From a virus (taxonomy: Duplodnaviria; Caudoviricetes): DNA of 48,589 bases. The notes beneath the pieces are model-generated. The model searched no databases and had not been told where the DNA came from. It saw only the letters and a list, made by a program, of their open reading frames with translations. The translations under genes were made by a program, and so were the position numbers. Location of the stretch: positions 1-48,589 of IMG/VR virus record IMGVR_UViG_3300025389_000029; one strand, 5' to 3'. Positions 1-48,589 of this stretch are shown in pieces. Numbering within the stretch: position 1 is the first letter of the stretch; each line of letters starts with the position of its first letter.

Positions 1-223
1 AATCAATGCCATCAATAGTAAAAAGCAATCCTCTAGTGGCAACCGATTGAGAACTAGGAATGCGATTCCAAAAGTAAGTGGCGGCTAATATATTAGTATT
101 AGAACTTATACCAGCTAAACTTAGTAGTAAGGTAGAACCAACCGCCAAATTACCAGCCATGTAGTTAGCACCAACACCACTAGCGTACAAGTTGTAGTTG
201 CTTGCGTTGGTGAGGTTGAGCTG
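1..223 (+). repeat. Direct repeat copy 1 (tail-fibre internal segment)
   Basis: 1-127 identical to 34826-34952; mismatches at 128, 130, 174, 209 and 218; similarity ends after about 223. Confidence 0.97.
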
Positions 224-643
224 GCTTGACGCTGAGAGTGTAGTGAATTTTCCTGTAGATGCTGTTGTTGCACCTATTGGCGTGTTGTCTATAGTTCCGC
301 CCGTAACAGTAATATTGCTTACTGATACGTTAGTAATGTTGATTGAGCCGCTGGAAATCGTAACGTTGCTTAACGTTAGGTTTGCAAGACTTGTTGCTGT
401 TCCACCCAAACTTACGTTTGTTGTTCCAAGTGTTAATGAACTATTTGCTAAATAACTATTTGGAAACGTTGTAGCAACACTAGAAATTGTTGCGTTTGTA
501 AGCGTTAAATTTCCAAGGCTAGTCGTTGTGTTTCCAAGATAAATAGCGGTGTTACCAAGGGTAATTGCTGTAGCAAAGTTTGAATCCAACTGCGAAAGTG
601 GAATTGATGTGGTCGCTGTAGCAAATGTATATGGAACGGTCAT
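1..643 (-). CDS. Tail fibre of phage A, N-terminal 214 codons (runs off the window edge; continues in frame at 34825-33951 if circular, 505 aa)
   Basis: Not in the ORF track. ATG at 643 overlaps the upstream stop (TAATG). Translates MTVPYTFATATTSIPLSQLDSNF...QLNLTNASNYNLYASGVGANYMAGNLAVG, the same segment and frame as in ORF 33951-36176. Confidence 0.85.
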   Translation of the reverse strand, partial: MTVPYTFATATTSIPLSQLDSNFATAITLGNTAIYLGNTTTSLGNLTLTNATISSVATTFPNSYLANSSLTLGTTNVSLGGTATSLANLTLSNVTISSGSINITNVSVSNITVTGGTIDNTPIGATTASTGKFTTLSASSQLNLTNASNYNLYASGVGANYMAGNLAVGSTLLLSLAGISSNTNILAATYFWNRIPSSQSVATRGLLFTIDGID

Positions 644-2637
644 TAGAACCTCACTCTTAATTCATGTTCAAATTCAAATCCGTTGATAACAAAATTTGGA
701 TTACTTGATGTTACTGTGATTCCCAAGTATTTTCCATATTGTGACGCATCGGTTTTGTACAATTCATATCCAACGGTTGCCCATCCAATTGTTGCGTTTG
801 CGTTATTTGTCCAAACGACAACTTGCGATGAATTATTGAGCCAAGAAATTAAACTGGTCAAATAATATGGTGGGCTAGAACCGTTCTCGTAATCAATCGT
901 GGCATTAAAAGCAACCGGACTGGTCGCAGACGCAGTTGCTTCAATACCCATCTTTAATGCTTGTTTAGTGCGAATAGGATCGCCCATTGGCAATAATGCC
1001 GTTTGAATCCTGCTAGTAATCGTAGTGCTTGTGTCTTGATACAATTTATACAGCGTATTGCTTTGTGTACCAAACAAAGTGATTTTTCCGGCGATAGGTA
1101 CGGAATCAACAAATGCCATGCTATCGCCCTGAGATGTAATAAACCATTTCTTTTCAAAGAAAACGGCTTGCACATAACGATAACTATTTGTAAATATTGC
1201 GTCAAAATATCTAAAGTTGAACGCAGCGCACAAAATGTTGTTCAACAATACTTGTCCGGCGTAAATCGGGTAATTAAAGTCAATATTTGGAAACATTCCG
1301 TCTAGCGAATCAGAAATCTTTGATGTGGTTGAACCAACAAGCGCATACACTCCATAATCGTTCAAAAACAGCACAGAACGAAAATATGGAAAAATTGCAT
1401 TGGCTCTACGGCTACCAACGGATGCAGACACGTTAGTATTTGTAAATAGGGTCACACCAGTAGTATCTACCCGAACATCCGAAAAGACGTTGATAGAATC
1501 ATCGCCAAAAATGTACAAAAAGTTATTTGCAGACAAAATTTGCTGAATATTTCCATGCAACGTGGAATCCGTTAAAACAAACGACCCTGCCGATACACTT
1601 GTAAAGTCTGTGTAAGAATCTGCCGCCGAATAATAAATTGTTCGACCAGCCGCAATAAATACTCGACCACTAAACGTAGCAATACCAATATTGACATTAG
1701 TATTTACAATTCCTTGCAATACTGCGCCTGTACCGCCACCACCCGCAACTGTAACTACAAGGTTAGCCGCATTGGTGTATCCCGATCCGGGATTAGTCAT
1801 AACGACTTGCGTAATTTGACCGCCAGACAATACTGCCGTACCAGCAGCATTTGTTCCACCACCACCAGAAAAAGTTACGACAGTGTTTGCTGAATTTGTA
1901 TATCCGGTTCCTCCAGATACAACAACAGCCGATACTGTGCCGGTAGCAAATGTAATTACTCCTGCAATAGCCGTAGCATTGCTTCCACCGCCACCAGATA
2001 TAGTGACAGAAGGAGGAGGAACTCCGTAGCCTGATCCTGCGTTTTGCAATTGAACAAGGGAAACCGCGCCTGAAGTAATTGCCACGGTAGCGTTGGCTTG
2101 AACACCGTTTGAATCTAAAGGTGCGGCAATAACGACCGTTGGGTTTCCTGTATATCCGCTGCCAGGATTAGTTACGGCAATGACACCAACAGAGCCTACG
2201 CTAACAACGTTTTTTCCATCCCATGTGAAATAACCCTTGTAAGGGTCAAGAATAAGCATACGCTCATTTTTCCACTGGCTTATTTGTATTCCAGAATTAG
2301 AAAACGTTCCTGCAACAGCAACGTTTCCTGTAGCACCTGTTGTGACGTTGTAATACTCTGCACGACCATCCGCTTCAAATGCAACGACATAATCATCAAG
2401 ATCAATATTGCATGATGTTAAATGCGTAACAGTGTTTCCCCAAACAACAGCATTTCCAAGCGTATTTTTTGCTGTTACTGCGTTTGGAGTAATTTTTAAG
2501 TTTGCGTAACCAATTGGCTGTGCGTTTTCAAGCCAAGAAAATTCATCTTCTTCAATAGCCGTACGGTTAGCCTTGGTGTTAATACCTTTAAATTGCTTAA
2601 CAACCTTATAACTCTTTTTCTGTTCAGCAGTTGCCAT
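643..2637 (-). CDS. Tail nozzle / DNA stabilisation protein (P22 gp10-like position) with inserted Gly/Thr-rich repeat domain
   Basis: 664 aa beta-rich protein after the adaptor, FKGINT near the N-terminus, four (N/S)xG(S/T)GY repeats. Confidence 0.6.
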   Translation of the reverse strand: MATAEQKKSYKVVKQFKGINTKANRTAIEEDEFSWLENAQPIGYANLKITPNAVTAKNTLGNAVVWGNTVTHLTSCNIDLDDYVVAFEADGRAEYYNVTTGATGNVAVAGTFSNSGIQISQWKNERMLILDPYKGYFTWDGKNVVSVGSVGVIAVTNPGSGYTGNPTVVIAAPLDSNGVQANATVAITSGAVSLVQLQNAGSGYGVPPPSVTISGGGGSNATAIAGVITFATGTVSAVVVSGGTGYTNSANTVVTFSGGGGTNAAGTAVLSGGQITQVVMTNPGSGYTNAANLVVTVAGGGGTGAVLQGIVNTNVNIGIATFSGRVFIAAGRTIYYSAADSYTDFTSVSAGSFVLTDSTLHGNIQQILSANNFLYIFGDDSINVFSDVRVDTTGVTLFTNTNVSASVGSRRANAIFPYFRSVLFLNDYGVYALVGSTTSKISDSLDGMFPNIDFNYPIYAGQVLLNNILCAAFNFRYFDAIFTNSYRYVQAVFFEKKWFITSQGDSMAFVDSVPIAGKITLFGTQSNTLYKLYQDTSTTITSRIQTALLPMGDPIRTKQALKMGIEATASATSPVAFNATIDYENGSSPPYYLTSLISWLNNSSQVVVWTNNANATIGWATVGYELYKTDASQYGKYLGITVTSSNPNFVINGFEFEHELRVRF

Positions 2638-2639
2638 AA

Positions 2640-3515
2640 TTAAAAGCCATTACTGTAGACAGAAGGTATACGGCGGGTATACACCGAATTCAAAATAGAT
2701 GTAGCTTGCTTGACATACTCTTGCTTGTAAATTTCAGCTTCGCCAAACGATTGCTCGTAATATTTGGCTAAATAAGCCGCATAGAATTTAGGAGCAGATG
2801 TGTATGGGTCTTGAATCTGATCTGGAGTTGTTGAAGCGTTCAATGACAATGGTGTTGGCAAAATAACAGTATCAATTTCAACTTGATACGACTGATCCGG
2901 TATGGGACCAATATAAATAGTATTTTGACCGTACACAGAATACGCAACAGGTCTACCAATGTAATTTTGCCAGAAACGTAAACGAGCATTAAAGTCAGAC
3001 CAAGCCAAATAATCAAGTGGTACACGCGAATTGCCCCAATACAAGTTGATATTCACAATATCAAGCGTGTTTTGACCTTGGGGTAAAGTCGAATACGGTA
3101 TTTGTTCGCAATTTCCAACATACGTTAAGCCACAAGTTCCATTAAAAAACTCTGTCGTTGGAGGATAATTGGTATTGCCTTGAGGATACGCAGGAGCCAT
3201 TGCATCCGTAGTTCCTGCCGTAGTTATTTGATATACATAAATGTTAGAAAACAAAAATGTATTAAGAGGATAAGCAGTCGATGCCGCCCACGCAATCGGA
3301 TTGGTAGGCGTGATGCCACCAACAGTTGAGGCTTGAGGAACGGGTGCAGGAACTTGCGTAACTTGAATAGTACGCAAACAGCCAGTATCACGAACAACAC
3401 GTTCCCGTGCTGAGTTAATGTAATCTGTTAGCTGCGAATCCGAATAGAAATTGCCATTGGCATCATGCAGCAAACGTCTAACTTCGGTAATGTATCCCGA
3501 TAAGTTTTGCGACAT
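2640..3515 (-). CDS. Head-tail adaptor / tail tubular protein
   Basis: 291 aa with N-terminal YITEVRRLL..DSQLTDYINSA, GRPVAY..IYIGPIPD and a helical C-terminus; lies between capsid and nozzle. Confidence 0.6.
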   Translation of the reverse strand: MSQNLSGYITEVRRLLHDANGNFYSDSQLTDYINSARERVVRDTGCLRTIQVTQVPAPVPQASTVGGITPTNPIAWAASTAYPLNTFLFSNIYVYQITTAGTTDAMAPAYPQGNTNYPPTTEFFNGTCGLTYVGNCEQIPYSTLPQGQNTLDIVNINLYWGNSRVPLDYLAWSDFNARLRFWQNYIGRPVAYSVYGQNTIYIGPIPDQSYQVEIDTVILPTPLSLNASTTPDQIQDPYTSAPKFYAAYLAKYYEQSFGEAEIYKQEYVKQATSILNSVYTRRIPSVYSNGF

Positions 3516-3532
3516 TTACGATCCATAATTTT

Positions 3533-3868
3533 TTAAGCGGCTGAAAGGACTTTTCCCTTCGGATGTTTTACAACTTCCAAAGGTACTCGTTCCACCAACG
3601 GGGATAGTGATTGGTTCTTTTTCGGCGGTTGGTCAGAAAAATCCCATTTAGCCAACAGCGCCATGCCATCATCTAAATCATTTTGGGTCTTAATCCAACC
3701 AAGCCTAGCCAAATAAGGTTCTTTGTTTCCATCTCCATAACCAAAAACGTGCTTGGCTACTTCAACAGGAATTTCTACTGTTTCACCGGGCATGAAAGAA
3801 TACTGAACACCGGCAAAACCGTCTTTCAGCTTTCTGTCAGAATTATTAGTTACAAAGATAGAGGTCAT
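3533..3868 (-). CDS. Hypothetical protein (head module)
   Basis: 111 aa ORF, stop/start overlap with its neighbour. Confidence 0.7.
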   Translation of the reverse strand: MTSIFVTNNSDRKLKDGFAGVQYSFMPGETVEIPVEVAKHVFGYGDGNKEPYLARLGWIKTQNDLDDGMALLAKWDFSDQPPKKNQSLSPLVERVPLEVVKHPKGKVLSAA

Positions 3869-4329
3869 TAGAAACTCACAACTTCACCAAACACCGCAAT
3901 GTCAGCAGTATTGCTATTGCCACTTGCAGTGTTAATGTTGACATACAAAGCGGATGTTGTGCTTCCTGAGACAGCCGTGTTAGCGCCATAAGCACCAGCA
4001 ATCGTCAAATCCTGAAAACGTCCAGCCGCGCTTACCGTACTCAAAACTACGTTTGCAACTACAGCATTAGAAATGTTGCCATCGCTACTTGTAGTAATAG
4101 ATACGTTTGCCGAAGCAATGCTTCCTGACGGGTTTTGAATTGTAATACGGCGAATAATTACACCACCAGAGTTAGCAACTGCACCGCCGTTAGTCAATCC
4201 ACCACCCAAAAGAGGAATGGCAATGACTGCGTTACCGGCGGTGTTAAGTTGTGTAGCTCGGATGAGTGCCACCCGCCCATAGCCAAAGCTATCAAGCGTT
4301 AGTTGTGCTACTGCATCTGCGCTAGACAT
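3868..4329 (-). CDS. Putative virion structural/decoration protein
   Basis: 153 aa, Ala/Gly/Ser/Thr beta-rich, AGGAG RBS, downstream of capsid. Confidence 0.55.
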   Translation of the reverse strand: MSSADAVAQLTLDSFGYGRVALIRATQLNTAGNAVIAIPLLGGGLTNGGAVANSGGVIIRRITIQNPSGSIASANVSITTSSDGNISNAVVANVVLSTVSAAGRFQDLTIAGAYGANTAVSGSTTSALYVNINTASGNSNTADIAVFGEVVSF

Positions 4330-4339
4330 AACTTACTCC

Positions 4340-4693
4340 TTAGCTGTTGAACGTGCCGGTAGCAGCCTGACCACCATTGACCGTAGCCAAGATAATCGTA
4401 GATGCTGTTGCAACGATAGTGTTTGCACGGACGTTCACACCGTCAGAAATCAGAACGCCACCAGTGTTGTTGGCGATCAGAGTTGACCATGTTGAAGGAG
4501 TCGCGCAAGCGGTGTTGGTGTTGTAAGCCGACACTGCTTCAATCGTTACGTTGGCAGTTGGAAACAGCAAGTACGTTCCGGCAGGAACAATAGTCGTACT
4601 GTTGTTACCTGTCAGAGTTGTAAGTTGCCAGTATGCGCCTGGAGTGTTGGTACTAGCGTTAGCCAATACAATTTTGTTTAGACCGAGAGCCAT
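4340..4693 (-). CDS. Putative capsid decoration protein
   Basis: 117 aa Thr/Ala-rich, directly after the major capsid gene, AAGGAG RBS. Confidence 0.55.
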   Translation of the reverse strand: MALGLNKIVLANASTNTPGAYWQLTTLTGNNSTTIVPAGTYLLFPTANVTIEAVSAYNTNTACATPSTWSTLIANNTGGVLISDGVNVRANTIVATASTIILATVNGGQAATGTFNS

Positions 4694-4705
4694 GACTATT
4701 TCTCC

Positions 4706-5716
4706 TTAGATTGCAATTGAGTTATAGCCAGAAACACGGGTCATCGACTTGGGCTTGGTTGATACCAATTCCGCAATCATCAACACTGCGCCGACATAAC
4801 CGATCTGCCAGTTTGGAAGAGTCGATTCAAAGCCGGTGAACACAAACGAACCTTGTTCGTGAATGTACAGCGAGAGATAGTTGCTGTTGATGAAATAAAC
4901 AGTACCTTCTGGGCAATATGGATCAGGATAGATCGGCACACCGGCAACCATCAGGGCGCGGAAAGCAGCCTGTGGACCGTTGCTGTCACCATCAAAGCCA
5001 GAGCCGGGGGTAATGACGTATTGTTCCTGACCAACGTAGTCTTGAGCAAGCAGCGTCCAAGTACCAAAGCCGCAAACACCAAAAGTAGGAACTTCTGCAC
5101 CGTTTTTAACGGTTCCAGAAATGTACTGAAGAATGTTTTGACGAGTTGGGTTGACGCTACCAGCGTTATAGACTTTCGACTTCCACCATGTGTAGGTGGA
5201 ACGGTTGATGTTGCCGTATGTAGGCAAGTTTGTACCGTCATCAATTGCACCGGGCAAACCGATGAATTGCTGAGTGTTGGTGTAGTTGGTATACAGAGCC
5301 GTAGCCATTGCATCCATCATCACGTTCGTTGCGTCATTCATACGCGCTTCGATTAGAGGAATAATAGCGTAGTCTTGTTGTACCGCACCTTCCATACCGA
5401 GGAATGGAACAGGAGCAATCATCAGCTTGAGGTTGAACTCAGCATTGAAAGCACCTTGCTGAACTGAAGGCTGGTTAAATGAACCAGAGTAATCAGACCA
5501 TTGTGCGTTTACAAACTGTGCGCCCTGAACGGGGACAGTAACTTGGCTCACACCGCCTGATGCTTGCTGACTGTTAGCAATCAGAGCAGCCATAAGGGGG
5601 GTTGAGTTGTAAAGTTGAACAACCAGCTTAGGGATAAATGCCCGTCTGGTAACATAGGTAAGTTCGTTGTATTGCGAACTACCGCTTGCTGGTAAAATTC
5701 CGCCACCAATAGGCAT
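4706..5716 (-). CDS. Major capsid protein of phage A (HK97 fold expected)
   Basis: 336 aa following the scaffold. Motifs IPKLVVQLY..PL, GLPGAIDDG..YGNINR..WWKS and GVPIYPDPYCP.GTVYFIN.NYL are typical of podovirus coat proteins. Confidence 0.85.
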   Translation of the reverse strand: MPIGGGILPASGSSQYNELTYVTRRAFIPKLVVQLYNSTPLMAALIANSQQASGGVSQVTVPVQGAQFVNAQWSDYSGSFNQPSVQQGAFNAEFNLKLMIAPVPFLGMEGAVQQDYAIIPLIEARMNDATNVMMDAMATALYTNYTNTQQFIGLPGAIDDGTNLPTYGNINRSTYTWWKSKVYNAGSVNPTRQNILQYISGTVKNGAEVPTFGVCGFGTWTLLAQDYVGQEQYVITPGSGFDGDSNGPQAAFRALMVAGVPIYPDPYCPEGTVYFINSNYLSLYIHEQGSFVFTGFESTLPNWQIGYVGAVLMIAELVSTKPKSMTRVSGYNSIAI

Positions 5717-5780
5717 AGGAATCTCCTTTAATTAAAAATTAAAACAGATTGCCCATTGTGTGAGCAACCACTTATATCCC

Positions 5781-6314
5781 CTAGATACCAATGGGTCGCG
5801 TATTTTTACGCAACTCAGTTAATGCTTTTGCTGCTTCGTTTCTTGCCGCACCTTGTGGATTTTTCCAATATTGCGACAAGTCAAATTTACCCAAACCACT
5901 AGGATTGTAGCCGGTCGGTGTTGGTACAGCAGATTGTTTCATCCACTCCCAATACTGAGCCGCAGTCTCATGGTTTGGAATATTTTTTTCGACCATGACT
6001 TTCTCAATAGCCTCAACGTCCTCATCGGACTGTGCAAAACCTTTGGCTTTCAGCGAATTACGCTTTTTTTCCAAAGATTCTATTGCGTCACGTTCGCGCA
6101 GTTTGTTTTCAAGCTGCATTACGCGCTGATCTGCTTCGTTTACGCGCTTTTCTGTGTATTCTTCAAGTTGTAATTCCGGAATCACTAGATCAGGATTTAC
6201 TTCTTTTGTCAGACGTAAAAAATTCTTGCGGGTTTTTGGATTGTCCGCAAGGCGTTTAGCTAAAGCAGCGAGTTCATCGCGTTGCTCGTAACTGAGGTCT
6301 TCTAAGCTACTCAT
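5781..6314 (-). CDS. Putative scaffolding protein
   Basis: 177 aa charged, coiled-coil-like, directly upstream of the capsid gene. Confidence 0.55.
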   Translation of the reverse strand: MSSLEDLSYEQRDELAALAKRLADNPKTRKNFLRLTKEVNPDLVIPELQLEEYTEKRVNEADQRVMQLENKLRERDAIESLEKKRNSLKAKGFAQSDEDVEAIEKVMVEKNIPNHETAAQYWEWMKQSAVPTPTGYNPSGLGKFDLSQYWKNPQGAARNEAAKALTELRKNTRPIGI

Positions 6315-6332
6315 GTTCTATCCCCTAGGTAC

Positions 6333-6518
6333 TTAGATGACTTTCTTGGTATCGCCGGGGCGAGACAAGTTCATCACGTTTTTGTGACCGGCTTTAACTG
6401 CGCCAGTCAGACCGCCAAACTGCGAATACCGAGGGGTGTTCACAATTTGACCATTTTTTTGTTCATTGCTGGTTGGATTGCGTGGCGATGCAGCACCGCG
6501 TGGCTTAAAAACGTCCAT
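6333..6518 (-). CDS. Small basic hypothetical protein
   Basis: 61 aa, AAGGA RBS, in-operon spacing. Confidence 0.65.
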   Translation of the reverse strand: MDVFKPRGAASPRNPTSNEQKNGQIVNTPRYSQFGGLTGAVKAGHKNVMNLSRPGDTKKVI

Positions 6519-6527
6519 GATTATTCC

Positions 6528-7058
6528 TTACATTGGTGGTGGCATACCGCCACCGGGAGGAGGTGGTGGCATACCGCCAGCAGGACCACCGGGCATTGGT
6601 GGAGATGCAGGAGGTGCGCCGGGAAGAGTCATACCTGGAACTGGAGGTGCGCCAGCCATAGCTTTTGCTTCAGGTGAAGCACCACCAGCTTGAGGTAAGT
6701 TTTGCAACAACTGAAGAATTTCTGATTGTTGAAGTTCATTTGTTTTAGGCTTGCGTGGTCCAAGAATTCCACTTGCCATGCGAATTGCGCTTAAAACTTT
6801 TTGACCTTCTGGAGATTCGCTTCCAAGAGCAGGTAGGCTTTGCTCTAACAAATCCATTGCCATGCCGATGTTAATCATTGCGGCTTCACGGTTTCCCATT
6901 TTGGGTTCCGGAGTGGACATAGGCGCACCCATTGGGGGCGAGGATGTGTCGGACATTCCTGCTGAAGCAGTGTCAGCAACAGGAGCAGCACCGCCTGGAG
7001 TGGCTTTATCTTTTTGCGCTGCAATCATCTGCATTAACTGGTCGGGCGGCATTGCCAT
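6528..7058 (-). CDS. Pro/Gly/Met-rich hypothetical head-module protein
   Basis: 176 aa, low-complexity termini around a helical core, AGGGA RBS. Confidence 0.7.
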   Translation of the reverse strand: MAMPPDQLMQMIAAQKDKATPGGAAPVADTASAGMSDTSSPPMGAPMSTPEPKMGNREAAMINIGMAMDLLEQSLPALGSESPEGQKVLSAIRMASGILGPRKPKTNELQQSEILQLLQNLPQAGGASPEAKAMAGAPPVPGMTLPGAPPASPPMPGGPAGGMPPPPPGGGMPPPM

Positions 7059-7084
7059 AGTATTTCCCTATCGAATTTCACAAT

Positions 7085-7112
7085 AGATTAAACCTAATTA
7101 TAGGTTTGTCAA
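7085..7112 (-). promoter_or_regulatory. Sigma70-like promoter with palindromic spacer (candidate operator)
   Basis: Minus strand TTGACA (7112-7107), 16 nt, TAATCT (7090-7085). The palindrome AAACCTA-ATTA-TAGGTTT spans 7090-7107. Confidence 0.55.
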
Positions 7113-7193
7113 TAGGAGGAGTTATTTTTTTGGTTCCCGACCCTCGGCAGGACTTATCGGCTACACGATAATCTTAAGGCTTACGCCCTAAAA

Positions 7194-7232
7194 TTACTTG
7201 CGTGATTTACGACCTTTACGAGCTTTACGCAT
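7194..7232 (-). CDS. 12-aa Arg/Lys-rich peptide MRKARKGRKSRK
   Basis: ATG CGT AAA GCT CGT AAA GGT CGT AAA TCA CGC AAG TAA, preceded by GGAG at 6 nt spacing. Confidence 0.6.
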   Translation of the reverse strand: MRKARKGRKSRK

Positions 7233-7310
7233 AGTCTTCTCCAAGTAAGAGGCGGCGAACTATTTGTGAAGGGAAGTAAGCCACTACCCTATTCCCTGAA
7301 CAGGAATCCT

Positions 7311-7472
7311 TTACATACCTCTGGTATTGCTTCTTGCCCCGCGAGTTTTATCTCGTGGTGCAGTTTTAATATTTGTAACACGATATTGAACAGATGTGGG
7401 GGCTTCACCACGTTTTAAATTTGCTGTGGTTACTCTAGGTTGATCTGATTTAGGTTGCGTTTCGCTTGCCAT
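7311..7472 (-). CDS. 53-aa basic hypothetical protein (MASETQPKSDQPRV...GARSNTRGM)
   Basis: Translated by hand; starts 2 nt after the portal stop. Confidence 0.65.
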   Translation of the reverse strand: MASETQPKSDQPRVTTANLKRGEAPTSVQYRVTNIKTAPRDKTRGARSNTRGM

Positions 7473-7474
7473 AA

Positions 7475-9097
7475 TTACCCCGCCACTTTTAAGTCTGGTT
7501 TGCCTTGAGGCTTTGGTGCAGCTTTTTCTTCCTCTTGACGTTTTTTCAGTTTGTCTTTTAACAACTGTTTCATCGGTGGCTCTAGCATATCAAGCAGAGA
7601 TTCTTTGTCAATAGCTTGAGCCTTGAACAATGAAAACGCCAATTCTTTTGTATCTTCAGTAAAGATTGGGCTGTTAGAGTGAGCATCCACTTTAACGACA
7701 AAATCGCGTGTAAATTGTTCCGCAATGAAAGGTACGCCCTCGGTATCTTTGAAGTGCGTGGCATCGTAGGCTTGCATCAGTTTGAGATAGAGTGTTGCTA
7801 CTTTTTCCAAACTATCTTCGATAATGAGGGCGCGTTTTTTAGCCCGGCTAGAACCTAGTCGCGCAAGTTGGGATGCGTGTCCACTTGAGCGAACACCTGA
7901 TTCGCCTTTGCCGGACAACACGTTGTTGATGCCCGATGCTTCCATGAACATAGAATCAACTTCATGGATGACACCAAACAGATCATTAGGAATTTCTGGA
8001 GCCAAACGATCTACTTTCATGTTTGGCATATCTGTTGCAATCAAACCACCTGCACGGTTAAGCGCAAAATTCTTTTCATCAATAATGCCGCTAAAGCCAG
8101 ACAATGCTGTTGGGGGCGCAACTTGCTTAGACAAAAGATCAAGAATCTCTGTCATGCGATTAGTTCGTAGCTGTTGCAACAAAACAAGTTTCTGACACTC
8201 GGACTGTCCCCAAAAGTAACCAGGCAAAGGGTCTGGACAGAGTTGCACAAAAGGACACTCGCCTTTAAGGAACACGCTTGCACCTGGACGATCATAAATA
8301 ATCACATCAGGTGAAGCAATCGTTACAACTTGATAGTCCTCAGTTTCATCGTTCCACACCCACAACTCTTGCATCTCAATTGTTTCTTCAGCAACACGAG
8401 CGTTGTAGCGGTTCTCTCCAAACAAATCCATTTCCACGTTACCGTAGATTGTTGGATTGGTTGCAGACATAATAATTCTCGCAACACCATCGCCATTACC
8501 TTCTTCAGATTGGCTTGATCCTTTGATGTTGCCTGTGACTCGGCTCACAATAGATTCACGCTTGGGATGCGAATACAAACGAGCATACAACTCTGAGCGT
8601 GTTATGTAATAGCGTTGGCAGATTGCTTCTTGACGGTCTGTGTATGGAACGTCTTCACGCAACACGCCCATAGCACTTGGTTCAATCATGTAAGGGTGTA
8701 TGCCCTTGTTGATTACAAGTTTTACAAAGGTTGTGTTGTAAACCAATGCCCATGTCAGAGCAGTTGAGAATACTTGGTCTGCGTTACTGTTGAGCCATTC
8801 ATCGTTTAGTGCGCTGGTTAGCACTGGTGTCTTACGATGTTCTGCGTGAGGAACTGCTGCCCCCAAAGAGATACTAAACCGTGTGCTTTCTGCGGAATAC
8901 AAAAAACTGGTTAGCTGATCTAAGTGGGGGTGAATCTTATTAAAGATTGCAGGAGGTTGTTCAAGTCCCGAACCGAATAAATAGTAAGCGCGTAACACGC
9001 TGTAGTCAGACTTTCGTTCTTCTCTGGACACCATACATTTCTGCATAATGTCCAAATAAAAGTTTTCTCTATCTTCGGCTTTGGTTGGGATACGCAT
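7475..9097 (-). CDS. Portal protein of phage A
   Basis: 540 aa between terminase and scaffold. Motifs FNKI.PH+DQL, CPFV..P.PGYFWG.S and EASGINNVLSG...GVRS match podovirus portals. Confidence 0.85.
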   Translation of the reverse strand: MRIPTKAEDRENFYLDIMQKCMVSREERKSDYSVLRAYYLFGSGLEQPPAIFNKIHPHLDQLTSFLYSAESTRFSISLGAAVPHAEHRKTPVLTSALNDEWLNSNADQVFSTALTWALVYNTTFVKLVINKGIHPYMIEPSAMGVLREDVPYTDRQEAICQRYYITRSELYARLYSHPKRESIVSRVTGNIKGSSQSEEGNGDGVARIIMSATNPTIYGNVEMDLFGENRYNARVAEETIEMQELWVWNDETEDYQVVTIASPDVIIYDRPGASVFLKGECPFVQLCPDPLPGYFWGQSECQKLVLLQQLRTNRMTEILDLLSKQVAPPTALSGFSGIIDEKNFALNRAGGLIATDMPNMKVDRLAPEIPNDLFGVIHEVDSMFMEASGINNVLSGKGESGVRSSGHASQLARLGSSRAKKRALIIEDSLEKVATLYLKLMQAYDATHFKDTEGVPFIAEQFTRDFVVKVDAHSNSPIFTEDTKELAFSLFKAQAIDKESLLDMLEPPMKQLLKDKLKKRQEEEKAAPKPQGKPDLKVAG

Positions 9098-9669
9098 TAT
9101 TTCTTGATCTTTAGATTGTCAGGATCGTGCATTGTCGCACGGGGATCAATTCTAGGACCATTATTAATCCCTGCATCCCTTGGTGTCAACCCCACTGCTT
9201 CACCTTTTACGGATTGAGCATAACGTCCTGCCAAAATAGATTGCATATTCATCCCTTGGAACCCGCCTTGCGAACCGCCACCCCAGATCGCTGCGTCACC
9301 AGCACGGGCTTCTTGCGGTTGTACTGGCGTTTCTGCGGCTTGCTTTCCTTTACGGGGTCTGCCAGGTCTTTTCTTGGTGGCAAACTTTTCCGCTTCGGCG
9401 TAGTCTTTTTCGCTGAACTTGTTTTTGCGGGAGAGATAACCAGATTGGTTTTCGCCCGGTCTTGTGGACTTAATGTCAGACATATCGAATTCGCTCGCAA
9501 GGGACTTGAGGTGCTTGTCTGCTGCTTTGGACTTGTCCGAAACAAACCCCGGACTCTTGAGAAAAACTTGGAGAATAAATTCACCGTGACACCCCTCTGG
9601 ACATATTGGTTCAAAACCTTCAAAAAAGCCATGATCTTGGCACTTGTAATCTCGTAATATTCTTGCCAT
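9097..9669 (-). CDS. Zinc-ribbon protein with AT-hook-like basic motif
   Basis: DYKCQDHG...CPEGC at the N-terminus and internal KKRPGRPRKGK. Confidence 0.6.
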   Translation of the reverse strand: MARILRDYKCQDHGFFEGFEPICPEGCHGEFILQVFLKSPGFVSDKSKAADKHLKSLASEFDMSDIKSTRPGENQSGYLSRKNKFSEKDYAEAEKFATKKRPGRPRKGKQAAETPVQPQEARAGDAAIWGGGSQGGFQGMNMQSILAGRYAQSVKGEAVGLTPRDAGINNGPRIDPRATMHDPDNLKIKK

Positions 9670-9671
9670 TA

Positions 9672-10097
9672 CTATCCCCTATCTAATTGCTCATCTAACG
9701 TTTCAGAATATTCAGCCTTATTTCTAATGCCTAGTTTTAGTTTAATCTCACCGCCTACTACTTGTAAACCATAACCTCTTGCAAACCTTGGTTTGGGTTC
9801 TTTTCTATAATCAACAAATCTTGTTCTGTCTTTGTTTTGCATTACAACAAGTTCACCATTGAGCCATTGTTTGTATGCTTTTGATACTCTGCGTTGAACA
9901 ATCTCTGACATTTCATGCTTTTCGTAAATGAAAATCATCGCCATGTTTTCGCGGGTTAAACCTGCTATTTCAGCAAAGTGTTCAAGTGAAATGCCACGAT
10001 TTTTGTCAGCAAAGAACCGTTTCATAATCCGCATGAGTTCGGATTTAGGCAGCACTTCCTCCGTATATCCCGATCTTCTTGAGATAGTCTGAGACAT
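9672..10097 (-). CDS. Hypothetical protein with possible HTH
   Basis: GISLEHFAEIAGLTRENM resembles a helix-turn-helix; start uncertain. Confidence 0.55.
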   Translation of the reverse strand: MSQTISRRSGYTEEVLPKSELMRIMKRFFADKNRGISLEHFAEIAGLTRENMAMIFIYEKHEMSEIVQRRVSKAYKQWLNGELVVMQNKDRTRFVDYRKEPKPRFARGYGLQVVGGEIKLKLGIRNKAEYSETLDEQLDRG

Positions 10098-11814
10098 TTT
10101 TTCCTACTCCTATTTCTTCCGGTGTAAGTTCTTCCTGCTTTTTGGAAATCTCGCGTGTGATCCGTCTTGCAATGAGTTGCGGTTGAACCTGTTCTGCAAA
10201 TGCCGCAGCAGCCAATGCAGATGCAATGACACGGTCATCCTTGTTACGCCCTGTCGCTTCAATGGAGCCTCCATCACGAACAACGGTTTTCATTTCATCA
10301 ATGGTATCCATGTCCCGAATAACCATCATGTTGCGCTCAAAGTAATCTTTCATGTAGGTTAGCATCCGCTCTTTTGTCGCAGAGGTTGTCAGCCAACCAA
10401 TGCTTTGAGACATACCGCCCAAACTGTCGTTCTTGCGCCAGATGTAGTTGGTCATCGAACCATAGACGTTCATCAAGTCTGATCCTGCTTGTCCACCCAT
10501 AGCACTTGCCTGACGCTTCAAGTTGCGAATCTCGTTAATGACAGCTTGCCCAGGACCATTGACTTCAAGGTTCAGCGTAGAGTTCTTGTACGCACCTGCA
10601 AGGTGAGCAATCACCCACGCAAACTGGTAAGTGTTCATCTCACTTGTTGCAAACGCTGCAACCTGCTCTAAACCGTCAGCATAGGCTCTGTAGACCTGAA
10701 TACAGAAGCGGTCAGCCCAATCACTCGACCCATACGCAGGATCGGCTCCTATGACGTAATAAGCGGTGTCAATAGGTTCTTCCCAAACCTTTAAGGTAGC
10801 CAGTCGTTCGGTGGACTTCAGCACGTTCGTGTCTTGAAAGTTTGCACCCATCGAATAGCGGTAGTAGTCAGGACGATCCTTCTTGGCATCTTTCATTGCA
10901 TCCGTGCATCGAGCGTTAGAAAAGAAAGAAGTGCCAGTCATTACAAAAGCATAGTCCTCAGTAGGCGGAAACTCCTGATACATGAGGCTATCGTCTTTAA
11001 TGCCTTCGTAGAGTTTCCATCGCCACCAAGCCATCTGACGAGAGTTGATTTCTACGTTGTAGAGTTTTTTAATGTCGCGTGTCCACTCTTTTTCTTCTGG
11101 TGTAAGTTTGCCATCCCAATAAACCTTGTAGGTGTCACCAGTCGGGTCTAGTGTGTACATCTCATTGCGCCACCAGCCACAAAAGATTGCACGCTGGGTT
11201 CTGGCACGTTTGCTTGTGGCATACATATCGTGGAACATATTAAAGCCACGCGCAGTAGATTCAAAGATGTAGAGCCTCAAAGGATTGGTTTCAGCAAGAG
11301 AAGCAAGCAATGATGCTAAACCTTCTTCGTCACCCCATGAAGATGTTTCTGTTCCATGCAAAAAGGTAATCGCTTTGCCTCGACCAAGTGAACCTTTGGC
11401 GCGTAATCCCGCCACCTGATAAAACAAGCGACTGCGGTTCTTCAGCGATAGTTGTGTTCTGTTGTGAGCAAGCAAAGGGATGCGATACTCTTTTGGCAAC
11501 CCCTCCATGTACATCGAAAGAGTCGAGCGAAACATATCTCTGTTTTCTTCTGTATCAGTCACCAATGTGCCTTGCAGACCTGGATTGATAAAGTGCCAGT
11601 ACAAGTCGAGCGCAAGAGAGATTGTGGTAATGCCAAGTTGCCGACCCTTGAGGATAGTAAAGAAGTGAACACCTTCCTCTAACCCCTTAGCAATCTCATT
11701 CATCACATAGGTCTGTGTACCCAAAGGCTTGCCCATCTTCATCAAGCCACGCTCTTTTGTCTCAATCTTGAGTTCAGAACAAAAACGATAAAACTGCTTG
11801 AGATTAAAATCCAT
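10045..11814 (-). CDS. terL: Terminase large subunit
   Basis: Walker A ILKGRQLGIT, Walker B-like FLHGTE, coupling motif ESTARG, nuclease motifs IGADPAYG, LEVNGPG and KDDRV. Start placed at MDFNLKQF. Confidence 0.92.
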   Translation of the reverse strand: MDFNLKQFYRFCSELKIETKERGLMKMGKPLGTQTYVMNEIAKGLEEGVHFFTILKGRQLGITTISLALDLYWHFINPGLQGTLVTDTEENRDMFRSTLSMYMEGLPKEYRIPLLAHNRTQLSLKNRSRLFYQVAGLRAKGSLGRGKAITFLHGTETSSWGDEEGLASLLASLAETNPLRLYIFESTARGFNMFHDMYATSKRARTQRAIFCGWWRNEMYTLDPTGDTYKVYWDGKLTPEEKEWTRDIKKLYNVEINSRQMAWWRWKLYEGIKDDSLMYQEFPPTEDYAFVMTGTSFFSNARCTDAMKDAKKDRPDYYRYSMGANFQDTNVLKSTERLATLKVWEEPIDTAYYVIGADPAYGSSDWADRFCIQVYRAYADGLEQVAAFATSEMNTYQFAWVIAHLAGAYKNSTLNLEVNGPGQAVINEIRNLKRQASAMGGQAGSDLMNVYGSMTNYIWRKNDSLGGMSQSIGWLTTSATKERMLTYMKDYFERNMMVIRDMDTIDEMKTVVRDGGSIEATGRNKDDRVIASALAAAAFAEQVQPQLIARRITREISKKQEELTPEEIGVGKNVSDYLKKIGIYGGSAA

Positions 11815-12022
11815 CAACATTCCATTTGGCAATCTTGTTTCGGTGCTCCTCAGACCTAGCACATGAGATCAATTCTCTGTATTGCAAGTCAGAGTATCTC
11901 TCACGCCACTGAGCAGCCAGTTTAATCTTCTGTTTCTTTGTCTTGCACTTAATCGCAAGCTGCATCTGGAGTTTAAAGTCCAGACGCGTAGCCCTCAATC
12001 TCTCAATGTCGAGACTGGTCAT
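11804..12022 (-). CDS. Small basic hypothetical protein
   Basis: 72 aa from ATG 12022; overlaps both neighbours in the operon. Confidence 0.6.
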   Translation of the reverse strand: MTSLDIERLRATRLDFKLQMQLAIKCKTKKQKIKLAAQWRERYSDLQYRELISCARSEEHRNKIAKWNVDGF

Positions 12023-12230
12023 AAGACGAAAGCGTGGCTCTAAGGTTATCAATCTCTTGTTGAGCAAGCATCAATAGCCTAGACGATTCACCATGCACCC
12101 GAATGAGTTCTTTGAATAAGCCAATCTTATCCATCGCCCACACCCGATCTAAGTACGCACGTTTATCAGCGTCCCCAGCCTTAGCAATAAACTCCTCAAT
12201 ACTGTCCTGACCATTGGTTTGCGTATCCAT
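12003..12230 (-). CDS. Hypothetical protein
   Basis: 75 aa; ATG coupled to the upstream TGA (TGATG). Confidence 0.6.
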   Translation of the reverse strand: MDTQTNGQDSIEEFIAKAGDADKRAYLDRVWAMDKIGLFKELIRVHGESSRLLMLAQQEIDNLRATLSSYDQSRH

Positions 12231-12448
12231 CACGCTACCCGCCACACACGAACACCACCCTCAACCTGTCGAGCAGTGAATTTCCATCCCAACGCCTTCC
12301 CAATACGCCAATTGGAATTGGAAATGGTTTGCATCTTCCCTTCCGGTACTAAGAAACTATCACCTACTTCCATATCTTTGTATGGTAAAGCGTTCTTCTT
12401 AGTTGATGCTATTGGTACATCTTTATCTATTGCTAATCTATTGAACAT
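12230..12448 (-). CDS. Small putative DNA-binding phage protein
   Basis: 72 aa with IDKDVPI..Y..MEVGDSF....F..R...GGVRVWR, a recurrent small phage protein pattern; GGGAG RBS. Confidence 0.7.
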   Translation of the reverse strand: MFNRLAIDKDVPIASTKKNALPYKDMEVGDSFLVPEGKMQTISNSNWRIGKALGWKFTARQVEGGVRVWRVA

Positions 12449-12479
12449 ATACATCTCCCATAAAGCAAACATAATACAT

Positions 12480-12930
12480 CAAAAGATGAAAAACCTATTT
12501 TTTTTTGGGGGGAAATCGGAGTGGGGCACCCTCCCACAGCATGCCAAACCCAAGCCATGACCACTCACCACGCATGAGCTGCGAGCGTAGGCGTGTATCG
12601 TGCATAGAGTAACGTGTCCATAGCCCAATAGAGTATATACATTAGGTATATCCGGATATATATATAGTCTAGTAGTTCATAGTCCCTTACCCGATTAGGG
12701 TAGAGGGGAGAGAGTAGGTGATCTGTCCCCATTTATGACGAACAATTAGCCAGGTTAAATATATAAAACCCCTGTATAAATTTATACTTTTTTTTATATT
12801 CCTGTATATATATATATATAGTATATAAACTACATGATTCCTAAATTTAACTTACCTTATGTACCTATTAGATAAAAACTATCGCTCAATAGCTATTGAT
12901 TAAAATAAATGTGTATGAAATATGCAATAT
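12480..12930. other. AT-rich divergent intergenic region (candidate genome end / packaging / control region)
   Basis: No credible ORF. It has TA runs, the palindrome TATATCCGGATATA and a T9G6 tract, and separates the leftward late from the rightward early genes. Confidence 0.5.
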
Positions 12931-12934
12931 ATGC

Positions 12935-12963
12935 TTGACAGCATATTAGTGCTAAATTATGAT
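12935..12963 (+). promoter_or_regulatory. Strong sigma70 early promoter
   Basis: TTGACA (12935-12940), 17 nt, TATGAT (12958-12963). Confidence 0.8.
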
Positions 12964-13014
12964 TCATATATGCGCTGCGGAATGTGGTGCAAACCTAATT
13001 TAAAGGGGTATCAA

Positions 13015-13191
13015 ATGAAAACAGTTAATAAAACAGCATTAGAAAAGGCAATTAAGAACGCATTAGAAGAAAATTCTTTAACAACATCAAATGAATTTAT
13101 TTTTGCTTGCCAGTGGTATTACAAGGCATTGACAGAAACGACAATTACCAAAAAATACATTTTACATTTTGTTTCTAACAACATTCTCTAA
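13015..13191 (+). CDS. Early hypothetical protein (58 aa)
   Basis: AGGGGT RBS before ATG 13015; the longer start in the track lies upstream of the promoter. Confidence 0.65.
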   Translation: MKTVNKTALEKAIKNALEENSLTTSNEFIFACQWYYKALTETTITKKYILHFVSNNIL

Positions 13192-13230
13192 CTAGCATTT
13201 TTCCTAAACTAACTTATAAAGGGTTGCAGC

Positions 13231-13377
13231 ATGAAATATAAAATAGTAAATATTTATGCGGGTTTTCAGAATTGCTACGGTGATTTACGTTGGCGAGTAA
13301 TGAAAGGCAATAATTTCATTAAAGCATTTAAGACAAGAGCCAATGCTAGGGCATTCGTGAAGGAGTTAGCACAATGA
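13231..13377 (+). CDS. Early hypothetical protein (48 aa, MKYKIVNIYAG...VKELAQ)
   Basis: Translated by hand; AAGGG RBS; ATGA overlap with the next gene. Confidence 0.65.
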   Translation: MKYKIVNIYAGFQNCYGDLRWRVMKGNNFIKAFKTRANARAFVKELAQ

Positions 13378-13580
13378 GAGTTTTTACAAACAATCAAATT
13401 GAAATCGACGGCAAACAAACAGGCTACGCTGTCTATCAAAAAGACAATGGAACGGTGGTTTATCACCACGCTACTAGCCAAGAGATTGTTATGCCAATGA
13501 CACGTTATGCACTGTCAACGCATGACGGTCGAGCTTTGTTTAAACGTCATTTTTTAGACTCAATCAAAAATATTCTCTAA
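13374..13580 (+). CDS. Early hypothetical protein
   Basis: 68 aa, AAGGAG RBS. Confidence 0.7.
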   Translation: MRVFTNNQIEIDGKQTGYAVYQKDNGTVVYHHATSQEIVMPMTRYALSTHDGRALFKRHFLDSIKNIL

Positions 13581-13632
13581 TCAAACACTAAGGGGATTCC
13601 TAATCTCCCCGTCACTTACTAGGGGTTACATC

Positions 13633-13890
13633 ATGATTGCAATTCACACAAAATGCTTACCTGCTAACAATGTTCGTGGATCACGTATTAAGGCATACAC
13701 CAGCTCAGGTTTCACAGCCACCATTACTTATCCTCACGCTGAGTCATACGAATTAGCACACTTTCAAGCTGTCAAAGAATTAGTAAAAAAACATAACCTT
13801 GACTGGAATTTTGACAATATGCGCTATGGTGACAGCGCAGACGGTAAAGGCTATGTGTTTTGTTTCGATCATTCAGTTGTAGGGGCTTAA
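13633..13890 (+). CDS. Early hypothetical protein
   Basis: 85 aa with AI.TK.LP..N.RGSRIKA...GYVF, a recurrent phage early-gene pattern; AGGGG RBS. Confidence 0.75.
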   Translation: MIAIHTKCLPANNVRGSRIKAYTSSGFTATITYPHAESYELAHFQAVKELVKKHNLDWNFDNMRYGDSADGKGYVFCFDHSVVGA

Positions 13891-13891
13891 C

Positions 13892-14170
13892 ATGAAAGTC
13901 ACTGTAATTATCAAAGATAAAACAGAGCAATTCTTTACGGGCTTTGGTGACAGCATTATCGGATTGAACAACTTAGACGATAAAGAAAAGTTTGATTATC
14001 TTTTGAATAAAGGTGTAGAGCCTCACTCCGGCATTACAACAAAGATAGGCAACGGATCATTCAGAGACCGTGTAGAGCTTAACCAGTTACGTAGAAAATG
14101 CCCACGCTTTGACTACAAACTGGAAAACCGTAAAGGCTACAAACTCGTTACTTTTGAGGTGGCAGCATGA
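13892..14170 (+). CDS. Early hypothetical protein
   Basis: 92 aa, AGGGG RBS. Confidence 0.7.
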   Translation: MKVTVIIKDKTEQFFTGFGDSIIGLNNLDDKEKFDYLLNKGVEPHSGITTKIGNGSFRDRVELNQLRRKCPRFDYKLENRKGYKLVTFEVAA

Positions 14171-14343
14171 AAACAGACGTTAGATTTTTTGTAGTTGATT
14201 ATAAACAAGATGATGCACCTTTGATTGAGGTGTCAGAACAAGAGTTTTTAGAATACGAAGGCTTTATTTTTTATGAACGTCATACAGTAAGAGAAAATGG
14301 CGTAAATCAAATTTGTTTAACTAAAGGACCGGATCATGCTTAA
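14167..14343 (+). CDS. Early hypothetical protein (58 aa, MKTDVRFFVVDY...)
   Basis: Translated by hand; GAGGT RBS; ATGA overlap. Confidence 0.65.
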   Translation: MKTDVRFFVVDYKQDDAPLIEVSEQEFLEYEGFIFYERHTVRENGVNQICLTKGPDHA

Positions 14344-14431
14344 CACTATCAAAGAATACGTCTACATGGCTTTGTTCATGCTTGCCATGTTGCCACTGGT
14401 CTACTGGTTTGCTGTCGAATTAACTAACTAA
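14336..14431 (+). CDS. 31-aa single-pass membrane peptide
   Basis: MLNTIKEYVYMALFMLAMLPLVYWFAVELTN; AAGGA RBS. Confidence 0.55.
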   Translation: MLNTIKEYVYMALFMLAMLPLVYWFAVELTN

Positions 14432-14453
14432 CTTTTCCTAATAGGGGTACACC

Positions 14454-14615
14454 ATGTATTGCATTGAAATAAAAAAATCAATTGACGATGACGATTACAC
14501 ACAAATAAGCCTATTTGACAAAGACGGGTTTTGTATGTCTTACAGCGGGTTTGGCACTTGGGCAGCACTCACATTATTAGATGAACACTCAATAGACGTT
14601 AGGGGCACAAAATGA
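14454..14615 (+). CDS. Early acidic hypothetical protein (53 aa)
   Basis: MYCIEIKKSIDDDDY...; AGGGGT RBS. Confidence 0.6.
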   Translation: MYCIEIKKSIDDDDYTQISLFDKDGFCMSYSGFGTWAALTLLDEHSIDVRGTK

Positions 14616-14695
14616 CAGCATACGAGCAAGGTTATCAGGATTCAATAATGCACGTTTTATTGCACTATGTTGTTATTCGTAGAGCGGAGGGTTAA
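14612..14695 (+). CDS. 27-aa peptide (MTAYEQGYQD...)
   Basis: AGGGG RBS; ATGA overlap. Confidence 0.5.
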   Translation: MTAYEQGYQDSIMHVLLHYVVIRRAEG

Positions 14696-14698
14696 ACC

Positions 14699-14869
14699 AT
14701 GCAAACAATACAAACACCTAAAACACTGTTTAGCGATATTGTGAAAGTACAAGATATTGTCAAAAAATGTACCAATGATGATTCAGACTGGTTTTATAAA
14801 GTTGAGTCTTTCGGAAAATATTTTGCTGTTGGTATTTATGATGATGTAGGTTTGATAGGTTATATGTAA
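14699..14869 (+). CDS. Early hypothetical protein (56 aa)
   Basis: MQTIQTPKTLF...; GGAGG RBS. Confidence 0.6.
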   Translation: MQTIQTPKTLFSDIVKVQDIVKKCTNDDSDWFYKVESFGKYFAVGIYDDVGLIGYM

Positions 14870-14878
14870 TTGCCAATA

Positions 14879-14917
14879 CCCCTAGAATCAATTTAAACGG
14901 CTCTAGGGGCTTTTTTT
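14879..14917 (+). terminator. Rho-independent terminator candidate
   Basis: CCCCTAGA...TCTAGGGG stem followed by C and T7; the loop is long (15 nt). Confidence 0.6.
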
Positions 14918-14935
14918 AATCATAGGGGTATCTTT

Positions 14936-15088
14936 ATGTCAAAATTATTTATAGCGTCTCTAATCGCTTTATTTACAGTTTCAGTCTATGCAAGCTGTAT
15001 CGGTCAATCTATTGTCGGTAGTGATGGGGTTATCAAATACTGTCAGACTTGTTGCGTCAATAATCAATGCGTCACAATCTGTAATTAA
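14936..15088 (+). CDS. Secreted Cys-rich mini-protein (50 aa)
   Basis: MSKLFIASLIALFTVSVYA-SCIGQSIVGSDGVIKYCQTCCVNNQCVTICN: signal-peptide-like N-terminus, six Cys, AGGGGT RBS. Confidence 0.7.
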   Translation: MSKLFIASLIALFTVSVYASCIGQSIVGSDGVIKYCQTCCVNNQCVTICN

Positions 15089-15114
15089 ATTCTAATTTTT
15101 TATTGGGGATCAAT

Positions 15115-15402
15115 ATGCAAATTGAATTAGCACTGGCTAGAAACACTGATCCAGAAACCTCTCATATAAGCGCAAATTCCGTACACGCGCGTGTACCGAC
15201 ACTTGAGAGCATGGTTTTGGAATTTTTGAAGTCTCGTGGGGACACTGGAGGAACAACAGAGGAAATTGCTTTGGCTCTAAATCTGGATCGAGTGACAATC
15301 AGCCCCAGGATGAAACCCCTTATGTTAAAGGGACAAGTGATCCAAATGGGTAGACGGTCAGGTAAGTCTAATAAACCCGCTATTGTATGGGGGGTGAAAT
15401 GA
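15115..15402 (+). CDS. Winged-helix DNA-binding protein
   Basis: ARNTDPETSH motif, then GGTTEEIALALNLDRVTISPRMKPL and a wing ending AIVW. Confidence 0.7.
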   Translation: MQIELALARNTDPETSHISANSVHARVPTLESMVLEFLKSRGDTGGTTEEIALALNLDRVTISPRMKPLMLKGQVIQMGRRSGKSNKPAIVWGVK

Positions 15403-15632
15403 ACGAACGTATAAAAGAATTAGCTGAACAAACGGGTCTCGCATATAGGTTAAGCAATGGCAAGTATTGGATTGATGCCGGAGAGGTTGATATACACCTC
15501 GAACGCTTTGCAGAATTAATCAGGCAAGACGAGCGTGAAGCGTGTGCGAATTTGTGTGATGAAAATGAACGTGCAAATTTATATGGCGTTAAAGAATGTG
15601 CGGCAGCAATCAGAGCAAGGGGTGTGAAATGA
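15399..15632 (+). CDS. Hypothetical phage protein
   Basis: MNERIKELAEQ...LERFAELIR..EREACA..C...CAAAIRARG pattern; ATGA coupling. Confidence 0.75.
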   Translation: MNERIKELAEQTGLAYRLSNGKYWIDAGEVDIHLERFAELIRQDEREACANLCDENERANLYGVKECAAAIRARGVK

Positions 15633-15967
15633 CTGACAAAGAACTTCTGGAGTATGCGGCTAAGGCTGCGGGGTATAAGGTCAATAAATCCCCAATAAGC
15701 GGAAGGATGTATATAAGTTCTGGTGTATCTCAATGGGAGGAATGGAATCCACTAACCGATGACGCACAGGCTTTGCGCTTGGCTGTGAAGTTAAGGTTTG
15801 ATGTTGATGTAAGTGATCGCAATAATAAACACACATTCGTATTCAACTCAAAAACATTCGAAGTAACGATCAAAGTACACAATGACGACCCCTACGCAGC
15901 AACACGCAGAGCAATCGTTCGTGCAGCGGCAGAGGTTGGTAAGGCAGGGGAATCAAATGAACCGTAA
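15629..15967 (+). CDS. Hypothetical phage protein
   Basis: MTDKELLE.AAKAAG...WNPL.DD..ALRLAVKL...AATRRAIVRAAAE.GK pattern; ATGA coupling. Confidence 0.75.
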   Translation: MTDKELLEYAAKAAGYKVNKSPISGRMYISSGVSQWEEWNPLTDDAQALRLAVKLRFDVDVSDRNNKHTFVFNSKTFEVTIKVHNDDPYAATRRAIVRAAAEVGKAGESNEP

Positions 15968-16613
15968 ACTATTACAACAAGCATTAACCGTTTTAAAAGA
16001 CTGGGATGCGTTGATTAAACACCAATACAGCGGCAGTAGTGAAGCAATGACGGATATGCAACACGCTGCATGGAATACGGTGGATGCTATTAAAGCCCTT
16101 GAAGCAGAGTTAGCCAAGCCTGAGCAAGATTACATCAAACAATTAGAAGATGGATTTCGCAAACAGCTTGATGAATTATCTGAGCGTAACTACAAATTGA
16201 AATTTGAACTCGCAGATATAAAGTTAGACAAGATTGATAAGTTTGACGCACAGCCTGAGCAAGACCACGGATTTGACCGCACAGCATCACACATGGCAAG
16301 TGAGTATGTGGATACTGCGGAGCAAGAGCCTGTTGCGTGGATGCTTGATTTTATAGATGACGGGTTTGAAGTAAAGGATCATGTTGTGACAAAACCTGAA
16401 CATATCGGAGCAGGGTATAACGTCAGAACACTATACACATCGCCACCATGTAAAGAGCCTGTTGCGACAGTAACAAAAATTATGCATAACGGAACGTATT
16501 ACGAGGGTTATTTTGATTCTCACATCAGACTTAAGGTTGGCACAAAGCTCTACACATCACCACCACGCAAGGAATGGGTCTGTAAAAAATGCGGAGAAAT
16601 CAATGATAAATGA
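15957..16613 (+). CDS. Mosaic hypothetical protein with PEQ / EPVA / LYTSPP repeats
   Basis: 218 aa from ATG 15957 (AGGGG RBS); internal repeats visible at both DNA and protein level. Confidence 0.7.
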   Translation: MNRKLLQQALTVLKDWDALIKHQYSGSSEAMTDMQHAAWNTVDAIKALEAELAKPEQDYIKQLEDGFRKQLDELSERNYKLKFELADIKLDKIDKFDAQPEQDHGFDRTASHMASEYVDTAEQEPVAWMLDFIDDGFEVKDHVVTKPEHIGAGYNVRTLYTSPPCKEPVATVTKIMHNGTYYEGYFDSHIRLKVGTKLYTSPPRKEWVCKKCGEINDK

Positions 16614-17103
16614 ACTACTTAACGTAATAACTTACGATAAAGAAACTGGTATTTTTTGCTGGAATGAATCAGCTTCGCCAAGGATGATTGGCAAAAATGC
16701 TGGAACGATTGATAAAGAAGGCTATGTAATTATTGGTTTTAACAAGAAAAAATATAAAGCACATAGATTGGCATGGTTGATTTCATTTGGTGAGTTTCCA
16801 AAAAATGAAATAGACCATATTGATGGAAATAAACAAAATAATCGTATTGAAAATTTGCGTGATGTTTCAAGATCAATAAACCAATCAAATATTATTCAGC
16901 CACAAAGTGTTAACAAACTAGGTCTGCGCGGGGTATGCAAACATAGAAATAAATTTATGGCTGATATAAAAGTCAATGGTAAGAAAATATATCTTGGTGT
17001 GTTTGATACCGCAGAGCTTGCTCAATCAGCTTATTTGCAAGCAAAAAACAAATATCACGCCCGTGCCATCGAAGCCAAACTAAAGGAAAAAAATGGATTT
17101 TGA
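16603..17103 (+). CDS. HNH homing endonuclease with AP2-like C-terminal domain
   Basis: YD.ETG.F.W, AHRLAW, IDHIDGNKQNNRIENLR, GLRGV...IYLGVFDT.E.A..AY; AT-rich relative to flanks. Confidence 0.9.
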   Translation: MINELLNVITYDKETGIFCWNESASPRMIGKNAGTIDKEGYVIIGFNKKKYKAHRLAWLISFGEFPKNEIDHIDGNKQNNRIENLRDVSRSINQSNIIQPQSVNKLGLRGVCKHRNKFMADIKVNGKKIYLGVFDTAELAQSAYLQAKNKYHARAIEAKLKEKNGF

Positions 17104-17296
17104 TACATATATTTATATTTTTTTAGTCACACTTTTTTTGTGTCTGTTATGCGTATGCGTGTTTCATTGCAAGGAGGACCCCGAAGAAAACGTGTTTAGG
17201 CGTAAAGACCTGGAATGTGACACTTGCGGTCAGATCAGCAATCTTACTAACGGTCTATGCGACTATTGCTCACGTTTTTATAAGGCTCACAAATGA
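17093..17296 (+). CDS. Small membrane-anchored zinc-finger-like protein
   Basis: N-terminal hydrophobic helix; CDTC...CDYC. Confidence 0.6.
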   Translation: MDFDTYIYIFLVTLFLCLLCVCVFHCKEDPEENVFRRKDLECDTCGQISNLTNGLCDYCSRFYKAHK

Positions 17297-17433
17297 ATAC
17301 TACTAATCCCAGTCTTTTAGACAAAACCTTTGTTTACATACCCTCCAATCGCACAAATGTTGCAGAAACATGGAAAAAATATGGGTATACGCCCCCAAGT
17401 GAACAAAAAGTAGTTGAAGAAGAAAAGAAATAA
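17293..17433 (+). CDS. 46-aa hypothetical protein (MNTTNPSLLDKTFVY...TNVAETWKKYG)
   Basis: Translated by hand; ATGA overlap with the upstream gene. Confidence 0.6.
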   Translation: MNTTNPSLLDKTFVYIPSNRTNVAETWKKYGYTPPSEQKVVEEEKK

Positions 17434-17442
17434 GAGTATTGT
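17414..17442 (+). promoter_or_regulatory. Sigma70-like promoter upstream of structured RNA
   Basis: TTGAAG, 17 nt, TATTGT. Confidence 0.55.
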
Positions 17443-17447
17443 TTGGG

Positions 17448-17581
17448 TTCTGGCGTGGAAACCGGAATAGGTTCAGGAATGTGTTTTAAAGATGCCCTTG
17501 ATGGGTGTTCTGTATGCTTACAAAGTGATCCTGAACCACTCTGTAAGTATTCCACAACAGAATACCTTTCAAGGGTTTTTT
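17448..17581 (+). ncRNA. C4-like antisense RNA with upstream a1/b1-type target sites
   Basis: 19-bp outer stem (17495-17513 with 17557-17575), inner stem with loop overlapping TCCTGAACC, bulge TTCCAC and a T6 tail. The complements GGTTCAGGA (17470-17478) and GTGGAA (17455-17460) lie just upstream. Confidence 0.65.
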
Positions 17582-17805
17582 GCGTTTGAAAGAAACAATC
17601 GGGGGCATAACCCACCCCTCGTTATGTAGATGCGACAGAAACGGATAAACGTAGAGAATGGGGCAAGAGGTCTAAACAGCCTGTGAAAAACCCAAGTCAG
17701 CAGCCAGGACTATCTTAGATAAACGAGAGCATCACCCTGTTTTTTAGGGAAAACCGTATATATGCGGGTGAGGTTTAATATTGTCTTAAGAACCGAGGCT
17801 CAGGC

Positions 17806-17988
17806 GTGTGGAACAAAAGTAAACCTTTTAGAAATAAATTTTTAAAAGAAAAGATAGTCACTGGAAAACTTTTCACCAGTGTCTGCCATTGCAAGACCGC
17901 ACCTTGGTTAGAATGTCCACATTCTTTCAAAGATGTTGAGTATGAGAAAGATATAGAAGAATATGTTTTATTTTTACCAAACATATAA
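17806..17988 (+). CDS. Possible small Cys/His protein
   Basis: 60 aa with CHC...W.ECPH; GTG start is uncertain. Confidence 0.4.
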   Translation: MWNKSKPFRNKFLKEKIVTGKLFTSVCHCKTAPWLECPHSFKDVEYEKDIEEYVLFLPNI

Positions 17989-17994
17989 ATATTA

Positions 17995-18023
17995 TTTGCA
18001 ATACTTATTATTATCTGTACAAT
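17995..18023 (+). promoter_or_regulatory. Sigma70-like promoter for recombination operon
   Basis: TTGCAA (17996-18001), 16 nt, TACAAT (18018-18023). Confidence 0.55.
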
Positions 18024-18065
18024 ACGAAGTGTAGTATCCTTTTTCCTAACAACAGGGGTAGCAAA

Positions 18066-18305
18066 ATGAACGACATAAAGTTCTGCAAAGACTGCAAACA
18101 TTTAGACAAAAAGTATCAAAACGCTGATTACGTCAACTTTGTTTACTGTATGCGTCCAGACGGGTTAAATCTCGTTTCTGGTGAGATCAAAGCAAGAGGC
18201 ATAGTTGCAGCAACAGAGCGCACATTGGACGCAACAGGCTGCGGTAAACACGCTCAATTTTTTGAGCCTATCCGCAACACTTCCAACATTCAATCGGAGT
18301 TTTAA
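18066..18305 (+). CDS. Small Cys-rich hypothetical protein
   Basis: FCKDCKH...C.RP...CG..A.FFEP; AGGGGT RBS. Confidence 0.7.
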   Translation: MNDIKFCKDCKHLDKKYQNADYVNFVYCMRPDGLNLVSGEIKARGIVAATERTLDATGCGKHAQFFEPIRNTSNIQSEF

Positions 18306-19205
18306 ATGAACCAGCAAGACGATTTTGCACCAGAGGTACGGAATTCTGCTTGGTGGAGTGGAGACACTCGCCTGGCAGCCAATGGTAAAGCTGTAGAAGC
18401 AATTCTGACCAAACAAGGGAAGATCACGCCACCTGACATATCTGACGTTGAAGCGGTCCAGATGGGTCATGTGATGCAACCTGTTATCGGAAGATTGTTT
18501 CAGACTAAACACCAAATGGAGTTGAAAGATGCGGATTACGCGCTTACGCACGCTAAGGAAAGCTGGTTACGTTCACACTTCGATTTCATTTCCGCAGATG
18601 GAAAAACGCTTGTCGAAGCCAAAAATTACAATGCAGCATATCGTAACAAGTTCGATCAAGAGCAAAACCGTGTCCCCGCGTCAGATTATGCACAGTGTCT
18701 ACATGAGGCTACTGTACATAACGTCACAGAAGTGTATCTTGCGGTTCTGTTTGGTGGACAAGAATTTCAAACCTTTCATTTCCGGTTTTCTGACCAAGAG
18801 AAAGAAGAATTCGTCAAAAAGAGTGCCGCGTTTTGGGGATATGTTCAGTCGAACACGACTCCTGCACCAGAAACGGTTGAGCAGACTAAATTAGTCTATG
18901 AAACAAGCAATTCTGACGTAATTACGGCAAATTCGCAGTTAGAGCAAGCTATAGCCGCTCTCAAACAGCGTAAAGAACAGATTAAGCAGTACGAGTTGGA
19001 TACAGAGCAGTTAGAAGTGTTTATACGCAATGCAATGGGCAATAGTGCTGAAATACGCTCTGTAGATGGTTCTACGCTTGCAACGTGGAAAAGCAGTAAA
19101 GCATCAGCACGTTTCGATGCAAAATTGTTTGAAAAAAGTATGCCGGACCTGTACAAGAAGTTTGTCGTTGAACAACAAGGCTCACGCCGCTTCCTAATTA
19201 AATGA
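18306..19205 (+). CDS. YqaJ-like viral recombination exonuclease
   Basis: EAVQMGH..QP.I, WLRSHFDF...LVEAKN (PD-D/ExK), Y.QC.H...V....YLAVLFGG, C-terminal coiled coil ending SRRFLIK. Confidence 0.85.
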   Translation: MNQQDDFAPEVRNSAWWSGDTRLAANGKAVEAILTKQGKITPPDISDVEAVQMGHVMQPVIGRLFQTKHQMELKDADYALTHAKESWLRSHFDFISADGKTLVEAKNYNAAYRNKFDQEQNRVPASDYAQCLHEATVHNVTEVYLAVLFGGQEFQTFHFRFSDQEKEEFVKKSAAFWGYVQSNTTPAPETVEQTKLVYETSNSDVITANSQLEQAIAALKQRKEQIKQYELDTEQLEVFIRNAMGNSAEIRSVDGSTLATWKSSKASARFDAKLFEKSMPDLYKKFVVEQQGSRRFLIK

Positions 19206-19215
19206 GGGGTTAATT

Positions 19216-20106
19216 ATGAGCAACATTATTCCGTTTCAAGAAATGAAAGGCATGGCTGAAGCTATTGCACAGTCTGGCTTATTCGGTATGAAAGATACTA
19301 ACAGCGTATTGGCACTGATGGCAGTGGCTCAAGCTGAAGGTTTGCATCCCGCTACAGCCGCAAGAGATTTTCACATTATTCAAGGTAGACCAGCACTTAA
19401 AGCAGATGCAATGCTTGCAAGGTTTCAGCAATCCGGTGGAAAAGTTCAATGGAGTAAGTACACAGATGAAACAGTTACAGGAGTCTTTACTCACCCTAAC
19501 GGGGGAGAGTTGGCAGTTACATGGACTATTGACCAAGCTAGAAATATTGGTCTCGTTAAACCTGGTTCTGGGTGGCAAAAGTTCCCTAGAGCAATGCTCA
19601 GAAGCCGTTGCATTAGTGAAGGAATTAGATCAGTTTATCCAGGAAGCGTCACGGGTTTCTACAGCCCTGAGGAAGTCTCTGATTTTGACGATAAGCCAAA
19701 GCAACGGGACATGGGGAAAGTAGAGATTGTTCCTGTTCCTGAAATAGCACCTGTAACGCAAATAACGGACGATGGTGAGGTTTTAGACGCTCCCGTGATT
19801 GCAGATATAGCCGACATTGAAAGCGACTCCTTGTATCCGCTTTATTTGCCAGATGGTACGATTTATTCAAGCCATGACACTAAAGATCAATGGTGCGTTG
19901 CTTACGTCAATATGACTACTAAAATCTTTAATTCTGAAAAACTTGATGCTGGCACTAAACAGCACAAGATCACAGCGTTCAGAACAGCGAATGAAAAGGT
20001 TCGCACAAGTTTAAGCAAGACCGATCAATTAGCATTAACTCAGATGGTTGCACAGCATAGAACTGCTGCAATTACTGTTCACGATTTAAAGAAATACGGA
20101 GAATAA
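19216..20106 (+). CDS. RecT/Bet-like single-strand annealing protein
   Basis: MA..IA.SGLF, HIIQGRP.L.AD.M, WTI..A...GL....W.K.P.AML..R...EG.R; adjacent to the YqaJ-like gene. Confidence 0.7.
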   Translation: MSNIIPFQEMKGMAEAIAQSGLFGMKDTNSVLALMAVAQAEGLHPATAARDFHIIQGRPALKADAMLARFQQSGGKVQWSKYTDETVTGVFTHPNGGELAVTWTIDQARNIGLVKPGSGWQKFPRAMLRSRCISEGIRSVYPGSVTGFYSPEEVSDFDDKPKQRDMGKVEIVPVPEIAPVTQITDDGEVLDAPVIADIADIESDSLYPLYLPDGTIYSSHDTKDQWCVAYVNMTTKIFNSEKLDAGTKQHKITAFRTANEKVRTSLSKTDQLALTQMVAQHRTAAITVHDLKKYGE

Positions 20107-20108
20107 GC

Positions 20109-20396
20109 ATGGCTTACGAAAACGACTTTAAAGTACCCGATGGCAAAGCATACTGTTTCGCAGTAAAAGAGCGTAAAAGCGAGTTTTCACCGCAATTCAA
20201 AGGCAGGATGATTCTGACAAAAGACTACAAAGCAGGAGATGAGATCAAACTTGCCGTGTGGTCACAAATGACTAAAACCGGAAATCCTTGGATCAAGATT
20301 GCTGAAGAAAACTGGGTTCCTAGCGGTACTTATGTGAATAAACAGCAATATCCAAAAGAAGTGAGCAACATTGATGACTCAGACTTGCCCTTCTGA
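20109..20396 (+). CDS. Putative ssDNA-binding protein
   Basis: K....P.FKG...I.LAVW core and the acidic tail DDSDLPF typical of SSB C-termini. Confidence 0.6.
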   Translation: MAYENDFKVPDGKAYCFAVKERKSEFSPQFKGRMILTKDYKAGDEIKLAVWSQMTKTGNPWIKIAEENWVPSGTYVNKQQYPKEVSNIDDSDLPF

Positions 20397-20434
20397 TCTG
20401 GAAAACCGATTTTTCTGGATGCGGGGAAGCGAAT

Positions 20435-20809
20435 ATGAAACACATACTACATTTACCATACCCTCCGAGTATCAATAACTACTGGATTGCTAGTGGAAAT
20501 AGACGCTTTGTGTCTAAACGTGGCAGAGACTTTAAGTTAGCGGTACAGGAATATGTTGCATCGCACCAAATGGAATCCTTTGGGGGTGGGATGGTGAATG
20601 TAGATATAGTTATTCGCCCCCGTGATGCAAGACTGATGGACATTGATAACTGTATCAAGCCAGTATTAGATGCTCTGCAAGACGCAGGAATGTTTGACAA
20701 TGACAAGCAAGTAAGCAGCGTGTCGTGTCATAGAGGTCTGGTTATGAAAGGTGGTGGCGGTTGCATCGTAGTCATCACTGAAGCAAAGGATGTACCCCCC
20801 GAATCGTAG
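20435..20809 (+). CDS. rusA: RusA-like Holliday junction resolvase
   Basis: LPYPPSINNYW and P.D.R..DIDN..K..LDAL..AG...NDKQV. Confidence 0.9.
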   Translation: MKHILHLPYPPSINNYWIASGNRRFVSKRGRDFKLAVQEYVASHQMESFGGGMVNVDIVIRPRDARLMDIDNCIKPVLDALQDAGMFDNDKQVSSVSCHRGLVMKGGGGCIVVITEAKDVPPES

Positions 20810-20826
20810 CGGTATTAGGAGCCATC

Positions 20827-20934
20827 CCCGGCATGGTATCTACGGTAGCCGGGACCAAGACGCATGAGGATTGTTCCATCGATAAGATGTTTGCAAACGC
20901 TGTTCATCAGTGACAATCCCCAGCCGTGTTGGTC
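20827..20934 (+). ncRNA. Structured intergenic RNA candidate
   Basis: CCCGGC/GCCGGG stem, then a long interrupted stem (GACCAA..GGATTGT / ACAATCC..TTGGTC) closing small hairpins. Confidence 0.4.
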
Positions 20935-20954
20935 AACTAACTTTAGGGGTAACA

Positions 20955-21716
20955 ATGAAAACTGAGATTAAGCCAGGACTGAAAGTATTTATCGCAACAC
21001 CTATGTATGGTGGGATGTGTGCAGGAAGCTACACGCAAGGGGTATTGAACCTCGGCAACGTGCTTAGGGATCATGGCGTTGATTCTGTCATGTCTTTTAT
21101 GTTCAATGAATCATTGATTACTCGCGCTCGTAACGCACTCACACAAGCGTTTCTGAAGTCTGATGCTACGCACCTGATGTTTATTGATGCTGACATTAAC
21201 TTCAATCCTTATGATGTGCTGACCATGCTTGCACAAGACCTCGATGTGATAGGAGGAATCTATCCAAAGAAGGAAATCAATTGGCAAACTGTTAGAAAAG
21301 CTATTGAGGCAGGTGTAGAGGACAAAGACCTCAAATATCACACAGGCAGTTTTGTAGTGAACCTTGTTGATTATGCGCCAACAATTACTGTCCCAGTAGA
21401 TGAGCCAGTAGAGATTCAGAACGCTGGTACAGGGTTTTTGCTCATCAAACGTGAAGTATTTGATGCGTTAAAGCCACACGTTCCATCATATTCTAATGAT
21501 GTTGCAGATTTAGGCAATACAATCGGTGAGCGTGAAGTGATACATGAGTATTTTGCAACAAGCATTGAGGAAGAAACTAATCGCTTGCTGTCAGAGGACT
21601 ATCACTTCTGTGCAATCTATCGCACGATCGGGGGGCGCATTTACGCAGCACCTTGGGTTGTTTTGTCTCATATCGGGACGTATTCATTTGACGGAAGGTT
21701 AGTTCCTGCACCATGA
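20955..21716 (+). CDS. GT-A fold glycosyltransferase-like protein
   Basis: VFIATPMYGG, NESLITRARN, HLMFIDADI (DxD), GTGFLLI.R.VF, LSEDY.FC; AGGGGT RBS before ATG 20955. Confidence 0.75.
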   Translation: MKTEIKPGLKVFIATPMYGGMCAGSYTQGVLNLGNVLRDHGVDSVMSFMFNESLITRARNALTQAFLKSDATHLMFIDADINFNPYDVLTMLAQDLDVIGGIYPKKEINWQTVRKAIEAGVEDKDLKYHTGSFVVNLVDYAPTITVPVDEPVEIQNAGTGFLLIKREVFDALKPHVPSYSNDVADLGNTIGEREVIHEYFATSIEEETNRLLSEDYHFCAIYRTIGGRIYAAPWVVLSHIGTYSFDGRLVPAP

Positions 21717-21844
21717 ACGAAGAAACAAGGCAACTATTGTGGGAGGCAAGAGAAGTTATCGCCGATCTTTGCGATGACAATGGATTGCCTTATCCGATGG
21801 ATATTATTAACAAGATTAGTATCGCGCTAGACGAATATTTATGA
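21713..21844 (+). CDS. 43-aa hypothetical protein (MNEETRQLLWEA...)
   Basis: Translated by hand; ATGA overlaps at both ends. Confidence 0.6.
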   Translation: MNEETRQLLWEAREVIADLCDDNGLPYPMDIINKISIALDEYL

Positions 21845-22410
21845 AATTCTCACAAGACTGGTTCTCCCACAATATCCCGAACTTTGAGTTCATCAAGACG
21901 ATATTGCCTGAAAGAAATAACATCCTAGAGATTGGATGCTTTGAAGGCAGAGCATCGTGCTGGATGCTTGAAAACTTTATCGGGGATCACGGAGAACTGG
22001 TCTGTATAGATACTTTTAAAGGTTCAGCAGAACACGCGGGGATGGAATTAGGCGATCTGTACTCTGTTTGGAAAGAAAACACCAACTGGGTTAAGAAAAC
22101 GACTCAAGAAACCATTGCGTATCACGGCACTTCTTACGAAATGCTTGCAAGCCTCATTTATGCTCAAGATAAGTTTGATTTCATTTATATTGATGGCAGC
22201 CACACTGCACCAGACGTATTAACAGATGCGTGTATGGCTTTTGGACTGCTTAGATCAGGCGGTGTCATGCTGTTTGACGATTATCTGTGGAAAGATATGC
22301 CAGGATTAAAGAATCGTCCCAAAATCGCTATAGATGCGTTTACAGCGATCTTTGCAGACAAGGCTAGTATCGTGATGATTGGATACCAGCTTGGCATCAT
22401 TAAACACTAA
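21841..22410 (+). CDS. Class I SAM-dependent methyltransferase
   Basis: ILEIGCFEGRAS, CIDTF, FDFIYIDGSH, LL..GG.M.FDDY.W. Confidence 0.85.
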   Translation: MKFSQDWFSHNIPNFEFIKTILPERNNILEIGCFEGRASCWMLENFIGDHGELVCIDTFKGSAEHAGMELGDLYSVWKENTNWVKKTTQETIAYHGTSYEMLASLIYAQDKFDFIYIDGSHTAPDVLTDACMAFGLLRSGGVMLFDDYLWKDMPGLKNRPKIAIDAFTAIFADKASIVMIGYQLGIIKH

Positions 22411-22939
22411 GCATATTGTCCGCTTCAATGCGGGCAGTGGCTATTCTGTTTAGCCAACCCTTTCCGTACACATCAAAGTTGCTCAAAGAACGATAGTGCT
22501 TTTCTTTGGCAAGACTGAACTTATCAATTAAGTCATCAGCATCGTGCGTAACAGTTGCGGCAAAAGTTAATGGTCCCATTCGACCGTCAACGTGTGCGCC
22601 CACAGCTTCTTGCAAGAGCATGACGCATTTGCTCACCCCTGCGTTCACCGCAAAGTCGAATAATAAATAGTCGATACCTGCGGGCATCTTATCGCACCAG
22701 AGTCGATCCCAAAACAAGCGTCTATACAAAGGTTCAACGTCAGCGTGGGTCAAAGAGCGCATTTCCTGAATGTTTGACTTGCGCTCAACATACATTTCCC
22801 ATGTTGCCATCGTCACACCAAGGTTGGTGTATCCAGGTCTACCATCAGGCATCCAGTTACCTTTGTCTTTTGGATCGTCAGAGAATCCACCTTCAGATTT
22901 CATCACCAGATCAAAAGACTTGTGCCAATTCTCAATCAT
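22400..22939 (-). CDS. Endolysin, glycoside hydrolase family 108 with C-terminal peptidoglycan-binding domain
   Basis: EGGFSD.P.D, TN.GVT, LFDFAVN.G, DG.MGP.T, YGKGWLNR. Confidence 0.9.
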   Translation of the reverse strand: MIENWHKSFDLVMKSEGGFSDDPKDKGNWMPDGRPGYTNLGVTMATWEMYVERKSNIQEMRSLTHADVEPLYRRLFWDRLWCDKMPAGIDYLLFDFAVNAGVSKCVMLLQEAVGAHVDGRMGPLTFAATVTHDADDLIDKFSLAKEKHYRSLSNFDVYGKGWLNRIATARIEADNMLSV

Positions 22940-23343
22940 TTGCTTGCGACACCGTTGTACTTGTCCAAACTACGCAATCCACCCATACCAAGCAACCCGA
23001 TCAGAACTTGCATCGTAAGCGTAGTGTCAATTGGAGGAAATGCACCCGTGTATCCAAGCATCGTTGCAGTAAAACGAGCAATAGGCTCAAAAATAGCAAC
23101 ATAAGCTAGACCACATCCGCACACCCAGCCTACAAACGGTCTCCAACCAGCCACAAACACAGAACTAGAAGCAGCTTCAATCTTATTGGTGTCAGTCTGT
23201 GCAGTCATAACGGCTAGATCACCGTTCTGTTGCATCTCCAATAGTTTTAATTTCGCTTCTGCCGCTTGCGCGGGATCAGGAAACAATCTCTGAATGATTG
23301 TGTTGCCAATCTCTAATGCTGCGCTGATTGGATCAAATGCCAT
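22936..23343 (-). CDS. Holin (GTA 3TM holin-like)
   Basis: I.RLFPDP...EA.S...FVAGWRPFVGWVC...LLGMGGLRS.DK..GV; adjacent to the lysin. Confidence 0.8.
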   Translation of the reverse strand: MAFDPISAALEIGNTIIQRLFPDPAQAAEAKLKLLEMQQNGDLAVMTAQTDTNKIEAASSSVFVAGWRPFVGWVCGCGLAYVAIFEPIARFTATMLGYTGAFPPIDTTLTMQVLIGLLGMGGLRSLDKYNGVASK

Positions 23344-23495
23344 TACAGTGCCTTGAAGAATTCTTTAATACGATCCCAAGCCTCAACCGCCAAGTGCTCA
23401 ACCTCGGCAGGCAGGTTTGCCAAGCTCTGTTCAAGCCGTGCAACTTCTGCCCGTGCTGCATCCAAATCAGACTGCAATTTCTCTTTAATCGTCAT
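23343..23495 (-). CDS. 50-aa coiled-coil protein (MTIKEKLQSDLDAARAEV...)
   Basis: Translated by hand; coupled to both neighbours (ATGA, TAATG). Confidence 0.65.
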   Translation of the reverse strand: MTIKEKLQSDLDAARAEVARLEQSLANLPAEVEHLAVEAWDRIKEFFKAL

Positions 23496-23845
23496 AGACC
23501 TTCTCCTGGAGTAAAATAACATTCAGACGCGCCTTCACCAATAAATGCAATATACAAATTTTGATTCTGACTAATCTGTTGTGGAATGGTAAACACTTTA
23601 ATAGTACCCGGCACACTGACCAAACAGTAAGACGGTGCGCCAGCAGCGGGTACTGAAACCGCGACATTTGACAATGTGCTTACATAGAAATATACAGGCT
23701 GACCACCAACACCAGTAGGTTGATGGTTAGCCACGCATAGCTGATTGCACGGACTGTCAGAGTTAATCGTAATAGTCTGGCTTACGGTCGTGACGTTTGC
23801 TTTATACGTCTTACCCATTGCCTGAAACGCAATGTTGTTAGCCAT
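23492..23845 (-). CDS. Putative virion protein, paralogue of 32484-32816
   Basis: 117 aa beta-rich, ends YFTPGEGL. Confidence 0.65.
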   Translation of the reverse strand: MANNIAFQAMGKTYKANVTTVSQTITINSDSPCNQLCVANHQPTGVGGQPVYFYVSTLSNVAVSVPAAGAPSYCLVSVPGTIKVFTIPQQISQNQNLYIAFIGEGASECYFTPGEGL

Positions 23846-24061
23846 TTAGCAAATCCTTTTGCCACCGGCATTACCGGGTTTGGTTGTGGACGAATCTTTG
23901 GTGTTGGAATTGCCATCAAAGTTCCACACGGACGTATAACCACCACGCTGAACTTGACCGTTCAAGTGATAGTTTTTACCACCCGCACTACCGTCACGGG
24001 GCAACTGTGGACGAACTGATTTAGCAATTTGCTGATTTACATTACTCGGACGCTTTGGCAT
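23846..24061 (-). CDS. Small basic hypothetical protein
   Basis: 71 aa, in operon. Confidence 0.6.
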   Translation of the reverse strand: MPKRPSNVNQQIAKSVRPQLPRDGSAGGKNYHLNGQVQRGGYTSVWNFDGNSNTKDSSTTKPGNAGGKRIC

Positions 24062-24254
24062 TTTGACTTCCTTCTTTAATGTTTATACAAAGATAACTAA
24101 AAATTGAGAAAAACGCCATCACTACTAGACGTTCCCACGCTGGTTCATAGCAAACCCAACAAGCAAGACCAAAAGATAAGCCAAGAGCCAAAATAATTAA
24201 CAAACGCTGACAAACCACATCAAGCGCAACACGAACTAAAGTTATTGCATCCAT
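24042..24254 (-). CDS. Small two-TM membrane protein
   Basis: Two hydrophobic stretches; GGGGA RBS. Confidence 0.65.
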   Translation of the reverse strand: MDAITLVRVALDVVCQRLLIILALGLSFGLACWVCYEPAWERLVVMAFFSIFSYLCINIKEGSQNAKASE

Positions 24255-24287
24255 TACTATCCCCGTTTAGTTAAACCAAAGCACAGT

Positions 24288-24497
24288 TTAACCCTCGTCA
24301 TCATCGTTTGCAATAAATCCGCTTCCCCATTCATCGTCCGAAATTTTCTGCTTCAACTTTTCAATGTTAATTGCACGATCCATGACGCGACACTTATCCA
24401 CAAGCGTAGCAGTCGGGTCTGACATTACATCAGACAGCATCTTGGCAATCGCGTTCTCAAGTTCAGGATTAACTCCTTTTGCTTTCTTGCTCATCAA
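24288..24497 (-). CDS. Hypothetical protein
   Basis: 69 aa, basic N-terminus and acidic C-terminus. Confidence 0.65.
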   Translation of the reverse strand: MMSKKAKGVNPELENAIAKMLSDVMSDPTATLVDKCRVMDRAINIEKLKQKISDDEWGSGFIANDDDEG

Positions 24498-26011
24498 TAT
24501 CCACCAAACATTCTGTTGAAGTCATACTTGGTTACTGCGCCACCAGTAGCACCCGCGGCAGCACCATATCCTAACCATTTAAGAATTTTTTGTTTGCTTT
24601 CAACTTTTGTTGCTTTGTTTGCATAGTCAATCAATTTGTCTTTCAAGCCTGTTTCAAATAACCAACCTTCATTATTTGGGTTAGTAGCAAATTTATAAAT
24701 TTCTTCTGGCGTTTTATTTTGCAAAACAGTTGCAGCATATTCTTTTGCAAGATTGTCTACAGCAGCACTATCGCCTGTTGCCGACTTAAGTTGTTTAACA
24801 GTATCTTGAGTTTTAAAAAATTCTTTGGCAAAAGATTCTGGATCAGCAGCCATTTGCTTAAAGTCAAATTTTTCACCTCGCAATACGCGAGACATTAACT
24901 CTGTTTTGAATACATTTAATTTTTCAGATGCAGCCTTATATGCTTCGTCTGCCTTTTTATATGCTGGGTTCCAATCATATAAATAATTTTCTAATGTTTT
25001 GGCAAGGTCTTTTTTATACTGGTCGCTTAACGCGCCGTACGCTTCAGCAGGTTTTCCTTTGGCATTAGATTCTCTTAAATAACGCAATTCTTCAATAAGA
25101 GCTTTAATGTCTTTTTCTTGTGTTACTGATGGAGCTTTTGTTGTTTGTTTACTTGAAACAAGACCTTTTCCTAAAGGAGAAACTTCGCCACCATAAGTGC
25201 TACCTTTTACAGCATCAATAAGCCGGTTAATCCCTTTTATTTGTTCTTCTCCCATTTCAAAAACTTGTCCATCTTTAGTAAAAGTTTTTGATTTTTCAAG
25301 AGCATCAATAAATGCTTTACCTTGTGGAGACTGAGCGAAAGGGATTCCTTTTACTTGCGCTTCTCTAGCTGCGCTTATTGCAGCATCATAATTGTTTGTT
25401 GCTTCAGCACTTTTTTCGGCAAATTGTTTGTTTACTTTAGATTCAAGAGAAGTACCAATCTTCTCTCCCATTTCTCGGAAAGTTGATGGTTTAATATCTA
25501 ATTCAGGTCTTTTGATCCCTAATAATTCGCCAATTTTTTCACCGCCCTTTGTAACTAATTTTGTAGCCAAAGGAGCCAATTGAACAGCAGGCAAAGCATA
25601 TTCCCCAAATGTTTCATATTCTTTATATCTAGGATCAACGCCTGGCTTTCTGCCTATTGCTTTTTCGCCTACTTGCAAAACATTTTCAACTTCTTCTGTT
25701 GTTGGAAATAATGTTTCCCTACCAAAACCCATATCACGTTTTGATGTTTTTTCTTTCATTCCTAAAAATTTAGGAACAGTATCCAAAGCAAATCTTTCTA
25801 ATTCTCCAGGACCACCAATAGCTGTTTTTACAACGCCGCGACCAGCAGCAGACGCACGGTTAGCCGCTTCTTCAAAAACATCACTAAAACTTAAATCTTT
25901 TGTTGTAGGAGTTTCTTTTGATGTTTTTTTAGGCAAATCACCGTACCCATCATTGCTTGATGATGGAGCATTGTTTGCCGATGCTTTAGGCAAGTCGTCA
26001 TATCCGTCCAT
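24494..26011 (-). CDS. Putative internal virion / DNA ejection protein
   Basis: 505 aa helical, N-terminal Y.DLP repeats, C-terminal Gly/Ala hydrophobic segment; last of four large genes after the tail genes. Confidence 0.55.
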   Translation of the reverse strand: MDGYDDLPKASANNAPSSSNDGYGDLPKKTSKETPTTKDLSFSDVFEEAANRASAAGRGVVKTAIGGPGELERFALDTVPKFLGMKEKTSKRDMGFGRETLFPTTEEVENVLQVGEKAIGRKPGVDPRYKEYETFGEYALPAVQLAPLATKLVTKGGEKIGELLGIKRPELDIKPSTFREMGEKIGTSLESKVNKQFAEKSAEATNNYDAAISAAREAQVKGIPFAQSPQGKAFIDALEKSKTFTKDGQVFEMGEEQIKGINRLIDAVKGSTYGGEVSPLGKGLVSSKQTTKAPSVTQEKDIKALIEELRYLRESNAKGKPAEAYGALSDQYKKDLAKTLENYLYDWNPAYKKADEAYKAASEKLNVFKTELMSRVLRGEKFDFKQMAADPESFAKEFFKTQDTVKQLKSATGDSAAVDNLAKEYAATVLQNKTPEEIYKFATNPNNEGWLFETGLKDKLIDYANKATKVESKQKILKWLGYGAAAGATGGAVTKYDFNRMFGGY

Positions 26012-27462
26012 TAGAACTCCTGTCCTGTTCTTTCTTTAAAGCGTTTTTTCACTGCTGTTGGGTCATAACCATCCGCAATTGCTTTTTCTGCTTTTTGTCG
26101 CTGGTCTGCAACTTGCTCTGGAGAAGTGTATGTAGGAGCAGCCGGCGGAGCAGACGATAAACTTGGTGCGCCGACAGAACCGGAAGAAACAATGTCTCTG
26201 CCAATTTCAAGCATATTTTTTCTGTTTAGTTTAGGACTAAATGTCGCTGCGCCCGTAGACAATTCAGTAATGTGTTGATCCATAAGATTTTTAAAACCTT
26301 CAGGATTAAATTGATCTTGCTGCAACAAATCGTTAAATCGTTTTTGCAACGCAACAGTAAATCCTTTTGATCCACCCGCCAATGCTCTTTCATAATTAAC
26401 AAGGTATGCAGCATAACGTTTAGCAAAAATAAGTTCAGGTTGTCCGTTATCAGACAAATCTTCGCCTTTTCTAAATGAATCAACATATCGGTTTACAGTT
26501 CTGTTAAGTTGACCTGAACGACCAATAATGTCTTTGTTTTTTTCAATATAATTTCTTAAATCTTCCGCCTCGCCAACTGCTTTTGCAATTTGCGGAACAT
26601 TTTTTAATCCTTCTTTATCAAGTTTTGCGCCGGTTCTTGATGTAATTTCTTCAGCCCAATCCGAAGGTGAAGCTAATGTTTTTGCTCCAAACTTAGTCAA
26701 ACCTTGTGGCAAAGGAATTACTTCACCTTTAGCGTTATATACTTTTCCATCAGGTCCGGTATAAGCAGGAGTAATCTTTGCCTTTTGGTCTTCTGCTTCG
26801 TACCGTTTCTTTTCCATGTCAATACGCTCTTTATGTTGTTGAGCATTTTGACCCATTTGTTTTAATTGCATTTGTAATTGAGCAACTTTGTCTGCACTTT
26901 GACCGTCAGCAATCACACCAGCAATACCTTGACCTGCAAGAGCCTTTGCTGTTTCTAAGTGGGTTTTTGCTTCTTCACGATTGGTTGCAGACTTTTGCAA
27001 GAACAATGTCAACTCAGAATCAATCTGCTTTTGCAGTCCTTGCAGACGTTTCATGTTGGTATCAAATTCTTTGTAAGCGTTCGCAACAACATCTTTGCGT
27101 CCAGACTTATAACCATCCATGATGCCTGTCATAGCACCCAAGACGTTGTTTGCTGATTGCTTTCCAGAACTTCCTAACATCGTTCCTACAATAGCAACCA
27201 AACCGCCAAGTTGTGCAAAGTCACCCATCGACTCTTTGGGTATTTCAAAAGGCTTTTGTAGTTGTTCACCAATTTGCGCTTGTTTAGCACCTACTTCTGT
27301 CATTTTTTGACGTTCTGCTTCAAGAATAGGCTTCATTTCCTGTTCTTGTTTTTGTGCCAGTTCTACACCAACATCTGCTTTGGCTTTTTCCGCAGCGCGA
27401 GTTTTAGAAGCGACTCCAAATGGATCAGCCATTGGTTTGTTCAAAGTATCTTGCAATGCCAT
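26011..27462 (-). CDS. Putative internal virion / DNA ejection protein
   Basis: 483 aa coiled-coil with a Gly-rich hydrophobic hairpin. Confidence 0.55.
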   Translation of the reverse strand: MALQDTLNKPMADPFGVASKTRAAEKAKADVGVELAQKQEQEMKPILEAERQKMTEVGAKQAQIGEQLQKPFEIPKESMGDFAQLGGLVAIVGTMLGSSGKQSANNVLGAMTGIMDGYKSGRKDVVANAYKEFDTNMKRLQGLQKQIDSELTLFLQKSATNREEAKTHLETAKALAGQGIAGVIADGQSADKVAQLQMQLKQMGQNAQQHKERIDMEKKRYEAEDQKAKITPAYTGPDGKVYNAKGEVIPLPQGLTKFGAKTLASPSDWAEEITSRTGAKLDKEGLKNVPQIAKAVGEAEDLRNYIEKNKDIIGRSGQLNRTVNRYVDSFRKGEDLSDNGQPELIFAKRYAAYLVNYERALAGGSKGFTVALQKRFNDLLQQDQFNPEGFKNLMDQHITELSTGAATFSPKLNRKNMLEIGRDIVSSGSVGAPSLSSAPPAAPTYTSPEQVADQRQKAEKAIADGYDPTAVKKRFKERTGQEF

Positions 27463-27471
27463 GATTGATCC

Positions 27472-28611
27472 TTATTCGGTAGCGGTAGTCGTTGGTTTCA
27501 TGGCTGTGCCAAAACCGATTGATGCCAAAGTAGAATAAAACTTCTGCATATTTGCTGCAAGCTGTTGATCTGATGCCAGACCAGTCATAATTGCTTGCAT
27601 TGTGTACTGATCCGCAATACCGGCTTGCGTTAAACCAGTGTTAATTGCAGCAGTACGCAAATTATTAGCCAAAGTATTAGATGCTGTTTTAATTTGTTCA
27701 GCAGTAAGACCGTAAGCAGCACCTTGCTGATACGCTTGCAAACCTTGGTTTAATTGTTGTTGACCAAGCGTTGCTCGAGCCGTCTGTTCTGCAACACCAG
27801 CTTGCATTGCACCTACACCGCCACGCTGCGTAATACCTTGTCGCGTTTGTGCTTTCAATGCTTCTAATGCTTGCGTATTGGCAGGAGTCAATGCGCCAGC
27901 TTGTGCGCTTTGAACCATTTGAGTACCAACATCTAGTGGCAATTTACCAAGATCAGTAACTTGCTGTGCAGACGCTTGACCTTGCGCTTGAGTCTGAGCA
28001 GCAATGTCACTCAATTGCTGTTGTGCAGCATCAGAACGAGCTTGTACTGGTTGAGCCATCGCACCAATTTGACCCGCAGCAGCTTGACCTTGTTGAGCCG
28101 CTTTATTTGCTTGACTTGCACCCACAGCACCAACACCAAGCAAACCAGCGGCTTTAGCAATACCAGCCGCACCACCCAATGCAGATAATGTTTGATCCCA
28201 CCAGCTTTTTTCTTCTGGTGCAGTTTTTTGCGTTCCAGTATCAGGTTGCAATTGACCAGAAGCAGCCTTGGCAAATTGTGATTCATCGTAAGTTGTAGGC
28301 GTTTGCTTTGGCGTATAGTCTTCAGGATTATATGTTGGAGCAGCGGGTGTTGGAGCAGCATCACTAGGCGCAGGAACATTCCAATCTGAAGCGGAAGCAC
28401 CACCTTCTCCAAAGTCATAACCACTATCGTCAAATTCGGGTAAACCCGTATCAGGGTTAATGGTTCCAGAACCACCTCTACGTTTGAGCAAAGCCGCTTC
28501 TTTAGGCGTAATGTGAGCAAGCACAGTATCGTTGCCTCGACCTTTCTTTCGTAGCAATTGAGCAAGACCTGCCATGTCAATGCTAAGAGATTTAGATAAT
28601 GTTTTGCTCAT
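27472..28611 (-). CDS. Putative DNA ejection (pilot) protein
   Basis: GRGNDTVLAHITP.EA.LLK..GGSGTINP.TGLPEF motif, Gly/Ala TM-like segment, Gln/Ala-rich helix. Confidence 0.6.
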   Translation of the reverse strand: MSKTLSKSLSIDMAGLAQLLRKKGRGNDTVLAHITPKEAALLKRRGGSGTINPDTGLPEFDDSGYDFGEGGASASDWNVPAPSDAAPTPAAPTYNPEDYTPKQTPTTYDESQFAKAASGQLQPDTGTQKTAPEEKSWWDQTLSALGGAAGIAKAAGLLGVGAVGASQANKAAQQGQAAAGQIGAMAQPVQARSDAAQQQLSDIAAQTQAQGQASAQQVTDLGKLPLDVGTQMVQSAQAGALTPANTQALEALKAQTRQGITQRGGVGAMQAGVAEQTARATLGQQQLNQGLQAYQQGAAYGLTAEQIKTASNTLANNLRTAAINTGLTQAGIADQYTMQAIMTGLASDQQLAANMQKFYSTLASIGFGTAMKPTTTATE

Positions 28612-30710
28612 TCTGTACTGCTCCCTGTTGCGTCTTTAACTCTGAGTGATGCCAAATTCCAAACATTTTGTGGTGTGCCGCCTGTTTCTGGACTATCTGT
28701 TTTGCCCGTATCAGAAATTGCGGCTGACGGACTTCCTACGTTTAATGCCTGAGCTAATGCTTGAGAACCCGGTGAGCCTTGTGCCGAATACGTCACAGTT
28801 GACCTTGGCGTATAAGAATAAGGACTTGCTTGCGTAGGTGTAGTGTATGACGGAGAGTACGTTGCTGTCGATGTTGGTGTTGTATCTGCTGAAGTTTTCC
28901 CACCAATACCTAACAAACTAGCCAATGCAGACGTTGCAGGAGCAGAAAAAATAGAAGATAGGGTTTTCCCTAGTTTTGAATCTTCTTTTGGCATCTCTTG
29001 TGGCTTCAAACTTTTTTCATATTCAGCTTGAGTCATAGGATTGCCAGAAGCATCCAATATAAATTCACCTTCTTTTAATGCGTACACTTCTCCCGTTGAT
29101 GGATCAGTATATGTAGTAACTTGAGCAACATCAGGCATCCCCGCAGCCAAATTCTCGCCTCCTGTTGGCGCTGTAGGGGCTACAGGCTCAGGAGCAACAA
29201 TCGCGGCAGCTTCATCAATTGCAGGAGTTTGAATTGTTTGTTCTGGAGAAACTTCTGGGGTGGGAGTTACGGACTGTGCAATATTAGGAACCGTTGTTGT
29301 TGGTTCAGGTATTTCAGGCGTAGAAACGGTTTCTTCAACAGGAATTTCTGGCGTTGAAGCAGTTTCTTTTACAGCATCAGTAACAACATCACCACCAGCC
29401 TGTATGCTCTGGCTAACAGCACTAGAAATTGCGCCTATTTCCGCACCTGCAATTGCACCCTCTACGCCGCCTGTAAGTGCGCCCTTTGCCGCTCCAGTTA
29501 ATGCGTTAGCAAGCAATTTGCCGCCTGAAATAGCTAAATCATCTTCAATCACCTTACTTAATTGGCTAGATAAAGCGGTTGAAATCTCAGGAGTAAGTCC
29601 TGCGCTGATTCCAGCCGCCGCCGCACCTTCTAACGCACCCGTTACAGGATCGCCACCAGACAATGCGCCTTGAATACCGCCTTTTGCTACTTGCAATGCA
29701 GTAGACAGCGTTGACGTTTCAATTCCAATATCAGCGGCTATAGCAGAAAGACTTGCTCCTGCTGTTAAAGGAACACTCATTACTCCAATGAGTTTGTTCC
29801 AATCAATAAAGCCCTCTCCTTTTCTGCCACCCATATCGACAGTAAGTTTTGCAGCACTGTCAGGAGTTAATTGAGGAGTGTTATCAAAAGGCACACCAAT
29901 TGCTGCGGCTTCTTTGGCACTAATGTACATTCCCGTGCCATTTGTTCCTGCACCTAAATCCGAACTGTAAGTTGGATTTTGCATATATGTAGGTGTTTGG
30001 AATTGCAATTCGTTTACGCTATGAACGACACCTTTGTTGTCATGCCATGTCGCAAGGTTTCCATTTGCATCATAATTTGCAATAGGTGCGCCAGAAGTAT
30101 CCGTTACAACAGAATTAGGCGCGTGTTTTTGCAACAATGACGCATTGTTTATATAAGGAGTTGTTTGCTGTCTTGTTAAATAATCTACTGCTTCTTGCGG
30201 GGTTGCCGTGACAGGCGCAGATACAGGCGATGGGTCAGGCGTTGCAAAAGGACTTTGTTCTTGTGGATTATCTACAGCTACTCGTGAAGAAGGATCAGCC
30301 TGAACTTGAGCTTGTCTTTGTTGATACTCTGGAGAACCTTGAATACCAGCAGTTAAATCGTAAAGAGTAGAACCAGAATTTAAAGCATTGTTTGCAGCGG
30401 CAATTTCATTATTATTTGGAGTTCTTCCCAAATATTGTTGATATTGAACAATGATGTATTTTGAATAATCTGTTGCGCTAGAAACCGATGGGGGAGTATA
30501 TGCAGGAGGTTCATACGAAACAAATGCAGGAGCAATAGCAAGCGCATTAGCAAGCGCAGAATTATCAACAGCAGGAGACACAAAAACAGGCGCAGCAGGA
30601 GCCGCCGGAGGTCCGTAAGTTTGATAATCTTGCAAACTCATCACATCGCCGCTGTCGGTATTTACATAGACCGCAGCCCCATCATTATTGAGTTGATATT
30701 CCCAAGCCAT
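28608..30710 (-). CDS. Putative ejection protein with DUF4214-like helical motif and Pro/Thr-rich linkers
   Basis: 700 aa with YQQYLGRTP...SPEY and a Gly/Ala zipper region. Confidence 0.55.
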   Translation of the reverse strand: MAWEYQLNNDGAAVYVNTDSGDVMSLQDYQTYGPPAAPAAPVFVSPAVDNSALANALAIAPAFVSYEPPAYTPPSVSSATDYSKYIIVQYQQYLGRTPNNNEIAAANNALNSGSTLYDLTAGIQGSPEYQQRQAQVQADPSSRVAVDNPQEQSPFATPDPSPVSAPVTATPQEAVDYLTRQQTTPYINNASLLQKHAPNSVVTDTSGAPIANYDANGNLATWHDNKGVVHSVNELQFQTPTYMQNPTYSSDLGAGTNGTGMYISAKEAAAIGVPFDNTPQLTPDSAAKLTVDMGGRKGEGFIDWNKLIGVMSVPLTAGASLSAIAADIGIETSTLSTALQVAKGGIQGALSGGDPVTGALEGAAAAGISAGLTPEISTALSSQLSKVIEDDLAISGGKLLANALTGAAKGALTGGVEGAIAGAEIGAISSAVSQSIQAGGDVVTDAVKETASTPEIPVEETVSTPEIPEPTTTVPNIAQSVTPTPEVSPEQTIQTPAIDEAAAIVAPEPVAPTAPTGGENLAAGMPDVAQVTTYTDPSTGEVYALKEGEFILDASGNPMTQAEYEKSLKPQEMPKEDSKLGKTLSSIFSAPATSALASLLGIGGKTSADTTPTSTATYSPSYTTPTQASPYSYTPRSTVTYSAQGSPGSQALAQALNVGSPSAAISDTGKTDSPETGGTPQNVWNLASLRVKDATGSSTE

Positions 30711-30795
30711 GATTATGTTTTAAAATCCACGATGCAATTGATGTAATACATTTTTGTCCAAAACCCGTTTTTTTTAAATGGGGGGAAGATTTTTA

Positions 30796-31143
30796 TTACT
30801 GGGTACTAATATTTAAAGATGCAGCAATTTGTTGATGAATATACTGATGTGAAGCAAGCCAATCATAAAAATCTGCTTCCACGTTCCAATCAACATCAAG
30901 CATATTAAACGGGTTATTTAGCCCTAAAAGCGAAGCAAAAGCCTGATGTTCGTCTTGATGTGCAAGCAACCAATCGTCCAAATTGTCTGGATTTGCGTCT
31001 GTAATTGGGTATGCAGGGACTTCTATACCTTTTCTAAAGAAAGTATCTCTAAATAATTGATGTTGCAACCCGTTTTCAAACAAAAACTCCCCAAGGGAGT
31101 CTACGTCACCAAACTCAACCGTCGAAAGAGCCGCCATATTCAT
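30796..31143 (-). CDS. Acidic His-containing hypothetical protein
   Basis: 115 aa with repeated W...H...H motifs. Confidence 0.7.
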   Translation of the reverse strand: MNMAALSTVEFGDVDSLGEFLFENGLQHQLFRDTFFRKGIEVPAYPITDANPDNLDDWLLAHQDEHQAFASLLGLNNPFNMLDVDWNVEADFYDWLASHQYIHQQIAASLNISTQ

Positions 31144-31376
31144 AGTTTATCAACCTTATTGTCTAATTTATCCAATATCCGGTTACATAAAATCTCAATA
31201 CGATTTACGGTGTCTTTAAAATCATCTTTGCGAACATAATTGTCAGACATTTCGCGTTCTATATTGCGAATATCATTTTTTAATTCTTTTACAGCGTCCC
31301 ATAATGTTTTAAGGAACCACCCTACAATAGAACCAATTAAACCAATAACGCCGTTAAAGATAAATTGAAAATCCAT
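31140..31376 (-). CDS. Single-TM plus coiled-coil protein
   Basis: N-terminal hydrophobic helix; YVRKDDF...I...LDKL..K.DK. Confidence 0.7.
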   Translation of the reverse strand: MDFQFIFNGVIGLIGSIVGWFLKTLWDAVKELKNDIRNIEREMSDNYVRKDDFKDTVNRIEILCNRILDKLDNKVDKL

Positions 31377-31379
31377 GTT

Positions 31380-32483
31380 TTACACCGCATAGTAAGGAAT
31401 TTTGACAACAGTTCCATTTAAATCAACTTGAATGTAACCAGCAGGAACTAATGGCAAACTAGATGTTGCAAACGTAGCCGTTGATGATGTTGTTGAAACA
31501 AGATTAGTTGCTTGTATGTTAATTGATCCGCCCGTAATTGCCACGTTATTAGCGTTTTGGGTAGACATTGTGCCAAGCCCTGTTACTGCGCTATTGGCAA
31601 TGCTTATAGCTACATTAACAGCGTTTGTAACTTGCCCTTGAGCATTTATTGTTACTTGAGATACTGTTGATGCGTTGCCGTATGTTCCGGCAGTAACAGC
31701 GGTGTTTGCCAACGCAATTGTTACTGGGGACGCTCCCGTGTAACTTGTTCCTGACAATCCCGTACTAATGGTTAATGCGTTTGGATTCGCAGCAGTAATT
31801 GTTCCGCTTGATCCAAGAGCAACGGTTACGCTGTTAAACGTAACAGAATTGTTTGTTAAGCCAGAATTGCCAATTAAAATAGCGGTATTTCCTGCCGCTG
31901 TTAATTGACCTTGTGGATTGACGGTAAATGTTCCAACCGTACTAGCATTTCCATACGAACCAGACGTAACAGCAGTATTTGCAATATTGATTGTTCCGGT
32001 AGACGTAATTGGTCCACCAGTTAATCCTGTGCCTGTTGCAATGTTTGTGACGGTTCCGTTATACGGATTGCTAATTGTGACGTTGCCTGTAAGCGCACCA
32101 CCGCCCGTTAGGTTTGTTCCCGCAATAACATAAATTGTATTGGGAACTGCGCCTGTAACGCTTGCCACTGGAATTGTGGTTGATGATGTAACTGCGTTAT
32201 TGCCATTGGCATACATATAACCAGTTAAGCCGGTTACTGTAATATTGGCAAAAGTTTCTGTGCTTCCGCCTAATATTTTCTGCCAGGTTGTTCCGTTAAA
32301 TATTACCCAATCGCCAACGTTCCATGTGGAAATTCCATCGAGGTTTGTTGACCCGGCTTGAGAGACAATATAGTAAGTGTTTTTAACGCCTACACCACTA
32401 ACTAATGTAGGCGTGTTTGATGCTGCGTTCCATGTACCCGCATAAAATAACTGGTTTATCAATGAACTCGCAGTTTTTAACAT
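31380..32483 (-). CDS. Second fibre-like virion protein of phage A
   Basis: 367 aa Thr/Gly/Asn-rich with Y.GTWNA..NTP.L, GTGL.GG and G.YG.A......VN.QGQ.T repeats. Confidence 0.65.
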   Translation of the reverse strand: MLKTASSLINQLFYAGTWNAASNTPTLVSGVGVKNTYYIVSQAGSTNLDGISTWNVGDWVIFNGTTWQKILGGSTETFANITVTGLTGYMYANGNNAVTSSTTIPVASVTGAVPNTIYVIAGTNLTGGGALTGNVTISNPYNGTVTNIATGTGLTGGPITSTGTINIANTAVTSGSYGNASTVGTFTVNPQGQLTAAGNTAILIGNSGLTNNSVTFNSVTVALGSSGTITAANPNALTISTGLSGTSYTGASPVTIALANTAVTAGTYGNASTVSQVTINAQGQVTNAVNVAISIANSAVTGLGTMSTQNANNVAITGGSINIQATNLVSTTSSTATFATSSLPLVPAGYIQVDLNGTVVKIPYYAV

Positions 32484-32816
32484 TTACGATCCGTCACCAC
32501 ACGTTAAATACAATACACAAGAAGTTGATGCGTTAGCCGTAAAGTAACCATTTGGCACAAACGTAATAACTTCGTCTGTACCGGGCAACAACGGCAAACA
32601 ATTTCCTAATGAGGGATTAGGCGTATTGGCTCCCGCAGTTGCCGCAGTAGCATTAGCACCAAAGCCTAGAAAAGCAACAACTGTACCGGCATTGATAATG
32701 CGATATTGATTGCTACCGCCGCTATACGAAGTAACTTGTACGGGTGTAGGCGCAGGGTTAGTAGCCGTAATAATTACGGTGTTTCCTGTAGGCGTAAATG
32801 GAGCATTAACAGACAT
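32484..32816 (-). CDS. Putative virion protein, paralogue of 23492-23845
   Basis: 110 aa beta-rich, ends YLTCGDGS. Confidence 0.65.
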   Translation of the reverse strand: MSVNAPFTPTGNTVIITATNPAPTPVQVTSYSGGSNQYRIINAGTVVAFLGFGANATAATAGANTPNPSLGNCLPLLPGTDEVITFVPNGYFTANASTSCVLYLTCGDGS

Positions 32817-32819
32817 GAT

Positions 32820-33053
32820 TTACTCCGCATTCGGTTCGATATTAGTTACGCCATTTTTGGCAAGTGATTCTTTTAACATACCCATGAAGGCTTGTTTTCC
32901 GACATTGAGTTGATCGAGATTGAATTGTGATGAACCAATCTTACGATCCAGATCAACTAGATGATTAATAATCGTCTGTTGTTCGGAAGTCATATCTTCA
33001 AATTTATACTGCACGCCGTCAATATTTACGGGGGTCTTTTCTTTGTTTCCCAT
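32820..33053 (-). CDS. Small fibre-associated hypothetical protein
   Basis: IDG..Y..EDM..EQ...INH..DLDRK pattern; AAGGA RBS. Confidence 0.7.
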   Translation of the reverse strand: MGNKEKTPVNIDGVQYKFEDMTSEQQTIINHLVDLDRKIGSSQFNLDQLNVGKQAFMGMLKESLAKNGVTNIEPNAE

Positions 33054-33069
33054 GATATTTCCTTTTAAG

Positions 33070-33366
33070 TTAAATGAAAGAAGCTGCTACACACACTATG
33101 GACGTGGCGATTATTGGAAAAACTAAGTCCAATACCGAATCTAAGTCCCAAGCACGAGGCATGAAGGCAACAAATTCGTTAGGTAAGTTGGCTCGTTTCC
33201 CGCCATAGAATTGTTCAATTGATCGGTATTCTGCTTGGCTATGCTCACGCCCCGCAAAAAAGCCAACCCCGAGCATTGCCCCAGCCAACAAATCACCTGT
33301 TATTAACCAGACAATAAATTGCATCAGCAATGCGTATCCCGCATGAATGAAGTTTGATGAGTTCAT
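33070..33366 (-). CDS. Small membrane protein
   Basis: 98 aa with two to three hydrophobic segments; GREH.QAEYR. Confidence 0.65.
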   Translation of the reverse strand: MNSSNFIHAGYALLMQFIVWLITGDLLAGAMLGVGFFAGREHSQAEYRSIEQFYGGKRANLPNEFVAFMPRAWDLDSVLDLVFPIIATSIVCVAASFI

Positions 33367-33740
33367 GCGCTTGGGGCAGACATATCAGGTGCGGGAGGTT
33401 CAACAGGCGCTTCTTCAACAGGAACCCAAGGCAGCGGTGCGGGCTGTGGTGTGGGAATCTTCTGAGCGTCGATCTGCGCTTGCACTTCAGCTTCCATCGA
33501 AGCTACACGGTCTGCACCAAGAGCGTCTTGTGTCCACAGAATAGCATCAGCTTGAGTAATCTGAGCGTAAGGCGTGAAATTAGATGCTTGAGCAGGAAGC
33601 AAATTAACGGAATACGTCACTGAACCTGTTGCTGATCCATCTTTACCGGAAATGGTGAAGTTAGACATAACAGCAGTGTTTGATTCTGGTGGCGGCATAA
33701 CGGACAAAGCGTTAATTGTCCATGTGTAAATAATAGCCAT
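33363..33740 (-). CDS. Fibre-associated hypothetical protein (possible fibre chaperone)
   Basis: YTWTI...FTPYAQ.T....W...LG...PLPW pattern, often found next to fibre genes. Confidence 0.65.
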   Translation of the reverse strand: MAIIYTWTINALSVMPPPESNTAVMSNFTISGKDGSATGSVTYSVNLLPAQASNFTPYAQITQADAILWTQDALGADRVASMEAEVQAQIDAQKIPTPQPAPLPWVPVEEAPVEPPAPDMSAPSA

Positions 33741-33928
33741 TATTGCACCTCAACGGATGGAATTGGAGTTACAGGTGCTTGCGTGATTGCAGCCGCCTGT
33801 GCTTGTTGTTGAATCTTTGCGCACAAGGGAAACGCACCTGACTTGGTTGGAAGCTCACCGAGCACTTGCAAAACAAAATTTACTTCTTCAGTTGTAAGAC
33901 TAAGCGGAATATCTTTTACATCACTCAT
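33740..33928 (-). CDS. Small fibre-associated hypothetical protein
   Basis: 62 aa with L..EEVN..L..LG.LP...I..QA; AAGGAG RBS. Confidence 0.7.
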   Translation of the reverse strand: MSDVKDIPLSLTTEEVNFVLQVLGELPTKSGAFPLCAKIQQQAQAAAITQAPVTPIPSVEVQ

Positions 33929-33950
33929 TTACTTCTCCTTTGTTCAGGGA

Positions 33951-36176
33951 TTAACCTACTAATAATCTACGAGTATTCCCCGCAGCATCTTTGATTGTAA
34001 TATAGCCAGCTTGAACAACTACGCCAGCAGTGTATGTGCCATAACGCACCAAACCTGTTCCTTGACCTTGCAATTGAAGGTCTACGTTAGTATCTGAGCC
34101 TTGTGAAGAAATTACAACGGGATTGCCCGTTGCGCCGCCTGTGGCTTGAATATAATTTACTGCGGAGGCTGTAGGTGCAATTGAAAACTGCGCTGCACTA
34201 TTTCCGTAAAAGAAATGGTAGCCATTGCCCTTAGCAAGATATTTAAGGTTAATGTTTGCATCACTGCCGCTAGACGTTAAAGATGGTCCATCACCTGTAA
34301 CCCCGCCATACGTTTGCAAGTAATTTACCGCCGAGGCTGCCCCAGCAACGACAAATTGCGTAGCGTTATTGACATTAAAATAATGATTGGCATTACCTTT
34401 CGTGTAATAACTAACGCCTATGTTTGCATCTGATCCTTGGGGGTAAAAAAATGGAGTGCCGCCAGTTGTGTTCCCCGATACTTGAATGTAATTTACAGCG
34501 TTGGCAGTATGGCTTATATAAAACTGAAAATTACCAGCATTGCCAGTATTAAAAATATGACCGTATGTGCCCTTGGACAAATACTGTGAATGGATGTTGG
34601 CATCTGAACCAGCAGCTTGCAAGTACGGGCTTGACCCTGTAGCGCCACCAGTGATGTTGTAATAATTCACCGCACTGGCTAAAGGCGTGACACGCAGGGA
34701 TTCTGAGCCTACTGTACCGCCAATACTTGTTACACCAGATTGATTTATTGTTAAATAGTCAGATAATGTTCCCGATCCAGTTTGAATTGCGACACTAGAC
34801 CCGTTTGGTGCATAAATCCTTCCATAATCAATGCCATCAATAGTAAAAAGCAATCCTCTAGTGGCAACCGATTGAGAACTAGGAATGCGATTCCAAAAGT
34901 AAGTGGCGGCTAATATATTAGTATTAGAACTTATACCAGCTAAACTTAGTAGCATGGTAGAACCAACCGCCAAATTACCAGCCATGTAGTTAGCACCAGC
35001 ACCACTAGCGTACAAGTTGTAGTTGCTTGCGTTAGTGAGGTTAAGCTGACCAGAAAATGTTCCAGTCGTGGCGTTGATTGTGTCGCCGCCCTCTACCTTC
35101 TGCCATGTCGATCCGTTGAATACAGCCCAATCACCCACACCCCACAGAGCTTCGCCGTTCAGGTTGGTTGTACCCGCGACAGAGACGATGTAGTAATAGC
35201 CTGCAGTACCGACGCTCGATGTCAGCGTTGGGGTGTTTGTCGATGCATTCCATGTTCCCTGATACGCAACTGCACCAGACGCGACCGTCGTGACGCTGGT
35301 GATCTGACCCTGCGCGTTGACTGTGATTTGAGGGATCGATAATGCGCTGCCATAAGTGCCTGCAGATACGCCCGTGTTGGCGATTGATATCGTACCCGTC
35401 GTGGTGATTGGCCCACCTGTGAGCCCCGTTCCAGTAGCTACCGAGGTAACTCCAGCTCCTGTATATACAGACGTCCATACGCCGTTTGCGTATCCCTCAA
35501 AGTTGCCGATCTGCGAGTTGTAGCGCAGCGTTCCATTTGCTGGCAGCGCAGGTCTTGCTGCGGTGTTGCCGACAGGAACAACCATGCCGCCAGAACCTGA
35601 TATCACTGGGTTACTTGCTATCGCGACAACAGGGTTTCCGCCTGCGCCATTACCGTTGGTGATATCAATCTGGTTTGTCGTGCCAGTCAATGTCAGTGGG
35701 CTCAATGCCGAGCCGTTTATGCTTAGCAATCCAGTGCCTGATGCGTTGGCAAGCGCGAGCGCTAAGCCAGTCAATGCAAACGTGGGATCACCTGCTATGC
35801 CGTCACCGTTCGTGACAGAAATACCATTGCCAGATACAGTTAATGTGCGCGACGTGATGACGTTCGCAGCGGTCTTGGCAACGATGCCAGTGGCAGCGGA
35901 CTCCAGTGATCCGCTCGTGCCGTTCAACCGAATGGTATACGCACCCAGCGATCCGCCGTCAGTAATGCCAATACCTGTACCAGTAGAAAAGTATCGGCTA
36001 TTTGGCAGCGTGGACTGTAGACCAACAGTCAAGAATGTCTGCGTTTGAGATGGGCTTTGCGTGATGGCAGAGACAGTCGTGCGAACCGTCAAACCATTCT
36101 GAACAATAGGTACTAGCTCATCGCCAGAGATAGCGTTGAGAGCTGGTAGTAATTCAGAGATTCTAATATCTGCCAT
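33951..36176 (-). CDS. Tail fibre / receptor-binding protein (phage B N-terminus plus shared C-terminus)
   Basis: 741 aa: MAD.RISELL start, P.G.TA.RP....G.LRYN....FEGY..G.W module, four C-terminal AVNY...GSD.N repeats. Confidence 0.8.
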   Translation of the reverse strand: MADIRISELLPALNAISGDELVPIVQNGLTVRTTVSAITQSPSQTQTFLTVGLQSTLPNSRYFSTGTGIGITDGGSLGAYTIRLNGTSGSLESAATGIVAKTAANVITSRTLTVSGNGISVTNGDGIAGDPTFALTGLALALANASGTGLLSINGSALSPLTLTGTTNQIDITNGNGAGGNPVVAIASNPVISGSGGMVVPVGNTAARPALPANGTLRYNSQIGNFEGYANGVWTSVYTGAGVTSVATGTGLTGGPITTTGTISIANTGVSAGTYGSALSIPQITVNAQGQITSVTTVASGAVAYQGTWNASTNTPTLTSSVGTAGYYYIVSVAGTTNLNGEALWGVGDWAVFNGSTWQKVEGGDTINATTGTFSGQLNLTNASNYNLYASGAGANYMAGNLAVGSTMLLSLAGISSNTNILAATYFWNRIPSSQSVATRGLLFTIDGIDYGRIYAPNGSSVAIQTGSGTLSDYLTINQSGVTSIGGTVGSESLRVTPLASAVNYYNITGGATGSSPYLQAAGSDANIHSQYLSKGTYGHIFNTGNAGNFQFYISHTANAVNYIQVSGNTTGGTPFFYPQGSDANIGVSYYTKGNANHYFNVNNATQFVVAGAASAVNYLQTYGGVTGDGPSLTSSGSDANINLKYLAKGNGYHFFYGNSAAQFSIAPTASAVNYIQATGGATGNPVVISSQGSDTNVDLQLQGQGTGLVRYGTYTAGVVVQAGYITIKDAAGNTRRLLVG
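34826..35048 (+). repeat. Direct repeat copy 2 (tail-fibre internal segment)
   Basis: Aligned base by base with 1-223 at an offset of 34825. Confidence 0.97.
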
Positions 36177-36177
36177 G

Positions 36178-36507
36178 TCAAGGACTCAAGTTGTTGAGGT
36201 TGCCATTATTTGGCGTATTACCTTGCTCAGGAGATATTGGGCTATTTCCTATTGTCTCTGTGATTATTGCATCGTGATTCTCAGCAACGCTCAAATCTGG
36301 GCGAGGGAATCTGATCGATATTTTTTCTGGCTGTCTTGGCGGCAACCGATACGGATCGAACTGGTCAGAGCAACTTTCACTGCATACTTTAAGCGCCGGA
36401 ATGTTGCCATCAGGACGCATATCAGAATATGCACGCTTCATTTTACACCGATCGCAGATGAAAATGCTAAGCGTACTATTCCCTAGTGTGTCCAGAAATC
36501 TAGCCAT
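36178..36507 (-). CDS. Cys-containing tail-associated protein
   Basis: ICDRC...VCSESC.D..DPYRLP....I..RFPRPD. Confidence 0.7.
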   Translation of the reverse strand: MARFLDTLGNSTLSIFICDRCKMKRAYSDMRPDGNIPALKVCSESCSDQFDPYRLPPRQPEKISIRFPRPDLSVAENHDAIITETIGNSPISPEQGNTPNNGNLNNLSP

Positions 36508-37063
36508 ACATCACCCGATTGCTTTTAATTGCATTTTCCTTGGAAGGCAATATTTGCAAATTCCAAGGCACATGCAATCCAGACACAAGTTTACCTCGCA
36601 AAGGAATAATATGGTCAACTTCATACCATTCGCCAATCAATTTTGATAACGCACGCGCTTCAGCATACACATTCTCAATTTGTGTGCTGTGCGCATCAGA
36701 CAACCATGCTGGTGTTCTCATCAAGCGAGATGCACGCCGTTTTGCCTGTTTGGCAGCAATTTTGTCTGGATTATTTTTTATGTACTCACGCTCACGAGCA
36801 CGAATTTCGTCACGATGCGTATCTCTATATCTACGCAAGATGGAGGCAAATTTTTGTGGATTTTTTGACCGCCATATTTTGATTGTAGAAAAAATGGCAT
36901 CAGAATTCTTGGAACGGTAAGCCGAATCATCCATTTGCTTGCATGCAACGCAATTGCGGCTAGAGACCATCCTCTCAGCAAAATGACCGCGAGCGCATGG
37001 TTTGCCAGTAAAGTATCTAGTCAATGCTTGCGCCTTAGCATCCGCATGAGAAAGAATGTTCAC
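36500..37063 (-). CDS. HNH endonuclease with N-terminal zinc finger
   Basis: YFTGKPC..GH...R....C..C, RTP.W, EVDHIIPL.G..VSGLHVPWNLQ.L...EN..KSN. Confidence 0.88.
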   Translation of the reverse strand: MNILSHADAKAQALTRYFTGKPCARGHFAERMVSSRNCVACKQMDDSAYRSKNSDAIFSTIKIWRSKNPQKFASILRRYRDTHRDEIRAREREYIKNNPDKIAAKQAKRRASRLMRTPAWLSDAHSTQIENVYAEARALSKLIGEWYEVDHIIPLRGKLVSGLHVPWNLQILPSKENAIKSNRVMYG

Positions 37064-37065
37064 GA

Positions 37066-38136
37066 TTACCTCGTGTAATAAGAAATGTTGCTTGCGAAGT
37101 AGATAGGCGACTTATCGCGCTCTTCTGCTTCAGCCAGCGCAAAATGCTTTTCCCATTGCTGCTCAAGGTATGTAATGCGAGCAGCGTCGACACCGGGCAA
37201 CTCCATCGACATCTGATGAGCCAAACCGTTCTGGATCGCCAAGTACCAGCGTTGAGGAATCTCGAGCTGACCACTTAGTTGACCAACGTCCTGAATGTAA
37301 CGGCTGATCCACACTTCAAGTTGAGGCTGGATACTGTTCGGGACGGGCCACAGCTTCATGTTCGGCTGGTTAATCGTGCGATCAAACCAAAACTGAAGCG
37401 GTCTGTACGCCGTGAACGAGCGATTAGGCAGGTTGGAGTAATCATCACGGTTCATGCGTGCCATCGGGATCGCCATTGGGCTTGTGCCGAACACTACTTG
37501 ATAGAAACCCATGTTGATACCAGCGCTCTGCTTAATACGCCAGAGTGGAGCTGTTACCGATGGGTCAAGCTCGTAATAAATCCATGTGTTTGCTGTCCAC
37601 GTCACAGCGCCCGGTGATTTCACCGACACCCATGTCGCGCCATCAAATGAATACTGCAGATCGACCGTCACAGAACCAGTCACAGCAGGCAAAATGCCAA
37701 TCGTGGTGATATAGACAGGGTTATTTGTGCCGTTTGTAATGCCGATTGCGCCCGTATTGGTCGTCAATTGGCATATGGAGTTACCTACCCCGTCAAATGC
37801 GTTAGCAGTATCGCCAGAGGTGCTGTAATAGCCTGTATTGATGGCTGTGAGCGTGCGAAAGTTGGCATTCAGAATGTCATTTGAGCCAACAGGCAAATAA
37901 TATTGATATTGATCTGGCTGCAGACCGATGATCGTGCGCTCAATACACCAGTAATTGATGCCGTAATTGGTCAGCGACGACAGCAGATAGAACAGGCTGT
38001 CCTTCGCAGCCGAGACTTGCTCGACCGTCAGCTCTTCCGCGAGCTTACCTGCGCGACGAGCACCATGATCGATCAACTGCTGAACGGAGATTACTGTTTG
38101 TCCTACCGTTCCAGAAGTATTCAAGCCTGTCGTCAT
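37066..38136 (-). CDS. Head-tail adaptor / tail tubular protein of phage B
   Basis: 356 aa with N.GIN.W, R.DY.NLPN....RP.QFW.DR, LWPVP, P.RW..AI..GLA. Confidence 0.65.
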   Translation of the reverse strand: MTTGLNTSGTVGQTVISVQQLIDHGARRAGKLAEELTVEQVSAAKDSLFYLLSSLTNYGINYWCIERTIIGLQPDQYQYYLPVGSNDILNANFRTLTAINTGYYSTSGDTANAFDGVGNSICQLTTNTGAIGITNGTNNPVYITTIGILPAVTGSVTVDLQYSFDGATWVSVKSPGAVTWTANTWIYYELDPSVTAPLWRIKQSAGINMGFYQVVFGTSPMAIPMARMNRDDYSNLPNRSFTAYRPLQFWFDRTINQPNMKLWPVPNSIQPQLEVWISRYIQDVGQLSGQLEIPQRWYLAIQNGLAHQMSMELPGVDAARITYLEQQWEKHFALAEAEERDKSPIYFASNISYYTR

Positions 38137-38661
38137 TTACCACCCCGGGCATTTCCATCGTTTCAGTGAGGCTTTTGCACGAGGTGCATCGCCACTTGCG
38201 TTCTTGACTACGCCGCTCATCCTTGCACAGAATGAATCCTTACGCTTGCCGCCCTGTGGTTGCGGCGCTTTCAGGTGGCTTCCTGTTTTAGCATTATATG
38301 CCTTCCGACCAGCTTCTGTCATCCCAGCGCCTTGCTTTGTCGAGAGCTTTTCACCGCGACCAACAGCGAGTGACACGCCGCCTTTCTTCATTTTCACAGT
38401 CTTTGCAGACTCTTTGAATGCTGCAGCGGTTGGCGCACCTTTGCTTCCTGCCTTGCGCATATGCTCACCAGAGCCATGCTTAATGCGCTCCTGCTTGGCG
38501 TGGATGTTGGCATAAAGCCCACCTTCCTTAAACTTCTCGCCAGTGTCAGCAGATGCAAACTCCTTGCCCACCTTTTGAGGGATGCCCACTTTCTTGGCAA
38601 AAGCCTTGGAGTGAGCAACCCCCTCCATCAATCGATGTTGAGAAGGGGATTTGCTTGGCAT
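38137..38661 (-). CDS. Highly basic multi-module protein
   Basis: MPSKS..Q.RLM, GLYANIHAK..RI and R..SFCARM....SL.RW.C modules separated by xxGG linkers. Confidence 0.7.
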   Translation of the reverse strand: MPSKSPSQHRLMEGVAHSKAFAKKVGIPQKVGKEFASADTGEKFKEGGLYANIHAKQERIKHGSGEHMRKAGSKGAPTAAAFKESAKTVKMKKGGVSLAVGRGEKLSTKQGAGMTEAGRKAYNAKTGSHLKAPQPQGGKRKDSFCARMSGVVKNASGDAPRAKASLKRWKCPGW

Positions 38662-38662
38662 G

Positions 38663-41317
38663 TTAAGCCTGCGACTCTTGCCAGCTCAGACGAGCCAGAA
38701 TGGTTGAGTTACCACCGCTGACGTTGTTGGCAACGACGTACAGCACATCAGGGCCGTCTGGGAACTGACCGACGTTACTCGTAGGCACAGTGTTGTTCAA
38801 TCCGCCACCCAAGATCGCGTTACCGATACCAGAAATTGCGGTCAAGTCCAGTGTAGTCTGACCAGTGCTATTTGTGAACGCAGCACCGATTGATTCGCCA
38901 CCCGTGAATGTTGCAGCAGTGTTTGTCTGCGTTGCAATTTGAACGATTGAGCTTGTCACAGTGTTGTTCTGTGTTGGCGACTGGAACGAACCCCATGTAG
39001 GTGTACCAGTTGTGTAACCGTTCAGAATCAACTGAATCAGGAACGTGCCAGTAGTCACCACGCCAAGTTCGCGCAATTGCAACTGGAGGCGGTTGATGAC
39101 TTCCTTGTTGCCCAAAATGCCGACCTGACCGTTATCCACCGAAGGAGCAAGTCGAATTGCCAGAATTGGCACGGCAGTACCGTTTGCAACTGTCACAGCA
39201 GACTGTGTACCGTAGTTATAAATCAACGATACGTCGTTGCTGAATCCACCGTCCATAACTACTGACGAACCCCAGTGCGAGATTACCGCGACTGAATCTG
39301 GTGGAGCATATTCAACAGAAACGGGAGGGATGGCGTTTGTCGATGGGAATACTGCAGTGAATGCAGATGCCGCTCCGCCGCCTGTCACGCCGCGAGTCAC
39401 GCCAGTGAACTGGTCGTAAGCCAAGCCTGATTGAGCTGCAGTCGTAATTCCAGAGTATGTTGCATATTCAACCGCACCACCGTTTGCTGCGGCTGTGAGC
39501 TTGATCGTTCCACCTGCTGGGTTAAACCCTGCTGCACTCACTACTGGGATGGTTGTAGCACCGCTTGTAATCGTTGAGTACAGTGATGTGATTGAAGCCT
39601 GACCGCTCGACTCATAGCGCGATGGTAGGTTACCAGAGCGCATGTAGGCGTTGTATTGAATGTTGTTGCTCTGGAATGAATACACATATGCAATAGCGCC
39701 TTGCGTCGTGCGCAAACCGAAGCGTGCAACACCAGCACCGTACCACGAGTAGTCGATGAACCACATCTGGTTTTTGGTGAGGTCGAGGTTGTAGCCAGAA
39801 GGCCCTGTCCCGTCGAGCGGGTCATACCATTGCGATTGTGGCACTCGCGTGTCGATTGTCTTTGATACCAGCGCGTTCGCAATTGTCTGACCGCGATACT
39901 CTGGGCTGATGTACAAAGATGTATCGCTTGCAATGCTCAGCACGCGATATGACTGACCACGGATCACGATGTAATCGCCGGGGGCGAGCTGGTTCGTGAA
40001 CACCGTACCAGTACCAGTAACCGCACCGCTACCTTGCGTGACAGACACAGTGCCGCTCAACTGGTTGATCGAGTTGCGCCATACCGCATAAAGCGTCTGA
40101 CCATCAAACTGGAAAAACAAACCGTTCTGCGAATCAAAGAATCCGATCTTGTTGCTCGAGCCATACCATGAGTATGGGCTCACGGTGACAGGTAATCCAA
40201 TCGACGTAAGTGCTGGGCTGGCAGTCGGGACAATAGTGTTTGCAGTGACATATGTCAGCGTTGTGGCTGACGGTACTGTGGCAATCTTAAAGATGCCGTT
40301 GTATGCAGGAACAACTGCATCGCTTACTTTGATGTAAGACCCTACCGTCATGTTGTGCGCCCAGCGGGTCGTCACAGTGACAGTGGTGTTAGATAAGTTG
40401 TTAGTGACTGACGAAACAAACAAGCGTGGTTTCAGGATCGAGCCTGTCGAAAACTGAATACCTTTACCTGATTGATAGCGGAAGTAACGACGTGTCTGAC
40501 GAACCATCAATTGGTTTGGTACAGCAGCGCCAGCAGTGAAGTTTACCGAACCGTCATAGGCGCGGGTCTCAACATATCCAGAAGGACGCGCATAGACGTT
40601 GTTTTGTGCATTGGCGGTCGTTGTGACTGTACCTGATGCGCCTGTTGTAGCGATAGTGAATTGATTAGCGGTTGGAACAGTTGCAACAACCCAAGCACCA
40701 TTGACACCTGTGCCGCCTGTCGTGTTTGCAATATACACATACGATCCAGCAGACAAGCCGTGAGGCGCGACCGTGTTAACCGTGATTGCTGTACCGCTAG
40801 TCGTGATGGCGGTGGTGCTTGCAGTTGCTACAGCGATACCAGCGTTGGTGAAGAAGAAACCGGGGTACACATAAGTCGCTGTGGCATTGTATTGGTTGCC
40901 TGATGCGACTACGCTTGTGGTGACAATCGTAAACGATGTGCCGCCTGTCGACGCTGTGACATACCACCAGCCGTTGGCGTTGGTGTCCAGAGCGTCTTCA
41001 ATAAAAACAGGAGTTCCGACTGCCACGGTTGCCGTGGTGGAAACTACAACTGTTGTTGTGCCGTTACCCGTAATTGCGGTGACAGGCACAGGACTTGTCT
41101 GAAAGTAGTAGCAGCTCTGGCGGTTGTTCTGGAGCGACAATTGCTCCCACTTGCTTGGCTGCTGACCGTATTCAAAGTCAGTATCAATCAGTGATTGAGG
41201 GGTTGAAACGCGCAACTTATCAACAGGATCGTATGCAGCAGACCGTTGCGAGGTCTGAATGCGCATCTGGTTATCCGTGTTGGAGGTTGGCCCTGTGTAG
41301 GAAACGATTTGACCCAT
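38663..41317 (-). CDS. Large virion structural protein with repeated beta modules
   Basis: 884 aa; KLRVS.PQSLIDTDFEYG.Q..KWE N-terminus; repeated T...H....G..V......NG...V..V.....F modules; ends W.E.QA. Confidence 0.65.
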   Translation of the reverse strand: MGQIVSYTGPTSNTDNQMRIQTSQRSAAYDPVDKLRVSTPQSLIDTDFEYGQQPSKWEQLSLQNNRQSCYYFQTSPVPVTAITGNGTTTVVVSTTATVAVGTPVFIEDALDTNANGWWYVTASTGGTSFTIVTTSVVASGNQYNATATYVYPGFFFTNAGIAVATASTTAITTSGTAITVNTVAPHGLSAGSYVYIANTTGGTGVNGAWVVATVPTANQFTIATTGASGTVTTTANAQNNVYARPSGYVETRAYDGSVNFTAGAAVPNQLMVRQTRRYFRYQSGKGIQFSTGSILKPRLFVSSVTNNLSNTTVTVTTRWAHNMTVGSYIKVSDAVVPAYNGIFKIATVPSATTLTYVTANTIVPTASPALTSIGLPVTVSPYSWYGSSNKIGFFDSQNGLFFQFDGQTLYAVWRNSINQLSGTVSVTQGSGAVTGTGTVFTNQLAPGDYIVIRGQSYRVLSIASDTSLYISPEYRGQTIANALVSKTIDTRVPQSQWYDPLDGTGPSGYNLDLTKNQMWFIDYSWYGAGVARFGLRTTQGAIAYVYSFQSNNIQYNAYMRSGNLPSRYESSGQASITSLYSTITSGATTIPVVSAAGFNPAGGTIKLTAAANGGAVEYATYSGITTAAQSGLAYDQFTGVTRGVTGGGAASAFTAVFPSTNAIPPVSVEYAPPDSVAVISHWGSSVVMDGGFSNDVSLIYNYGTQSAVTVANGTAVPILAIRLAPSVDNGQVGILGNKEVINRLQLQLRELGVVTTGTFLIQLILNGYTTGTPTWGSFQSPTQNNTVTSSIVQIATQTNTAATFTGGESIGAAFTNSTGQTTLDLTAISGIGNAILGGGLNNTVPTSNVGQFPDGPDVLYVVANNVSGGNSTILARLSWQESQA

Positions 41318-41347
41318 GTCTCACCTATTGAATTCGAGAATTTTCGC

Positions 41348-41372
41348 AAAACAGGGGGCGATTACACCCCCC
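41348..41372 (-). terminator. Rho-independent terminator
   Basis: Minus strand GGGGGTG-TAAT-CGCCCCC-TGTTTT directly after the 41381 stop. Confidence 0.7.
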
Positions 41373-41380
41373 GCTTGACT

Positions 41381-42154
41381 TTACCAGCTACCGCCTTTCT
41401 TACCAGCTTTGAAGCCGTCACCACCCTTGCAAGCCATCGCAACATGACCGCCAGTCTTGTAACCAGCAGGAGCTTGTTTGATGCTTTTTGTGCCGAAGGG
41501 TTTGGTAGGCATTTTGCCGTTGCCATGCATCATCGTATTTTCATACTTTGCTACAGAGCCACCCTTTGCATAACCGCGACCTTCGAGCTTGCCAGTCTTG
41601 GTATTGAAACCCTTAACTTGCTTGGCTTCTACGACTTTGGTGTTTGCATACTTTGCAATTTTTCCACCACTCTTGTAGCCGACGCCTTCAATGCCACCCG
41701 TCACGCGCTTGGGGTTTGCGCGAGTAGCTTCAATGCCGCCGAGAAGACCACCGGGAACATCGTTCTCAACCTTGCCGCCAACTCTCAAACCCTTGTGAGC
41801 TTTGCTTGCTGGCTTGCCTTCGTGAGATTTCAGTTCTTTCTTGATGCCTTTGATCTCGCGCTCTTCTTTGGCTTCCATTGATTTGCTCTCGACTTCGCCG
41901 CCTTTCTTGCGTGCCATAGCTTGAGCAGGCATGCCCGGTGCTGGACGCACTGGAGCACGCGATGCCATCATTGAAGCGCCACGAGGACGTGCAGCCGCCA
42001 AGCGTGCAGCCAGCTCAGGAGCAGCGCCCATTGCTGGAGCAGCCGATGGCAATGCGCCACCGATTGCTTTCTTGGCAACACCACCTTTTTTCAGTTTGAG
42101 TTCAACTGAAGGCTCGGTGGTTTCCATCTTTGGCATTGGTTTAAATTGACCCAT
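41381..42154 (-). CDS. Basic Lys/Gly-rich protein with many xxGG motifs (candidate core protein)
   Basis: 257 aa with LKKGG, RKKGG, LRVGG, YKSGG, YAKGG, YKTGG; AGGAG RBS. Confidence 0.7.
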   Translation of the reverse strand: MGQFKPMPKMETTEPSVELKLKKGGVAKKAIGGALPSAAPAMGAAPELAARLAAARPRGASMMASRAPVRPAPGMPAQAMARKKGGEVESKSMEAKEEREIKGIKKELKSHEGKPASKAHKGLRVGGKVENDVPGGLLGGIEATRANPKRVTGGIEGVGYKSGGKIAKYANTKVVEAKQVKGFNTKTGKLEGRGYAKGGSVAKYENTMMHGNGKMPTKPFGTKSIKQAPAGYKTGGHVAMACKGGDGFKAGKKGGSW

Positions 42155-42167
42155 GACGAGCTCCTAA

Positions 42168-43139
42168 TTAGGCTTGTGTGACGCCAAGAGCGCCAGTGCG
42201 GGTTGCATTTGGGCCAATCGCAATCGCTGGCAACATGATGCCAACAACAAGGCGCTTGATACCGTCAGGTGCGCTAGATGGGCTGAATGTGCCGCGAACG
42301 TCGCCTGTGGTAGTGGTAGCGGTAGTTTGCACAGCAGCAGCGAATGTACCGCTGTCGATTGCAAAACCGTTGTTCCAACCAACGTGGCAGATGTAAGCGC
42401 CATCATTCACGCGAACTGGAAAACCCAGCAACTGAGTTGTGCCGACCGTGACAGCGGTTGTCGAAGCGCCTGCACCAGAAATTGAAGTGATCTGGTAGAA
42501 CGCTTTTTTACCGTTTGTCGTGGCTGCAGCAACCGACGTGATTACTTCGCTCATAGCCTGACCATAGTAGTCAAAGCCAGTGATCGTGTAAGCGCGTGCT
42601 GTACCGCCAGTGACCAGCGAGACTGAAACTACGCGTGGGCAATCAAGCTGAATGACAGTAGTTCCATCAGCGCGGACAACAGATTTTGTTCCTGCGCCTG
42701 CTGTCAGGGTCAGGTTACCTGCGGCTGCAGGAGTCTGAGTTGCGGCGATGTTTGATGTCGACGAAGTTTGTGGCACGACGTCCCAGACGTAGATGCGACC
42801 AAGAGGACCAACACCCAAGTCCATTGGAGCTGGATCACCAAGGTAAGCGTTACCAGAAGCAGTAATGGTGATAGCACCAGTTGCCGAGGATGATGCGCTT
42901 ACAGTGTATGTACCAACACCGCCAGTACCTGTACCGAATGCAGTGATATACGAGCCTGCGGTTACGCCAGTACCTGAAACGTATTGACCGAGCACGATAG
43001 GATCGCCAGACAGCATTGCTGTGACGGTCATTGTGGTTGTTGTGATCGAACCTGCGAACGTGGCAGTAATCGATGATGGCGCAATACCCATAAAGGTTTG
43101 CGCGTTACCTAAGAATAGGTCGTCTGAAAATTGAGGCAT
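42168..43139 (-). CDS. Putative virion structural/decoration protein
   Basis: 323 aa Thr/Ala/Gly-rich, directly after the major capsid gene. Confidence 0.65.
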
Positions 43140-43170
43140 GTCGTCTGCTCCATGAAAAGTATGACGAATT

Positions 43171-43198
43171 AAAAAAGGGGGTAGGTTTCCCCACCCCC
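43171..43198 (-). terminator. Rho-independent terminator after major capsid gene
   Basis: Minus strand GGGGGTGGG-GAAA-CCTACCCCC-TTTTTT. Confidence 0.85.
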
Positions 43199-43204
43199 GT
43201 TTGC

Positions 43205-44119
43205 TTACACTCCGGGCGTACCGAACATGGCGCGTGGATCAGTCCACGACAACCAGTAACGCTCAGTTGCTTTGTAGCGCATCGAGTCTGTCTCGAAGTC
43301 GCCTTCCATAGTCTTCTCGAGACCACGGCGCATCATCAACTTCATGCCTTCTGGTGCGTCGGTTTGTACCCACCAGTTGGTTGCTGAAGTCAAACGGCTT
43401 ATAACAGCAGCGCCTTCAGGCATCAGACCAATCGACTTGACTGGGTTGATGTCGTTGTTGGCAGTGCCAGTACGCAGAACCGATTTCAGCAGAACTTCGG
43501 CTTGGAACACGTTACCGGGGGCAACGACCAGCTTCAGTGGCTGAAGACGAATCTTCTTACCGTTGTTATCCACAGCCGAACGAACCTGAATCAACATTTG
43601 CTCAAGCGATGTCTGCGAAAGGTTCGCAGCAGTAGCCAGCAAGTTGCTGAATGTGCCGTTGACGATTGGATGGTTTGATGCGCTCAACTGTACGCCGTCA
43701 CCGCCCGTGTAGGAACTGTTGAATGCGTTGTTGAGGACGTTTGCTGCCAGCGTCTCTTTGGTCTCAACCAGTGACTGAGCCAAGTGCTTTGCATAAACCT
43801 GACCGATACGAATGTGATCGCCGTCTTCGACCAGAACTTTCGTCAGAGCGAAAGCCAGACCGTAGACCTTGTACACATAGCGCTGCAGGAACAGAACGCC
43901 GCCCTGCTGATACGATACAGGAGTACCGTCAGGCAGTTCAGGTGCTGCGCCGAAGCCGTACAGTACGGGTTCTTCGTGGTAGTTACGGGGAATGCCCATC
44001 TGCTCACGGAAAACCTGTGACCATTCATCTGAGCGCAGATCATAGACTCCGTCGAAACATTCATTGAGAATTGGCTCAACGATGCTTCGGAAGTCGGTAC
44101 TTCTCATTGGAGCTGCCAT
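43205..44119 (-). CDS. Major capsid protein of phage B
   Basis: 304 aa with EE....GFG.AP...G....Y, ETKE..AANVLN.AF, GGDG..L....HP, LS..SLE, P.KL.V.P, DFET...RYKA.ERY..W.DPR; followed by a terminator. Confidence 0.88.
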
Positions 44120-44133
44120 TTTGTCATCTCCCC

Positions 44134-44721
44134 TTAGATAGCGTTAACGGTTGAAATGAACTGTGGCTTGCTGACCTGTACGCGAACTACGACGTATGGA
44201 TCACCCCAGTTGTTGCCCGGAATCGGAGCAAGGTCAACAATACGGAATTGACCAGCAGAACCTGAACCGACCAGTGAGGCGGAGAGGGTCATCTGTGACA
44301 AACCTGTAGTTGTCGAACCAGCAGTGAAGTTGCTCAGGTTGGCTTCGTTACCGATAGCTGTTTGAGCCATAGTGCCGTCTGTCTGGATTTCATAAACGAT
44401 CTGTTGATCATTGTAGAAATAAGCGACGATACTACCTGCGATTGCAGTGGTGGAGGCGGGCCAATAATTCGACACGCGACGACGACCAGTTGTATCTGTC
44501 CACTCTACGCCAGCAAAGCTGCCAGAGACGAGACCAGAGTTTGTGGTTGTATCCAGAACTGGAAGAATGACACCAGCGTTTGGCGAATACTGGACAGCCT
44601 GACCTTTCAGGATGTTCGTAGCATAGCCAGAGGTAATTCCGTTGGCAAGCGCCTGAGCACGATCCAAGCCAGTTGGATGAAATGCAGGTCGCAGACCAAA
44701 AGGTGCAGAGGTTGCACTCAT
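44134..44721 (-). CDS. Putative minor capsid / cement protein
   Basis: 195 aa with APFGLRP, G.F.GVE.TD and GST.TG.S; directly upstream of the capsid gene; AGGAG RBS. Confidence 0.65.
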   Translation of the reverse strand: MSATSAPFGLRPAFHPTGLDRAQALANGITSGYATNILKGQAVQYSPNAGVILPVLDTTTNSGLVSGSFAGVEWTDTTGRRRVSNYWPASTTAIAGSIVAYFYNDQQIVYEIQTDGTMAQTAIGNEANLSNFTAGSTTTGLSQMTLSASLVGSGSAGQFRIVDLAPIPGNNWGDPYVVVRVQVSKPQFISTVNAI

Positions 44722-44756
44722 AGGATGCTCCTAAAAATAGTTGAAGGACAATTTTG

Positions 44757-44875
44757 TTTTCGGCTTTATTCAAAGCATCAGGCAAAATCACCTTGGAACG
44801 TGATTTTTAGGGTACTAATTCTGTTGATCACCCGCCTTGTACAAAGCAGGTGATCTTTCGAGCATTATGCACTCA
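44757..44875 (-). promoter_or_regulatory. Multi-hairpin leader upstream of capsid operon
   Basis: Minus-strand stems GATCACCTGCTT/AGGCGGGTGATC, AAAATCAC/GTGATTTT and GCTTT/AAAGC. Confidence 0.5.
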
Positions 44876-44895
44876 ATAAATAAATAAAACAACCA

Positions 44896-45432
44896 TTATT
44901 CAAAGAATGGCGCAGGCGCATCTTTCTCGCCATCGATCAGGTCACCTTCGGCGCGAATCAAGCTCTTGCCATTGCTGTCGCGAGCTGAATTCAGCAGTTG
45001 TTCTTGCTGAACGCGAATCTTGCCTGCCTCTTCCATTGGTTGATAGTGATGCTTCTCAGCCATGTAATCCTGATAGATATCCATCGGGAGTTTGTAGAGG
45101 ATCATCTCGTTGCAGGAGATGTGACCGACGTGCTCACCTTCCTTGACCTTGAGGTGCTCCATACCCTCGAGCTCATCGCACAACACCGCCTGATAACCCA
45201 AGCGCATGCGGCTGTGGATGGTGTCGTACTGGTTGGTGGTCGATAACCAGCAGTAATGCCAGTTTGGATCGCCTACTACCTTCGGCAGCGCTTCCTGAGT
45301 GAACTCTGACTGGAAGCGACGACGACGGGTTGGTGCTGATGCCAGTGCATCATCAGCCGAGGCGCGTGATTTGTCTACTGCTGCGCGGTTTTGACGACCT
45401 GCGCCACTGTTCTTACGGATACGGTCATCCAT
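44896..45432 (-). CDS. Hypothetical head-module protein
   Basis: 178 aa with LP.....WHYCWL.....D....R.RLGY..V and EM.L.K.P. Confidence 0.7.
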   Translation of the reverse strand: MDDRIRKNSGAGRQNRAAVDKSRASADDALASAPTRRRRFQSEFTQEALPKVVGDPNWHYCWLSTTNQYDTIHSRMRLGYQAVLCDELEGMEHLKVKEGEHVGHISCNEMILYKLPMDIYQDYMAEKHHYQPMEEAGKIRVQQEQLLNSARDSNGKSLIRAEGDLIDGEKDAPAPFFE

Positions 45433-45434
45433 GA

Positions 45435-46421
45435 TTATCTTCCTTTGTTCTGACGGTCATATTCAACAAAGCGCTGGATCATTTTCTTGCGCTTCTCTGG
45501 ATCATCCCACACACCCATCTCTTTGATGGCGGCAACACGCTCTGGAGAGAGTGTGAAGTTGTTCCCGCTGCGTGTAGGTGACGATTCCCTGCCTGTGCCT
45601 GTGACGGCTGAGCGTGGACGCTCTCGTTGCATGGTTGCACCCCGTTTGTTGCCACTATCGTAGCGATGTGGCAGATATTTCGACAGGCGCGTGTCCAATT
45701 CATCCCAATAATCTGGGCTGGATGGGTCATACCCCTCTGCTGTCAGACGCTTATCAATCGTTTGCGTCATTTCAGAGTCGATATCCTTGCCTGCGGGGTC
45801 ATACCATGTGTTTTTAGCCATCCAATCTGCTGCATTACGCTGCACAGTGGGGTCGGGAAGCTGAATATTCTGTCTCTGGGGCTGAGACATCTGCTTCGTG
45901 GCGTTTTCCTTGATGTTTTTGAGTGCTTCATACTTTCGCATCGACTCATACATCAATTCCTGCGCACGAACCATCGACTCGCCGTCCTGAGACGCGACCG
46001 CTTCCTTCATTTTCATCTTGGCGTACTCAATCTGCACCTGCGTGTCGTCCATCACCTTCTCGACACGCGCTAATTCAGCGCCAGATGTGCGTGTTTCGAG
46101 GTTTGCAAGCCTCTCCGCCAACTGTTGATTCTGCTTTTTGAGGGCATTGATCAAATGGTTGGACTCTTTCGCCTTCTCGCGGTGAATTTGCTTCTTGAGT
46201 TTGCGCTCTTCGCGACGTGCTTCACGGATCGCCTCACGATCAGGGTCATTATTCAGACCATCATCGCCTTCGTCACCGTCATCATCGTCGTCTACAGAGC
46301 CGCCTTGTGCCATTGGCTGCGCTTCTGGCTTTGCATCACCCTCTTCCAAGGGCAATTCGACCGTCGCGCTACCGTCTGACGCCTCTTCGACCTGCATTTC
46401 CATCTTATCTGTTGAGTTCAT
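45435..46421 (-). CDS. Putative scaffolding protein of phage B
   Basis: 328 aa with an acidic N-terminus, long coiled coil, W...N.WY, GYDP.S.DYW.ELD.R and a C-terminal helix-turn-helix. Confidence 0.7.
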   Translation of the reverse strand: MNSTDKMEMQVEEASDGSATVELPLEEGDAKPEAQPMAQGGSVDDDDDGDEGDDGLNNDPDREAIREARREERKLKKQIHREKAKESNHLINALKKQNQQLAERLANLETRTSGAELARVEKVMDDTQVQIEYAKMKMKEAVASQDGESMVRAQELMYESMRKYEALKNIKENATKQMSQPQRQNIQLPDPTVQRNAADWMAKNTWYDPAGKDIDSEMTQTIDKRLTAEGYDPSSPDYWDELDTRLSKYLPHRYDSGNKRGATMQRERPRSAVTGTGRESSPTRSGNNFTLSPERVAAIKEMGVWDDPEKRKKMIQRFVEYDRQNKGR

Positions 46422-46864
46422 GCTGTTTCCTTAATTAAACATTCAGAAACAATTTTTTTGGATGACATTGTTGAAACAATAGCTTGCGCCATAATCAATA
46501 ATTGATCATCATTCATAATGTTTCTAAATGCATTTACGCACATACAAACAAGTCGCACGTTCCCATGAACATAATCTTTTTCATTATCTATTCTGTCCAC
46601 AGAAATAGACGTTGGCGTAGTTTTTCCGCCAGCCCAAGTCATACGAACTCCAGATAATGCGCAACAACCTTCTTGCTGATCGTAAATTTCCATTAAATAT
46701 TCAATGTCAATTTCTACGTTTCTACGCCTTTTCGCTTGTTGCAAAATTGCATTAAAACTTTGGGTTGGCGTTTTTTTATGACGTGCCTTCTGTTTTGCTA
46801 ATTGCTCTGCTTTGTTACGTTGAAACCAATCAGCGTGGTATTGTTGCTTTTTGAGTTTGTCCAT
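46418..46864 (-). CDS. HNH-type homing endonuclease
   Basis: Q.G.CALSG, S.DRID....Y..GNV.LVC...N; AT-rich island in a GC-rich operon. Confidence 0.8.
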   Translation of the reverse strand: MDKLKKQQYHADWFQRNKAEQLAKQKARHKKTPTQSFNAILQQAKRRRNVEIDIEYLMEIYDQQEGCCALSGVRMTWAGGKTTPTSISVDRIDNEKDYVHGNVRLVCMCVNAFRNIMNDDQLLIMAQAIVSTMSSKKIVSECLIKETA

Positions 46865-47271
46865 TACAGGAACGCCTTAACTTTCAAGGGATCGCCAGTC
46901 ACCTTAGAGATGACCTCATGATCGTTAAAAACGGAGAACAGCGCCATGTTTTGCTCGCCATTCACCACCTCACCGTAGGGTACTTCCCATCGGTCACCGC
47001 CCCATTTTGGAACGCGCACATAATCGCCCACTTCTGCCCAAGTGCCTTCAGCCCAAGGGAGTAAAGTGTCGCGGTTTTTGTATGCAAGGGGGCCAAGCGC
47101 GACGATTTTCGCTACTTGCGTGTTCCACTTCTCGGTCTCCTTGGTGTCTTCCACCAAAATGATTCCGCTGTCCGTGGTTTTCTTTGGGACTTGCTTGAAC
47201 TGAACTAATACCCGACCACCAAGGGGGGTACAGCCAGAGTCTACGGATGGAAATGCTTCTTCAAGCGTCAT
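46864..47271 (-). CDS. GroES-like co-chaperonin
   Basis: PLGGRVLV, T.SGIIL, IVALGP, VGDYV....GG, +ND.EVI..V. Confidence 0.85.
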   Translation of the reverse strand: MTLEEAFPSVDSGCTPLGGRVLVQFKQVPKKTTDSGIILVEDTKETEKWNTQVAKIVALGPLAYKNRDTLLPWAEGTWAEVGDYVRVPKWGGDRWEVPYGEVVNGEQNMALFSVFNDHEVISKVTGDPLKVKAFL

Positions 47272-47321
47272 TCGACACTCCTTTTCAATAGCTCTATTCA
47301 GAGCGGGTGGTACTACAAACT

Positions 47322-47489
47322 TCAGTCTTCCTTCAGCAGCTCATCGAGAATATCCAGAGCTTCTCCAAGCCCCTGATAAATCCCTACCATTCTCTGGTAT
47401 GACTCGATATTTATAGCGTTGCCGTTGGCAAGCGAGAGGGCGATCTCGTCGCGCCTCTGCTTGAGTTGATGGATTAGCCTACCTTCCAC
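47322..47489 (-). CDS. Small helical hypothetical protein
   Basis: L..G.A...E.Y.R.VG...GL..AL pattern upstream of the GroES-like gene; GTG start uncertain. Confidence 0.6.
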   Translation of the reverse strand: MEGRLIHQLKQRRDEIALSLANGNAINIESYQRMVGIYQGLGEALDILDELLKED

Positions 47490-47781
47490 GACCTGCCGCC
47501 TTGCGCATAGGTACAGCGATGGCAACTGTCAAGCCGACACCCTTTTTAGGAGGCACAGCGCCGCCTTTCTTCAGGGTAGCAATCTTGCCAGCCATACCTG
47601 CTGCTGGGCGTGCGAGTGGTGGGGGCGATGAGTTCTTTGCTGGCAGAGTTGACACGCCTTTCTCAGACATGACTGCGCCGCCTTTGGCGAATTTAGCTAC
47701 TTTGCCGCCAGACTTCATGGTGTTTGCTTCGCCCATGCCATACATAGCCATGCGCTTGTGCATACGAATTGCTTCAGACAT
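47479..47781 (-). CDS. Basic 100-aa protein with three xxGG motifs
   Basis: ATG 47781 with AAGGAG RBS; MKSGG, FAKGG, LKKGG. Confidence 0.7.
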   Translation of the reverse strand: MSEAIRMHKRMAMYGMGEANTMKSGGKVAKFAKGGAVMSEKGVSTLPAKNSSPPPLARPAAGMAGKIATLKKGGAVPPKKGVGLTVAIAVPMRKAAGRGR

Positions 47782-48589
47782 TTTGTACTCCTTCAGGTGG
47801 TTGGGGTTGTTGCGCAGCCTGCTGTGCGGCAAGTTGCTGTACTTGTTGCGCTTGCTGCGCCTGCTGTGCCATAGCAGCCTGCTGTTCGGCTTGCTGCTGT
47901 TGCATTTCAAATTGCTTCTCAATCGTCAGGACATTGACATCATGAGTGATCTCCGCTGCCTTCTCTTGCTCGGCGGCGACCAATTCCTGCATCTTGAGCT
48001 TGCCGTCTTGCGCGAGCTTAGCTTGATCAAGCTGGATGCGTTGCTGATCTGCCTGACCTTTGCGCTGCGTCTCAGCCATCTGCGTCTGCACCAGCGCCTG
48101 TACTGACGGATCAGTAGGTTGCTGCTGCTGGCGGAGCTGCTGCATCATCTGCATCATTTGCTGCATGACTGGCTGGACTCCACCGAACTGCTGTGGGACG
48201 TCCATAAATACATGCTGCGAGGATGCCGCGAGCAACTGCTGGGCTTCTTTGATGATTGGCTCTTCCTTCAGGATGTTGAACTTGCGACCAAGCGCTTGGC
48301 TGGTGTGCATGTCCATCTGATCCAGATACCAGAGAGTCAGGTGCTGCTTGAGGTGCTCCAGACCTGCAGGCATGAACACAGGCGCGATGATTGGGTTTGA
48401 GCCATACATCGGGTTTCGTGCGTAGTCGAGCAGGACTTGGATGTGCGCGAGGTGGTCTTGACCGGGGAACGCGCCGACGGGTTTACCCAGCGTCATTGCC
48501 ACGTTCTCTAGCGCAGGGTTCATCTGCTTAACATCTTGCGGATCAGGTAGCACTTCATTCGTATCAGGAATCTTGAGCTGCTTAAGAAT
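47774..48589 (-). CDS. Portal protein of phage B, C-terminal part (5' truncated)
   Basis: Frame open to the window edge (ILKQLKIPD...). ENVAM..GKP..AFP.QDH.AHI..L motif and a Gln-rich coiled-coil barrel; lies upstream of scaffold and capsid. Confidence 0.75.
   Translation of the reverse strand: MLKQLKIPDTNEVLPDPQDVKQMNPALENVAMTLGKPVGAFPGQDHLAHIQVLLDYARNPMYGSNPIIAPVFMPAGLEHLKQHLTLWYLDQMDMHTSQALGRKFNILKEEPIIKEAQQLLAASSQHVFMDVPQQFGGVQPVMQQMMQMMQQLRQQQQPTDPSVQALVQTQMAETQRKGQADQQRIQLDQAKLAQDGKLKMQELVAAEQEKAAEITHDVNVLTIEKQFEMQQQQAEQQAAMAQQAQQAQQVQQLAAQQAAQQPQPPEGVQNV

Follow-up and report, generated by a model that had tools for sequence, protein, structure and literature searches.

An apparently two-headed phage record as a very probable assembly chimera of two unrelated freshwater phages

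The window analysed here is the whole of the IMG/VR virus record IMGVR_UViG_3300025389_000029 (48,589 nucleotides), in which two sets of phage head genes lie on either side of a putative tail-fibre gene. The record consists of a complete circular genome (34,825 bp), here called phage A, followed by a 13.5-kb piece of an unrelated and larger genome of about 56 kb, here called phage B. It is classed by IMG/VR as linear, without end repeats and with 100% completeness; Rfam and ARAGORN gave no matches within the window. The features are listed below (loci from other assemblies carry L numbers, public sequencing runs X numbers).

1-34825, no strand: phage A, one complete circle, a podovirus-type genome of ~35 kb
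1-223, no strand: N-terminal side of the shared fibre tract as present in A, 97.8% identical to 34826-35048
1-127, no strand: final 127-mer of the exact core common to A and B, the fork vertex of the k=127 de Bruijn graph
2-643, minus: A probable tail fibre, N-terminal part (505 aa once the circle is closed)
2640-3515, minus: A head-tail adaptor (PF24175 SU10_adaptor, E 3e-9)
4706-5716, minus: A major capsid protein (phrog_9953, E 9e-36)
7475-9097, minus: A portal (PF23899 SU10_portal, E 1e-12; phrog_1216)
10045-11862, minus: A terminase large subunit (phrog_24361, E 6e-10)
18306-20809, plus: A recombination genes, RecE-like exonuclease, RecT and RusA (phrog_434, PF03837, PF05866)
22400-23343, minus: A lysis genes, an endolysin (GH108) and a holin 74% identical to that of B
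33951-34660, minus: C-terminal repeat region of the A fibre, not common to B (L003 and L151 diverge)
33951-36176, minus: hybrid 741-aa ORF, with a B N-terminus, the shared tract and an A C-terminus; product of the join
34661-35048, minus: full extent of the fibre tract common to A and B (388 bp, 10 mismatches), in which two conserved motifs flank a variable cassette
34696-34952, no strand: exact 257-bp A/B core, the point of genome joining (L151, L153 and L003 exact to 34696)
35049-48589, no strand: phage B fragment, 13.5 kb of ~56 kb (L151, L033, L034, L155 and L156 match at ~100%)
43205-44119, minus: B major capsid protein (PF25209, E 1e-10)
46864-47271, minus: B GroES co-chaperonin (PF00166)
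47774-48589, minus: B portal, C-terminal 271 of 858 aa, cut by the record end (full length in L156)

Both major capsid genes named in the initial annotation are supported by profile matches, as are its two portals, the second of them through the full 858-aa protein in L156 (phrog_1216, E 3e-19), upstream of which lies B's own terminase; the fragment 47774-48589 taken alone matched no profile. The two scaffolds and the B adaptor that had been read into the window found no profile support, and the SU10_adaptor match of B falls outside it, at L151:14621-15250. The paired head proteins had also been described as lacking mutual similarity, which holds for the capsids (best pairwise BLASTP E 1.6) and, by BLASTP, for the portals (best E 0.08), yet the portals are, judged by their profiles, distant kin, since both match phrog_1216. 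Terminase, portal, capsid and lysis genes are present separately in A and in B. A shift near position 35050 had been noted in both GC content and ribosome-binding-site style; the former is confirmed (42.7% across 224-34695 vs 51.1% across 35049-48589), while the latter is not seen in a simple Shine-Dalgarno count (10 of 17 genes in A, 9 of 14 in B). The similarity of the holins and of the DUF7936 proteins (75%) hints at a common host of the two phages.

The suggestion that joining 34825 to position 1 gives an intact 34,825-bp genome proved correct. L150 covers window positions 33911-34825 followed by 1-854, differing from them at a single position out of 1,769 nt, so that A closes across this junction, and the closure opens a 505-aa fibre frame, found as the same ORF in L150. 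Five relatives of A, complete or nearly so, measure 35.7-36.8 kb, have direct terminal repeats in four cases and lack the fibre module of A. The capsids of the uncultured freshwater phages MW202753.1 (35,640 bp) and MW202825.1 (34,188 bp), of similar genome size, are 89.9% and 88.7% identical to that of A, and an estimated ~1,900 stored IMG/VR stretches match the A capsid patterns; among 11 matching records, none from a cultured phage exceeds 28% capsid identity. The A capsid also matches contigs in four species genomes (labelled as beta proteobacterium in two cases, Saccharibacteria in one and Terrimicrobiaceae in one). Stray phage contigs are common in such genome bins, and because of this and the conflict among the labels, the assignment of a host to A from bin labels was rejected and none is given.

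The record stops at 48589 inside the B portal, beyond which L155 and L156 continue, agreeing over 864 nt. The gene list of B was pieced together from L151, the window and L156. The capsid of B is 77.3% identical to that of Caulobacter phage RW (MK929790.1) and 86.2% to that of MW202545.1, with Pelagibacter phage HTVC023P (41.7%) and Roseobacter phage CRP-901 (~42%) as more distant relatives. The gene order of RW is as in B, namely terminase, an unnamed 828-codon gene, GroES (annotated, upstream of the capsid gene) and capsid gene, in a genome of 62 kb as against ~56 kb; the likeness of B to an RW/HTVC023P-type group rests on capsid identity and this local gene order. L151 (a 55,996-bp contig), L033, L034, L155 and L156 hold no near-identical A-specific DNA. 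In a cross-check with positive controls, the B capsid gene was found in 0 of 5 A-type genomes and the A capsid gene in 0 of 5 B-type records, and the complete relatives carry one capsid type each, at ~36 kb or 57-59 kb.

The junction itself was examined at the level of the repeat. As originally noted, bases 1-223 recur at 34826-35048, with an exact match over the first 127 nt; when the window is compared with itself by blastn, no other match reaches E<1e-3 (E 1e-105 for this one). The shared segment had been placed at 32800-35050 and was taken to include a common fibre C-terminus; it is in fact 34696-35048, comprising the exact core and its continuation. The stretch 33951-34660 is the fibre end of A alone, with A-only depth in runs X1, X2 and X19, and B has a C-terminus of its own in a 929-aa fibre (L003, L151). 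The 741-aa fibre ORF, absent from every other assembly examined, is a false protein made by the join. With the core continuing for 130 bp to the left of 34826, there is no biological reason for the record to start at that point. A de Bruijn graph of both genomes supplies one: among 15 values of k, k=127 alone puts the fork-out on A position 1. The graph links the two genomes for k values as high as 257 and no longer does so at 259. End overlaps of 127 bp are described as a SPAdes artefact (PMC5923482). Logan contigs in X1 and X2 break at 34696/34725 and 35004/35033.

Other assemblies allowed the paths through the core to be followed independently. The core occurs in four metagenome records, and all three other than the window's own are pure paths, A-core-A in L150 and B-core-B in L151 and L153; the sole viral record with the core, L003, is also B-core-B and is the same contig as L153. 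The A-B path was seen in the window's own record only. Four of the 251 loci are that record, and among the other 247 near-identical DNA was A-only in 2, B-only in 8 and from both in none.

A comparison of depth over the two parts and the shared piece had been proposed in the initial annotation, and it was carried out on public runs, of which 8 of the 24 listed were examined, as contigs (the 16 left out include 3 with a share under 0.2); the 24 are alike in year and habitat, possibly stem from one campaign, and X1 and X2 are possibly the source of the window. Contig-level depth in X1 was 51.2 for A, 26.4 for B and 79.7 for the shared piece, and in X2 it was 40.6, 17.9 and 56.7, i.e., an A:B ratio of about 2:1 and near-additive depth in both, two outcomes that the initial annotation had named as refuting a real cointegrate. 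These values carry short-contig noise: with the flanking A contigs of X1 (62, 60) the expected sum becomes 87-89 against the 79.7 observed, and a 117-bp A-right contig of X2 stands at 54 against 40.6. In X1 the fork is flanked by short A contigs at depths of 62.2 and 60.3, which leaves no surplus on the A-left side to feed B. Co-abundance, also proposed at the outset, separates the two phages, with B at 45 in X14, 98-114 in X16 and 35-42 in X17 and the A-specific bins at depth 0 in all three, each of which yields one contig running from B through the core to B's own C-terminus. In X19 a contig runs from A-left through the core and carries A alleles. The converse, high depth of A in the complete absence of B, was not seen in any run; patchy B at 2.6-4.3 is present in X18 and X19.

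A stable single genome with two head modules, either a dual-capsid phage or a helper that carries an integrated satellite, would agree with one contiguous record of 100% listed completeness and with an ORF open across the join. It is contradicted by the runs in which B reaches up to 114x alone, the 2:1 ratio in two others and the 55,996-bp B contig, and further by the two full sets of terminase, portal, capsid and lysis genes, the occurrence of both capsid genes in 0 of 10 relative records, and a linear end without repeats within a portal that L155 and L156 continue. A dual-capsid genome or stable cointegrate, an alternative that the initial annotation had kept alongside, was accordingly rejected in view of the depths, the separate assemblies and the relatives, and its probability is negligible. 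The two-headed phage suggested by two capsid and portal sets is most likely an artefact that does not exist.

A second alternative is a rare, real recombinant or cointegrate, formed in a co-infected cell by a single crossover in the shared tract, of which a minority molecule was assembled. The exact homology of 257 bp is long enough for recombination, A encodes RecE, RecT and RusA, A and B co-occur in the same runs, and Rad52-like recombinases have been shown to produce phage mosaics (PMC3945230). The contigs of the runs, with overlaps of 30 nt, cannot phase the 257-bp core, so that rare A-B molecules would be invisible in them. Such a molecule is very improbable nonetheless: A plus B accounts for the depth of the core without an A-left surplus, none of the other 3 metagenome records has the A-core-B path, and the start of the contig lies in mid-core, on the k=127 fork, rather than where a second full copy of the tract would be expected. 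Packaging is limited by capsid volume, and a 91-kb fusion would be larger than the sizes of both families (36 kb; 57-59 kb). The bolder idea that co-infection of one host in the source water by phages of 35 and 56 kb from unrelated families yields real RecET-made fusions at the shared cassette, the record then being a snapshot of an intermediate in cross-family cassette transfer, is just as hard to credit.

The record is thus almost certainly an assembly chimera of two unrelated freshwater phages, as the initial annotation had favoured on the strength of the 127-mer node. A-A and B-B paths are separate elsewhere, the contigs of public runs form an X-shaped fork, depth is unequal and additive, B occurs without A, and the k=127 fork coincides with the contig start. 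A de Bruijn assembler would have made one full lap of A, entered the shared stretch and exited into B, leaving A unclosed. That it was of SPAdes type with k=127 is what we infer, as is its wrong choice of exit; a literature search on the JGI k-mer list returned no papers, which leaves the assembler at this standing. With its listing as a linear virus of 100% completeness, the record would mislead analyses of gene content, taxonomy and host, and it should be split into the complete 34,825-bp circle and the 13.5-kb fragment. Similar records can be screened for by first 127 bases that recur internally, with a shift in GC and another capsid gene after the recurrence.

The fibre stretch shared by A and B is real, and is the only real residue of the two-headed layout. 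It is probably part of a tail fibre, as suggested by where the gene lies, by its repeats and by a PHROG tail match nearby. The match, to phrog_31460 ("tail protein"), covers residues 286-384 of the B fibre only; the 505-aa A protein matched no profile, and a PDB sequence search for the fibre gave one match, at E 0.64. A structure predicted for the cassette and repeats from a 14-sequence alignment (mean pLDDT 48.6, pTM 0.20) was too poor for a fold search, and this low-confidence model shows strand-rich repeats of roughly 57 residues. The 388-bp tract with its 10 mismatches lies in genomes whose capsids and portals show no BLASTP similarity, and relatives enclose different cassettes between the same two conserved motifs. 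A cassette of ~85 residues has recently been exchanged between unrelated phages, an ordinary and known kind of mosaicism. It likely moved by homologous recombination at the flanking motifs, probably into B, as argued from GC3, and a RecET-type system such as that of A perhaps helped; such a transfer would imply a shared host. Recent sharing of a fibre cassette by two unrelated lake phages is the small real result of this record.

Both parts of this interpretation have described counterparts. Repeat-mediated chimeric contigs from short-read metagenomes, as presented in PMC10104058, likewise involve a repeat longer than k that is common to two genomes; according to the same source and PMC5923482, they enter by one genome and leave by the other, with a k-long overlap at the start and additive depth over the repeat. 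In principle the window is no different from the usual case, but the first genome was run as a full circle, so that its start could pass for an internal repeat, not a terminal one. Tail-fibre module exchange, as covered in PMC8265664, shows the features seen in A and B, i.e., a near-identical internal tract in phages with unrelated capsids, conserved borders and other segments in relatives; the tip of the T4 long fibre versus the lambda side fibre is also cited there, and a recombination route for such exchange is given in PMC3945230. The part exchanged between A and B differs in being an internal cassette of ~85 residues upstream of the C-terminal repeats and not the distal tip.

The arrangement of two phage heads in one sequence, for which the initial annotation favoured an assembly chimera and named a real cointegrate as the alternative, is most likely not a real feature; what remains as real is a recent fibre-cassette exchange, of the ordinary kind. 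The repeat reported at 1-223 and 34826-35048 was recovered at 97.8% identity, with the first 127 bases exact, and is the sole long self-match of the window. The full gene set of a ~35-kb phage (A, 1-34825) lies to the left of the repeat copy 34826-35048, and a second head module, from a ~56-kb phage (B, 35049-48589), to the right. L156 in the list is a locus fetched from sequence collections.

Head, recombination and lysis genes of A and head module of B (position, product, profile match)
2640-3515, A adaptor, PF24175
4706-5716, A capsid, phrog_9953
7475-9097, A portal, PF23899; also phrog_1216
10045-11862, A terminase
18306-20809, A RecE/RecT/RusA
22400-23343, A endolysin and holin
43205-44119, B capsid, PF25209
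46864-47271 (-), B GroES, PF00166
47774-48589, B portal, cut, phrog_1216 (for the full-length protein in L156)

The capsids and portals had been described as showing no mutual similarity, which is correct by BLASTP (best E 1.6 and 0.08, respectively), but the portals of both phages nevertheless match phrog_1216. The proposed shift in GC content is present (42.7% in A vs 51.1% in B); a shift in RBS style was not seen in a simple Shine-Dalgarno count (10/17 genes in A vs 9/14 in B), and profile support was absent for the two proposed scaffolds and for a B adaptor within the window. A 13-codon ORF (7194-7232, -) with a GGAG motif upstream, encoding a 12-residue Arg/Lys-rich peptide, sits between the A portal and the next head gene, and a second short basic ORF of ~53 codons (7311-7472, -; read by eye) directly follows the A portal gene. 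Glycosyltransferase-like and O-methyltransferase genes of A (20910-22410, +) adjoin its lysis cassette. GroES is inside the B head module, as in Caulobacter phage RW, and an 875-aa gene of unknown kind (L156:832-3459) separates the B terminase and portal. Two endonuclease VII/HNH-like genes in the B structural module (36500-37063 and 46418-46864, both -) and an HNH-AP2 endonuclease gene of A (16513-17103, +) are probably homing endonucleases.

Elsewhere, A and B were assembled apart. In a metagenome collection, a 29-base pattern taken from the repeat matched five loci in four records, two of the loci being the window's own record. Locus L150 follows the window from 33911 to 34825 and then from 1 to 854 with one mismatch in 1,769 bases; A therefore closes into a 34,825-bp circle, as the initial annotation had proposed. 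Loci L151 (from a 55,996-bp contig) and L153 (the same contig as L003 and L252 of the viral collection) match B exactly down to 34696, below which they diverge into another fibre C-terminus and other downstream genes. It follows from these three paths that the B fibre has 929 aa and the A fibre 505 aa, and that the 741-aa ORF spanning the join combines parts of the two. L156 shows that B encodes a portal (858 aa) and a terminase of its own, and L151 likewise a separate holin and adaptor. Among 251 loci, four came from the window's record; at 95% identity over 300 bases, the other 247 included two with A only, eight with B only and none with both. None of five A-type genomes, which measure 35.7-36.8 kb and in four cases have direct terminal repeats, contained the B capsid gene, and the four of them retested all had that of A at 94-98%. 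Each of five B-type records, among them one genome of 57.2 kb and one complete genome of 58.7 kb, had the B capsid gene (91-100%) but not that of A.

The exact core common to A and B, 257 bp of a probable tail-fibre gene (34696-34952), reaches 130 bases left of the window-start point (34826). When de Bruijn graphs were built from circular A and L151 at 15 k values, the fork out of the core fell on A position 1 at k=127 only, in agreement with the earlier reading of a 127-mer node, and the two graphs came apart at k=259. The fork value is an arithmetic consequence of the 127 exact bases; an independent point is that the record begins mid-core, exactly one 127-mer ahead of the fork, i.e., at a graph-edge start. 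A SPAdes artefact with 127-bp overlaps at contig ends has been described (PMC5923482), as have repeats as a cause of chimeric phage contigs (PMC10104058). The assembler was presumably of the SPAdes type; a literature search found no paper giving the pipeline's k list.

Part of 30500-39500 was present in 24 public freshwater runs, eight of which were examined, all as contigs; the runs may be one campaign. Depth over A, B and the shared contig (34696-35033) was 51.2, 26.4 and 79.7 in X1 and 40.6, 17.9 and 56.7 in X2, so that A and B are unequal and sum over the shared piece, short-contig depths being noisy (A pieces beside the fork gave 62, 60 and 54). In both runs, which may be the window's source, the contigs form an X-shaped fork, with breaks at 34696/34725 and 35004/35033, and window 224 onward matches a loose end at 35048. 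A-specific bins had depth 0 in X14, X16 and X17, where B stood at 45, 98-114 and 35-42 and a single contig led through the core into B's own C-terminus. This occurrence of B without A speaks against a linked genome. A rare true A-B recombinant is very improbable, although contigs of this kind cannot be phased across the 257-bp core. B reached ~110 in X10, where A was represented by a single 324-bp contig at depth 4.4; X18 and X19 had A at 4-6 and B patchy at 2.6-4.3, and one X19 contig ran from 34152 through the core to A alleles. A minor B strain variant (35298-35427; five linked substitutions, 35328-35397) made up ~1/4 of the depth in X10, X16 and X17.

The shared segment itself is real (34661-35048; 388 bp, ten mismatches, every one outside the core), but it is not the shared C-terminus it was taken for, as L151 and L153 leave it into B's different C-terminus. 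Its centre encodes ~85 residues, complete only in the A and B loci among 242 compared. Relatives retain both flanking motifs around other cassettes (e.g., L009 and L031; also L005 and L071-L073, all four with fibres that start like A's); in G008 and G009, close relatives of B, both motifs are present and the cassette is missing. GC3 is 0.30 in the tract, 0.29 in the A fibre N-terminus and 0.52 in that of B, and since the tract is A-like and not B-like, this composition suggests that B received it by exchange. Recombination by Rad52-like proteins such as RecT at conserved borders is a demonstrated route to phage mosaics (PMC3945230). A and B further resemble each other in their holins (74%) and DUF7936 proteins (75%), which would be compatible with one host for both. 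The protein of the tract is likely, from its position and repeats, a receptor-binding fibre. Among profiles, phrog_31460 (tail protein) matches the B fibre over residues 286-384 only and none matches the A protein; a PDB sequence search gave no match below E 0.6, and a structure model reached a mean pLDDT of 48.6. Downstream of the variable cassette and its conserved motifs lies a module of ~55-residue tandem repeats, covered by no Pfam family in A or B, which in freshwater phages is fused to many different, unrelated N-termini (L003, L005, L007-L009, L016-L018, L024, L029, L031, L071-L073, L150 and L248); it was absent from the five A-type genomes and from B-type G012. A second tail protein of A (31380-32483, -) contains a 62-residue stretch 64.5% identical to the N-terminal part of the B fibre, a second, older module common to both.

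The closest GenBank phages to A are MW202753.1 and MW202825.1 (capsid 89-90% identical); those to B are MW202545.1 (capsid 86%) and Caulobacter phage RW (77%), followed at a greater distance by CRP-901 and HTVC023P (~42%). RW also matches B in local gene order, GroES included.

Follow-up and report, generated by a model that had tools for sequence, protein, structure and literature searches.

A predicted structured RNA ahead of the recombination genes of aquatic tailed phages and its possible part in the start of replication

Introduction

The plasmid ColE1, a class B theta replicon, makes an RNA II of about 555 nt. Phage T4 has the R-loop origins ori(uvsY) and ori(34), where a promoter-dependent RNA is followed by recombination-dependent replication; T4 encodes a replisome of its own and is not known to depend on a conserved RNA fold. 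Phage SPP1 has the gene set YqaJ, RecT, SSB and RusA and also encodes an origin-binding protein and a helicase.

Extracts from the published record add further cases. In ColE1, a DnaA box beside the n'-pas can serve for DnaB loading (PMC3640518), and in P4 the CI/seqA attenuation gates the replication genes (PMC4825925). The plasmid-borne motifs ARRPOF, GEBRO and PAGEV (Weinberg et al. 2017) are described in the available excerpt as structured, 223-349 nt long and located in replication regions, with ARRPOF lying within a region that is sufficient for Rep-independent replication (PMC5737381). According to a section of a viral-genome survey, viruses without a helicase usually carry initiators, integrases or recombination proteins, and some cases are left unexplained (PMC4889955). 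How small dsDNA phages without a recognisable replication gene begin DNA copying is the question addressed here.

We analysed a stretch of 48,589 nt from a tailed phage (IMG/VR record IMGVR_UViG_3300025389_000029), called the window in the following. A first-pass annotation had proposed that a tract behind a C4-like RNA is a candidate RNA-primed origin in a genome that lacks a replication protein, under antisense control as in ColE1.

Results

Genome context and replication genes

Positions 1-34825 of the window are a podophage-like genome with matches to an SU10-type portal and adaptor in family-profile scans. Its closure at 34.8 kb, already proposed before, rests on a direct repeat of 223 nt with 98% identity (1-223 and 34826-35048). 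Through this repeat a structural region is attached (34826-48589), and because this rest of the contig is GC-richer and has its own, second head-protein gene, the contig is probably an assembly chimera of two phages.

Small early genes lead up to the tract, which is followed by the promoter of the recombination operon (Table 1). Pfam/PHROG-type scans of the window ORFs confirmed YqaJ, RecT and RusA. The 95-aa ORF at 20109 had no match to a named family, and the label SSB-like stands only through its cluster representative, which matches SSB. Just upstream of YqaJ, a small Cys-rich (CxxC) ORF at 18066-18305 is kept in many relatives; no family was found for it, and it is a candidate for an accessory replication or host-takeover factor.

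Table 1. Positions of the features in the window
Feature	Position	Strand	Remark
Putative sigma-70 promoter of the leader	17414..17442	+	-35 TTGAAG 17414-19, 17-nt spacer, -10 TATTGT 17437-42
Leader 5' segments, seqA/a1-b1-like targets	17455..17478	+	complementarity to downstream hairpin
Long irregular hairpin and U-tract, C4/CI-like attenuator or terminator (putative)	17495..17581	+	optional module
Conserved structured element (predicted ncRNA), single copy	17600..17775	+	model R1, 253 loci
P1 hairpin, 4 bp, loop end ACCCA; predicted pseudoknot partner of 3' GGGT	17602..17618	+
P2 hairpin, 4 outer and 3 inner bp around an internal loop	17619..17644	+	covariation
Box 1, GATAAACG	17644..17651	+	43-48 nt from 5' end, fixed
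Variable P3 domain	17652..17717	+	box spacing ~21 to >120 nt across the family
Box 2, GATAAACGA	17718..17726	+
3' domain: A/T-looped hairpins and G-rich end motif CGGGTGAGGTT	17727..17775	+
Recombination-operon promoter, not part of the element	17995..18023	+	promoter scan
YqaJ exonuclease, RecT-like annealase, SSB-like gene, RusA	18306..20809	+	sole DNA-transaction core of the clade

Profile scans of the 64 ORFs of the window gave no polymerase, helicase, primase or initiator. The clade of the window was then sampled with 12 complete or near-complete genomes, consisting of the window, two GenBank entries and nine IMG/VR records. Six-frame searches with the HTH_36 family alignment, DnaB, primase, O-like protein, IstB/DnaC, DnaA_C and DUF1376 were negative in 12 of 12 genomes, and in each search the positive-control phage genomes or control genomes were matched. 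Pfam/PHROG scans of the ORF-cluster representatives of the clade, which covered 75 clusters of at least 80 aa and one shorter core cluster out of 110 new ones, also showed no polymerase. The earlier remark that no such gene is recognisable was borne out. An HTH_36 initiator in W02 was rejected when the weak match (E 0.003) vanished with the family alignment. Two small core ORFs matched only unnamed viral clusters in protein-atlas look-ups, and a small cryptic initiator may be among the 80-aa core ORFs. A partial beta-clamp-like gene (Pfam DNA_pol3_beta_2) was seen in the early regions of initiator-less phages, at L076:1699-2343 and in 5 related loci. The early regions at L030:2425-4773 and L081:2726-5118 contain an amidoligase-like gene and an unannotated 340-aa gene.

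The GC skew gave no origin signal at the element. The cumulative skew turns at ~13 kb together with the gene direction, and the skew at fourfold sites does not change sign at the element and is unrelated to the direction in which the element points. AT-rich palindromic repeats of the ATAGACTATAG type occur at 12636-12671 of the window and in L040 and L077, either in the slot upstream of YqaJ or at the early/late divergence point.

The tract contains a conserved and covarying element

When the tract of the window was folded alone, the signal was modest (+ strand, z = -1.70, 10 of 200 shuffles as good; - strand, z = +1.74), and GATAAACG occurred 3 times in the window against 1.29 expected (10 of 100 shuffles). 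It is the comparison with relatives that lifts the signal above chance. Starting from 580 YqaJ relatives in IMG/VR, 80 loci were kept, and in many of them GATAAACG was found on one strand or the other at a distance of 0.6-2.1 kb before YqaJ. In pattern scans the resulting profile was matched by 101 of 114 new viral loci and by 0 of 120 loci from prokaryote genomes, and a metagenome scan added 120 further copies. From the total of 254 copies in 121 clusters, L408 was dropped as a chance match, so that the element is found at 253 phage loci in 120 clusters at 90% identity; this number includes L410, which is apparently the window's own contig. The covariance model R1 has one strong match in the window (65.5 bits, with the window being part of the training set of the model), and each of the 14 positive records among 35 searched contained one copy.

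From 5' to 3' the family shows a CG, P1, P2, box 1, P3, box 2, the A/T-looped hairpins and the G-rich end motif within 120-248 nt (median 182), and both GAUAAAC boxes are near-invariant. In the window the repeated GATAAACG was found where it had been reported, at 17644 and 17718, whereas the GGGG/CCCC stem, at 17602-17605/17615-17618, is shifted by one base from the numbers given earlier. The strongest evidence for a fold comes from 55 distinct 5' domains, in which 98.2% of 605 cells were paired and 10 of 11 pairs had two-sided changes. None of 500 shuffles was as good in pairing and covariation, the slid controls were paired to 38-61%, and RNAalifold, used unaided, gave the identical 11 pairs. 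P1 had partly been selected for by the parser, but P2 had not; P2 showed two-sided changes in 7 of 7 pairs, with 100% and 98.8% of the cells paired. When a search named only the boxes and the 3' motif, P1 was recovered in 54 of 58 distinct matches, and the remaining four consisted of two with P1 beyond the extracted sequence and two chance matches.

The base helix of P3 was supported, with 0 of 500 partner swaps as good. For the 3' domain, the three alternative stems listed by the first-pass annotation (CCCT/AGGG, CCGTA/TGCGG and TCACCC/GGGTGA) are all present in the window, but among the relatives the P4 helix that would close the domain lacks support, with 138 of 500 partner swaps scoring equally well. 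Of 109 parsed copies, 108 have a P1 loop that could pair with the 3' motif, and just 2 compensatory types occur. Most searches fixed the P1 loop, and the near-invariant pairing suggests a pseudoknot but does not prove it.

As had been noticed, the tract lacks a credible ORF, and no frame is open across its first 180 nt. A coding function of the element was rejected, with no open frame in the window or in the cultivated phage MEP301 and with a box spacing that is uniform modulo 3 (42/34/32, no tie to codon phase). Some open frame was present in 50 of 109 relatives compared to 24% in shuffles, scattered over all six frames.

We then asked whether the element had been catalogued. Rfam, used at the gathering cut-off and at E <= 10, had no real match for the tract, and the upstream hairpin and the C4 models gave none either. 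By blastn against phage and plasmid collections, the tract found chance or DnaA-box-only matches except for L006, and the plasmid collections contained no real copy of the element. No carrier of the RNA was listed among sequencing runs, which counts neither for nor against it. A pattern scan of GTDB, with 49 of 64 parts covered, gave 0 of 120 matches that fit the profile. The literature searches found no description, and the supplement of Fremin et al. 2023 (PMC10690425) was free of the motif in 6 files; a fragment of the element may be among the 8,495 unnamed candidates of that study, whose alignments may be in 3 other files. From the sequence comparisons, we regard the element as a real, conserved, uncatalogued and strongly covarying RNA candidate from aquatic phages.

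Promoter and upstream hairpin

In 39 of 111 clusters, a sigma-70 -10 box is separated from the 5' CG by 4-10 nt, compared to 21 of 666 control offsets. GNRA tetraloops were counted 34 times in the sense and 6 times in the antisense strand. The element has the same orientation as YqaJ in 10 loci and the opposite one in 17. The element reads as a predicted promoter-driven, stand-alone non-coding RNA gene.

Upstream of the element, the hairpin of the window folds with z = -4.56 (0 of 200 shuffles). Its bulge at 17550-55 is complementary to 17455-60 and its loop at 17529-37 to 17470-78 in the leader. The leader promoter in the window is weak (8 of 12 consensus positions, read from the sequence and below the scan threshold); relatives have stronger ones at the matching place. 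A T-tract directly upstream of the element is present in 42 of 111 clusters including the window, and wherever loci were folded a long hairpin was seen to end in this tract. In the relatives, unpaired hairpin segments beat shuffles by at least 2 nt in 17 of 59 cases for upstream targets and in 1 of 59 for downstream targets, the window's own hairpin not being parsed by this script. A second downstream target (seqC, a2/b2) is therefore not systematic, and a partial target copy at 17797-17814 of the window may be due to chance. As the layout is that of P4 CI/seqA, the term C4-like holds as an analogy and not as an Rfam membership.

An RNA I-type control found no support. No - strand promoter was detected by the promoter scan within 17200-18150 of the window, and when the hairpins of the relatives were compared to shuffles the leader had no systematic antisense target inside the element. 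The attenuator is optional, because in 39 of 111 clusters the element has a promoter immediately before it.

The slot upstream of YqaJ is exchanged

Among 83 YqaJ-anchored loci, the RNA was present in 27, tandem DnaA boxes in 12 and both in none. The others comprised 16 loci with different modules (types D, E, F and a G-run tract) and 28 unclassified loci; 22 of these 28 have less than 1.5 kb of upstream DNA, and the six with at least 1.6 kb hold no classified module. The exclusion between the RNA and the DnaA clusters had a Fisher p of 0.0045 on 34 tree rows, which are not independent. On the 34-row YqaJ tree the slot labels change 14 times (minimum 6), showing that the slot has been exchanged repeatedly. 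In the 12 clade genomes it contained the RNA in 8, other structured elements in 3 and a DnaA-box cluster in 1.

The DnaA-type slot consists of an AT-rich tract (72-84% AT, compared to 56-64% for the loci) that is followed by 2-4 tandem perfect DnaA boxes with 11-12 nt spacing. Examples were found 350-1600 nt upstream of YqaJ (L038, L050, L052, L053, L057, L064, L072, L076 and L081), and L613, L642 and L681 are further oriC-like slots. In the complete genome of L057 (G006), no replication gene could be detected. When the scan was started from the DnaA boxes, it yielded 120 loci, 16 of them in the window's clade (3 on contigs already sampled), and the RNA was present in 0 of these 16; the profile control was 113 of 119. 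The cluster was upstream of YqaJ in all 16, with YqaJ 350-2500 nt downstream in 15 and 1077 nt in the sixteenth, L650.

DnaA boxes also occur at the RNA itself. Perfect boxes within 75 nt after box 2 were found in 9 of 108 clusters compared to 1.2 expected, and tandem clusters at the 253 RNA loci were inside the element in 12, 425-550 nt downstream in 4 and upstream in 0. Some relatives have tandem boxes inserted into the 3' domain, and some of the boxes there are inverted. A conserved AT-rich unwinding tract behind the RNA was not observed in the family comparison. The DnaA clusters could instead regulate a nearby early promoter or titrate DnaA.

Several other modules were observed in the slot. 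The type D element follows a similar hairpin and T-tract (L005:32315-32522(-), L009:4392-4600, L018:343-550, L045:7158-7400, L601 and L603); the loop of its 5' hairpin covaries by eye with a downstream partner in three forms, and most copies have GATAA boxes. Further unrelated structured elements stand behind a long hairpin, namely type E (L015, L019, L020, L023), type F (L070, L071, L080) and L012. In L054, L055, L060, L073 and L075 the slot, here 500-800 nt upstream of YqaJ, is filled by a G-run/C-run tract with AT-rich DNA behind it, which we take to resemble the origin part of O-like genes. Dense arrays of up to about ten DnaA boxes after a C-run were seen in L604, L609, L619, L626, L629, L633, L635, L655 and L662, divergent from a distant homologue of the unnamed gene c130 that precedes a terminase gene. 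The RNA is at the matching place in 14 RNA-bearing loci. These arrays may be origins or DnaA sinks.

Other clades and the cultivated phage MEP301

Outside the window's clade, the RNA was found next to replication genes. In 133 loci, an O-like HTH_36 gene was present in 17 (13 directly downstream, starting at the 3' motif of the RNA, and 4 on the opposite strand), a primase-helicase in 7, within 0.5-0.8 kb downstream, and DUF1376 in 2. The mutual exclusivity with initiator genes that the first-pass annotation had suggested testing therefore fails outside the window's clade. The tight linkage of the RNA to replication genes in three arrangements nevertheless points to replication.

The O-like protein led us to the cultivated OM43 phage MEP301. 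It has an unannotated copy of the element at 33433-33613 (L326) that starts 7 nt after TTGCAA-17-TATAAT and is antisense to the neighbouring operon. Gp55 (34057-34662), annotated as hypothetical, is an HTH_36 O-like protein and is convergent with the element. In the portion of the MEP301 paper that we consulted it is concluded only that the phage depends on the host, and the words non-coding, intergenic and origin are absent from its main text (PMC8024684). HTVC010P-type phages mostly encode a DnaA DNA-binding domain, as stated in a passage of PMC8477408. Since MEP301 is cultivated with its host and carries the RNA, the question is directly testable.

Discussion

Given that no initiator is detectable in the clade and that the RNA is swapped for an oriC look-alike, the RNA likely helps host proteins to start replication. 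We give a probability of about 0.45 to the reading that the element is the core of an RNA-dependent replication origin run by host proteins. It is supported by the covarying structure, the placement of the promoter, the single copy, the slot exchange and the DnaA boxes at the RNA. It is weakened by the RNA lying beside replication genes elsewhere, the silent skew, the lack of a conserved AT-rich tract, of a plasmid copy and of a real match among the 120 prokaryote-genome loci, an RNA that is far shorter than RNA II, the near-invariant predicted pseudoknot, the unsupported P4 and the six long loci without a classified module. A strict ColE1-type priming by the RNA of the element is rather unlikely though worth keeping in mind.

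If the element is an origin, the host RNA polymerase would transcribe it, either straight from a promoter or after reading through the C4/CI-like attenuator, and a short RNA released from the attenuator would damp further read-through. The transcript would fold into P1-P2-box-P3-box, with the P1 loop paired to the G-rich 3' end. This end would likely stay on the template as an R-loop and open the duplex, and RNase H would trim the hybrid RNA into a primer for Pol I. Host DnaB would then be loaded on the displaced strand via PriA, or via DnaA where boxes are inserted, and YqaJ, RecT, SSB and RusA would drive an amplification that is recombination-dependent or of the rolling-circle type. Where a clade has an O-like protein or a primase-helicase, these proteins would use an origin that the RNA has opened or activated.

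A broader proposal is possible but doubtful. A large group of aquatic tailed phages would do without initiation proteins and carry a plug-in origin cassette, which would be an oriC mimic used by host DnaA in some and a folded RNA, of one of several unrelated kinds, in others. The RNA described here would then be a new class of compact initiator, with the GAUAAAC boxes recruiting a host replication protein, the 3' end priming or opening the DNA and the C4/CI-like attenuator setting the copy number.

The main rival, rather unlikely in our view, is a phage ncRNA that acts in trans, is bound to a host protein via the two GAUAAAC boxes and serves in host takeover, in anti-defence or in sequestering a replication or transcription factor; its position in the slot would reflect a recombination hot spot for early modules. 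A stand-alone RNA with its own promoter, in either orientation, with a predicted pseudoknotted fold, two invariant single-stranded boxes and GNRA loops would suit such a role, as would its maintenance in clades with their own replication genes. A trans-acting RNA leaves unexplained why one module per slot is exchanged with AT-rich/DnaA-box arrays, why DnaA boxes lie inside or just downstream of the RNA and how the clade starts its replication. Also, inspection by eye of the sequence behind the 3' motif showed no consistent terminator.

An improbable alternative is a cis-regulatory leader, acting as a translational switch or a put-like antiterminator for downstream replication or recombination genes. 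The 13 HTH_36 genes that start at the 3' motif, where GAGG reads as a Shine-Dalgarno sequence, count against the origin reading, because a cis-leader predicts such a placement; the 7 primase-helicase genes behind the RNA agree with it as well. Against a leader, a same-strand ORF of at least 60 aa right behind the element is absent in 77 of 96 cases, the element points against the neighbouring operon in the 17 YqaJ-anchored loci and in MEP301, and the YqaJ operon has its own promoter.

Next in rank and likewise improbable, the fold could act as a single-stranded DNA priming signal of the ssi/pas or ABC-primosome kind that is exposed by transcription or recombination, with the RNA being incidental. 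Because the strand that an R-loop displaces is identical in sequence, covariation cannot separate RNA from ssDNA, a point made in an excerpt of PMC5737381, and the partly inverted DnaA boxes in the 3' domain would fit. What speaks for RNA is that the start expected from the promoter falls on the 5' end of P1, that the GNRA loops are biased to the sense strand and that P2 is closed by a frequent U-G pair.

It is very improbable that the element has no link to replication and is a selfish or mobile RNA or one involved in packaging: the patchy spread over several unrelated phage clades and the terminase genes near the element in some of them would fit, but the element is single copy, has no linked transposase or reverse transcriptase among the scanned neighbours and is far from the terminase in the window's clade.

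Our analysis contributes a concrete slot, a new structured RNA family in this slot and a natural control in the form of the DnaA-box version. If the origin reading is true, initiation run by RNA is no longer confined to ColE1 plasmids but reaches phages that are common in freshwater and the sea, and compact protein-free replicons would be at hand. If it is wrong, a strongly covarying, uncatalogued phage ncRNA is still left.

How does the locus compare to the known systems? With SPP1 the window shares the set of YqaJ, RecT, SSB and RusA, but an origin-binding protein and a helicase were not detected in its clade. ARRPOF, GEBRO and PAGEV are moderately long structured motifs like the element, which differs from them in having no Rfam model match and no plasmid location. 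P4 CI and P1 C4 have a similar long upstream hairpin, with a bulge and loop complementary to a segment just 5' of it and followed by a U-tract, and would similarly gate a replication-linked transcript. They differ in that the hairpin here has neither an Rfam match nor a systematic downstream target (seqC/a2-b2), and in that the gated item is a non-coding element and not ORFs.

The ColE1-type origins resemble our locus in the absence of a Rep protein, none being detectable in the window's clade in contrast to other RNA-bearing clades, in a structured RNA with a G-rich 3' part, predicted here to be promoter-driven, in a possible antisense brake and, for some copies, in DnaA boxes within or behind the RNA. 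In contrast to ColE1, the element has no Rfam or plasmid similarity and no homology to RNA I or RNA II, measures 120-250 nt, resides in lytic-type tailed phages rather than plasmids and is kept beside initiator genes in other clades. No overlapping RNA I was found in the window, and the control, if any, would be exerted via the upstream C4/CI-like hairpin. With the R-loop origins of T4 the locus would share a promoter-dependent RNA at a phage origin and the recombination-driven amplification proposed here, but no helicase, primase or polymerase is detectable in the window's clade. If the proposal is right, the element would work in analogy to a ColE1 or a T4 R-loop origin while being a member of neither family.
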